Below, piece after piece: positions 1 through 64,000 of a stretch of 64,000 bases of DNA. Position numbers and translations under genes: made by a program. Position 1 is the first letter of the stretch; each line of letters starts with the position of its first letter. The DNA comes from Okamejei kenojei (taxonomy: Eukaryota), in NCBI GenBank assembly GCA_035221665.1, contig CM069163.1, forward strand, positions 20,026,001 through 20,090,000. Reading direction: 5' to 3'. The notes beneath the pieces are model-generated. The model made no database searches. It saw only the letters and a program-made list of their open reading frames with translations, and had not been told where the DNA came from.

Positions 1-2409
1 TTTCAAACGTACCAGGTAAATCTACTTTTGTTTATCGGAAACAGCATCTTAATAAGCATTAAATTGTGAAGGACGTTTAATAAATTTGCTGGCGGCAGTT
101 CGTGAAAATGATCATGGTGGTTTTTAGTCGAGAATTGGTCTTGGTTTTGCTATTGGTTTACCAATATCACTTGGATTAAGATACTGTGAAAACTTTTCCT
201 TGTGTGGTATCCAAACAAATCATACCATACATGTGTACAAGTAGTAGTGCAAAAAGAAAAAAAAATCAGTGCAGAATATAGCATGACAGAGAAAGTGCAG
301 AGAGTAAAAAGTGCAAAGCTACAACAAGGTAGATTGGGAGATCAATAATATATCCTTAGCATACAAGTGGCCTATTCAAGAACCTGGTAGCAGCTGGGAA
401 GAGTGCTGTGCTTGAATCTGATAGCAATTGCTTTGAAGCTTTTGTGTCTTATGCCCGAAGGGAGAGGGGAACAGAGAGAACGACCTGGGTGTGAGTGACC
501 TTTGATTATGTTAACTACTTTGCCAAGGCAGCATGAAGTGCAGATTGAATCGATGGGATGGCGGGGTGGAGGGAGAGGAGGCTGCTTTGTGTGCTCGACT
601 GGGCTGTGCCCACAACACAATGCAAATTTTGTGGCCTTGGCCAAAACAGTTTCCAACCCCAGCTGCGATGCATTTGAGTCGGATGCTTTCTACAGTGCAT
701 CTGTAGAAATTGGTAAGGATCTTTGGAGAAATTCCAAATATCCTTAGTCTTCTGAAGAAACATGCCAAATTTCCTTACAATCAAAGTTTTGCTCGAACAA
801 AAACTGATGGCTATTGAGACAACTGAACACATGCACATATAACAAATCCACATTTCACCATAAAAAGCCACAGCATTTTAATTTAATTATGTAAAAGTAT
901 ATTGAATTTTATCTCATTGCAGACATGGCTGATGAAAGACTGGATTTCCCCAATCAGAGGGGATTGAAATGGCCATTGATTCTCCACTCCTTTTAACTGT
1001 CCAATCGGCTTTTCTTGCACTGTACTGCTCTATCCTTCATCTATCTGCTACAATACACTACCAGGTTTGAAATAACTACAGGGCTTTGACCTGATCCATG
1101 GGTCATGGTGTTGGTTGGCTCTGTCTATAACACACTGCCTCTGCTGCTAATTATAAGTGGAGTTCCATGTTGTGGATTCAGGTTGACTTTTCATTCCTCA
1201 ATGTTCTTGGAACTTCTGGCATTTTGTCCTGCACGCCTCATTGGGTCAATATTGGCCAACTGCGCAGACAGTAGTGGCAGAGATGATGAAGCCACAGATA
1301 GTGGGTGAACACAGTGCTGCTGCCACTGGCGGTGAGTGCCAGGCATTGAACTTCTAGCACAGCACCAAGTGTTGGAGGAACTCAGTGGGTCAGGCACCAT
1401 CATTGGAGGGAATGGACCGACAATGTTTCGGGTTGGGAACTTTATTTAGACTGTTTGTAAAAGTGGGGGGAGGGATACAACCGAAAAGAGAGACGGGTAT
1501 GGAACAAAGCCTGGAAAATGATAGGTGGATACAGGTGAGGCGGGTTAGGATGAGGGTTCTAGATTTGTCCTAAATCTGTTCCATGAGGATGTTGATGTAT
1601 TCAACACAATGGAGGGAGGACCACTGAATTGGCATGTGAGGTGCCCTATTATGAACAAATACAACTGAATGTCTTTATAATATTCAGCAATTACATTAAA
1701 GTTACCTGTACCAAAGAAAACTCCACAGGGTCCACACTTAATGGAAATCCCTCGTTGGTGGCATCATAAATTCAAAGAGAGAAGCTATTTGGTCTATTCT
1801 GAAACTTGTTTAAAATGAAAGGTTTGTCAACATTTTTTTCACAACCTACTGCACTCTGGGTGTATGAGAGGACACCATCACTGGATATGAGCCACAAGGA
1901 CCAACACAAGCAGACACATCGCATAAAAACAGGCCGTTCAGCCCACTCTATCCACGACACCCTTGAACTAATCCCACACTGATCCCACTTTATTCTCCGT
2001 AAATTCCCATCAACTCTCCCGCATTCTACCACTTACCCACACACCCGCAGCAATTTTCAGAGGTCAATTAAACTACCAACCGTTGCGTCTTTCGGATCTG
2101 GGAGGAAACTAGAGTACCTGGAGTAAACCCATGCAGTCACAGGGAGAACATGCAAACTCCACACAGTCACTACCAAGGGTCAGGATCAAATCCAGGTTTA
2201 TGGAGCTGTGAGGCAGTGACTCTGCCAGCTGTGCCACCGTACTGCCCAAAATTATGTATTGATGGTCTTCCACCCAAGAGACATGGTAAGGTAGAAAACA
2301 GCAGTAGAGTTGGTTTAGTCTCAAGTGCCTCCTGCCTCATATCATGTGGGGGGGAATGACACCAGGTGCATGCTTGCTTATTCTTTCTATTTATTTTTCT
2401 ATTGAACAG

Positions 2410-2461
2410 GCTTTGAAGAATATGCTGTACTTGGCCCAGCACGAAGCCCCAAACACAGAAG
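2410..2461 (+). CDS. XPR1: XPR1-like exon 2 (SPX): [17 protein letters not shown](V)
   Basis: Polypyrimidine tract + aacag acceptor, 52 nt, G|gtaaga donor; matches human AFKDMLYSAQDQAPSVE. Confidence 0.9.
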
Positions 2462-5400
2462 GTAAGAGGGTATTAGCTACAAGGAGGGGTTGGACAAACT
2501 TGCATTGTTTTCTCCAGAACACTGGAGGTTGAGGGGAGACCCGAGAGAAGTCTAGAAAATTATGAGAGGCGTAGATAGGGTTGACAGTCAGAACCTTAAT
2601 CCCAGGGTCGAAATGTCAAAGGCTAGAGGGCATAGCTTTAAATTAAGAGGGGCAAAGTTTAAAGGAGATGTGTATGGCAAGTTCCTACACAGACCCAGAT
2701 GGGTGCCTGGAACACACTGCCAGGAGGTGTTGGTGGATGCAGTTAAGTTATGGGTATTTAAGTGGTGTTTAGATAGACCCATTGATAAGCAGGCAATGGT
2801 GGGATGTGGACCCCACGCAGCAAATGGGACAAGTTTATTTTGGCACAATGCTCGGCCAAAGACATTGTGGGCCAAAGCGCCCCTACCTATGCTGTACTTT
2901 TCTATGTTCTGTGTGAGTGATGTTACTATGAGATGGAACGGCAGCATCCTCCTGAACAGATGTTGCTTCCACTATCTTGAATAGAATATCCTGACTTGCA
3001 CTTGGAATTATGCCAACTTTACTCAGTATCCTGGACATTAATATTTAATGCTGAAATATGATTTAATTTATATATAATGAAAGAGGGCTTAGCTTCAACA
3101 TTGTTCCAACAGTCAAACAGTGTTTAATATTATTCCAAATAATGTTTTCAAAATTTACCAACTAGGATATTATACTCTGTGCTCATCAACTCTCTCGCCA
3201 AAACATGCGATTTTCCTCCCATCTTAAAATTAACTTTAACACCTGAGTTGGTTCAGTTAAAATTTGGTCTGATTATGTTCTTATGAGGGAGAAATCGCAA
3301 TATTTCACAGTGTTAAAGGTGATATAATGTTAACTGTTCTTGTTCTTCACTTGACTTTCAACTGTGTTGAAAAAATACAGGTCATGATGAATAATTAACC
3401 TGCTGAATATGTTCCTATCAGGCAAGGGTGATGCTGAAGGATTTAATTAATAATCACGTTGTGCACAGCTTGAAATATGAAATGATTCTTTCTCATCAAT
3501 AATTTATTGAGGCAAAATGTTGTTCCACTGTTTGTGCTTACATTCCCAATGATATCTGTGCGCAGCAAGAGAAACAGTACCGCAAACAGTGTGCTGGTCA
3601 CGAACATTCCCAAGAGGGAGTTTGTAGAAGTAACATTTTATTAAAATGAAGCAATCATTCCTGTTCACCCTTTTTTCACGAGTTTGGAACCCCATTTAAT
3701 AACAAACTGCTAAGAGGAAATGCAAGACAATTGAATGGGGATCTGCTTCATAGAGATCCGGTGGTACGCTAAACAGCACAGGAGGTGAATTGACAAGAAT
3801 CAAGAAGCAAGAGTATTAATTGTCATATGTACTGGCATACAGTGAAATTCTTACGTGCTGCAGCTTAACAGGCCTGTTATAATGTAACAGCATCTGGTTA
3901 GTATATAATAGTCAAGTAACAATAAATTAATAATCATCATACCAGGTAACCATAATAGTGCAAAAATAAAAAGCCCATGGTGCAACCAAGGACACAAACC
4001 AGGGAGATCATATTTGCTGAGGTTAGTGTAGGAAGGATCTGCAGATGCTGATTTAAACCAAAGATGGACATAAAAAGCTGGAGTAACACAGCGGGACAGG
4101 CAACATCTCTGGAGAGAAGGAATGGGTGACGTTTCGGGTCAAGACACTTCTTCAGACTGGTTAGGGATAAGGGAAACGAGAGATATAGACAATGATGTAG
4201 AGAGATAAAGAACCATGAATGAAAGATATGCAAAAAAGTAACGATGATATAGGAAACAGGTCATTGTTAGCTGTTTGTTGGGTGAAAACGAGAAGCTGGT
4301 GTGACCTGGGTAGGGGAGAGATAGAGAGAGAATGCTACGGTTACTTGAAGTTAGAAAAATCAATATTCATACCACTGGGCTGTAAGCTGCCCAAGCAAAA
4401 TATGAGATGCTGTTCTTCCAATTTGCGTTTAGTCTCACTCCGACAATGGAGGAAACCCAAGACAGAAAGGTCTGTGGGAATGGGAAGGAGAATTAAAGTA
4501 TTTAGCAACTGGAAAGTTAGTGTTGTGAGGTTAGTGTTGTGCAGTGTTCAAGAGCCTGATGATTGATGGGAAGAAGTTGTTCTTGAACCTAGAGGTTATG
4601 GTTCTCAGACTCCTGTCCCTTCTTCCCAATGGTAATAGTGCAATGAGCACGTGGTCAGGGTGATGTTGTTCTGTGATGATATTGGCTGCCGTTTATGTGG
4701 CTCATGTCAGAGGACCAAAAGTAGGCCATTTGGCTTGGAATCTACTCCACCATTCAATCATGGCTGATCTATCTACCCCCTCTCAACACCATTCTCCTGC
4801 CTTCATCCCATAACCTTTTACACCCTTACTAATCAAGAACCCGTCAATCTCCGTCTTAAAATACCCAATAATGGCCTCCACAGCCATCTGTGGCACTGAC
4901 TTCCACAGATTCACCACTCACTGACTAAAGAAATTCCTCATCTTTCTAAAGGTAAATCCTTTTATTATAAAAGATCCTAAAGATCCTTTCCATATAGGTT
5001 AGTACCTGTGATGAACCAAGCAGTGTGCACCACTATTCCTGGTAATAACACTGTCTCCTACTGCTGTTTTGCCCGGTTCTACTCTGGTCATGGTTCAGTT
5101 GGTCATTCTGGGGGCCTTCAGATGGCAGTGGTAAGCTTCCTGTGTGTTCCTCTTGGCCCATTTCAACACCATGAAGATTCTCTTCCAGAATCTATTTTCT
5201 TTTGGCTGCGTTTGTGATCTGTAAATAAATAGAGATTTAATCTTTTGGAAGTATCAGTGGGTGGTGAAATAGGTTGTTCTTCTACTGCAAGTAATATGTT
5301 GAAATTACAAGGAAAGTAAAGCCATTACAAAGGCTGGATGTTCATCACTCCCAGGGAACTGAGGTTTACAGCCTGTGTTCTTTTCTGGAAAATGCTAACA

Positions 5401-8400
5401 ATATCTTCTCAAGACATGCAAGAAATGCTGAGCAATAGGCAAAGTGCTGGAATAACTCAACGGGTCAGGCAGCATCTGTGGAGGGAATATACAGACAACA
5501 CTCCATTCCATCCCCAGATGCTGCCTGATGCACTGAGTTCTTCCAACACTTGGTGCGTTGCTCAAGATTCTAGCATCTACAGCTCCTTGCTTCCCCATAT
5601 AAGAAATACTGTGAAATTTAGGAAGCTATGACGGTACAAAGAGATGAGGTTTATGTGAATTGAAGCTTCACAGAGTTCAAGAACTTTCAGAAAATTCGCC
5701 TGACCAGATATAATTGTCACCAGTGGACTGCAGGTTTAGGGAGAGGTAGTGGAAGGAGCTGGTTAGTTCAAAGTGTCCAAAGGTTTGAAACATGGAAAGC
5801 ATTGAACAGAGTTTACAGCACTGTCTCAACTGTAGCTGTTGGCAAATATGCTACTTCTTTACAAACATGGAGGTAGAAAATCTTTTATTTTGCTCAATTC
5901 TCCAGAGTCAAGAGTGTTTTATTGTCATATGTTCCAGATGGGACAATTAAATTCTTACTTGCTGCAGCACAACAGAATATGTGAATATGTAAACATAGTA
6001 CATAACGGGGGAAGAGAAAAAAAAGAAAAAGTTCAATAAATAACAAATATAGTGCAATAATAATACAGTATTTTGCAGTTCAGAGCTTATTCGTTGTTGT
6101 GTTTAATGGCCTGATGGTTGTAGGGATGAAGCCGTTCCTGAACCTGGTCGTTACAGTTTTCAGGCTCCTGTACCTTCTTCCTGATGGCAAAGGTGACAAA
6201 TTCTATTTGTCAAACAATTATTTGTGACCGATTCATTTGCTTCATTGGCAAACCTTCTGCCTTTAACTCACTGCATAAGAAAGAGGCCCATTGCTAGTTT
6301 AATGTCCTGTCATTCTGCGAGTTATATGAGGATTATTGTTGCTTTTGGGGCACACTGTCAAAGCACCCCATAGGGTATCAAGAGGAGTCTGGGCTTAATT
6401 CACTTTGTCAATAAGAAATGTCGATGCAACAAGAATCTACTGTTTCTGCTCACGCATTGATGAATAGATGTGCCTGTCCATGTTTTACGCTGGGACTAGT
6501 CAGCTCTCCAACTGATACAGGGCGATGAAAGCATCGAACACTGGAGCCGGCAATTAATCAGAGTTTGATTAAATTGATTGTTACATCTTGCAGCATGACA
6601 GGCAAAGGCTTAAGACTAATATTACTACAAAACAAAGTTAAATTCATAATGGTTTATTGTTTAGGTTTATTATTCTCGTGTGTACTGAGGTACAGTGACC
6701 ATCTTTTATTTGTGTGCTAGCCAAACAAATCCAATATTATACATGAAAACAGTCAAGCCAAATGCAAGTACTATAGGTAGAGCAGAGAGAAAGATACCAG
6801 AATGCAGAATATAGTTTGCAGCATTGTAGAGTAACAGTTCCAGGGAAAAAGTCCTACATTATTGGTTGACTTCAGGACAATTAAGCCAATGGAAGGAGAT
6901 AAACAGCACTGAGGATAAAAAGTTTTAGCCCAATTCTCCACAACATCCCCGCTAATTTTTGTCCCTAAGCCAGATCTTTTAAAAAAAAGGCCCGATTAGC
7001 TCATTGCTGTTTGTGTGGTCCAATCCTACACAATGTGGCCACTACAATCCCTGCATTCCAGCAGCGGTTACCTTTCCAAAATATTTCATTTGCCACAAAA
7101 GCACTTCATAAATGAAAGTCTTTTCCTTTCTTTTGCCTTTCGTTCTTTCCAACTTGTCAAGTCTGGATCAGATAGAACAGTGCTCAACGCAGTTTAATAA
7201 ATTAAAGGAGATAGGAATACAAGAGTTTAAGGACAAAATGTCACCTCTGAGAATGGTTGGATTAGTTTGAATGGCAGCTCTACTTACCCTTGCCGCAGCT
7301 GGGGAGCGTCCTGAGGTGGGAATGAGATATTGAAGGCTCAAGTAACTTGGCAGGGGTCACAAAATGTAAAACGTGAACAGGACCTACCTTGTTCACAGCT
7401 TGAGACAGCATGTCAGATTTGTAATTCACAGTGAGTTTTATTGACAGCGACAATATAATCAATCAAATAATGCTTTCTGGTGATTGCGACCCATTTACAT
7501 TTATAAAGACGCAGATTTATCGAACTTTGATTATTGCCCTGGTATGTATTCTGTTCTACAACATATCAGTGGTACTGTTACTGATGGGTGCCATGATCAT
7601 GATTAGGGAAAGCCTTTGTGTTTTAAATAATACACTATGTACTTGGAAAATGGCTCCATATTCTAAGAACATTTCCTGGATGCATTTAAAATGATTGATT
7701 TGGATGAATTCAAATGCATTTATCGAAATGCCAACTTGTGGCTTTAATTGTGTTGTGATGGTCATCCAAACTTCTGAAAATTTACAGGAAGCATTAATTA
7801 CAATCTGATCCAATGTCTGCTCTTAATAAATTGCTCTGGAACTTTGAAAGATAACATCTATTCTATCAGTTTTATTTTCCACATACACATTCACTTCCCC
7901 CACTGAATGCAGGTCATTCATAAAATAATACTGCAGATGCCAGATATCCGAAATAGTGGAAATACTCAACAGATCAGGCAACATTTGTGGAGCAGAAAAC
8001 AGAGTTAACATTCTGGGTCAATGAATTTTCATCATAGTTCGTTCAATGTCTCCATATGTAGGGTTCAGGAGGCGCGGAACAAGATGTTACCTATATCTTA
8101 CATTCATCATCAATCTCAATCATCATCAAAAGTAGGAACATACTGTGTGCTCGTTCTGCTTTCCATAACTTTCTTTGATATCAATCACATTTATCAATCT
8201 GTACCACAGCAACTCCAGTAAAGTGGACTGTCAAACTTGCCAAATCCAGCCTGGCCGTTAGGTCCAGCCTGGTGCCTGCCTCTGTTGTACTTGTCGTGGA
8301 GTTTGGGATGGACAATGTTCGAATTGCCTTTTCCAGATTCCACGTACAGGACTTCCTAAGTCAGTCGAATACTGTCCGTGCTAGCCAGGGCTACTGACTG

Positions 8401-9477
8401 CCATTTTACTGTTAGTGCTTAGTCAGACCACTATGTCCAGAGGTAGCATGGTGTCAAATTTATTAAACTTCTCAGCACACTGATGATACAGGACACAGCA
8501 GATCATAACAGCACCGTAGAGTCACAGAGTCATACATCACGAAAACAGGCCCTTCAGCCCGACTCAACCATGCCAATCAAGATGCCCAACTAATCCCGTT
8601 TGCCCTTGGTTGACCCAGTGATGCAGTGGTTGAGTTGCTGCCTTGCAATGCCAGAGATCCAGGTTCGATCATAACTACATATGCTGTCTGTACGGAGTTT
8701 GCACGTTCTCCGTGAGACTGCGTGGGCTTTCTCCTGGTAATCTGGTTTCCTCCCACATTCCAAAGGCAGATGGGTTTATAAGTTAAAATTGACCTTGGTA
8801 AACTGTCCCTTAACCCATTCCTTTGCATCCTGTATAAAGATACAAAGCTTCTGGACGGGAATATTCGATATAATTTCTAAAAACACTTAAAATTCAATTG
8901 GAGTCAGATGTAAAATTAATAATTTTAGGGATGTCAGAGGGATGTTCTAAATTAAAGACATTTCAAAGACGTTTCCTTGATTACAGCTTAATAACCGCGA
9001 AAAAACTTATACTCAAATTCTGGAAAAAGATAACAGTTCCCACAATGAAGATGTGGATCACAGAAATGACTGAGACACTACATTTAGAAAAAATAAGGCT
9101 CGTTTTGGCTGATAAATCAGACCAATTCTCCAAAACATGGTCTCCTTTCACTGAATCTCTTCAACAATAGAATAGTCGAACACAAATTTAAAACAGACAC
9201 TTGGGATGGGTGAGCGGTGGGGGGGGGGGGGGGGGGGGGAGTATAGTGGGGCATATCTCCGTCTTCTTTTTTGTCTCTCACTTTTTCGGCAGTTCAGGGG
9301 CCTTTTCTTCTCTCTTTTTTGTATTTTTCTTCTTTCTCTTCACTCTTTCCTTTATACTTTTTTTTCCCCGATTCCCTTATCAATTTATAAAATGTTAAAA
9401 ATGAAGCTGTACGTAAATTGTATAATTGTTAAGCCGATTGCTTTATTCTTGTACAATTGCTTCTAATAAAATAAACA

Positions 9478-9518
<41 letters not shown>

Positions 9519-12500
9519 CGGTCCCTAATGTGTAGGATAGAACTAGTGTACGGGTAATCATTGGTCAGCGAGGTCTTGGTGAGCTGAAGGGCCAGTTTCC
9601 ATGCTGCATTTCCAAACTATATGTATACCCTTCCAAACCTATCCTATCCATGTACTTGTCCAAATGTATTTTTAGTTGTTATTGTACTTGAGTCAAATAC
9701 TTCTTCTGGCAAACTTGGAATTTTGCAGATACTTTGTTAATCATCCTCCACCAGATTCCAACCTCTGGACAGCCACTGCGGAAGCTGCTGAATTTCAGCA
9801 GACTTGGGGATCTTTCCATCTGTAGATATTTTATACAAGGCTTGAACTATTTTCCAAGGAATTAAATGTTGCATGGGCAACGGAATTCTGTCCACATTGC
9901 AGATTCTGAGGAAGGGCAGCAAATACTGGGATGTCAGCCCATCACAGGTTCACTATTCCACTTTGCAGAGATTTGCTTTTGGCTTTGAATCAGTGGAGGT
10001 TTCAGAATCTGTCTGGGAACACCGATAGTGGCAACATGGGTGGTAACTGCAAGAACTGCAATTAAGACGGGGGCAGGGTCTTTGAGCGCATACCTTTGCC
10101 AGATAGAAACATAGAAAATAGGTGCAGGAGTAGGCCATTCGGCCTTTCGAGCCTGCACCGCCATTCAATATGATCATGGCTGATCATCCAACTCAGTATC
10201 CCGTACCTGCCTTTTCTCCATACCCCCTAATCCCTTTAGCCACAAGGGCCACATCTAACTCCCTCTTAAATATAGCCAATAAACTGGCCTCAACTACCTT
10301 CTGTGGCAGAGAATTCCACAGATTCACCACTCTGTGTGAAAAATGATACCCCCTTCAGGTCGAATTATCTTGAATATTCTTAAAAATCAAATCAAATAAA
10401 TGGAATAAAATAAACTTAAAACGTCGCAGAGTTTGGATGCAAATCTCAAACTGGACCATTAATAGTTTACATGTTCCAGAACTTCACTTGATATCAATAG
10501 CTTTCACATTTACCAGTGTTCCCCATAGCAACTCCAGTAACATTAATTAATCTCAACATTAACTCCCGATGAAGCATAAATTATTGATTTCCTGCCTCGG
10601 GTAATAAAGTCATTCCCACAGCCAAATGCTGTGCTTATAATTATTTATATAACCTGTTTTCAAGTGCAGTTACAATAAGTGACTAATAAAATTAAAAGTT
10701 GCATTTCTCAAGTCATCAAGATGTTAGCAAATGAAGTGCGGATGCATTTATAATGTATTGATTGAACGATTTGTTCTGAAACTCTGAATAAACTCAGATC
10801 ATTTCCTTCAACCGTGTTCACATTGTAAGTCAGTGAGACGCAACTAGCATTCTAGACATTAGTTGTTCTTAAATATAATTCACTCCTTAAAGGTGCAAAA
10901 TGTCATGCATCACCGATTAAGCACAAGGCACTTGTAATGGCACAAAACAACCCTAAAAAGCACACACATTATGCAATCATATTGCAGGCTGGAGTTCTCA
11001 TCTTAGATCTATGCAAATCCAAATGCATAAATTGTGAATATTTCTCTTATCCCTTATCAGATCATTCATTTTTGCTTAATGCAGTCTATAAGCAGAGACT
11101 ATTAGCACCCCTGTCCTTTACCAATAACTTTAAGTTTAATAATATAGTTTACCAAGGTTATGATCTAATGAATAGTTCTATTCGTTTAACCTCCACCACA
11201 AAGTAGGATTTTTAGTAATACATTCATCCTGTGCCACTTTGTACCAATCTTCAGCTTCTCTTAATCCACTGCTATGTATTTCTAAGGTAAATAAAAATGC
11301 TGGAGAAACTCAGCGGGTGAGGCAGCATCTATGGAGCGAAGGAATAGGTGACGAACTATGTATTTCTAATTCAGTTTACTGAAGTGCACCACATTGCTTG
11401 TAGGTCGTGCATTAGTTCATTGTTCAGGGTAACTTTAATTTCCTGAATCAACAGGCAAAACCCAAATGTTTCAATTACTAGAGGATAGAGAGAAACTTAT
11501 AAAGTTAACGATTACAAAACAGTCTGATTAAAGCTTTCTTTACAAGCGTTTGACATTAATCCACACCTGTTCCTTACTCCTCCATAAATGCTGCAATCTC
11601 ATCTCCCTTTCCAGGTTTTCTAAACAGGTTCCAGCACCATGACCTTTACTTAACTCCCGCGGTAGTCACGGTAGGTTGCAATTCCACTGACGGCTTGTTC
11701 CTCTTCTGAGCAAACATGCAGGCAGATCTTCCCATGTCTGAATCCTCCTTAAGAACAAGAATAAAACAGTGCTAATCAAAATACTTCACCAATAGCTATT
11801 GGTTCTTCATTTTATATAGTGATTAATGTCAGCACAGCACTGACACCTTCAGTTTTCCTTGTTTAAAGTATGATTTGTGTTGGTATGTCATGCTGGTTGT
11901 CATTAACTCCCCAGGTTGTAGGACAAACATGATGCCAAAATGTTCGGAATAATAACCATTAGCTCTCCTATTTGTACCGTGTGATTAAATAGTTCTATTT
12001 ATGCAGAGTAATGAATGTTATTGTGCACAACTGATGCCCACCAGAAGTCCTTGATCTGCTGTGCGCCAATATGTGTGTCAGACAAAAGGTTCACCAGTTG
12101 TTCTATTTGTAGATTGCAAATTATTGCACATGTTGAATGTGCCCGAGACATTTCCCACCCCGGTCATTCCTCCTTCTCCCCACATCCGTCAGGCAGAAGA
12201 TACAGAAGCTTGAAAGTGTGCACCGCCACACTCAGGAACAGTTTCTTCCCCTCTGTTATCGGGCTCCTGAATGGTCCTTCCATAAGCTGGTGTACTGTCT
12301 GATTCTGGACTTTGGTCAATGGAACCATTGTCTCTGGAACTGTTACCCGACAATGCTGAGAACTATATTCTGCACTCTGTATCTTCCCCTTCACTCTACC
12401 TATTGAACTTGAGTTTAGCTTGATTGCATTTATGTATAGTATTATCTGAAGAAGGGTCTCGACCCAAAACGTCACCCATTCCTTCTCTCCAGAGATACTG

Positions 12501-15500
12501 CCTGTCCCGCTGAGTTACTCCAGCTTTTTGTGTCTATCTTTGGCTTAAACCAGCATCTGCAGTTCCTTCCTACACGTATTATCTGATATGATTGGACAGC
12601 ATGCAAGTCAAAGCTTTTCACTGTATCTCAGTACACATGACTATAAAAAACTAAAACCTAAATGTAATCTCTCATTTGTATAATCGAAAAAAAACATTAG
12701 TGGTTGTCTCAGGTATACATGAAGTGATGTTTGAACAAATAGATGAACGTGGAAAGAGAAACGGAGATGCTGACTGACCTGCTGAGTATTTCCAGCATTT
12801 TTTTAAATGACAAATTTTCAGCATCTGAAGTTTTTAATTGATTTCCAACAAGATTAATGCAGCTGGTACAGTCCATTTACAAACTGAAACAAAACACAAA
12901 TTGCTGTAGGGACTCAACGGGTCAGGCAGCAACTGTGGAGAGAATGGAGAGGCAATGTTTTAGTTCAGGGCCCTGATTAGTCTGAAGGAACTTGACCCTA
13001 AACGTCATCTGCCCATTCCCTCCACAGATCCCGCCTGACCCACTGAGTTCCTCCAGCAGTTTGTGTTTTGCTCAAGATTCCAGCATCTGCAGTTCATTGT
13101 GTCTCCACTAAATGAAACAGTTTGATGAATGTGGTTTAAGTACTATTATAAAGGCATCAGTTGTTTATAGTGTGTTGAATGCCAATGCCTAACATTGGTA
13201 CCCCTACAATGCAATCCTAATCAGTTTGTAACACAGGAATAAATCAGATTTCCTTTTTATAGAGTGCATGGCAAATCAGTACTCTGCTCAATGTGACAAA
13301 TGTTAGTTCTTAATTTTGGTGTTTTTATTGTCTCTTGAATGGGTTTCTGACCACATGGTTAACTCTATTACCAGGACAACCCACATCCACCTTGGCTCAT
13401 TATTCTTCGCCTGCTGAAGCTTTCATCCATTCCTGTACATTCTCCACACTAGATGGGTCCTGGCTGTCTTCCCTTCCCACCTTATACATACATGCACATA
13501 CAAGCTTATCCATAACCTTGCTGCACACACCAACCATAGCATCATCCTATTGCTCCTACACTCACTGACTGACATTGCTTCCCATCCATCCAAACCTTCA
13601 TTTAAAACGTTTCATTTTCAAATTGGCTGTAGATGCACGTTTCTATACTGCCATACGTAACACTGTCCTATTTAGACAGTGAGATAAATACCAATGACCA
13701 AAACTAGCTCGCAACTACTTTCTTATTTACACAGTGGTGTTGGTTTGTAACACTGACATCAGTTTTGCCTCTGTTGATAGATAATGGCAGGTGTCATTTT
13801 GGTACGTTGCTGTGTGGGGAGTTATACAGTATAGAATTGGGCCCTTTGGTCCAGTGCATCTGCACTGACCTCCATACACATCTATACTAATCTCACATGG
13901 GTGCATTCATTCCATATCCTGTGTATTTTACCCATTCACTACCTCGTGATGCCTCTTAATTGTTGTTGCTGTCCCTTCCTCTGCAACCTTCTCTGGTACT
14001 TTATTCCAGATACCAACCACTCCATGTAAAGAAATACCTCTTAGATCCCCTTTAATCCTTCCACCTCTCATCTTCAAACCTATGCCCTCTAGTTTTAGAT
14101 AACCATATCATGAGAAGTGGACTCTGGCTATCTACACTATCCATGCCTCACAATGTAATCTTATGCCCCTGTCCCACTTAGGAAACCTGAACGGAAACCT
14201 CTGGCCAGATCTTGCGCCCCACCCAAGGTTTCCGTGTTTTTGTCCTCCGGCAACCACCTTCAACTAGCATCGCAACCGGCTTTGACTAAAAAAATAACGA
14301 ATTTTAAAACGGAAACCACTTTCGACCATTAGGGAGACTGAGAAAAACCTCCGGGAACCGCACGGAAACCTTGGGTGGGGCGCAATGTCTCTAGAGGTTT
14401 CCGTTCAGGTTTTCTAAGTGGGACTGGGGGCATAACTCTATCATGCCATCTCTCAATATCTGTCGCTCTAGGGGAAACAGTCTTTGCCTAACCAATCCTT
14501 CCTGATAACTCAAGCTCTCCCATCCTTGCATATCTGTTATACACCCTCTTGCAGTGTAACCACATCAATATGTATGACTAGCACAAATCAGAATTCTTAC
14601 CCATACTGTGCTGTGACTGTTAATGGTGTCAGTTACCTGGACACACGGAGCATGACAAATATCAGTCTACGGGCTTGATGTAACATTTGACACCAGGATG
14701 TTATCTGGGCTTGAGTTATAGGGATAGGTTGCATAAGCACATGAAGAATGTGTCAGCATACAAAAATACTTTCAATGCGTGATTTAGCCCAGGCTTGCGG
14801 TAAAAATAACAGCAGGCACTCGCTGTAAATGGAAGTGCATATGACAAATATAACAGCAGGCACTCGCTGTAAATGACACAAACTGATCAGCAGATTGCTC
14901 GTGTATTTCCAGTTTTTAAAAGCTTCACTACAACAGAATCTCACCCATCAAATCAGCATGGAAGGTCTTGGCAGGGCATGACATAACTGTCCCTCTGTGT
15001 CTCGCCTCCACTTAACTCGCCAGAAACGACCAGATCTTGTCTATTCCAATAAGTAAATGTTCAAAACTCTGATAAGTATTAATTACTCCAAGCCACCCCT
15101 CTGGCATTGAGGCCAACTTCTACATGTTATCACGTTACTGCAGAAATTAATTGGTGCAGATATTTAAAATATCTTAAATACATATATTTTAATCCTCTTT
15201 CATTCATTAAGATCTTAATAAGTTGTTAACCTTCCTGTTGGTCTACGGACACATCGATCGTTTTGTGAGCCAACCAAAAGCAACATCTCTTCCACACTGG
15301 AGCAGAGGAGAGTTGCTGCCTCACAGCATTAGGGCCCTGGGATCGATTCTGACTTCAGCTGCTGTCCATGTGGAGTTTGCACGTTCCCCCTGTGACCGCC
15401 TGGATTTCCTCTGGATGCTCCGGTTTTCTCCCACATCCCAAAGACATGCAAATTTGTAGGTTAACCAAATTTGTAGGTTAATTGGCCTTGGTAAACTACT

Positions 15501-18500
15501 CTTTGTATGTAGGTAGTGGATGCATAAATGGGCAATGTAGAACTAGTGTGAATGGGTAATTGATGGTCAGTTTGGACTTGGTGGGCCAACAGGTCTGTTT
15601 CCATGCTGTTTCTCTAAAACTAAAACCAAAATTAAACTGCCCCACAGGGTTCCTTCCGAAACTCACTGGACAGCTCTGCTGACTTGGTGGCCCAGGCTTC
15701 TGCAGTCAGCCTCGGCAGCAGTCTCAGAGGGCAGCACTCTCTGGCGAGAAGGTTGAGCATTTAAATCTGCTCCAGAGACCGTTTCACAAAACTCCCCACA
15801 GATGCTCCAAAGTTCAATGCCAAGGAAGAGCTGTCTTCCCCAAAGTGCCATCCATTGGATGCATTGTTAAACCTACCTCCAAAGTGAACACAAATGATCC
15901 CATAGCAGCATCTCAGAGAAGGCCAGATGTTGTACCCCTGAAATCCAGGCCAACATTTATCTCTCACTCAACATTGCCAACATGCTATAATGTTCCATGT
16001 ATCATAGAACATAGAGCGGCACAGCACAGGAAGAGGCTCTTTGGCCCACAATGAACATGATTTACAATAAAAATAGATTTACAATAAAAACCAATCACAT
16101 CCTGTCCACATCCCTCCATATCCACGCCCCGATCTAAAACTCTTTTAAATGCCACTATCATGCCTGCCTCATTTAAGCTCATTTAATATATAATACGAAT
16201 CCTTTTCCTTTCAACTCCTTTCACCACCGTACACCTGATAGCACGCAGCTGCTTTGGGGCACAAGTATTTCCATGGAGACCAGAGGCAGGTTTTAAACCC
16301 CAGCTGTTTGACTGGACGGAGGAACAATGGCACCTCATCCCACCTCAGCTGTTTGACCCACATTGTGGTGTGTAGTGCACGTCATGATGCTAAACGAGAG
16401 GTTGTTCTTTGTCATTATTCACCAGTGCTCAGTCTGCATTGTACAACCTGGAGTTGGCAACAGAGTTTAACCTCGGCACTGACTCAAGCATTGATGGCTG
16501 TGTGGGGATCTATTTCATGTTGTATTATTAATAAGAGGCAAGGTTTTATTTTGTGCAGTCAGTATTTATTTATCATGAAACAAATAGTTGTCTGGTTAAA
16601 GACAATGCTCCACTTTAGGGGGTTGAACAAAGGATCTGCTGCTGAACACCTGCCTTTGCAATTGGAGTCACCACTGCCACTTTTCCCAGGGACTAACAGC
16701 CCTGTAATGAAGGCAGAACCAAAGTGCTGGAGGAACTCAGCAGCTCAGGCGACATCTCTGGAGAACATGGATAGGTGACGTTTCAGGTTGTGATTATGGG
16801 GGTTGGGGAGAAGAAAGCTGGAAAAGGGAAGAGGCAGGACAAAGCATGGCAGGTAATAAATTGACACATGCTGGGGGGGGGGGGGGGGGGGGGGGGGTGA
16901 CAGGCAGATGGTTGGCCTTTAATCCTTTGTCTCGACCCAAAACGTCACCTATCCGTGTTTTCCACAGACGCTGCCTGACGTCTGAGTTACTCCAGAGCTT
17001 TGAGTCCTGTAAAGAAGGTAACAAGGGCAATTACAGTCACCACAACTTTATGTAGCACCTTTAACATGGTAAAAAGCACCGCAAGAGTACTAAGATTACA
17101 TTTGGCAACAAGACTGCGGAGGACTACTTGGGTGGGTGAGCAAAAGCTGAATGGAAGTTCTGTAAGAAAGAGAGAGTGCCTTTGATGGTGTCAGTAGAAA
17201 GGAAACCTATGGTTTAATAGATGATTAAAGGGCCTGTCCCACTTTCACGACCTAATTCACGACCTTTTTTACTCGTGGACATTTTTCATCATTTAAAATC
17301 CCTAGTCAGGCAATGATAAACATGGAAATAGGTTTCAAGTCAGTTTTCATAATGACTTAAATAAACATAAATATTCTCCCTAAGAATTGAACTAAATGCG
17401 TGATTCCCACAGGGGAAGCAGTTGGAAGAGTGTCCACACGGTCTTTAAGATCAGAAAAGAGCCTAGGTGGGTTAAGATGGTTCAAATATGCAGCCAATAT
17501 CAAACCTTGGCCATGCTCTCATCTCACTACCAGAAGGTGGTACAGGAGCCTGAGAACCAGGTGACCACCAGATTCAAGCACAGCTTCTTTCCAGTGACCA
17601 TCAGACTCTTAAACACTGCACAACACTAACCACTACCCCCACAACTATCATCTTCTATGGATTGTGTCTTTGGTTGAATGACGAACTTCAGTTTTGCACG
17701 ATTTTTGGTTAAGTAGTATTATGGTTAATTTATTGTACCACTGATTATTACATATTTTTCCTGTGTTATTGTGTTAACGGGCCTGATAAGGAAAAACAGA
17801 ATGTTATTGTTCCATTGTCAGTACATGTGACAATAAATCAGTCTTGACTGCTGCCTTGAGGGTGATGCCAAAACATAAAGCTATGTTTACGATAGTTCTC
17901 AGAGATTTCAGGAGAAACAGGGGAAATATGGAAACCGCAATCAATAAAAATAACTTGCAATTGTGTGGCACCCTTGCCCTCTGGTGTTTTGCCTGTAAAG
18001 AGAGGGAGAGGGTTTGGGGCTCAGAATAAATGTGTAGGAAATGGAAACAAATAGTCTGAAGGGTCTCGACCGGAAATGTCACCAATTCCATCTCTCCAGA
18101 GTTGAGAGCTGAGTTACTCCAGCGTTTTGTGTCTATCTTAGGAAATGGAAAAAATATGTGTGGCGCTCCATCAAAAATGGCAAAGGAAAGAAAAGTTTCC
18201 AGAAATGGGAGAAGGTCTTATCTTAAGAAAAGTTGGTGTAATTGAGAAAAGGGTTGGTGCCCTTACAGGAGGCAGGGTTGGATGAGGTACAGGTGGGATA
18301 CCAATATCTCTTGGTGCTCTTATAAAATATGTCAGTGGCAAGTTCCTCTCCTGAGATGGAGGCAGAGAGATCAAGATAAAGAAGAGTCAGAGATTGGCCG
18401 GGTGAATTTGAGGGCAGGGTGGAAGTAGGTGGAGAAGATGAGGGAGTTGACGAATTCTGTATGAGAGCAGGAAGCAGCACCAATGCAGGGGCTGATGCAG

Positions 18501-21500
18501 AGGAGAATGCTCGGGGGTGGGTTTATGCTGGGATCGGCTTGAAACCAAGGACTGTTCCACATGGCCAACAAAACGACAGGTGTAGCTAAGGTCCAAGCAA
18601 CTGCTTTGATTTATAGGAAGTGGGGGAGAAACATCAAAAGGGTTGGTGTTGAGGCAAGGACAAGTTTTGCTAGGTGAGTGAGGGTATTAGCGGGAGAAAC
18701 AGGTTGGGCCTTTGCTAATACAGTCACTTGGGAAACCAATTGGCTGAAGGGAAAATCTCCAAAACAGCAAAGGAATAATGATGATGACATCTGTATTAAT
18801 AATGTTAGTTAAGAGGTAAATATTTGCTAGGATGCAGGATAAAATTCCCCAGCTCCTCCCAAAAAGTGTTATGGAATAATTTACATCCACCCGGGAAGGC
18901 AGATGGAACAGAGGGTTTGATTTAACTGAAAACTGAAAAATTGCACTTTCAACAATGCAGTAATTCCTCATGTTTTATTGTTTTAATCTTCAAATATTGT
19001 GCGCAACGGTCAACAAATGGGTATTGGATTCACCGCTTCCAGTGTCAGAGATCAGGGATCACCCACGGAGCAGAGGCTAACAACCGATGGGAGATGGAGT
19101 CTCTTTCTCAGATGCCTGGGTTGCGCACGAAGATGACAACTTGTATCGGCTTCTTCTCTGGTGGCAGTCCGCCACCTGTTTAAGTTATTGGTTTCGATTT
19201 AAGTATGCCTCAGTATAACACCACTGTTACTTAGCATTCTTCACTGTACTGTGCTTTCAAACAAAATCTATTGCGACAATTTTGTAAATAACGTTCTTCT
19301 TCCATCCCCCACTGTGGTCCCTATTGTAAGCAATCTGTCNNNNNNNNNNNNNNNNNNNNNNNNNNNNNNNNNNNNNNNNNNNNNNNNNNNNNNNNNNNNN
19401 NNNNNNNNNNNNNNNNNNNNNNNNNNNNNNNNNNNNNNNNNNNNNNNNNNNNNNNNNNNNNNNNNNNNNNNNNNNNNNNNNNNNNNNNNNNNNNNNNNNN
19501 NNNNNNNNNNNNNNNNNNNNNNNNNNNNNNNNNNNNNNNNNNNNNNNNNNNNNNNNNNNNNNNNNNNGCTGGCTTTTAAGAGGCCTTTAGATAGGAATAG
19601 AGAGATATGGAACACGTACAGGCATCAAGTTCGCCACGGACATTGTGGGCTAAAGGGCCTGTTCCTATGCAGTACTGTTTTATGTCCTCTGTGTGATCTC
19701 TCCACCTCTACTTCTTGGTTGATTTAAGCACAAAGAGGTTTCATAAGGCAATTAGACAATTGCAATTAAGGAAGTAAAATCTTATAAAATTATTATTATA
19801 AATAAAATTAGAATTCAGTTAATAGAATTGTGAAATATTCAACTGAAGGAATGCCCTTGCAACATATTAAGGTAATATTTTGGAGCTCATGAACTTAAAG
19901 ATTAATAATGATTTAGTACGCCATAGAAAATTGACCTAAAACTTGTACGTTAAGCCACAATATTCTCAGGGATAAAAATTGAAAACAATCAGACGACCAA
20001 ATCACTGAGGAAGCAGGTAGACTGACCACCAGATACTCAAGTAGACAACTGATCTTTAGCTAATGTCAAAGCAAATATAAACACAGGAAAGAAATATAAA
20101 GGCATGAGATGTTAAACTTCCTCTCATATGGCTCATTTGCTAATGCTTATGCTAAACCAAGGTCTTTCAATTGGTGAAAATTTGCCGGTATAGACTCGAT
20201 GGGCCAAAGGGCCTGTTTGCATGCTGCAATTTTCAATTAATAGGTTTGATCAGTTGGGTAGAATACACTTGGGCAGTGTACACTTGGAACAGTGCCATCC
20301 CAGTGAAATAGACAGAGACTTCTGTATCCAGTTCTACAAAGTAACTCAAGGAACGTGGGCAAATTGGAGTCATTTCCAACTGACAGGTGGAACTGGATAA
20401 ACATAACGAGCAGAGGCAGCGTTGGAAGATACTCATGGTTAATAGGACAATATGGGATCAATAGCTTTCCACAAATAAAGCCTTTCCAAGTTATCCGAAA
20501 AACAGGCTGAAGGGTAGTTGGTGTCCGAGGGAATGCTATCAATCCCGTTAGAAGGAGAGAACAAAAGTAAAAAACAGAAAAACCCCACAAAATACTGAAA
20601 GCACTCAACAGGTCAGACATCATCTGTTGAAAAAAGATAGAGTTAATGTCCCATATTCATTCTGACAAACATGTCCCATTTTGTCCTTTGATTCAAGATG
20701 TGTGATGTCACAGATTAGTGATGCATGTAAAATTCCCAATATTAACGTTTTATAAAGCTTTCATTTCGCCTAATTTCCTTTGACAACTTTTCTGTGTTTA
20801 TCTCCTCAGTTTCAGAACCTGCAGTTATTCAACGATATTACGCGTCACTGGAAGAACAATTCTTTCAGATAAGTGAGAATGAATTAACCAAAATAAATAC
20901 ATTTTATGCAGGTAAATTCATGATTTTATTTTATTTTTTATATTCTTTGTCTGTGTTGTGAAATGAGGCATTCGGAGGGACAGATTTGTTTAGCAACCAA
21001 TTGGAATTTATGCGTCAAGTTGGTGTGGGAAGGTGGAGTTGAGGCTGAGATCAAATTCGACATGATTTCACCATATAGAACATACATCCAAAGGATTGTA
21101 AGGTTGACATCTACTGCTTTTTGTGCTCTCATTGCTGAGGGAGTCTCCAGCGCTGAGAATTGTACCATGTTAAACAAAGCAGAGCCCAGTGCCAAAAGTC
21201 ACAACCATAACATTGAGAGACAAATGTATGGCAATTAGTTACTGGGCCATCAGTTCATTTCAATAGGTCTAACTAGACCAAATCCGATTCACCACTTAAT
21301 CTTTTCACTGCTCTTGGTTATAATTGGTACTCTCCCAGTCTCTGCACTTCGGGGGTTAAAGACTGAGGCAGAGCTCAAATCACCGATGAAGAACTTTGTT
21401 GAAGTTAAAAACAGTGGCATTGAGCCAATAAAGGACTTCTGAATGAAACAAAAAAAGTGTTTAGAGAAACTCAGCAGGTCAGGCAGCATCTGTGGAGGAA

Positions 21501-24500
21501 AAGGACAGGACATTTCAAGACGGGATTCTTTCTTCACATCGATTGCCCGAACACTGAATCAGTCTGAAGAAGGGTCCCAATCTGAAAAGTCCATTCACTC
21601 CATAAAAGCTGCTTGACCTTCCGAGTTGCTCCGGCGCTGAATTTTGCTCAAGCATTTGTAGTTTCTTGTCTCAACAACAGTGTTGGATTGAGATTAGAAC
21701 TAATGAAGGATAAAGACCAGAACTAAACACATTGTTTCCATGTGGAATTTTACTGCAATTCTACATCCTGAAAAACTGTACCTCAAATTAAAAATGGTGA
21801 CAATTAAATTAATTACAAAACAATTAGCTCCAACCTGGACTCTGCTGAGTTTAATTAATTTTTTACTGAATAGTATTTCAAAACTTCAAGACGAAGAAAA
21901 AAAAAAAATCAGATCATTTAACCGACTGCTTTATCTAAAATTACATCTCAGGGAACCAATAGGACTCCTTGGCTTGATGTGGAGGTTACTCCATCAGATG
22001 GGACTTCTTATCTAATTCCTGGCGCCAGAGACAGGCACTGACTCTGGGCAATGCTGTATAATTCTGACCAAAGTAAACTATAATTAGAAAGAATCACATT
22101 ATCCACTTAAAATTAAAAAAAAAAAAATGGGCTCTAGCACTCCCATAATCTGAAGAAATTGTTATTCTACATCCAGGATCTATTTTTGCATTCACCTCTT
22201 CGCTTGCCTATCATCAAACATTGATGGGAACAGTGCAAATCTCGCGAGTTGGACCCGTCAATGATTCACACAAAGAATGGGCATCCTTGAGCACTGGGCA
22301 GATGGAAGGGAATTTTATGTGTAGGAAGGAACTGCAGATGCTGGTTTAAATCAAAGATAGACACAAAATGCTGGAGTAACTCAACAGGGCAGGCAGCATC
22401 TCTGGAGAGAAGGAATGGCTGAGGTTTTTGGTCAACACCCTTCTTCAGACTGAAGGGTCTCGACCCGAAACGCCACCCGTTCCTTCTCTCCAGAGATGCT
22501 GCCTGTCCCGCTGAGTTACTCCAGCATTTTGTGTCTATCTTCGAAGGGAGTTTTATATCCAATCTCCTGCTCCAGTTGCAGGTACCAGGTCTATTGATCC
22601 ATAACAAACCACCCAAGCAATCCTGCAAGTTATTAATCATAAAATGCTGGAGAAACTCAGCGGGTGCAGCAGCATCCATGGAGTGAAGGAGATAGGCAAC
22701 GTTTTGGGCCAAAACCCTTCTTCAGACCCGAAATGTTGCCTATCTCCTTCGCTCCATAGATGCTGCTGCACCCACTGAGTTTCTCCAGCATTTTGTGTAA
22801 ACCCTTGACTTTCCAGCATCTGCAGTTCCTTCTTTAACAAGTTATTAATCATGTATTGTTCCCAATATTCCATGGTGAATTCTTTACACCTTTTACTCAC
22901 TCACACTGTACAGTACATTTATAAAAAGAATTCTGATCTTGCGCATTGCAGCTTAATGAAATACACCTTGCCTTTCTACATCTTCAGAGAAACTTGCAGA
23001 GGCCCAAAGAAGATTAGCAACACTACAGATTGAACTTGAAGCAGTATTTGGTGCCCAGAGAGCGATCGAAGCAAGATCAGTGGGGCAGTGGAGGAGCATC
23101 CTTCTTAAAGCACACAGGCACCGGGCGCGACACAAGACCATGTGTGACCTGAAACTGGCCTTCAGTGAACTCTACCTTAGTCTCGTGCTACTGCAGAATT
23201 ATCAGGTATATGAAGGCTGTTTCAGCCCATCAAAATGCATCACCCACTGATGGATGGGATCCATTAGAAACAAATTAAAATGTCCCTTAACGTCATTAAA
23301 GAAATGTTCAGGTGGAGTGTGCAGGATGTACCAGAGACTTTGAACATAGAACATAGTACAGCACAGGAACAACGCCGCGGCTCACAATATCAGCGCCGAA
23401 CATGACACAAAGTTCAATAATATCCTCTGCCTGCACACGATCCATATACCTCCATTCCCTGCACAGTCACGTGCCCATCTAAAAGAGGCTAAAAGCCTCT
23501 TACAACGCCATTATCGGATCTGCCTCCACCATCACCCCAGACAGTGTTCCCACCACATGTGTAAAAAAACACTTGCCTGCACATTCCTTTAAATTTTGCC
23601 CTTCTCACCTTAAAACAATGGCCTTTGGTCTTTCACATTTCCACCTTGGGGGGGGGGGGGGGGGAGAAAGGTTCTGACTATCTATCCTGTCGATGCCATT
23701 TATAATTTTTTTCTACTTCAATTAAGACATCACTGAACCTGCGGCATTCCGTAGAAAAAAAGCAATCCAGGTTTGTCTAACCTCTTCTTGTAGCTAATAC
23801 CCTCTAATCCAGGCAGCATCCTGGTTAACTTCTTCTGCACCCTTTCCCACGCCTCCACATCCTTCTTGTACTGGGGTGACCGAAACCGCACACAAAGCTC
23901 CGTATACTGCCTAAAGAAATTCCTGAAGAACTGCATCACGACTTCCGGACTCATATATTCAGTACCCCGACCGATGAAGGCGAGCACACCATATGCCTTC
24001 TCTGTGTATACGTCATTACTAACATTGCCTAGACATCGAAGCAGAAATGTGAGGTTTAACGCACCATGTTAAACATAGGTGAAAGAGAAAGTCTCTGAAT
24101 GGTCAGTGGCATCACGGCCACCACTGGGGCAGGAGGGTGTGTGTTCAAGGCCAATACTAGAATTGCATGTCCACAAACTCTCAGTACACGCTGATCATGT
24201 GCAACATTGGTGAAGGTATTGTCTGCTGGATAAGTCGTTAAGTATATCCAACCCTGTTCTGCCCTCGGAGTTGCACATGGGAAACCAATGCATCTGTGAG
24301 TAGAAAACACTGCATACAATATTTGGTCCTAAAACATTCCCATTACAATATTTATTCTCACCTCATTGTCACGTGTACCTAGGTACAGTGACATTCTTTG
24401 TTCTGCATACACCTCATCGATGTTTATGTCTTGCTGCATGTTTTTAACTTGGAGTGACCATACGTTAAAAGTCAAATCTCTTCATCAGCTGTGGAGTGGT

Positions 24501-27500
24501 TTGGGTTGTGCTCAGGTTGACAAAGAGGCAACACCCCTCTCATTATCGCTCCTGCCCCCTCAAAATGCTGTGGATGCTGGAGACCAAACTGAGCTCGCCA
24601 GGAACACCAGGGAATATCGGTCAAAGGTTAAAAATGAGGTCAGAACCCCGATCCGATTGACCGGCAGAGCAATAACGAGCTCCTGCAGTGAGTAACATTC
24701 CTAACATTGAGAAATTACTATGGTGAGAGGGAGAGTCAGAGGAGATTTCTTTAGTGATGATTTATTTCCAAGGAGCAGTGCAGACCAATGTTGCCCTGAC
24801 CTTTATTTATCTTTTCATCACCATGCCCTTCCATGGCCATCAGTCACCCTTCTGGGACAATGTGACAATGCGTCCTATACTGCAGCAGCACTTGGAGGAG
24901 AGAAGTGGCAGGGGGGGTGGGGGGGGGGGAGTGTGTGAAAAGAAACATCAGTGCAGGATCACGAAATACAGCCATTGACATGGATATCAAAAATGACAAC
25001 AACATTGTGGCTCTCCACATTGCTTCACGCTAGCATGTAGTCCAAGCAGATCATAGTGATATACCATACAGAAAGAGACTCAACACAATGTGACCATACC
25101 AACCATCCACCACCTATTTACACTCACTCGCCCTATGTTGATTCCATTTTATTCTCTCCATATTCCCATCAACTCCCCCCTGCCCACCTTCAGATTCTCC
25201 TCCTCAGCTACACACCAGGGGTGTAGAGTTATACTGCGCAATAACTTGTGCTTTGGCCAAACTCATCCATGCTGACCAAGATACCCCACCTAAGCGAGTC
25301 CCATTTGGCCATATCCTTTCCTATCCATGTGCTTGTCCAAATGTCGTTTAAATGTTGTTATTATGTCAACCTCAACACCCTTTTCGTTCCACCCATCTCC
25401 TTTGCCAATCAGAGCTCATCTATTGAATTAATAACCATGGACTTGTTGAATCTTTGTTAACCAGTAGCCCATCAATAACCATAACTTTCTGCAGTGAATT
25501 TAACCGATGATTAACAAACAAGGTTTTAAGAATAATGAGGATGATGGGGGACAGGATCAGCTTGCTCTTGTGGTTTGAGACTCGGTGTGTTGAATTGAAT
25601 TGAAAGTTACAGCAATGAATCTGACCCTTCAGTCCACACTGACCATCATACTCTAGTTCTATGTTACCGCACTTTCTCATCCAACACACTAGGGGCAATT
25701 TACAGAGGCCAACTAACCTACAAACTCACATGACTTTGGGATGAGAAGGGAAACCCAGGCGGTCACAGAGAGAGCATGCAAACTTCACACCAACAGCAAA
25801 CGGGGTTGGGATCGAATGCAGGTCTCTTGCACTGTGAAGTTGTCGATTACCCTCTGAATGCATCAGTCAATGTGTATGCCAGGAACAACACACCTGAACA
25901 CACTGTTTGCAAGTTCTGGTCAATTACATTATTTCCACCTCCCCACCTGTCCGACATCTCAAGAGATTACTGACAAAGCAACCTCGACTTCTCTTCCAGA
26001 ATCTCAACCTCACAGGTTTTTCCAAAATTTTGAAGAAATACGATAAGATGTTCAACGCATCGAAGGGGGCGGGCTGGCAGGCAGCCCTTGTGGAGAGCTC
26101 TACAATGTACACCAGCAAGAAGATAGACCAGCTAATAAGCGAGGTGGAGGTAAGTGCGGGCAGGACTGAAGGGGTCCCTTCTCGCTTGTTCAGAGGCAGA
26201 TATGATATCCCTGTTCAGATCAAAGTTCTACTATCACCGTCTCTCTCCAGGGCTACCAGGCAAGAAATTGCAGCCATGCATCCATCTAGGGTTGGGATAG
26301 ACTGCTGCAGGCTTTTACAGGAGTTATCACCACTGTGCTTATAGCTATAGCACTGGGAGGCCTGATGGGTCCCCAGTATACACTGCAGGATGAGATCTGA
26401 CCAAAACATTGTGTCAGAGATGCAATGAACTGCAGATGTAAGGATTCTTGAGCATTGTGCTTGGAACTTTTGCCTTCTAAGGTTGTGGAAAGTTATAGAC
26501 TAAAATATCAATTGTGCACACCTTTCTAAAAATACCCTATTATTTAAAGTGGAGACACAAAGAACTGCAGATGCAGGAATCTGGAACAAAATACAAAGTG
26601 CTGGAGGTACTCTGCCGGTCAGGCACTATCTGTGGAGCAAATGGATAGGCAATGATTCGGGTCAGGACCTTTCTTCAAACAGGGCTGGGGGGAGCAAGCT
26701 GGTAAAGAGATGTGGGGGTAAGGCAAAGCCTGGCAAGTGATCGGTGGATATAGGTGAAGGGAGAGGGTGACTGGCAGATAGGTGGGATAAGTGACAAAGG
26801 CCAGAAGTGAAAAGGAGGCTAAAGGGTCGCTGATAAGGAGTGGATGAATGAAATGGGTAGACAAAAGTGCTGGAGAAACTCAGCGGGTGCAGCAGCATCT
26901 ATGGAGCGAAGGAAACAGGCAATGTTTCGGGCCGAAACCCTTCTTCAGACTGATGTTAAGATGGGAGGGAGGAATATGGGTGGAAAGGGACAGGGGCAAA
27001 AAAAGGAGAGTGAAAGGCAAATATGGGAGACGGTAGGGTCTTTTACAAGCACTGAAATGGAGAATGTGAGGGTAATGGCTGACACAATGGTATTTACATA
27101 GAGTGAAGCATGTAGAGAGCGGGTGAGAGGTATTTATGAATCCAGTGTGCTAGTATAGTCAGAGAGGTAGCTGCTCAGATTATAGGACACCTAGAGGACA
27201 GTGCATGTAGCAGAGTATTTACAGAATGCAGCATACAAGTGGGTGGGGCGGGGGGCAGGGATATCTGTGGACATTGCCTTGCCATACAAAGGTGGACGCA
27301 GAGTATTTACAGAATGCCACAGAGGGGCAAAGGGGAATGTTATTTATGGATAACCTGACAGACATCTTCTTAAGGCAGACTTCACCCGACTTTGAGAAAG
27401 AAAGCTTTCTTTGATTTTATGACGTGCAAAACTGAGAGGCAGCTGCCCAAGGAGCACAGGAGCAACCCAGCCTGTCCTGACCCAATGATACCAGACAGAG

Positions 27501-30500
27501 ACACCAGCACGGCCGTTGTGGGAACAATTCATGCACGCTGATCGCTCCAGGGCACTGCTGGTAGCTCTTCTAGTGACGGAACCTTGGAGTTCCAGTGCCA
27601 TAATCTGAGCCACAAACCAGCATCAGAAAGCACTGATACAAAAGTAGAAATGATAATACTTGTTACCTGAGTTTGTTGTACTGAGGATGTAAAATTGTTC
27701 CACACAGTCACTCTACACCAATCAGCTGGCAGGAGGGGACAGAGCACGGGCAATGAAGAGGCTTCGGGTTCCACCACTAGGAACAACCCAGGTCAGGCAT
27801 ACAATTCGTTGATGTATTGGAGCAAGTGTGCACACAGATGTGAGCAGATGCATGTAATGGAATGACAGTGCAGTCATTGTGTTGCACGCATTTTAATGAC
27901 AGTGAATGGATGCTTTGCATGTCTTACTAACATTACTTGCTTAAGCATTAGTGAATAAGGTTATGCATTCTATGTGTGGGCACCGTGCCTTAGATGTGTG
28001 GGCTGGTGATCTTATTTGTGTGTGTTTTTTTGCTTACATGGAAGGGTGCGGTCAAAGTATGTATATTAGTGTCAAGTTTATTGTCATATATGCACCATTA
28101 CAGTGAGGTACAGATACAATGAGAATCTTGTTTGCAGCACTATTACAAGCACTGACTCAGACAACACAGAAGCAAATTATATATAAATTGCACCAATTCT
28201 GTAAGACATCGAAAAGGAAAATATGGTGTAAAAAAAATGTAAGGCATTAGCACAAAACACAATTAGAAAGCAAGTCTGTGGTAGTGCACGAGGTGATCTC
28301 TAGTTTTCTGTTGCCGAGGTAGGATTAGAGTTGTGCTGGTCAGTTCAAGAACCTACTGCCTGTAAGTAGCTGTTCCAGAACCTGATGGTGTGGGATTCAG
28401 GCTTCTGTACCTCTTGCCAAACGGTAGCAGCGGGAAGAGGACATAGTCCAGATGGCGGGATCCTTGAAGATAGAGGCCACCTTCTTGAGGCAGTGTCTCG
28501 TTAGATGCTCTCAATGGTGGGGAGAATACAAGCTGCTGCCAAATTGCAACATGGATTCTGCCCATCCAGAGGCTCGATAATTATGATCTTCTATCACAAA
28601 ATGCAGGGACCTACACGAGCAGCTGCATGTGGCATTGTTTGACCTCAAAGCCGATGATTCATCAGGAGGGATAATGAAACACTTTCTTCACATTTGTTTC
28701 CACATTATTTTGTGTTTGCATGCATGCCATGAAACTACAGCTGAGAACAAATCTGAGTGATGCAAGACCACCTCATTGACACAATTCATCTCACTGTAAT
28801 GTTCCACCTCATCCTCATGGGAGTAGAGCTAGTTTTCATATGTAACGCAATCTGGTCAACTGAAGGTTGCTGCACCCCACAGCAAGGGTTAGGTGCGCTG
28901 CACTATGCCGCTTTCCCTTGCATTTACAAGCAGTTGGAGACTGAGTCTCAAACTATCATCAAATCATTCATTGAAGCATGAGTAGATGGGCCTACTCTCA
29001 ACACCCGCAAGACAAACTGCCCTGTACCAACCTTTCTTCCCCCCCCCCCCCACCACACAACATTGTGGCAATAAAAGTTTACAAAACATGGATCACTTCA
29101 GCAGCATTTTGAGCAAAGATAGACATCCTTGACTTCTTCAGCGATACAGGAAAGCCTTTAGTCGAACGAGGAAGAGAGCATTTAAAGATCAAGACATCAG
29201 ACTTGAATAAAACTCTCAATATCAAGCATCCTCCAAAATGCTTCTGTAATCTGGACTACTTATCCTGACTTTGGACAATACCCCCACTGCTGCATCTGCA
29301 AAATCTCCAAATTCACTGGAAAGGAAAGTAAATCAACATAATTGTACACTCAGAGGGCCGCATCTCAAGCACCAAGGCCCCTGTGGCCCTCAGTCGCTAC
29401 ATTGGACAGGGAAAGCCATTCACACGTCCAACACCACACTCACAAGACAGACACCCTGTCAAAGGAAGAAATTCAAGGTGTGCTCAAAGCTCCTAACACC
29501 ATCCCACTGACTAATGGCACCTCTGGCCCGTGACTGCTGAGAGTGGATAAGGAACAATGGGATTCTAAGGAGGGTATGGGAGCCATGCATCAGGAACATC
29601 TGTGTAAATGGTGGCAGCTCCGCCTAATGTCACCAACTACTCACCTGCACATCCTGCCCCAGCCATGGAATAGCTCTGCCCGCCCCATGGCCACGACAAA
29701 ACCCTTTAGATCTTAAAGGGGTGTATACAATCAGGAGGGGAATAGATAGGGTGAATGCACAGAGTCCTTTTCCAGGGGAAATCAAGGACCTAAGGAGGTA
29801 GATTTAACATGAAGGAGGCAAGATGGTGGCATTAGGAACGTGGGGCAACTTGTTCCACTCAGAGGATGGTGGGACCATGGAACAAGCTGTCAGAGGAAGT
29901 AGTTGAGGCTGGTACAAAAACATTTAAAATACACTTTAAAAACATTTTTTTTAAAAACATTATAAAAAGGGCCTGTTTCATGCTGAATGATATGCTCTAT
30001 AAAACCCATCAAAGCTGAGTGGAAGTCATCAAGCCTGCAAAAGCACCCACGAAGCAGATGAGATCAGTGCAAGTGTATTATTGCATATTAATCTCAGTGT
30101 AGGAAACGCAGTTTGTGGTGTGTGCACGTGCTGCTTAAAGACATTATTAATGGATGAAAGAATTACATAAATGGTTGAAGTACTTTTCCAGTCTCCGCTG
30201 GCAATGTCTTGCATTGTGTCCCCCCCAGCCTACCCCAGTGTGGACCACCTTTCGTGTGGGAGTGCAGTGTGGACTCATTGTGGCATTATCTGTGCTGATA
30301 ATCATCAAAGGTAAGCACTTAGCATCAACCAACACGGGAAAAGGAGCACGGCGTCATTGTGTATTCCAGGCATATTTGTAAACAACACTACTGACAGGCT
30401 GACATGAATCATTCAATGGTGCATGCAGATCAAGTGACCAGAACAGACAGGAGCTCAGGTAACACAGGTCAGCACAACCCTGACTTCCAAAAGTGTCATG

Positions 30501-33500
30501 AAGAAAAAGAGGCGTAGATGATCACAGTGTCACAGAAGGAACTGCAGATGCTGGAGAATCGAGGGTACACAAAAGGCTGGAGAAACTCAGCAGGTGCAGC
30601 AGCATCTAAGGAGCGAAGGAGATAGGCGACGTTTCGGGTCGAGACCCTTCTTCAGACTGGTCAGGGATCAGGGAAACGAGAGATATAGATGGTGATGTGG
30701 AGAGATAAAGAACAATGAATGAAAGATATGCAAAAAAAGTATCGATGATAAAGGGAACAAGCCATTGTTTGCAAAAAAGTATCGATGATAAAGGGAACAA
30801 GCCTCCAGGCCCATTTTTTAAACAGAGTAACCTAATTTTCCCTGGAACTGCAGGTAATGTTATTCACTTGATCTCAGGATCAACAGTCCAGAAAGGGAGT
30901 GTAATCAGTTATTAGCTTTGGTGGTCTCCTTTGCAGAAATACTTTCACCAAGCTAAATATTTATAAGAAAAATGGCACGAAATACCTCAACTTCCAGGCA
31001 ACTTGCCTGTTTATTCTCCTCGCCTGCTTCGGACAGTAATTTAAGGAGCACAGACATTACCTTGGCCCATTCGGAAGGTTGCTAACTAGAGATGTACGAG
31101 CTCCAGAAGGTTTCATCCCATAAGCCCCTCAAGTTCTCCAATGATCGGTCAGTTGCCCTTATTCATGTACCAATCACCACTAAGCCCCCTCCCAGGTAAT
31201 CAGAACATGAATAGATTAATCACATGGCCAAGCCAATGCCTATGGCCCATTCATGCAGAGGAATATGTGGACATTAGGGCGCAGGGTTGCCAAACCTCCC
31301 GCGTTGACGTCTAGTCTTCAGGAAATGAAGAGTCCTCTTGTTGATGGGACCACAAACATTTTCCTCACTTACTGGAAGGAAACTCAGATGGGGATTTATT
31401 TTTAAACTAAAAGGACAAAAGTGATGAAAGAAAACTGCCAAGTTTTAGTTTAAAAATAAATCCCCATCTGAGTTTCCCATTGGCTGCAACAATGCGGAAG
31501 ATGGAAGAGAAAAGATGAGAAACACAAGGAACCGCAGATGCTGGAATCTTGAGCAAAACACAAAGTGCTGAGGGAACTCAGCAGGTCAGGCAGCATCCGC
31601 AGAGCAAACTCTAACCGATTACATGGCTGTTTGTTTTCCTCTAGTTCTCCATGTATCCCAGAAAGTCAGTGTGTGGCCCCTCCTGCGGGCTTACAGAGGC
31701 GGCTTCATTTTGATTGAGTTTGTCTTCCTCTTGGGAATTAACATCTATGGCTGGAGAAAGGCAGGAGTAAACCATTGCTTGATCTTTGAACTTGATCCCA
31801 GGAACCACCTCTCCCATCAGGATTTGTTTGAGGTAAGTCCGATGGAGCGTTGCATCTTAACGATAGGGAATGCAGCAGCCTATACAAGTTCAGACTACAA
31901 AGGGGATTGAGTCAGGGAGCAGGTGACAGGAGGTGGGCAGAGGTGTAGATGGAGAGAGAATATAAAGTAAATTAAAGCTCAAAGCTAAGTCTGCTCAAGA
32001 ATACTCCCCAATGTGGGTTCAGAAGATGTGGTGGTGTTCCTTTTGTGAACAGGTGGTGGAGAAATTCCTTTCATGATGTGAGAACAGTTTCAACACTAGA
32101 CTAGTTAACCGGGAAACAAACATTTTGTGCACCATTTCGGCATGCTTGCTAGAATCTAATGAGACAACTTGAGATGAGAGTCAGTGTCAATAAAGTCAAA
32201 AATAACAATTTGTAAGTCATCATAAATTTGTGGCAAAATTTGGGGCGGTCACAGTGGCGTAGCGGTAGAGTTGCTGCCTTACAGCGAGTGCAGCGCCACG
32301 AGACTCGGGTTCGATCCCGACTACCGGTGCTGTCTGTACCAAGTTTATACGTTCTCCCCGTGACCTGTGTGGGTTTTCTCTGAGATCTTCGGTTTCCTCC
32401 CACACTCCAAAGACATGCAGGTTTGTAGGTTAATTGGCTTGGTAAATGTAAAGATTGTCCCTAGTGGGTGTAGGACAGAGTTAATAAGCGGGGATCGCAC
32501 GTCGGCGCGGACATGGTGGGCCGAGGGTCCCATTTCCGCACTGTATTTCTAAACTAAACACAAAGTGCTGGAGGAACGTAACAGGTCAGGCTGCATCTGT
32601 GGAGGGAATGAACAGGTGACATTTCGGGTCAGAACCTCTTGAGTCTCAGCTTTGAGAAAGAGTCCCACAGCACTCCTGGAGAGATAACTTATTCAAAGCG
32701 GTTATACTTTGAGGAGAATTTGATGTGGAGCAGTAAAATGGGGACACAAGGAACTGCAGACCCAGGAATCTTGAACAAAACACAAAGTGCTGGAGTAACT
32801 CAGCGGGTCCGGCAGCATCTGTGGAGGGAAAGAATGCGATGTTTCAGGTTTAACCTTCTTCAGACTGTGAGATTCTCATTAAGGGGAGGAAGCTCTCCAT
32901 AACTGATCCAAAGTAAACAGGATTCCAGTTCCACATCAATGTGCTGGACTATGCTGAAGGTAGCCAGAAAACTTATTATTTCTATTAATTAAGGAGTTTA
33001 ACGAGCAAAATCTATATCCCACAAAAATATTTGATAGTACATCCCTTCCACCAAACCACCACTGCCCGAGGACATAAGGGCCTGTTCCACTTACATGACC
33101 TTTACAGGTGACTGCCGGCACCCGTGATAGGTCGCCGAAATTTTCAACATGTTGAAAATTCAGCGGTGACCAGAAAGACGCTACAACTCTTTGGAGACCT
33201 CTCACGACCATACAGGCGACACGTCGCGGGTGACCTCTCACAACCATACAGCCTGTATGGTCGTGAGAGGTCTCCTATGGTCACCTGTAAAGGTCGTGTA
33301 AGTGGGACAGGCCCTTTATTGGCATGGGAATAGCTGAGATTCTGACAGCGTGTCCTCACTAGAATAAGCCCTCATACTGACAGCTTGACACCTTCTCTCT
33401 TTCAGTTGGCAGGTTTCCTGGGAGTTCTCTGGTGCTTGAGTCTACTCGCCTGCCTATTCAGTGCTTACATCCACACTCCAATGTCAGTCAGTCCCTTGCT

Positions 33501-36500
33501 CCTGTATGGTTTCATGGTGCTTCTTCTCGTGAACCCAACCAAAACCTTCTACTACAAGTCCCGCATCTGGTTATTGAAGGTTCTGGTAAGTACACCAGCA
33601 GGCACGGCAAGTTGGGGAAAGCGTGCTTACACGTACTGTACGGCCTTCAATGGCTGTGGAGCAAATCTTCTGAGCCAATAAAGTACTTCTGAAAAAACAA
33701 GTCAAACTGCTGGAACAACTCAGCAGGTCGGGCAGCATCTGTGGAGGAAATGGCAAGGCAATGTTTTGGGTGTTGGGACCCTTCTTGAGACTGATTGCGG
33801 GGGGCGAAGGGGGGGGGGGTTGAAAGCTGGAAATTAGGTGGTGGTGAGGCAAAGCTAGGTGAGTGATAGGTGGATACAGGTTAAGGGTGGGGGGTTGATA
33901 GGCAGCTGGGTGGACAAAGGCTAGAAGTGAAGAGGAGACAAAAGGGAATCGGATAAATAGAGAAGAGGAATGAAATGTGAAGCCAGGCGTGATATACGTG
34001 GAAGTGGGCGGGGGTTGTTGGAAGAGGGGCAGTTACTGGGGAAAAATGCATGAGTACCAGGGTTGGGGTGGGCACAGGAAAGAGGGGGGCGGGAATTTGT
34101 TAATTAAATTTGGATAATTCAATGAAAAGGTCTAATTATCAAGCTGTGATTCTCCCTGGGTAAACAATTGCATTGTCCAACTATGACGCTGATTCTCCCT
34201 CAATAACTTGATCTTGGAACATCGACAAGTTCATCCTGATCACGTCAACTTGTTTGATGCAAGTGACTACAGAGAAACACATTTCGTAAAGGACCTCAGA
34301 GTAAAAGATCCTCTCGGAAGTTGCAATCGTGTAGTAGAATTTAACATTTGTCTCGGGAGTGAGAGACATGGGTTTGAAATAATCATTTTCCTCTCTGATT
34401 TCTTGCAAACAGTCCCGTGTAGTAACCGCCCCCTTCCGTAAAGTGGGTTTTGCCGATTTCTGGTTGGCCGATCAACTCAACAGCATGGGGCCAGTCTTCC
34501 TGGACCTCTGGTACTTGATCTGCTTCTATGGATTTGAGTTAAACTGGGAGAGTAACGAGGGTCTCCTGAGCCCACCTGCAGGTGAGAGATCACGTCAGAG
34601 CTGGACATAGTCATCTGCGACACCACACACATGACAACAGCATATTACTGAAGTAACAGGGGTGAAAAGATTCTTTATTTGTATTTGTTATCTGACGTTG
34701 AACACCAGCATCATCTCATGAACTCCCTGAACCACCATTGTCCTTGGTTTTAAAATTGCCCAATTGTGATGTATTCCCACATTATCCCCACATTATGACC
34801 AATTGATATTCAAAGGGTGACCCTCGTACAAGGTCCATGTTGTGTGCAATTGAAAGGAACCTGGATGTTCCATCAAGCAAGAATATCTTGTCCTTGGAAA
34901 TCACAAGGGAGGAATCCACCCAATGTACCAGTGAATCCAGCAGATTGCGTATATCGCAATCTCAGGATTGGTTGAGGGCTACAATCAGGGTCTTGATGGC
35001 GGGAGAATGGATCCAAGTCCGAGTGGTTTGTTTCCTGCTATCCAGAGGAATCATAAACATTCCTCTGCATTTCCAAACTAAACCCTGTAGCAGGATGTAT
35101 GGATGAATATTGTAGTTATGGTGTTACCGTGGCTGGTTGTTAAGGCTCAGCTTGTAAGCCCAGGATGCTGACGATGGGTGCTCAATGAGTGCATTGTTGC
35201 TGGAATGGAAGAGGTTGGGCATCCTCCTGTCATGTGGGGTCTTTTCTAGCAGCAGTGTTGCGTAAATTTTACTACTGACCAACATTTGCGAGTCTTCCTT
35301 TAATCTGAAAGCAAAATACTGCAGCACTAGAAATTGGGGAGGTGGGGAGGATACAAGACACGCTCAGAGTTCATACTTCAAATCCATAACATTCAGAGCT
35401 TTAAAACAAAATTAGACCAATTGTTCATTAACATGTATGATGAGCATCCTTCAATTGTCAGTTACATTTCTCATTTCACATCATTCTTTTTCTCTGGCAC
35501 AGATAAATTCATAACCAGTGGTAACTCCTATGGAATGACCTGCTTTATCCAATGTATTCCACCCTGGATCAGATTCACTCAGTGCCTCCGGAGATACAGG
35601 GACAGCCGGGATGCGTTCCCGCACTTAGCAAATGCTGGAAAATACTCCACGGTTTTCATTATGGTAACCTTTGCAGCTCTATACTCAACGGAGAAAGGCA
35701 AGTGAAATCAGTCTGTTGCCAACCTGGTGAGATCTAGTTGCAGTAAAACTCTAATAATCCATCATCTGGCTTACTCACGGATCGGGAATGTGAGCCAGGG
35801 GTCCAGAGTGCGGGTAGGGTGCCCAGGGTCTGGAATGCCACCTAGCAGTGGTTGGGATCCAGAACACCAGGGTTCAGGAACATTGCTGTGGGTTTGCAGC
35901 CAAAGCCAAAGTCCCGGGAGCTTGTACATTTCCTGCTGTTTAAACTTACTTGGTTCACTGGAAAATTTACTGTTCTACTGTGTAACATGTGAAAGGAACA
36001 TGCTTAGATAATAATGAGAGCAATGCCTAATGGTCTGGAAAATGGGCAGGTCGAGCACCAGATTAGTCCCAAGGGTGTGGGGTTAACAAGGTTTTACTAT
36101 CTCTGGGTTTTCACTCCATTTTGGAGCAATGTAAAAATTGCAGATACCTGTTACTCAGTGCCAGATTGAGAGTGCTGGTATCCCAGCACTGGGCATGGTT
36201 CAGACCTGCTGGTTACCATACGCACTGGTGCGCCTGATGCCATCAACATATATCGCCCACTTCTTGCCCAATGCAACTCTCAGCACTAAGGATCATATAT
36301 TACAGAAACAGGCCTTTCAGCCCAACTTGTCCATGCTGATCAAAGTGTTCCATCTAAGCTGGGTCCCATTTACCCAAATCCCTTCAAAACCTTTCCTATC
36401 CACGTACCTGTTCGAACCTCTTAAATGCTTTTATAGCACCCGAGCTGAAGATGGCTCTAAGGATATTTTCTTGGCAAAGTGCTGCATGGATTGTGAGATA

Positions 36501-39500
36501 GAGCAGTAGAGTCAGGCAGCACGGAAACAGGCCTTCAGCCCAACTAGTCCAGGCTGACCAAGGCGGCCCATCTAGTTGAGTCAAATTTACCGGCGTTTAG
36601 CCTTCCCTATCCATGTACCGAGAGTCATAGAATGATAGTGTGGAAACAGGCCGTTCAGCCCAACTTGCCCACACGGCCAACATCGCAGCTACACTAGTCC
36701 CACCTGCCAGCATTTGGTCCATATCCCTCCAAACCTGTCCTATCCATTCACCTGTCTAAATATCTTCTAAATAATAAGGGCAAACTTTTTTGGTCTTTGG
36801 CAGTGCAGACCTGAAGCTTTGTTATCCGTAGCAGGTTACTTTATCAAGGAGAAAAAGAGTTGTGCTTCCCCCCCCCCCCCCATTGCCATGGTTACATGCC
36901 ATGCTGTGGCATGCCGCTGAATATTTAAAAAAAATCACCAACAATCCCTCCGGGCGTTGGTCAGTAATCGGTTGTTTGTGAAGCTGAGTGAGTTTTCATG
37001 TGCACCTTCCTGCTCTCCCTTAGAACGCTCTCAGTTGACGGTTGGTGTAAAGGTTTACTTTTACCTGTGGGCTGTGACCACCTGTGTCAGCACCATTTTC
37101 ACCATTGGCTGGGACCTGAAGATGGACTGGGGTCTGTTGGACAGGAAGACCAAGGAGAACAAGTTTCTGAGAGAAGAGACAGTATACTATTACAAAGTAA
37201 GTGCACATTGATTGAAAGATACAGCACGGGATCAAACCCTGCAATCCATGCCAACCATTGATCACTTGTTGACAATAATTCTATCTTTTTCCACGTTTGC
37301 ATCCACTCCCTACACAATAGGAGTGATTTACAGAGGTTAATTAGTCTATGAAGCCTGCATGTCTAACCAACTTACACAAACAAGTTGGTTAAATACTAAG
37401 TAAGCGGAATATTTCTCTTCCAAGTCCTTGCTTTCTTGTGAAGGCATCATCCAAATTTAGATGAAATAGTGAAATTCCCACATCAGTGTACATTTTGTCT
37501 ATGAAATTTTATGCTGCCTATAATTCTGGCACACTGTGTGTCAACGTTCCCATTGTAATCTCCTCAGACCACCGAGTTCAAATCTTCCAAACTACCTGTT
37601 GACAATTACTGGAGTAACTTTTGAAAGGTTTGGATAGAGTCGAATGTGGGGGGAGTCTAGGGTTAGAGGTCATAGCCTCAGAATTAAAGGACCTTATTTT
37701 AGGAAGAACCACAGGTTTAAAATACAAGACGAGTGTGGAGGACATATGGAACGAGGTGGCAGAGGAGGTAGTTGTGGCAGTAACTATAATAGCATTTAAC
37801 TGATATTTGGATAGATACATGGATAGGAAAGATACAGGATATGGCTCCAAACGCAAGCAGGTGGGGCTAGCGTAGATGGGGCATTTTGGTCAGTATGGAT
37901 GAGTTAGGTGAAGGGCCTGTTTTAATGCTGTATGACTGACTATGTTAGCCACCTGTGTAATGGAGAACTATATGAATAGCACATACCACTGGTCACATGG
38001 TCTTTGGTGTTCTGGTACCTATACAGCATAGGATTTGACACCATATTAAACTGCCAACTCCATTGAACGATTGGCAAGATAGGTGTGGATTAGTGGAATC
38101 GGCATGTGCTATACCTTGAGACTCAGAAAGATGAGCACTGAAACAGGCCCTTCGGCCCACCAAGCCCCTGCTGACCATCAGGCATCCATTTACACTAATC
38201 GTATGTTATTCAAGTGTTTTATTCCTCCTACATTCTCATCAACTCCCCCAGATTGTAGCATTTACCTATGGACAGTTTACAGAGGCCAACGCGTACCTGG
38301 GATGCGTGTTGGCGTTGATGTAGGAGGAAACCTGCAGAGTTAAAGGGAGAACTTGCAAACTCCATGCAGCCAACACTTGAGGTCAGGATTGAACCACGTC
38401 AGAGGCAGTGACTTGACTGGCTGTGCCAATGTGTCACTCTGAACTGCAAAGAGAAAAAGCTGATGAGTTAGAGATCACAAGATGGGAGAAAAATGTAAAC
38501 TTAAGGGCCTGTCTCACTTGGCCGTCATTTACGCGACAGGCCGGTAGTGACTGACACGCGATGGTCGCGCGCCTCGTCACCTGTCATCATGCGCCTTCAA
38601 ATATTTTATCTGCTCTGCAAGTAGAATTAGTCAGCGTATTGACATAAATTGTTAAATGAAACATTGATAAAATTGTTTGTTGGAAAAATTCATTTACTTT
38701 TAAACTTTCTGAATTACTCCCAACAAACACTAAATTGTATTCCATTATAGCAGTTTGAGGGTTTGAACCCAGCTTAAGAATTAGTTTGCAAATTTTTAAA
38801 TTATTATTTTTTTTTTAAATGGTGTTAGTAAAATTGTTGGTGGTTATTTAAAAAAACAAACTAATTTGGTTACCAATGCTCGTTTAGGATATAAAACCTG
38901 CAATCCTCACCTGGATGTTAACTCTTGAAACATCCTTAACTAAATCCCGGAGCGCCGCGCGGAACTCCATACACCTCCGCACTTCCCCATGCGACCGTCC
39001 CACGCAGCCCACATGCTACCCACGTGGCTCAACACGACGACGAGGTCGCATAAATGGCGGCCAAGTGGGACAGGCCCTCTAGTCTGAACAAAGGTCCGAC
39101 CAGAAACCTTGCCAATCTACGTCCAGCACTTTGTCTCAGCCTCCCACTGGAGGGTGCTGCTGCTTCAGGGGGGAAGCACTGAACAGTGCACTGCGGTCTG
39201 GTGCTCTGATTGGATAGCATGCAAAACACTGCATCTAGGCCTAGTATGCGTAACAATAATAAGTCTAAACCTTTTGTGGAAAAACCATCGAGATGTTTTT
39301 CTCTCACAACTAAAATAAAACATTGACTGCTGGGAATTTCTCCAAAAGTATAACAGATAATTAAAACACTTGAAACATTACAAAAGACAAAGGGCTTAAC
39401 AATTAAATACATAAAAATATTCAAAAAAACCATGTGACCTGAAACTTGCCTCTCTTCCTCTGAACCATCGAACTCAATTGGTACAGGTTTAGCAAGAGTC

Positions 39501-42500
39501 TCCTGCAATATAACTGGGAAAACTGCTCTGTAGCTGGATTCATGGATGATCCATCATCAGATAGATGACCTCTCAATAACTTGAGTAGCTCTCAGAAAAC
39601 ACTTGGATTGCCCACCTGACTTGGACATAAAAGGGTAAAAGCTCAATGAATACGGATGGAAAATGCATTGGGTTACCTGGGTACAGTTACCAGTTGTCAG
39701 GTGGCAGAGTAGAGCATAAATCAGCATAGGCCAGATATTTCAGTGCACCTTTTATAACCGTGTCAGTCCTTTCCAATTTGAGAACCAATTTAAAACTGGA
39801 TTTGCTCTGCTCACTAGGTCTACTACTACTGTGCCATGATTCAGGATGTGATACTTCGTGTTGCTTGGGCCCTTAACATCTTGTTCACTAATACCAAACA
39901 ATCGGAGGTGGCGGAAATCATCTCAACTACCCTGGCTCCACTGGAGGTCTTCAGGTGAGAGGCAATGTCATTCCCACAGGCATAGGAAGTTAAGTTCAGG
40001 AAAGATGATTGTGACTGCTGCAGGGAATGCTGTATCACATCCATGTTTAAGATCAATGTCCTATTCTCATTAGTTCATAAATTCTCAGAGCAGAATTAGG
40101 CCATAGCTAATCTATCTTTCCATCTTCAACCCCATTCTCCTGCCTTCATCTCATAACCCGCGACACCCGTGTTAATCAAGAATCTTTCAATCTCCACCTT
40201 AAAAATATCCATTGACGGCCTCCACAGCCATCTGTGGCAATGAATTCCTCAAATTCACCACCCTCTGACTAAAGAAATTCCCTCTCATCTCCTTTATAAA
40301 AGGTACATCCTTTTATTCTGAGGCTATGGCCTCTGGTCCTAGACTCTACCATGAGTAGAAACATCCTCTCCAGATTCTGACCCCAATTGGACAACTGTGG
40401 GAGTCAATGTTCTGATATTACTATATTACATAACCATATCCTAAAGCTGTATCAAAGACGTTCCTTTCACTTGAAGGCGAGTTGAGGAAATATTCACTGA
40501 CATCCTACTACAACTAGAGATCTGTTCTGAACTACTATCTACCTCGTGGGAGACCCTCAGACTATCTTTAATTGGACTTTACTGGCTTTATCTTGCACTA
40601 AACATTATTCATGTTATTCCCTTACTCATATATATGTATGAATCAAACCCAGGTCTCTGGCACTTTAAGGCAGCAACTCTCCCATTGTACCACCGAGCTG
40701 ACCTTAATAGCTCCCCAAAAAAATCGCAATAAGTGGATAATAGTGTACTTAGTACAAATCAGTTACAATAATTGATAACAATATGTTCTCCAGCAGTGAA
40801 GAATTTCCCAATCACCTCCATTTTGACTAATAATGCTTTTATAGAGAGTTCATGATAATAAGTAGAGGGGTTAGAGACAACTGAATAGCATGCAAGCTCG
40901 CCCTCTGGCCCACCTTGTCCCTGTCACCCAAGTTAGCATACTGGGCTTGTTTCATTCGACTACATTTGGCCCTTGCCTCTCTAAACCCTTGCTATCCATA
41001 TACTTGGGTTGATGTGGAATGATGTGAAAGGAGATGATAAAACATACAGTGCAGACATTTATTCCAGAACACCAGAGGTTTAGGGGAGACCGGAAACTAG
41101 CATATAAAGTTTTGAGAGGCATAGATAGGGTTGAGTGCCAGAACCTTTTTTCCCCAGGCTGGAAATGTCAAATGCTAGTTTTAAGGTGAGAGGGGGAACG
41201 TTTAGAGGAGATGTGGAGGGCAGATTTTTAAAAACATAAACGCAGAGGGTAGTGGGAGCCTGGGACGCATCATTGAGACAGATACAAGAGTGGTGAGTAA
41301 GAGGCTTTTGGATAGGCAAATGGATATGCAGGGAATTGAGGGAAATGGGTCACATGCAAGCAGAGGAGATTTTAAATTAGAATCATATTCATTGACATTG
41401 ACATTGAATCATAGACATTGTGGGCCACGGGGCTTGTTCCTGTGCGGTACTATTTTATTTTTCACCTTGCTCACTGCGGCTCATCTGTAAATAGTGTTCT
41501 GCCATATTTAAACGTTACACATTTTTCTCTGCAGGCGATTTGTCTGGAATTTCTTCCGGTTGGAGAACGAACATCTGAACAACTGTGGCCATTTCCGAGC
41601 AGTCCGTGACATCTCCATCATGCCCCTGACCAGTGAAAACCAGGCCACTCTGCTGCTGCTCATGGACCAGCAGGAAGGCGTCAGGAATCGTGGAAAAGTC
41701 AAAGCTAGCAAGAGGAAAACCAACTTCTCCTTTAAAAGGTCAAGGTCAGTTAAAAAAACAATGACGTACATCTATATTCACGTTAATCCTTTGCAAATTT
41801 CAAGGCTCTGCACACACTCGACTCAGATCTTCTGCCCAGCCACCAAAGGCAACAAGAGTCAAGAGCGTTTAATTGTCAGGTGTATCAAAATCGCAACAAT
41901 TACAGTCTTACTTGGTGCAGGCCCATAATAATATGTAATAATCAATAATATAATAAATAACTAATACCAGGTCACCACAAAAATTCAAAACTGAACTGTA
42001 GTGCAACTAGAAACACAGCTCCAAGATCATGGTTGTTGAAGTTAAAGCTGACAAGTGTTCAAGAACATGATGGTTGCTGGGAAGCATCTTTCACGAGAAA
42101 AAATGGCCACGTGAGCAAGGTTACTGGAAAGTAAAAAAACTGCAGAAGCCGGAATCTGAAATAGAAACACAAATTGTTGGAATCACCAAGCAGGTCAAGA
42201 AGCACATGTGGCGGTGGGAGAGTGTTAATGCCCGCGATCCACTGTCTGAGATCCAAGCTTAATGGCCTACATCAGCACATGCATATTCCTGACCTCTCTA
42301 TAACAGCACTGACTTACCCTCTCTAAGCCCTGCAGGACAGTGCCCGTTCCCTCCAGCACACACATTCTGCCACACAATTCCTTCCTTTCAGATCACAAAT
42401 TTCTATAGTCCTCTAATTCACAAACTCGTCCCCCACACCTTCACTTTCATCTGACACCCAACTCTCCACCCTGCTCCTTTCACTTCAAGCCCCACCACAA

Positions 42501-45500
42501 ATCCATGTTCAGCATCCCTTCTCATCCATCATCTCGATTTTGCCACCCTTTCACTCAGTCAAATCTGAACTTGTGGAACTCCGTTCTCACCTCCCAGCGC
42601 CTACTTCACCCCTTTATTCATTCAGTGACACCCACGTCAGTATTGCTCACTGCACACAAAGAACTCAACCATTTAATTAGTTTTGCTGCCCACCTTTTAG
42701 GGTTCTCAGTGTCACAAGGACCATCCCAGACTCTTCCCTTTCTGAATCGGTCTTAGAGGATGTGTTGCGATTTACATCCAGACCTTTCAGTTATCCTGAT
42801 ATTACTTCCACACGTTCAAGACACAACATTTCACCTTCCATCTGGACATATTGCAGCCTTCCGGATTTAATATTAATTTCAGATAATTTGATTTCAGTTT
42901 GCATCAGAAGTGGTGAGTTCTGCTCTAGGATTATCCATCTGCAACATTTACACATTTTCCCCCCATTCTCCCAACACACACAGTCTGAAGGGATGAACAC
43001 ATTCAGCAATTATCTTTTCGGCTTCAAATCTCAATTGTGGTTCTGGCAGCTTTTACATATTCCCCAAGTCTCTTCTCTCACTCCCCTCATCAATCCGATG
43101 AATCAGCAACATCAGCCTCACCCCATTGGAGATATGTCCGCACCTTATCCCATCCCTCACCATCTCCTCTGTAACAAAACACATTTGTTTTCTCACCTTT
43201 CCATTTCTGATGATAGGGTTTCAACCTAAAACACTAACTCTCTCTCCTAGATGCTGCCAGGCCATGTGGATAAAGAGGAAATTAATATTTTGAATCAATG
43301 GCATTTCATTGGAACTGTAAAAAGTTAAAGAAAAAATGTTTTAAAATGCAGGGAATGGTGTGGGTGGGGAGTGAGAGGAGACAGCTGTTGCTCTGTGAGG
43401 GATGGGAGTAGTCACAGAGCCGTCAACTCACGCCTTCCAGCTATTATCAACCATCTTTGCATTGTTTCCTTTCCTCCCTTTCTCTGCATCTTAAAATCAG
43501 TTTTGTCCCAGCTTTAATTCATCATCTTCAAAAGGAGGAAAAATGAAGGCAATATTGCATTGGGAAGAGCAGCACCAACGAGGCTTCAGACTTGCTTGTG
43601 AAAGCCAAATGTGATCAGTGGGTGGCAGTACTACCCTGTGTGACAATTGTGGTACGGCACCACCTGCTGTCAGCACATGGCACTTCCATCCAGGGCTTTC
43701 CTTTCAAGAAGGACCATGTTGCAGGGCAGTACTTGTGGGCTGATTTTGGCCATGACACAAAGCCCTCTGGTCCACCTATGTAACAGAACTAATTGTGCTC
43801 ACTTGGCCGCACCAATTATTACATTGCAGCAGCTCTGCATGGATGAGGTTCTGTCATGATTGACAATGGATGTTCATGAAGTTCATAACAATAGTTCACC
43901 AGCCTGGATGCACAAGGAACAGCAGATTCTGGAATCTTAAGTAAAATGTTTCAGGTTGGGACCCTTCTTCAGACGCTGAGTCCGATTCTGAGGAAAAGTC
44001 CTGACCTGAAACATCGCCCTTCCACAGATGCTGCCTGACCCGTTGAGTTATTCCTGCTCTGTGTGTGTTCTACACAATATTCCACCATCTGCAGTTCCAT
44101 GTCTCTCATACCATGGTATTTGACTATTAAAATGGATATACTTTCTGAACCAATTCTAGTACACGTTCCGTATGCTGGCTTCCAGTCATTTGGGGAAACT
44201 GCAGGAAGCGAGAGCTCAACTGCTGGATGGCATGAGGAATGCTACGCCGGTGTTCACCATCTCCCCGTTGAGGGGTGTGGCCCTCAAAAACGTTTCTGAT
44301 CATCAATTTACCCTTCGTTGTCAACTATTGTGCTAGATTATAAACACACAAGCCTTCTGAACCATGCATTAAAACACAAAACATACTATAACACAGGAAG
44401 CTATCAGCCTATCAGGCACATGTCGACCCCAAGGAGAAAATCTTGCAAATTACATTTGTTCTCCTTACTTCCTGCTGCAACTTATTTCCTTTCACATGCC
44501 CTTCACCAATGGTGGTGGGGATGGCTCTGGTAAGACAAAACCCAAGCATTTTACAAAATGTTCAGCGTTGGGTGGGAGCATTGAACCTGGGTCTCTGGCA
44601 CCGAGGCAGCAGCTGGAACAGCTGTGCCACCCACCAGTGAGGCAGTAGCACCCTGGACTTGGTACTATTAACATTAACCCTCTATCATTTCCTCCAGTTT
44701 GGCACATTTCTACCCAAAGACCACCCATCCAAAGTGTCCAAAGGTAAACTGCCAAGTACCCACCATTTCCTGTTGGTAGCTTGCTGTGGAATATGTTGCA
44801 GATGTTATCAAAAATGTTTTTAAATGTTTATATTAGCATAATCAGTGATAAAATTCATTGAATGCTTTAGATTTGCTATATCTTTTATTTCAATAGACAA
44901 TAGGTGCAGGAGTGGGTCATTCGGCCCTTCGAGCCTGCACCGCCATTCAATGTGATCATGGCTGATCATCCACAATCAGTGCAATAAAATTTTGATAAGA
45001 GCTAATTATCAGTGTATTTCAGTAATTTCCAATTTTCTGGCTAGAGATGTTTCTCGTCATGTGGATGTTGAGGGCATTTATTTACTGCCTTTTGGTTGTT
45101 GTGCTAAGATGATGGTGATGCACCATTTACGTGAACCGGCCTCGTGTGTGCTGTGAATATACTCCAATGGTCTGAGCGGAAGATCCAGGAGTTTGACCCA
45201 CAGCATTGATACATGTCAGCATTAACACTCTGGAACCACAGTTCTCATGCAGATACCATTAAGTCACATTATTTTCCAGAGCAGAGAGTGTAAGTCTACC
45301 TGTTCAAATAAACAAGGCTGAAGATCTCATGGTGAAATGGTCATTAATCTTATCCCTATCACAAGAGTCAATGTGCACAAAACAGTGGTGAGGCTGGCCA
45401 CAAAAGCCACTGTGCTCGAGAGAAATGTAACGTACATGCAGTACTTCTTCCCTAACAATAGTCATACAGCTGTACAAGATAGAAATAGGCCCTTCGACCC

Positions 45501-45786
45501 ATCTTGTCCATGCTGACCAAGTTGGCGTATTGGACTTGTCCCATTTGCCTGCTGCATTTGGCACCTAGCTCTCTAAACCCTTCCTATCCATATATCTGTC
45601 CAAATGTCTTAAAAGTCACAATTGTATGATCAACATATGTCAAGATCATATAATGTAATTTGGGAAAAACTGACAATTGAAGGATTTTGCTTCAAACCAA
45701 TTCATTCCCTTTCACTAACTGTTGTGTGTCTGTTCTTTAGAGTCAAAAGCTGGGAAACGAAAGTTCACATTGAAGAGATGGAGTGA
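2410..45786 (+). CDS. XPR1: XPR1/SLC53A1-like SPX-EXS phosphate exporter, spliced CDS, 5'-partial: join(2410..2461,20810..20911,22988..23205,26000..26149,27708..27791,30229..30310,31645..31832,33406..33585,34413..34581,35503..35697,37024..37196,39818..39954,41535..41744,45741..45786)
   Basis: 14 exons read manually, each with an AG acceptor and GT (one GC) donor. Phases are compatible; total 1986 nt = 661 aa + stop. Motifs KILKKYDK (SPX), [19 protein letters not shown] and [17 protein letters not shown] (EXS) match XPR1. Likely a paralog rather than the strict ortholog. Confidence 0.93.
2467..2910 (+). mobile_element. CR1-clade LINE 3' fragment immediately after the exon 2 donor
   Basis: [11 protein letters not shown].., [27 protein letters not shown]; same family as 23345..24000, 41080-41460 and 37620-37940. 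Confidence 0.8.
4028..4515 (-). mobile_element. Penelope-like 3' fragment inserted in a Rex/Babar remnant
   Basis: Minus strand encodes [25 protein letters not shown], followed by the same terminal repeat as 52312..; GTTAGTGT duplicated at the flanks. Confidence 0.82.
8814..9515 (+). mobile_element. 5'-truncated L1/Tx1-clade LINE (ORF2 C-terminus, 3' UTR, polyA/(TA)n tail)
   Basis: [39 protein letters not shown] typical of fish L1 ORF2 end; G-tract, AATAAA, A-tail; imperfect TSD AAACTGTCCCTTAA / AAACGGTCCCTAA. Confidence 0.85.
10103..10340 (-). mobile_element. Young CR1/L2-type LINE 3' end
   Basis: atagaaacatagaaaataggtgcaggagtaggccattcggc.. repeated at ~4720-4970, 40070-40370 and 44895-44980. 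Confidence 0.7.
12140..12660 (+). mobile_element. Rex/Babar-type LINE 3' end interrupted by a Penelope terminal repeat (12445-12575)
   Basis: [35 protein letters not shown]; GTATTATCTGA duplicated around the inner insert. Related copies at ~200-560, 5900-6200, 17520-17840, 28070-28520, 50670-50960, 53040-53390. Confidence 0.75.
14164..14432. mobile_element. PIF/Harbinger-like MITE (long TIRs)
   Basis: ~70-bp imperfect TIRs starting TGCCCCTGTCCCACTT; TTA/TAA flanks; splits a CR1 fragment. Confidence 0.8.
14806..14875 (+). repeat. 26-bp direct duplication ATAACAGCAGGCACTCGCTGTAAATG
   Basis: Copies at 14806-14831 and 14850-14875. Confidence 0.9.
18215..18700 (-). mobile_element. Degenerate Penelope-like reverse transcriptase fragment
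   Basis: Frameshifted pieces [53 protein letters not shown]. Confidence 0.75.
18720..18975 (-). mobile_element. Ancient Deu-domain SINE remnant (SacSINE1/AmnSINE-like)
   Basis: Minus strand ..GGTGGATGTAAATTATTCCATAACACT..GGGGAATTTTATCCTGCATCCTAGCAAATATTTACCTC resembles the recalled Deu-domain consensus; second copy ~15735-15985(+), tails at ~6995-7120 and 49985-50120. Confidence 0.55.
19340..19567. other. Assembly gap (228 N)
   Basis: Run of N. Confidence 1.
20810..20911 (+). CDS. XPR1: XPR1-like exon 3 (SPX): [33 protein letters not shown]
   Basis: ctcctcag acceptor, 102 nt, G|gtaaat donor; matches ..[27 protein letters not shown]. Confidence 0.93.
22321..22542. mobile_element. Inverted pair of Penelope terminal repeats with ~16-bp TSD
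   Basis: Arms are reverse complements; flanks GAAGGGAATTTTATGT (22305-22320) and GAAGGGAGTTTTATAT (22543-22558). Confidence 0.85.
22641..22837. mobile_element. Inverted pair of Penelope terminal repeats with perfect 15-bp TSD
   Basis: CAAGTTATTAATCAT at 22626-22640 and 22838-22852. Confidence 0.88.
22988..23205 (+). CDS. XPR1: XPR1-like exon 4 (SPX): [18 protein letters not shown]...[20 protein letters not shown]
   Basis: tcttcag acceptor, CAG|gtatat donor; both ends nearly identical to XPR1. Confidence 0.95.
23345..24000 (-). mobile_element. CR1-clade LINE 3' fragment
   Basis: [44 protein letters not shown], then the typical 3' tail. Confidence 0.85.
26000..26149 (+). CDS. XPR1: XPR1-like exon 5 (SPX lysine cluster): [16 protein letters not shown]...[11 protein letters not shown]
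   Basis: 150 nt, ttccag acceptor, GAG|gtaagt donor; lies inside ORF 25907..26344. Confidence 0.95.
27708..27791 (+). CDS. XPR1: XPR1-like exon 6: [28 protein letters not shown]
   Basis: 84 nt, cacag acceptor, CAG|gtcagg donor; [16 protein letters not shown] motif. Confidence 0.93.
30229..30310 (+). CDS. XPR1: XPR1-like exon 7 (TM1): [27 protein letters not shown]
   Basis: 82 nt, cccccag acceptor, G|gtaagc donor. Confidence 0.93.
30625..30660 (-). ncRNA. Candidate minimal type I hammerhead ribozyme in a Penelope terminal repeat
   Basis: Minus strand reads CUGAAGA-a-GGGUCucGACCC-GAAAC-GUC; helix I pairing is weak. Confidence 0.55.
31378..31477. repeat. Perfect 35-bp inverted repeat with 30-nt spacer
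   Basis: GGAAACTCAGATGGGGATTTATTTTTAAACTAAAA (31378-31412) and its exact reverse complement (31443-31477). Confidence 0.95.
31645..31832 (+). CDS. XPR1: XPR1-like exon 8: ..[53 protein letters not shown]
   Basis: ttcctctag acceptor, GAG|gtaagt donor; strong XPR1 motif match. Confidence 0.95.
32242..32558 (+). mobile_element. Full-length tRNA-derived SINE (HE1/V-SINE-like)
   Basis: Pol III A box TGGCGTAGCGG (32255) and B box GGTTCGATCCC (32308), central ttcggtttcctcccacactccaaagac core, LINE-like tail. Other copies at ~1920-2240(-), 8615-9620(+, split), 15295-15630(+), 25610-25830(-), 38130-38430(-), 58365-58665(-). Confidence 0.85.
33077..33315. mobile_element. PIF/Harbinger-like MITE
   Basis: TIR AGGGCCTGTTCCACTTACATGACCTTTACAGGTGAC and its inverse; internal palindromes. 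Confidence 0.8.
33406..33585 (+). CDS. XPR1: XPR1-like exon 9: [18 protein letters not shown]...[18 protein letters not shown]
   Basis: 180 nt, tttcag acceptor, CTG|gtaagt donor. Confidence 0.95.
34413..34581 (+). CDS. XPR1: XPR1-like exon 10: [56 protein letters not shown]
   Basis: aaacag acceptor, G|gtgaga donor; [13 protein letters not shown] signature; this frame is not in the ORF track. Confidence 0.95.
35503..35697 (+). CDS. XPR1: XPR1-like exon 11: [34 protein letters not shown]...[22 protein letters not shown]
   Basis: gcacag acceptor; ends at non-canonical donor AAG|GCAAGT. Confidence 0.92.
37024..37196 (+). CDS. XPR1: XPR1-like exon 12: [18 protein letters not shown]...[29 protein letters not shown]
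   Basis: cccttag acceptor, AAA|gtaagt donor. Confidence 0.95.
38504..39078. mobile_element. PIF/Harbinger-like MITE with AT-rich interior
   Basis: ~34-bp TIRs AGGGCCTGTCTCACTTGGCCGTCATTTACGCGAC; TTA/CTA flanks. Confidence 0.8.
39818..39954 (+). CDS. XPR1: XPR1-like exon 13: [46 protein letters not shown]
   Basis: cactag acceptor, AG|gtgaga donor. Confidence 0.94.
41535..41744 (+). CDS. XPR1: XPR1-like exon 14: [31 protein letters not shown]...FSFKRSR
   Basis: ctgcag acceptor; donor AG|gtcagt after 41744, with an alternative in-frame donor after 41738. Confidence 0.92.
42270..43260 (+). mobile_element. Highly degraded Penelope-like remnant
   Basis: C/T-rich sequence with residual RT-like peptide ([12 protein letters not shown]) and terminal-repeat trace (ctgatgatagggtttcaacctaaaac..agatgctgcc). 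Confidence 0.45.
45741..45786 (+). CDS. XPR1: XPR1-like terminal exon 15: (R)[14 protein letters not shown]
   Basis: ttctttag acceptor in the correct phase; resembles the human C-terminus SKARDTKVLIEDTDD. Confidence 0.85.
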
Positions 45787-46567
45787 TGTGACAAAGCTGA
45801 ACCACGTTCCCTTGAAACACTTAGCAAAGGCATGGGGGCTGTTTTGAATGCTCCAAACTCATTTGGGTGAACTGAACTGTTCATTGAAGTAAAAAGACTG
45901 AATGAAGCCACTGACTTCAGAGAAAAGTCATACTTCTATAAAACTAAATACTATTTATATAGGGAAAAAAAAAAATCAGCTCTTTTCAAATGACCCTGCA
46001 TTGGTAGAGGGTGTTGATACTCTGCTGGTCTCCTCGACAAAGATCTGCTCAAAGACTCAATCAGAGACCGTCTCTAGTTCCAATCTTCCAACACCAAACT
46101 GGCTAACTTTCCCATTGCTTTCCTCTTCTGGCAAAGAAGAACTGGTCTGGTCTCAGCACCCCTGACTTTCCTTTCCATAGTCTAACCAACCCCTCTTTTG
46201 GTGGCACAAATGAAATCTTGTGTGGAATTACAGGTGCGAATCCTTGCCCATTTATAACATTAGTGTAATATCAAGTTGTGGTTTTTGTAAGCACGTTATC
46301 TGGACAATCAATGTCAAATTGTCAAATGAATGAAAGAGTCCAAGTCTTAAAGAGCTAATTAGATTTCAAGACAAAATTAAATCTGAGTTTTAAATGCAGC
46401 CAGAGATTGTCAATATTAGAAACTTGCATCATGCGCACACACACACACACACACTGAAAGCAGACGAACAGTTTAGATTGCTACAGCCTTTGCAGGAAGA
46501 GAGAATCTAAGACATGCAGAAGGAAATCATCAATGCAGAATGTTTACTGTGGCATCTTGGATGTTTG

Positions 46568-46938
46568 AATAAACAGATTCTGCTCTGGTCTGGAGTCTCG
46601 CATTTAAGGAATAACTGATTAAGATTCCAGTATGCGATCAAAGCTGTAAAATGTGAATATTCAAATGATGGTTTGGTCTTAGTCTCACTTTACAGTTGAC
46701 TAAAGGGGAGTTTATTAAAAATGTAATTGCTGCCCCGTAGTGTTAGCTGTGTGTGGGCAGCAACGAAGTGACTCCGTGTTTTAATCCAATATGTATGTGT
46801 CTGAGTACAGTGATGTTACATAGAATCAGTTGCTTGAAGATATTAGTAATAGGCAGTTTGTCAAGTCAGATCAACCTGCTCTATTTTGTGAACTAGGCTT
46901 CCATTCCTCTCCTGCGGACACATGAATGGATCAATAAA
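46568..46938 (+). terminator. Candidate polyadenylation signals of the XPR1-like gene (AATAAA at 46568 and 46933)
   Basis: Hexamers 0.8-1.15 kb after the stop in repeat-poor sequence; which one is used cannot be determined. Confidence 0.4.
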
Positions 46939-47374
46939 CGTAAAACAGGGGTGGAGGGCATTAGAGAGTAGTGTTTACATTCATAAAGTCAAAAGCTGAG
47001 AGATAAAAGTACACAGTGAGGAGCTGGAAAGATCCCAACAGGTCAATCAATCGACAAAGCTGCCCAACTTGGGAATGAATCAATGTCCACTGATCTCAAC
47101 TGTTAGGAGGCAGTTAGCGTATGTAAATAATTTTGGTGTAAATAATTAAACATTTTGAAGTTTAAGCTTGTACATAACCTTCCAGTGACAGTGCTATTTT
47201 ATAATAGATAAAGGAGAATTCTATGGTTCTTGTTTCTCATCATGTACATAAATAATTTTTCTGTCTTGTTTTACCTTGTGCTGGCTTGGGATAATAAATT
47301 TCTTAGAAATAAACATGATGGATGTGTGGGAGTGATTATTCTGAGCAGGAAATCCATTGAAGATAATGGCTCTG

Positions 47375-47845
47375 CCACTCATCATCCACTTGGGTAGCTT
47401 GCAACCCAATGGTATGAACATTGAATTCTACAATGTTAGGCTAAACCCCCTTCTTTCCCCATTTCTCTTCCCCATGCTCCACTCTGGGGTGCCCCCCTTT
47501 GCTTCTTCCCCCCCAACCATTTCCTTCCACCTAAACCCCTCCCTCTGGCTTCACATTTCACTTCTCTTTATCTTGCACCCTTTCATTACTAACATTTCGA
47601 CCACCAATCTACTAATCAAATGCCCCTAACCTGTGTCCACTTATCACTCGCCTGACTTGGTCCAGACCACACCTCTTTCCCAGCTTTCTTCCCCCCCCCC
47701 CCCCCCCCCCCCCACTGCAATCAGGAGGACGGGTCACAACCTGAAATGTTACGTGTGCATGTTCTCCAGAGATGCTGCCTGACCACTGGGTGACTGTTGC
47801 ACTTTTTTTTTCTAAACTGCATCAGCAGTTCCTTGCATTTTCTTT
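47375..47845 (+). mobile_element. Penelope-like 3' fragment
   Basis: LGSLQPNGMNIEF, then a pyrimidine-rich tract and the terminal repeat. Confidence 0.75.
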
Positions 47846-50800
47846 GGCTACGCTACATGCTGTTGAACCATACACAGAATTTTGGTGATGGGGCGTCCTT
47901 ACGGGACTTATCAGGCCCATTCCAACTCATCAGCGCACCAAGCCCCACCCAAAGGCAAGAGGCGATGATGACACAATAAGGGTAATTGGGCAGATGAGAT
48001 TTTAATGAACGGTGGAACAGTGACCAGTTCATGCTCTGGAGGGATCAGGTATGTAAAATTTGAAGGGAGTAGAACATTAACAGTAGCATGGACGTCTATA
48101 ACCAGAAACAGAGCTTCGGGTAGACACAAAATGCTGGAGTAACTTGGCAGGACAGGCAGCATCTCTGGAGAGAAGGAATGAGTGGTATTTTGGGTCTAGA
48201 CCCTTCTCAGACTTCGTTTCGGGTCGAGACCTTTCTTCTCGACCCGAAACATCACCCATTCCTTCTCTCCAGAGACGCTGACTTCCCGCTGAGTCAATTT
48301 AATCCAGCATCTGCAGTTCTTTCCTACGCAGGGCTTCAAGTACCAGGAAGATTTAGTGGGGGAGATTTGGGGAAGTATTTTATTCAGTGGATGGTTGAAC
48401 CCTGGCAAGCATTAGCTACAGTGGTTGTGGAGGCAGATATTCTTTCAACATTTAACTGCCATTTAGCCGAGCATCTGAAACACACTGGCATGAGGGCTGA
48501 GGGCCAAGAGTTGCACAATGTCCAGGCCAATACTACATTGCCAACCAAGCACATTAATTGGACATTAATGGAGATACAAGGAGCTAGATGCTGGAATCCC
48601 AAGCAAAATAAAGTATTGGAGGAACTCAGCGGGTCAGGCAGCATCTGTGGTAACAATGAAATTGCATATTAGGTCTGGTCACTTCTGCAGGGCTCAATGG
48701 TCCTGACTCAAAAAGTCATCTATCCATTCCCTCAATGGATGTCTGAAGTGCCAAGTTCCTCCAACACCGTTTTTTCCTCAAATGGTCAATAATATTATGG
48801 AGGTCTGTTGAGAGATTACATGCCTCAATTCCTACATACAACTGTGTCTGAATTTCAAAAATATTGCACAGCTTGCAAATTACTTCAAAATTCACGATTC
48901 TTGCAACTTGTCAAGATAAATGTAGAGCAGTTTCCTTTGGCTGGGATACCAAATACCAGGGTCACAATCCCAAAACACAAGTAGTGAACCTATGGAATTC
49001 CTTCTAAATGGCTCAGTAGATTTTATTCAAGATAATGACAGATTTGTGGATAATCAAGGGCTAGAGCAGGAAAGAATTATAATCTAATCGAGTGAGAGAC
49101 CAAAGGAGCTAAATGATCTACATCTCATTATACTCATGCTTTTAAGCCATGTAAAGCCCAAGAAATGCAAGCTCGTCTCTTCTCTGGGTCAGCCCAAAGG
49201 TTGATCTCCTTGGTCTGTCGCCCGGTGGCTTTGCTTTGGAGCAAGGAGCTCTCTTCATTCAATTTCCAATGGTCAAGATCAGCACCAAACTGAGAGGTCA
49301 CAGGATGGTTCGCACGCCAGGAAATGCCCCATGGTGATGCGATTGCACACAAAAGGCAGAGTTCAGTGACATCTCCATGCACATCTCAGGCAGAGTTATA
49401 GTGACAGAGGTACAAATAGGATCAAACAAGAAATTAAGCCATTAGACCAAAACCTAAATGTCAGACTGGGGAAAGTAACCGAGGAAAATGTGAGGTGTCG
49501 ACCTGAAATGAAAGCATTCACGGAAACAGAACATCCTATTCAGCACACATACTAATCCTGTCATCAAAAGCCAGCACTTCCCTGCAAAACACAGCCGATA
49601 AAAATAGCTGCTGTTGACACACGGAGCTGGTGTGAAATCCGCAGTGGAAGAACATAATTAACTGCAGGAGAAATGAAAGCATCTCCTCTCACAGGCCTTT
49701 ACCAAGCACAACTCTGGTAACCTAGTTGAAACTATCAACAAATAATCAAGCAATACGTTGGATAGCCGCTATCCTCATTGTCCCTCACCAATCTGAAGGT
49801 TGTGAGGGAAATGTTCACCTCATCATGACAGTATAACAGTGCACAATTCAGATAGTAAGTTGCACCAAAGCCTTGGTCTCTCACAGGGGAACGTAAAAAT
49901 TCTTACTTCAGTTATGAATCCCTGTTTTGGACAAAATTGATTTATTAAACATGGAACAAAGTTATCAAATTGCAGACAGTGGGCATAAAGATAACTCATC
50001 TTGTTTTCTACATTACAATAGTGACTACATTTAAAGAATACTTCATTGGAAGCAAATTACTTAGACATCTACACATCACAAGAAATGCCTTTGGATTCGA
50101 AATAAAAGTCTGTCTTTTTCATCAATCCAGCATATTGACTAGTTTACTTCATTCTTTGGGTTTAAGCCATCCTGTTCTTTCCTAGAACACAAAGTGTTGG
50201 AGTAACTCAGCTGGTTAGGCAGCATCTCCAGAGGACAGGGATAGGTGACGTTTTGGTTGAGATACTTCTTTGCCAATCCATATCCTTCAGAGATGCTGTC
50301 CCGGTTCTAGCATCTGCAGCATTTGCTAAGAATCATCCCCTGGATGGTCAAGACTTTCCATGCCGTGAGCAGATGGGAACTGACGTTTTCAGCCCTCAGG
50401 TAAGTACAGGGCACAATCTCCGATCAAGTCACAAAATAGATCTTGAAATCCTTCTCACACCTTGTGGCAAAAGTTCATACACCCAAGGTGTTTCTCAATT
50501 TGTCTTTGGCCTCAAACTAATGTCATTCTCAGGCATGCTAATGTACATGTACATACCTTCCAGAGTATATAGGCCATTACTGCACCGGAACAGGCATCTC
50601 GTAGTTTCTGTGCCAAACATGCCTAGTTAATCTAATTTGATTTGCCTGCAAACAATCTATATCTCTCCATTCCGGACTCAGAAACAGCTTCTTCCCCGTT
50701 ATCAGACGACTGAACAGCCCTTTCATAACCTAGTGCATAATCCCAATCTGCCAACTTACCTCATCGCAGGCCTTGCAGTTTGTCTCCATAACTGCACCAC

Positions 50801-52311
50801 TACAATGCTGTAACTATACTGCACTCTGGTATTTTTCTGTTGCTCTCCGTTGCATTTGTATGCATGGTTTGATTGAACTCATGTATAACATGATTTGACT
50901 GGATAGCATCGTGATAAAGCCTTTCCCTATATTGTGTTACACTTGACAATAATAAATCAATACAAACATAGGCCCTTCGGCCCACATTGTCTGTGGCGAA
51001 CATGATGCCAAGTTAAACTAATCTTCTCTGCCTGCACATTATCCATACCTTTCCATTCCCAGCTTATCCATGTGCCTATCTAAAAGTCTCTTAAATGTCA
51101 CTATTGTATCTAGATACAACACCATTTTCTCAACACAAAGAACAATGTGAACTGCTGCACACATCCCAAAAAGGACAAAGTCTGCCTTCAATAATACAGC
51201 AAACTGGTTTAGCAATTCCTATTCCAACTAGGACTGTTCAAGGTCAAGCCCATTAGTTGATATCAATTAATTGACTAGAGGTCAAGAATTCAACTTGGGC
51301 ACTATCTTACTTCCATAGCTCTATCCAAAATCCAGGTACTATTTACTCACTGAATATAGCCGACACCATTTCATTTCTATTACTCTGGGAAACCTACTGT
51401 CTGATTTCATCTCAAACACTGCAGTGCGGTTACATATAGCTGATAAAGCACTTTTAACCAAAAGCTGAGAGGAAAATCCAAATAGATATCCCTCAAATAT
51501 CAATAAATATAGACCCGATTGTCTTACTCAAAATTATACTTTTGGAAATTTAAATATACTTTTTTGATCAAAATCAACTGTCTCCGATACAATCTTTAGT
51601 CACAAAGTACTAAAAGAAAATTAAGCTACTTTGAAAAGGGACTGCTGAATGCAAAAGCAGGCGTTAAACTCAACTAATTTTAATGCTAACTTCGCCATGC
51701 CATTGTTCCTTTGTGCTCTTGCCTGGAACAATTGCCACTTTATATCACCAAAATAACATCACATTCAGTTCTCGTCAGATTTGCATGGTGTGCATACTGA
51801 CATAGGCATCAGCTGCAAAGATATTAATAAACTATATAAAAGCAAGATACCGTGAATGCTAGAAATCCGACGCAAGCAAATGGTGAAAATATTCAGCAAG
51901 TCAGGCGGCAATAGAGAGGAAAATAAAAAGTACGCTAATGTTTTATGCAGCGCTTTTATGATAGACAAAAAGATACTGGTACGCATGATTAATAAACACA
52001 TCACATGGCCAGAGTGTGAAATAATGACGTTTATCTTTATAAAGGTGCTGATCATGTACCATTATCATCATTTAAAAAAAAGCACTAGTTATATGTCAAT
52101 GACTCAAGATCAGAACTGCACGTTATAGATATTACACATTTTACGGTGCAGAGGGTTGGTTAAAGTGGAGGAAAGAATAAAAACGGTTGTTACAGAATGC
52201 AGAGAAAAAAACATTCTGATAAACATGACGAGAAGGCAATGTTAAAGGCAATGGTAACAGAAATGAATTAAAAAGATAGGTACCTTTTAAACAGCATATT
52301 CATTATCTGAG

Positions 52312-52904
52312 GGTACACAAAAGGCTGGAGAAACTCAGCGGGTGCAGCAGCATCTAAGGAGCAAAGGAGATAGGCAATGTTTCGGGTCAAGACCCTTCTT
52401 CAGACTGGTCAGGGATCAGGGAAACGAGAGATATAGACGGTGATGTGGAGAGATAAAGAACAAATAATGAAAGATATGCAAAAAAGTATCGATGATAAAG
52501 GGAACAAGCCATTGGTAAGCTGTTTGTGGTGTGAAAATGAGAAGCTAGTGCGACTAGGGTGGGGGAGGGAGATGGAGAGAGAGGGAATGCTAGGGCCCGA
52601 GGGCTGAGGGAGAGGTGGGAAGGGGCGGAAACAGCAAGGGTTAACAGAATTGAGAAAATTCAATGTTCAAGCCCAGAGGATGCAGACTCCCCAAGCGGAA
52701 TATGAGGTGCTGTTCCTCCAACTTGCGGTGTTGCTCACTCTGGCCGTGGAGGAGGCCCAGGACCGAGAGGTCGGATACGAAATGGGAGGGGGAGTTGAAG
52801 TGCTGAGCCACCGGGAGGTCGGCTTGGTTATTGCGGACCGAGCGGAGGTGTTCAGCGAAACGATCGCCAAGCCTCCGCTTGGTCTCACCGATATAGATCA
52901 TCTC
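52312..52904 (-). mobile_element. 5'-truncated Penelope-like element: GIY-YIG endonuclease C-terminus + 3' terminal repeat
   Basis: [59 protein letters not shown]; 12-bp TSD TCATTATCTGAG at 52300-52311 and 52905-52916. Confidence 0.9.
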
Positions 52905-53454
52905 TCATTATCTGAGATCGATATTCCAACAGGATTCAACAATCAGAGCTCCCATTCCTGGTTGCTATTCAATAAATATTGGACTGGCATGGAATTGAGC
53001 TTAACTGGTGCTTTCTGAAGCGGAACAAACTGACTATTGGTATTGGTTTATTATTGATACATGTACCAAGATAGTGGAAAGTTTTTGTATGCATGCGATC
53101 CAATCAAAGCAGATACTATACACGAGTACAATCAACTCATGCACGAGCACAAAGTGCAAAATATCACTGAATATTAGTTTTTTGGGATTGTAGCGCAACA
53201 GTTCCAGATTAAAAAGTCCATTGTCTGCATTTAGGTATGCTGGAAATTTGGGACTACACCCTAACATATGGGGAGGATTGTTCCCGAGTCTGATGGTATG
53301 TACTTTCAAGCTTTTGTTGCTTCTGCCTAATGGAAGCAGGGAGAAGAGGGAATAACACAAGTGAAAAATGTCCCTCATGAAGCTGAGTAGCCTATTAAAA
53401 TTCAAATCCAGATTCATAATAAATGCCTTAATTTAATATCATAAAACGTACTAA

Positions 53455-53804
53455 AGGGCCTGTCCCACTTTCCCGAGTTATTCACGAATTCTCCCGAGTA
53501 ATTCACGAATTCTCCAGAGTTTTCAAACTCGCAGAATGTTCGTAACGAGTCCTTAGGAGTTTGTGGATATATCATAGCGGCTCGTTATGCCAGCCGTAGG
53601 TACTCAGGGCATCAGGTAAGTTGGGACTTTTTTCAGCATGATGAAAAATGTCCACGAGTAAAAAAATAGCCCCGAGTACCTACGGCCGGCGTAACGAGCC
53701 GCTACGATATATCCACGGACTCCTACGGCCTCGTTTACGAACATTCTGCGAGTTTGAAAACTCGGGAGAATTCGTGAATAACTCAGGAAAGTGGGACAGG
53801 CCCT
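53455..53804. mobile_element. PIF/Harbinger-like hairpin MITE
   Basis: TIR AGGGCCTGTCCCACTT extended to ~135-155-bp inverted arms; perfect TAA TSD; truncated relative at 17229-17291. Confidence 0.88.
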
Positions 53805-54729
53805 TAAGATCAGCACCCCAAAGGATTTTTAAAATAAACTTTTATGAATATGTACATATAAACTGGGGATTTTAACATCATTTACCACACATTGTTGTCC
53901 ATATCTTAATGCAAACCGCATTCCATTCACCCATTATGTGAAACAGTAGTTCTGAACACTTTGCTAGGCGGTGGCAATGGGACAGGGTGTATAACTTGCA
54001 GCAAACAGTAAATCTACTCAGCAAGCTGTCCATTTGAAGAATAAACATTCACTCACAACAGTATGGTTGCTTAACTTGATTGCGACTTCTGCAGCATGTA
54101 CAGGTGGACCATTGCAACTTTCACGAAGGCAAGCAGAAGGTGTTGGAATCTGAAATGCAAAATGCTGGGAAGGCATAGCATCTAAGGAGAGAGAGCGATG
54201 GAGACGTTAACATTTCAACTACGGTGCGTTTTTTTGTATCCTGTGTAGAATTGGTGGTGAACCGACTCCATTGTAGACATAACGGTATTCATAAAAATTA
54301 TGAAGTTTAAAAAGTATCCCAAATTCAGAGATTAAATATCTAGTCTTGAATGGAAATGTTATAATTGACCAGTTTCTGGCTTATCATGCTGAAAGATAAG
54401 GCGGAAAGGAACTCCAACAATACGTTATATTTTATGACCTCAACTTTTCCTGCTATGATCATTGAATTACGTCCAAGTTATTGGTCTGTACATTTCATGT
54501 GGGTTGGGGTCAAATTTTGTCCGATTACATTCCAGCCTTACGAAGCAAATTGCTGTGTGAAGAGTCCCAGAGACACCTTGCGGCTAATCTGCATTGATAA
54601 GATACTCTAAATGTGAAGTGATCAAATCAATCATTGGAGTCAAAGAGACATACAGCAGGCCCTTTAGTCCACCTTGTCTATGATGCCCATTTGCCTGTAA
54701 TTGACCCATATTTCTAAAACCTTTCCTGT

Positions 54730-55233
54730 TGTCAAAGATAAATCGCAGACAGCAAGGGATAGGGATAGGTAGGGAGCTTAAAAATGTTTAAAGTTCTCTA
54801 AATGTGTTATAAGAATTATGTGCTTTAAAGAAGGTTGAACCCGAGCATGTGTAACTGACACTCACTGCAGTCTACTTTAGACAGATTCTCTTCTCTGTTG
54901 TCAAAGGACAAATGGCAATCGTAAAACAATAAAATAAGGTCGAACGGGTAACCGGACATTTGCTTATCTGGAATTGGGCTGTTTACTCTGCTGTGTATTC
55001 CAGAGCTGCATGATGTATTTTGTTAAAAGACCATTTGGAAGAAGGAGAATTTCCTAAAGTGCCTTCCGCAATAAACAAAACATCAAAGGAAAAATTTGTA
55101 TATGTAGATAAATCTTTGTTCATTGAGCACTCCTAGATTGCTCACTGTACAGAATACTGTATTTCACATTCTTAAATAAAGTCTTGATTGTCTTCCCCAA
55201 TCTTTGTGTTATGTTTTAAAGTTATCTTCAACA
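54730..55233 (+). mobile_element. Probable solo LTR (504 bp)
   Basis: TGTCAAAG...CTTCAACA termini, 4-bp TSD CTGT/CTAT (1 mismatch), AATAAA at 55175; interrupts a CR1 tail (aaacctttcctatccatgtacc). Confidence 0.65.
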
Positions 55234-55874
55234 CTATCCATGTACCTGTTCTGTTTTCTTTTAATTTTATACCTGCCTCATAGAATTCCCCTGACAACTC
55301 GTTTCATGTACTTATCACCGCTTGTGTGGAAAAGGTTGCTTCAGGCTTAAATCTTTCTCCTCTTGCATTAAATCTATACCCTCTAGCCCTTGATTCCCAA
55401 TTCTGGGTTAATAACTGTATACACATGCTCAGAGATGTGAAGAATTTTCCACCACTTCAATTTCCCTGGAATCGCCGAGGTCCACTTGAATGTAAGCAGG
55501 GATTTAGTCTCAAGTCTCATTCCATCTCCATCAGTTCAACACATAACATTGCAATCGAACATTAGTCTTGGTTCCACCAACGTCTGTGGCACGGACTTCG
55601 GTTTGTGATTCACCGATGACAGTTCTAGGACTGATGCACGATCACCTGTGCATCAACACTTTGGTCAGTTTTAAAGTTTGATGAAAAAACATTTAATAGT
55701 GCCCAACCTTTTCAAAACTATCTCCAAAAAAACCCAAAATGACACAGCATGGATCAAGACTATCTTTCCCACAAATTCAGCCAGCAATGTGTAACAGAAT
55801 CTCATACTGAAGCTATAAATATTGAATAAAACAGACCATGACAGTAGACACAAAAACAGTTCAAGTGTGTTACT

Positions 55875-55880
55875 TTTATT
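55875..55880 (-). terminator. Probable NACC2 polyadenylation signal
   Basis: AATAAA on the minus strand followed ~20 nt later by GT-rich TGTTTTTGTGTCT; a second AATAAA at 56212-56217. Confidence 0.55.
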
Positions 55881-58800
55881 GAACACGTTAAATCTTGGCC
55901 AAATCTAGAAACAGTCCCAGAATTTAACAGTCATCTTGCTGGAGAAACAGTCCCAACAGTGCCATTTTCAGTAAGGCAGCTCTATCTATACAATCTTTCC
56001 TCGAACTTAAAGGTGCAAATGCGTTGAAATGGCTCAGACATTTTACAGTGTAATTTAAAAATAATTAATTTTTACAAACCCGCTGCAGGTCAGGCAAATC
56101 TCTTAAATTTTTTTTTCACAATGAACACTTTCCCAGTTTTAATCACAGAAGCATACAGAAACATATAACATTTCTTCCATCCTGATATGTTAGTTAAAAC
56201 AAGTGTGAGGCTTTATTGTTTGCTTTGGTGCCAAAAGGTTTCTCCAATTATGTTGCTATTAAAGTTGCAGTGTTAGGTTTTGATAGATCTGCTTCACAAA
56301 CTTGAAAGAGGTAGGGCAAGCAAAATGGAAACAAATCAGCGTGAATGCTTTGAAAATATTACAAGACAGACAAAGTTTCCTCAAAATCAAACAATTTTCC
56401 ATTCTGTAGCATAAAATATAAACAGAATATCTTTCTCAGGGCATCCTGAAGCTCCTTATGGCAAAGTCTTTCAGAACATTAAATCAAGTCAGAGAGTTTG
56501 GCTAGATGCCTCTTCAATACTTCAATAGTCCGTCAGTACTGCATTGGAGGGTGTCAAAAGTTACAATACACTGACCTTGCTGGTACCCCACATCTAAATA
56601 TTCGATTTGTGCATTTTCTTGTTGCTTTGCTCAGTTAGAAATTACAGGGAAGAGCTTTTGGGTCAAAGACTGTTGAAAACGATCAATTTAAGATATGCTC
56701 ATAGATCATGAAGTGGTGATCCATTTATGCAGTTTATGAGCCTTTTCTAAACAAAAACTGCAGATGCTGGAATCTAGAGCAAAACACAAAGTGCTGAATG
56801 AACTCAGCAGGTCAAGCAGCATTTGTGAAGGGAATGGACAGTCAATGTATTAGATTGGAACCCTTCTTGAGACTGGATAAAAAGGAAATTGTATTTTTGC
56901 TAATGTGATGAACACTTTTTATACAAACGTATTTGAGCCAAAAATGCAGTTATGTTACGAAAAAAATGCAGTAAGCCAATTGCTGTGGATTTAAATTAAA
57001 CTCATGTTGATAAGATCTGACTGTAGCACAAGGACTGGGCATTTTTCAGTGTACAAGCAGTTATTAAAATAAATTAACTGTTTTGTTTGGAGGAGGTGTG
57101 ACTGATGTCAATGTTTAAACACCAACTTCATATTAAATAAAAACAAGCTTGCAACATTTTTTGTCTCCTCCTCACACCTTCCAAGGATTTTGAAATTAAC
57201 TCTCTCCAATTCTTAAAGTTGTTCTCATTCTATATAAAGCAGTTTCTCAATTCTTTATGGTGGAATACTAAACCACGGCAAAGATAGTTTGATTTGTGCT
57301 CAATTGCTCGCTCAATCGTAAATGTAGAGATGGATTGTGTAGCTGGGTGAGCGAGGAAGCACAGAGTTAATGATTAGTGGGGATACCTGCTAACTCTCTT
57401 CAGCAATCAATAGATGCTGGTGGGAACAAGGATTCAGCTGATGCTTATGATACTCAGTTTCACACAACAGCTGTGCCAGAAGATGCTAGCTACCCAGAGC
57501 AGGTCAAAGGGAGAGGGAAAACCCCAATTCAACAGCAAATCAACCCAACGTTAACAGTAGGCATAAAGAACTGCTGGTGTTGGTTTACCAAAAACGATAC
57601 AAAGTGCTGGAGTAACTCAGCAAGTCCGACAGCATCTCTGGATAGGTGATGTTTCTGGTCGGGAAAGGAAGGGCCACGATCCAAATCATCGCCTATCCAT
57701 ATTCTCCAGAGATGCTGACTGTTCCGCTGAACTACTCCAGCACTTTGTGTCTTTTAACATTAACAGTATCTTCAACTCGAAGTGGCTGGATTTCACATCA
57801 CATGTCCTGCTAACCATACCAAGTTCTGTTCACTCAGCAGATCTAGAGATTTCTTCACTTTATTCCTACCTTGGAAGCTTCCCTGTCAGATGTATTTGAA
57901 AAACACACTGAATAGGTTCAGGGTTCCAATTTCAAGCTTCCACACAAAGACGATGTAATTCTTGTAACAATTTGACAAATCCCCTAAACCAGCATTGCAG
58001 ACATGGGACAATTATCTTCATAAATCTACAGTACATTTAATATACACAAGCTTTCAAATAAGTAATATGTGAGATTCCCAAAGGCAGAAGCATCTGTTCC
58101 TTGTACCTTTAAAATAAAATAGAAGTACAATCACAAGGATGTGTTGGTGGTGTTTTGAAAGCTAAATGGAGAGTGTGCTACCGGCCAACCATAAAGAATT
58201 CAATTGATTAGGAACCAGGCCCAATCAGGAAGATTAGTATTTTAAAAGATCCCAGTTTGTTGGAAATATAAACGTGTAATTTCAAAATTAAAAAAAAGAT
58301 TGTGACGAGAGTTTCTTGATGCCAAGTGAAATGATTTGTCAACATATTAGTCAAAGCGGCTAGATATTTAGTTTGGAGATCCAGCATGGAAACAGGCCCT
58401 TTGGCCCAAGTCCACACCGCCTATTTGCCCCAGGCAGGTTATCCCTCGTTCTCATCTTCTCCCTACACAAGGGACAATTTTACAGAGGTCAATTAACCAT
58501 TCAACCTGCATGTCTTTGAAATGTGTGTGAAACAAGAGCACCTGGAGAAAACTCTCATGGTCAAGGAGAACATGCAGTACTCCACAGACAGCAACTGGGA
58601 TTAGGATCGAATGCAGGTCTCCAACGTTGTGAGGAAGCAGCTCTACCAGCTCCACGCTGCCACCCTACTGCTCCCAACTGTTTGTAGGAATAAAATGGTT
58701 CCAAAATGGGATTTGTTGATGAGTGCTGGAAACAGACCAGGACTTTGTTGTCACCTAAAACATCCTGCCTGCAAAGTTCAGTTCTTAGATAACATGGATT

Positions 58801-61800
58801 ATAAATTTAGTGATTTCATAAATGTTATCGTCTGTGGATTACATCGTTTAAACAAAACTGTTCAGCAAAAAGAAAAGCATCAAAATGAGTACAACATTGC
58901 ACTCTCCAGACGAACTAGTATGTGAAATTTGATAGAGCTTTGTATTAAAAATATTAGTTGGCTCACATGCTTCACAAGTGCATGCAGAAAAAGCACTCTT
59001 TTTTCACAGCATGTGAAAATACCTCTCTACTGAATCAGACGTGCAAAATTCTACTGGTGAATTCAGAAAACTAAGAGGGACTTTTTTTTCCAATCGTGTG
59101 AATGTTTGAATCAGCAAATCTCTCAATAGGTTCCTGACAGCTGCATTAATGGTCTAGAAATAGTGCAGTTAGAAAAAGTTAATGTGGCTGATGCACAATT
59201 ACATTTTTTTTAATCTTTTGGCAGAGTCCATCAAATGTCCCTTGTAGCTTCTTCATTCTCCTTCCTCGCCATCACCCACTGCACCATTTCATTCCTAGTA
59301 TTTAATGCCAGGAATTTGAAGCCATTCAGTTTATTTTCATTTTCATCCCTGATCACTGTAGTTTAGTGCAATTTTACTGATGTTCTGCAGTTAACTGAAG
59401 AATAATTTGTTAAAAAATTAGGTTTCCTACACTCGAGGATTCAAAAACCCTCGCATCAAACCTTGAGTTGCAAAATTTAGAGCTGCAGTTATTCAATTTT
59501 AATTGAGTGTTTTTAATCTTCATTGAGTTAATACTACTTCCAAATACCAGCTGGAAAATCTAGTAGTTAACATCCATTTCAGCATAAGTACCAGAACTAC
59601 TACAATACCACAAATTATATTTTGTTATATTGATCATTTTAACATCCTACACCATAAATCATGCTCACCAAGTTATTCTTATTTTGTCATTTTAGAGTTG
59701 TATTTTTACTTATTTGTTGTGTATACATCATTTAATCCATTCAGGCCCAACATTGCAAAGCACCATTTAACTTAAAGCTTTTGGGCATAGGAACTTTCTT
59801 GGAGTGCTTCCAAACCATTGGGTTGCATACATCCTCCATTTAGTAAGCTTGGTAAATTCAAAACGTGATGCAAGATCGCTACCCTCAGGCCAAAAATAGG
59901 AGGCCTATCTTTTAACAAAAGCATTTCTTAAAACACCCTCAAATTATCAGAATTTTTCCCATATTGAATCAGATTATTAATCCTGAACGGATAAGGCATT
60001 GGGCCATCTTCAAGAACAGGGTAGCCATGAAGTTGACTTTTATGATTTGTGTATTTTTTAGAAATTATCTCCTTTATATATGAAGGTGCCTAGCTGATCC
60101 AATGGTTGAATTAAAAAAGGTCATGTGCAACACTGCAACCTGGGGTTCATATCATCTCTGGAAAGCACCTACTCTGTAGTTCTTGAATCTTACACCAAAG
60201 ACTATAATTGTCCTCCCACTGCCTCTCCTTTTCCATTGAACTGATGTATTTTAACTGCAAGATCAAAGGATAAAGCATAACATTTGCTTTTTAAATTGTT
60301 AGTGTATATTTGGTTATATTTCTAACAGTTTTGCACCATTTGTTTCTCTACTAAGTTCAAGGCTTTGACATTGTGCTTGACAATGTAGTTCAAGGTCAGC
60401 AATTCAGTATGAAACATGCCTTGCCATGCTGGGATTACGGTGCGTTTGCCTGCAAGATAGTGAGCAGAACATAGAAGAGCAGGGGGGGAGGGGGGGAGTC
60501 AAAGAAATGAGTTGCACCAGCACTTTATTAGAATTTGACCAGTATCCCATAAAGGCAATTACCATCATTAACATCAGTGCATTGATGGGCAGGAAGACGA
60601 GGTGAGGCATGTGAAAAACAAGTCATAAAGTCATTGAGCATGGAACAAAGCTCTTCAGCCAGCTTGTCCATGCCGACCTAAGATGAAATGTTCCACTGTG
60701 AAATAGATGTTTTGAGACCTTCCTGGTTTAAATATACAAAGGTTTTTTTTTCCAAAACCAATATGCCAGTTGACCATTAAATTCAACCTGGCTGAAAAAT
60801 GATCTTAATTGCTGGAAAGACTAAATGGAACCTGCTCACACTTGTGTGTTCTTGCCCAAATGAAAAAGGCATGTAGAAATTGTATTGAGGGGAGGAGACA
60901 TGGAACTGCAGATGCTGGATGCCTGAGCAAAACACAAAGTGCTGGAGGAACTCAGCAGGTCAGACAGCATCTGTGGATGCAATGGACAGACGCTTGCCAA
61001 AAAGAATATAAACAGCCACCACAGGCAGGTGTGGTGGGCATTTATATTCTTTATGGTGGGCACCTGTACTTCAGCATTTTGCATTCTGTTCAGTATTGAG
61101 AGCAGTTGCATTGTTTACCCCCCAAATTGGAAAAATTCAAAATGGAATCATCGGGCCCTTCTAACAGTTCCTTGAGTTCAGCCCTACATTACCCATCTCC
61201 AAACCCATAGTGCACAAGTGTCTCTATCCCAAGCAGTAATAGTAGTGTGCCATTTTGAAAGTTGAACGGCAGAACACATGATAGGTTTGCATAATCTCCC
61301 AGATTTGGGGCAATACCGCAGGAAGACATAGGTTTTCATTCTTTTGAACTCAAGAGGGAAAGAAATGTAAGTTGCAGCATATTATGCCAGGTTCAAAGGG
61401 AGAATGAATAATGGTAGTCAGTCCTTCCCCTCAAAAGGGGGGCAGGGTATTTTTGGAGCAGCTAACCATCTATCCTGTGAACAAAAGTGTAAATTAAGAT
61501 ATAATCTCAAAACACTCAAGTTACCCGAGAGCATTACGTTTAGCTTTTAAAGAAAGTAATAAATGATTATAGCCAGTAAACTATTATTGGTCTTTTACTG
61601 GAAAGGAACAAAGGTAAGAAAATATACTGGACTGCCCCAGGACTTTATTCAGTAATCTAACCACATGAATCTGTAGGAAGGAGGATGTTAAATATATATA
61701 TCAATGAACCAACCACAAGCAGGAAAATCAGCATTCTGGAGAGTGTTCAGGCAATTACATCATTGCCATCACCCTCGCAAAAATATTACATTGAGATCTT

Positions 61801-63222
61801 GTTTTAGTAATGCAAGGAAAAATGAACAATTAATCTTCAACAAAAGATGGGGGGGCGAGGAAATATCAACAATTTTAGAAGATGCTTGCTTGCTGAGAAT
61901 CTTTGATAACATACCAAGTACAATAAAGTGCATCAGAACAGTGTAAGCCAAAATATTCAAGTTGAAAGGGTCAAGGAGCCAAAACCTTCAAATGGCACTT
62001 CTGCATTCTTGAGTTAGGGGAATGGTCAGTTTCATTAGAAAAACAAAAATACTTTCCACGAAGTGCATTTTGCCAACAGTCATATTAATGGCATGGTTTG
62101 TGCCAAAGTTGCTTAAACAAAAAGAGGAACTATTGGGAAAATTCGCGCATCAGCGAACAAATATGTGTTTATACATAAATACTGTCAAGTCAATTAAATA
62201 CTATGGGTGCTCTTTACAATTAACAAAACAATCAGCAAAATATGATGGGATTCTTTCTTGGGAGGAAGAGTAAATCAAATGTCTAAGGCACATGTTTCTG
62301 CATGTATACAATCTAAGTAACATTTTATGACAATCTATGTCTTAAGCATGATCAATGTTCGATCTCGTCACATCATGCAAACCCCCTGCACAACTTAAAC
62401 TTTTATGCTTATTTTAAGGTTTTGCTTGGACGTCTTCCCCATCACGCCTTAGTCCAGCCCAACAGCAGTACCACCCGACTTCAAGGAATGAGTGAAGGGT
62501 TAACACCCAACCTGGGATCCTGAAATCCCTGCCCGCTGACAGGGTAAAATGCTCAAAATGTTACCAGTTGGCATCAATGGAAATCTTCAAAACTCCTTCC
62601 AAGCCCAAAGTCATTCAGTCAATCATTCTTCTTATAGCATCACTTATAGCTACATATTTATATGCAAGTGTCTGAAAAAAATATAACCAGTCAGATTATG
62701 CTAAATATTGATCTTCAACTAGATAAGCTAGTGCACAATCGGTAGTAAACGCGGTCATCATGGTTTGAGAGGAGAGCAGATATTGAGACGTCGATGAGGA
62801 CATAATTTTATTTTAAATTCTACTTTTCAATCCCATCGCAGTTAGTGTGTTTTTAGAAGGTCAGTTCCATTTAAGAGTCTGTTAATGGACCAACAGTGCT
62901 AAAACGACCAGGGCTACATATACCAGCATCAATGGTAACTTTCAAGCCACCTGGCTGCTCCTTAATTGTGACATTTGATGGGGAGAGAATACAAACTGAC
63001 GTCGCCCCGGCAAGACAAGTCGAATTAGAAACATCTATTTCACTGTTAAAAAGGCGTCTTCATTCCTTCATGGCAATTTGTATACAGGTCGGATAAAAGT
63101 CATGTCTTCAGGCAACAGGTACAGGTCAGTGGCTTAATAACACTGCCAAATGTTGAGAGGGTTAGTATGCATGCAAGCCATTTCAATTACCATGATGCGT
63201 TTTCTTTTGACAGTGGAAATCT

Positions 63223-63716
63223 TCACAAGGTCCCTGCATATGTTCCATCCAGTTTCCGCATGGCCGTTTCCGATCTATTATTGGAGGAAGCTTCATCTTG
63301 ATCAAAAGTGGCGCCCGTGTTGGGCGTGTCGGGAGCCAAATTATTAGTGCCAGTAGCTTCTCTTATTACCGACTCTACCATTTCATTCTGTTCAGACGAC
63401 TGGTTGGAGCTGGGGGACTCCACATCTATGCTTGCAGGGTTTGTTCTTTCTCCGAGTACAGTCCCAGGATCACCACGCTTCTCAGCTTGACTATTTTGCT
63501 CAAATGCCAACCCAGTTCCATACAGCCCAGGGTCCAAACTGTCTCCGCCACCTGCATCTCCGATCACAGTGCGGTACACCTCCACCCCGTCAGGCAGCAT
63601 CGATTTAATCTTCGGCAGCCAGCGCTTGCGAACCCGTCGAGCATTAGTGCACATGTCAGCAGCAATCACATTCATCTCACTCTCTTTGAAATTGGGAGCA
63701 AAGTTCTGACAATATA
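63223..63716 (-). CDS. NACC2: NACC2 (BTB-BEN transcriptional repressor), last coding exon, 5'-partial
   Basis: YCQNFAPNFKESEMNVIAADMCTNARRVRKRWLPKIKSMLPDGVEVYRTV (end of BEN domain) and C-terminal GTYAGTL* match NACC2 rather than NACC1; acceptor ttctcctgttttgacag at 63717-63718 on the minus strand. Confidence 0.93.
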
Positions 63717-64000
63717 CTGTCAAAACAGGAGAAGAAAAGGTAATCAATGTTTAAAATATAACCCACTTAAAGAGTATGCCGAGCAAGGAATAAGCAGCTT
63801 CTAAATTCATAACATCAAAGCTTACACGATTCAAAAATTACAATAAAGGAAGAAATTTAACATTTTGGAAGCGTAAAATTATTTTAAATTAAAATTCCTT
63901 TATTTGAAAGCTCTGAACCCATACTACAGTACCTCGGAATAATGAGCACTTAACGGTTGATAATGAGCTCTATTGAGTCACAAGATAGTCTTCCAATACA

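Follow-up and report, generated by a model that had tools for sequence, protein, structure and literature searches.

A second, ancient XPR1-family gene beside NACC2 in the skate Okamejei kenojei, a likely genome-duplication sister of XPR1 and predicted phosphate exporter

The analysed window, a stretch of 64,000 nucleotides on contig C33 of the Okamejei kenojei genome, contains an XPR1-like gene (here XPR2) located between UBAC1 and NACC2. Fourteen of its exons were identified in the window on the + strand (2410..45786), giving 1986 nt of spliced sequence, i.e. 661 codons and a stop, with no internal stop in the frame. All 14 acceptors are AG and 12 of the 13 donors are GT, the remaining one being a GC after position 35697. 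Exon 1 (69 nt; G000:C33:20023597-20023665), with an ATG start and a GT donor, was found upstream, some 2.4 kb before the window begins. The intact 14-exon frame described by the first-pass annotation is therefore correct for the window, but the whole gene has 15 exons and encodes 684 aa.

SPX sequence was assigned to exons 2 (2410..2461), 3 (20810..20911), 4 (22988..23205) and 5 (26000..26149). Exon 4 shows C127 in place of human K129, and exon 5 retains the lysine cluster K158/K161/K162/K165, with S155 replacing R157. The equivalents of R211, K216, R217 and R219 are retained in exon 6 (27708..27791), and exon 7 (30229..30310) covers the TM1 region. The EXS domain starts in exon 8 (31645..31832), which was aligned with residues 266-318 of human XPR1, and is followed by exon 9 (33406..33585). 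Exon 10 (34413..34581) carries the equivalents of F391, F394, D398, N401 and S402. In exon 11 (35503..35697), which ends at the GC donor, R459, R466, K482 and Y483 are retained, while T444 stands for R448 of the outer Pi site and D468 for R472. Exon 12 (37024..37196) contains the equivalents of W528, D529 and D533, and exon 13 (39818..39954) those of R570, W573 and E600. Exon 14 (41535..41744) encodes R604, W607, R611, the cover loop with H619 for E622, and a diverged KIDINS220-binding segment. The coding part of exon 15 (45741..45786) ends with a TGA stop, and candidate AATAAA signals are present 3' of it at 46568, 46933, 47293 and 47308.

The protein displays the layout of the SPX-EXS family, with an SPX domain at the N-terminus and EXS at the C-terminus. 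EXS Pfam matches above the cut-off coincide with the window exons, so the match is not due to chance. Both domains were recognised in P0001, a protein 97% identical to XPR2 (SPX, E 1e-29; EXS, E 3e-111); the exon-wise SPX Pfam search of the genome gave no match at either XPR locus (C33, C10). From the ~60% identity to mammalian XPR1 we infer a 10-TM dimeric fold; the AlphaFold2 model, made from 14 sequences, was of low confidence (pLDDT 51.7, pTM 0.38). Rfam and ARAGORN returned 0 and 0 matches over the window.

XPR loci were found in the genome only on C33 and C10 (11/11 EXS matches; 23/23 protein matches). The C10 copy is 59.1% identical to the window copy and 92% identical to canonical shark XPR1. 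Identity to a 696-aa mammalian XPR1 is 82.3% for the C10 copy and 60.6% for XPR2, in line with the divergence beyond expectation noticed earlier. By its place in the trees described below, the C10 copy is the skate XPR1 orthologue. A separate canonical XPR1 had been predicted and is thus present, and the objection that the window gene might be the only XPR1 of the genome fails. The 13 modelled exons of the C10 gene share their intron phases with window exons 3-15.

In a first tree, the 19/19 rows of XPR2 (clade B) and the 26/26 rows of XPR1 (clade A) grouped separately, with SH-aLRT values of 100 and 99. A more careful tree, for which neither amphioxus nor a named tunicate was included, recovered two jawed-vertebrate-wide clades (XPR2, 100/100; XPR1, 100/98) within a vertebrate XPR clade (100/100). 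The window protein falls in the second clade and outside XPR1, as had been proposed. The stem lengths (XPR2, 0.40; XPR1, 0.073) indicate that XPR2 changed about five times faster along its stem. Members of the XPR2 clade come from cartilaginous fish, coelacanth, reedfish, a caecilian, salamanders, frogs and teleosts, the latter with fast-evolving copies (6/6 rows within clade B, sister to reedfish). Both subclades include chondrichthyans and osteichthyans, which places the split after the invertebrates and before the divergence of cartilaginous and bony fish, the timing expected of ohnologues. The XPR2 lineage is 450 million years old. Two proteins with high XPR2-profile scores, Pangasius P0205 and Austrofundulus P0206, proved to be canonical XPR1 in the tree and were excluded from the residue counts. 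P0353, P0412 and P0425 are distant (31-34% identity), with a best clade-B match that is only marginal, and were left uncounted.

A relocation of the sole XPR1 of the genome beside NACC2, or a recent lineage-specific copy, would account for the family membership and exon structure shared with XPR1. It can be practically dismissed, as canonical XPR1 exists on C10 and the branching within clade B, from chimaera to frogs, agrees with that of the species; the trees, which place XPR2 in an old clade of its own, refute it. The earlier proposal of a 9q34-side ohnologue of cartilaginous fish held as regards the separate clade, with the adjustment that the gene is not confined to these fish. The occurrence in coelacanth, reedfish, amphibians and teleosts weakens a cartilage-specific role. 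No amniote XPR2 was seen among the matches listed, in agreement with its suggested lack in human; together with the human literature, we infer that XPR2 was lost in amniotes.

On C33 the gene order is CAMSAP (19.85 Mb), UBAC1 (19.99-20.01), XPR2, NACC2, LHX3 (20.28-20.31) and QSOX (20.35). The NACC gene ends in a coding exon on the - strand (63223..63716, stop at 63223), an open reading frame that matched the NACC1 BEN structure (E 1e-16); the BTB exon of the gene lies at C33:20106264-20107199. Atlas searches confirmed the NACC/BTB family without separating NACC1 from NACC2; by its position and C-terminus, we take the gene to be NACC2. Its stop and that of XPR2 converge at a distance of ~17.4 kb, which bears out the tail-to-tail arrangement reported before. 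On C10, a third NACC gene (+ strand, five coding exons matched) converges on XPR1, and LHX3/4, QSOX and CAMSAP paralogues, like those of NACC, are found on both contigs. Since each XPR copy has a NACC gene facing it tail-to-tail within such blocks, the XPR-NACC pair was duplicated as one unit. The XPR2 locus is thus part of a paralogous block, as expected of an ohnologue, and the argument is stronger than the one originally made. The apparent losses of XPR beside NACC2 and of NACC beside XPR1 mirror each other and represent a clean reciprocal loss of ohnologues. The C10 block is dispersed, with the LHX4-like gene at 6.5 Mb, XPR1 at 28.1 Mb and QSOX at 35.1 Mb, i.e. ~22 Mb and ~7 Mb away from XPR1. 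The anticipated proximity of canonical XPR1 to ACBD6, LHX4 and STX6 was therefore met only for an STX6/10-family gene, ~160 kb from XPR1; ACBD6 was not located because none of the four ACBP matches in the genome lies on C10 or C33. A tblastn search (E <= 1) of C36:5280001-5320000, between STX and NACC genes, gave no XPR remnant.

Either of the two rounds of genome doubling could have produced the pair, and the tree is compatible with both. The lamprey sequences grouped with XPR2 in 509 of 1000 bootstraps, with XPR1 in 391 and with neither in 100, so that they lie inside the XPR1/XPR2 split in 900. An origin in the second (jawed-vertebrate) doubling, or in a small segmental duplication of XPR-NACC on the jawed-vertebrate stem, is disfavoured by this distribution and by the five C33-C10 paralogue pairs that extend over 29 Mb of C10. 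It draws on the AU test, which did not reject XPR1+XPR2 excluding lamprey (p 0.348), and on the single lamprey XPR cluster found (9 members). C33 presumably corresponds to LER31/GGA17, from human and chicken synteny. LER10 (=GGA8) is labelled L/M 1-alpha and LER31 (=GGA17) M 2-alpha (PMC10115646 SI Table 3), and Leri_10C bears an Xpr1 and a Nacc1 label (PMC10115646 SI Table 10). Beta segments typically evolve faster according to section 7 of the same paper, a point in favour of the later origin, while the chromosome labels speak against it. On these labels the first doubling is favoured over the second, and the later origin appears rather unlikely.

Functional residues listed in the Results of PMC11933459 and in section 10 of PMC11926068 were mapped onto the alignment. 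Of 24 listed pore residues, 22 are retained in the window protein, including the 11/11 that were mutated in a human efflux study, the 6/6 of Pi sites 1 and 2, and the equivalents of D398, N401, R459, R466, K482, Y483, W528, R570, W573, R603, R604, W607 and R611. The eight core InsP contacts (K2, K158, K161, K162, K165, R308, K364, K369) are all present as well. Conservation of the skate pore did not significantly exceed the TM background (20/22 vs 155/187, p 0.54). The complete retention of the 11 mutated pore residues and the eight core InsP contacts suggests that XPR2 is likely to export Pi. In the mechanism predicted by analogy with human XPR1, an InsP8-type ligand would bind the SPX lysine cluster and the juxtamembrane pocket, and the cover loop (619-625) would be released. 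Pi would then pass from R459/R466/R611 via R570/R603/R604 to the W573 gate. Altogether, with a probability of about 0.85, XPR2 is considered an intact, ancient sister of XPR1 across jawed vertebrates, likely derived from a whole-genome duplication, more likely the first one, and a predicted InsP-pyrophosphate-gated Pi exporter. Decay into a non-functional duplicate would fit the long branches and the LOW QUALITY flag of one caecilian model. It is very improbable given the intact frame and splice sites in skate, the 70% identity between skate and coelacanth, and pore residues that are invariant over the 19 clade-B rows. As to expression, three sequencing runs labelled as the same species, two of them flagged as probably DNA, gave repeat-dominated contigs that speak neither for nor against it.

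Skate XPR2 is changed at the R472-E622 latch, R157, R448, K129 and much of the KIDINS220-binding tail, and the C440 partner of the C415 disulfide is missing. In human XPR1, R448W is tolerated. Across the 19 clade-B rows, E622 is Q/H in 18, R472 is non-R in 18 and R157 is missing in all. Set-point and partner control are thus likely altered, and phosphate export under somewhat different control is predicted for XPR2. One could go further and regard XPR2 as an exporter without its latch, or as a channel that leaks Pi. Its coupling to InsP8, the cover loop and KIDINS220 would be partly lost in skate and largely lost in teleosts, and its basal efflux would exceed that of XPR1. The latch changes are consistent with this, and the human E622A and E622A/F623A mutants showed raised efflux. 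The 631-655 segment keeps 8/18 XPR1-invariant residues vs 308/386 elsewhere (p 0.0014, post hoc), and teleost XPR2 retains 17/22 pore vs 7/20 regulatory sites (p 0.012). However, skate XPR2 keeps F623, F391, F394, R466, G621 and 14/15 invariant InsP sites. A selective erosion of its regulatory sites was unsupported (17/20 vs 279/363 background, p 0.58). In teleosts, too, the regulatory sites do not fall significantly below the background (7/20 vs 181/360, p 0.25), and relaxed selection would account for them just as well. Of the six teleost models, four seem incomplete or irregular (443-580 aa). Moreover, invertebrates gate without the salt bridge: in 8/8 of them residue 622 is Q/K/R and residue 472 is other than R, so that the lack of the latch may be the ancestral state. 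In the fly protein, the cover loop nevertheless works (bioRxiv 10.1101/2025.01.17.633679). Uncoupling is therefore a less probable reading than altered control. Equally tentative is the extended proposal of a non-amniote second exporter with a kept pore, whose locks (E622-R472, R157, KIDINS220 tail) were never gained or were shed. Its teleost form may be a largely InsP8-independent Pi channel and the hidden third paralogue behind studies of fish xpr1a/xpr1b. The copies would then provide a naturally occurring series of XPR1 variants with loosened regulation.

XPR2 resembles human XPR1/SLC53A1, as known from cryo-EM (PMC11933459, PMC11926068, PMC12081713), in its SPX and EXS domains, both Pi sites, the gate at W573, the lysine cluster for InsP and the cover loop NxCGxF. 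The two proteins are ~60% identical and belong to different clades and loci. Drosophila PXo, plant PHO1 and yeast SYG1 are likewise SPX-EXS Pi exporters, but lie outside the vertebrate clade. Teleost xpr1a and xpr1b are also duplicated members of the family, but both nest inside the XPR1 clade; in teleosts that retain XPR2, it forms an older, third lineage beside them. For cartilaginous fish, 68 differentially retained ohnologues, e.g. wnt6b and cspg5, are given in section 7 of PMC10115646, the section consulted, in which XPR is not named. Like them, XPR2 is a probable duplicate from genome doubling that sharks and skates retained while other lineages lost it, a class of retention already known, but its retention reaches amphibians and teleosts.

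No published description of XPR2 was found in the literature searched. Its orthologues XP_032904677.1 (Amblyraja), XP_064420202.1 (Latimeria) and XP_051787655.1 (Erpetoichthys) were identified, and the Amblyraja and Leucoraja proteins are ~97% identical to XPR2. The entries read 'XPR1 homolog', the purely automatic annotation that had been expected. Since canonical fish XPR1 bears the same label, databases do not tell the two apart. A second XPR1-family member of cartilaginous fish, coelacanth, amphibians and several teleosts has thus gone undistinguished, and work on fish and amphibian xpr1 may involve an overlooked paralogue. XPR2 also offers natural variants at the gating positions debated in the cryo-EM papers, namely the cover loop, the InsP8 contacts and the KIDINS220 hook, so that gating models can be tested by segment swaps.

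An XPR1-like gene, here called XPR2, was identified on the forward strand of the window. A tblastn search with a database relative as query gave 13 exon blocks, and an additional exon was located at position 2410. The resulting in-window model consists of 14 exons (1986 nt, 661 codons) with a single terminal stop; all acceptors are AG, and the donors are 12 GT and one GC. The first-pass annotation had described an intact 14-exon frame, which is true of the window, but the whole gene has 15 exons coding for 684 aa, with exon 1 lying 2.4 kb before the window start. The window protein shares 97.1% and 96.6% identity with the Amblyraja and Leucoraja entries, respectively. The GC donor follows exon 11 (35698-35699), while the equivalent intron of canonical XPR1 on contig C10 has GT. 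Intron 2 is the largest (2462-20809, 18.3 kb) and contains the sole N run of the window (19340-19567), distant from every exon. Repeat-derived frames at 52641-52904 (reverse strand), 8874-9170 (forward) and 23730-24068, similar to others recurring in adjacent loci, gave no Pfam match and resemble retroposon fragments.

All genomic matches to the EXS domain (11/11) and to the full XPR2 protein (23/23), both counts being lower bounds, were located on C10 or on C33, the contig whose bases 20026001-20090000 make up the window. The search for a separate canonical XPR1 was successful: it lies on C10 at 28.057-28.271 Mb (reverse strand), with 13 modelled exons plus exon 1, without internal stop and with intron phases equal to those of window exons 3-15. 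It shares 82.3% identity with a mammalian XPR1, compared with 60.6% for the window protein, which confirms the divergence noted at first; the two skate proteins are 59.1% identical to each other.

In a tree of 55 rows, all 19 candidate XPR2 rows formed a single clade (SH-aLRT 100), made of 11 cartilaginous fish (window included), coelacanth, reedfish, a caecilian, two salamanders and three frogs. The other clade (99) contained the 26 canonical rows out of 26, including the C10 copy and teleost xpr1a/b. A careful tree of 24 rows supported both clades (100/100 for XPR2, 100/98 for XPR1), with stem lengths of 0.40 and 0.073 changes per column, respectively, and placed the window protein outside the XPR1 clade. 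XPR2 is retained in cartilaginous fish but is not restricted to them. A profile search also revealed divergent, very fast-evolving copies in teleosts, i.e. an eel (Synaphobranchus), mormyrids, a knifefish, an anchovy and a minnow (P0285, P0287, P0294, P0475, P0313, P0314); in a quick tree with long branches, 6/6 fell inside XPR2 as sister to reedfish (99-100). Since the minnow is a cypriniform, a zebrafish copy may exist. The XPR2 clade held the best match of 51 of the 474 proteins compared, and the named ones among the matches listed were all non-amniote. The homologue listings comprised 84 of 84, the best 120 of 515, the best 120 of 1531 and the best 150 of 7878 matches; because they are best matches, absence of XPR2 from amniotes is likely rather than proven.

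The last NACC exon in the window (reverse strand, end at 63223) faces XPR2, in agreement with the proposed tail-to-tail arrangement with NACC2. This exon matched three loci, on C33, C10 (28.033 Mb, forward) and C36 (5.308 Mb, reverse). Five coding exons, the BTB exon and four others, of a third NACC (BTB-BEN) gene were matched on the forward strand at G000:C10:28024869-28033061 (extracted stretches L042:4869-9400 and L037:1489-1818), tail-to-tail with canonical XPR1 just as NACC2 converges with XPR2. As human has two NACC genes, the third probably mirrors XPR2 as a further ohnologue that was retained. Directly upstream of its BTB exon, L042:1-2804 (G000:C10:28020001-28022804) displays frames of reverse-transcriptase, RNase H and integrase type that are broken and, by their motifs, LTR retroelement-like. 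The BTB exon on C36 (reverse strand) shows a frame shift at a short T run (L050:8200-8220, about 5318.2 kb), either an assembly error or a genuine break.

UBAC1 lies upstream of XPR2, head-to-head; its first exon is assigned presumptively, and for a second fragment the match is to the UBA structure of UBAC1 (E 7e-8). Within 0.5 Mb, C33 carries CAMSAP (19.85 Mb), UBAC1, XPR2, NACC2, LHX3 (20.28-20.31) and QSOX (20.35). On C10, an LHX3/4 paralogue (87%), CAMSAP and QSOX were found at 6.5, 6.8 and 35.1 Mb. The argument from paralogous blocks is borne out by NACC, LHX3/4, CAMSAP and QSOX copies on both contigs; the paralogue numbers of the neighbours (NACC1/2, QSOX1/2, STX6/10, CAMSAP1-3) are presumptive, as are the positions on the human map. 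STX6/10-family genes are present at C10:28.43 Mb and C36:5.286 Mb. Canonical XPR1, expected near LHX4 and STX6, has the latter family nearby, but the LHX3/4 paralogue is distant on the same contig. No XPR remnant was seen in 40 kb around the STX-NACC interval of C36. At C10:6175070-6175274, some 340 kb away from the intact LHX4-like exon, a second LHX3/4-like LIM exon was matched in two pieces (83% and 81%) and is possibly a broken duplicate. A fourth contig, C30 (34.17-34.80 Mb), carries at least two more CAMSAP copies, matched by their CKK domain, which may represent a fourth ohnologue that was duplicated locally.

Among 1000 bootstraps, lamprey grouped with XPR2 in 509, with XPR1 in 391 and outside both in 100; the latter placement obtained p-AU 0.348. 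From human and chicken synteny, C33 is presumed to correspond to little skate LER31, and, if so, the XPR1/XPR2 split would date to the first genome duplication. In the little skate supplement (PMC10115646), SI Table 3 assigns LER10 (=GGA8) to 1-alpha and, within linkage group M, LER31 (=GGA17) to 2-alpha; the labels Xpr1-2.1 and Nacc1.1 stand on Leri_10C in SI Table 10. No published description of the paralogue was found in the open-access papers and preprint texts searched; the little skate supplement may list it. Its orthologues are already in RefSeq/UniRef under automatic names, as anticipated. XPR2 adds a member to a known family, and its evolutionary kind is likewise known; the second XPR1-like gene noticed initially is confirmed, and its interpretation supported and extended.

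Residues are given in human numbering, derived from a 696-aa mammalian row that agrees with the residues named in the XPR1 papers. Residue lists were drawn from PMC11933459, PMC11926068, bioRxiv 10.1101/2025.01.17.633679 and PMC12081713. The window protein retains 22/24 listed pore residues, 11/11 residues mutated in efflux assays, complete Pi sites 1 and 2 and 8/8 core InsP contacts. It has T for R448 in the outer site, a position at which R448W is tolerated in human XPR1, and Y443, K129 and C440 are also changed. R157 is replaced in 19/19 XPR2 rows and conserved in 24/24 XPR1, 2/2 lamprey and 8/8 invertebrate rows. Neither residue that forms the cover-loop salt bridge is kept (D for R472, H for E622), each position being changed in 18/19 XPR2 rows. 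In human XPR1, E622A increases efflux (PMC11933459; bioRxiv 10.1101/2025.01.17.633679). Several points argue against a large effect in XPR2: the pair is also missing in 8/8 invertebrate rows, F623 and its aromatic partners are retained, and the regulatory sites of skate XPR2, taken as a class, are no more changed than background (17/20 vs 279/363 kept, p 0.58). The KIDINS220-binding stretch 631-655, picked post hoc, kept 8/18 residues vs 308/386 elsewhere (p 0.0014). As read from these residues, skate XPR2 would best be seen as a Pi exporter gated by InsP, its set-point shifted.

In the teleost copies, the pore is retained while cover loop and InsP contacts are eroded. Pore sites were kept above background (17/22, p 0.015) and regulatory sites at background level (7/20, p 0.25), and the best reading is that selection would act on the pore with relaxed controls.
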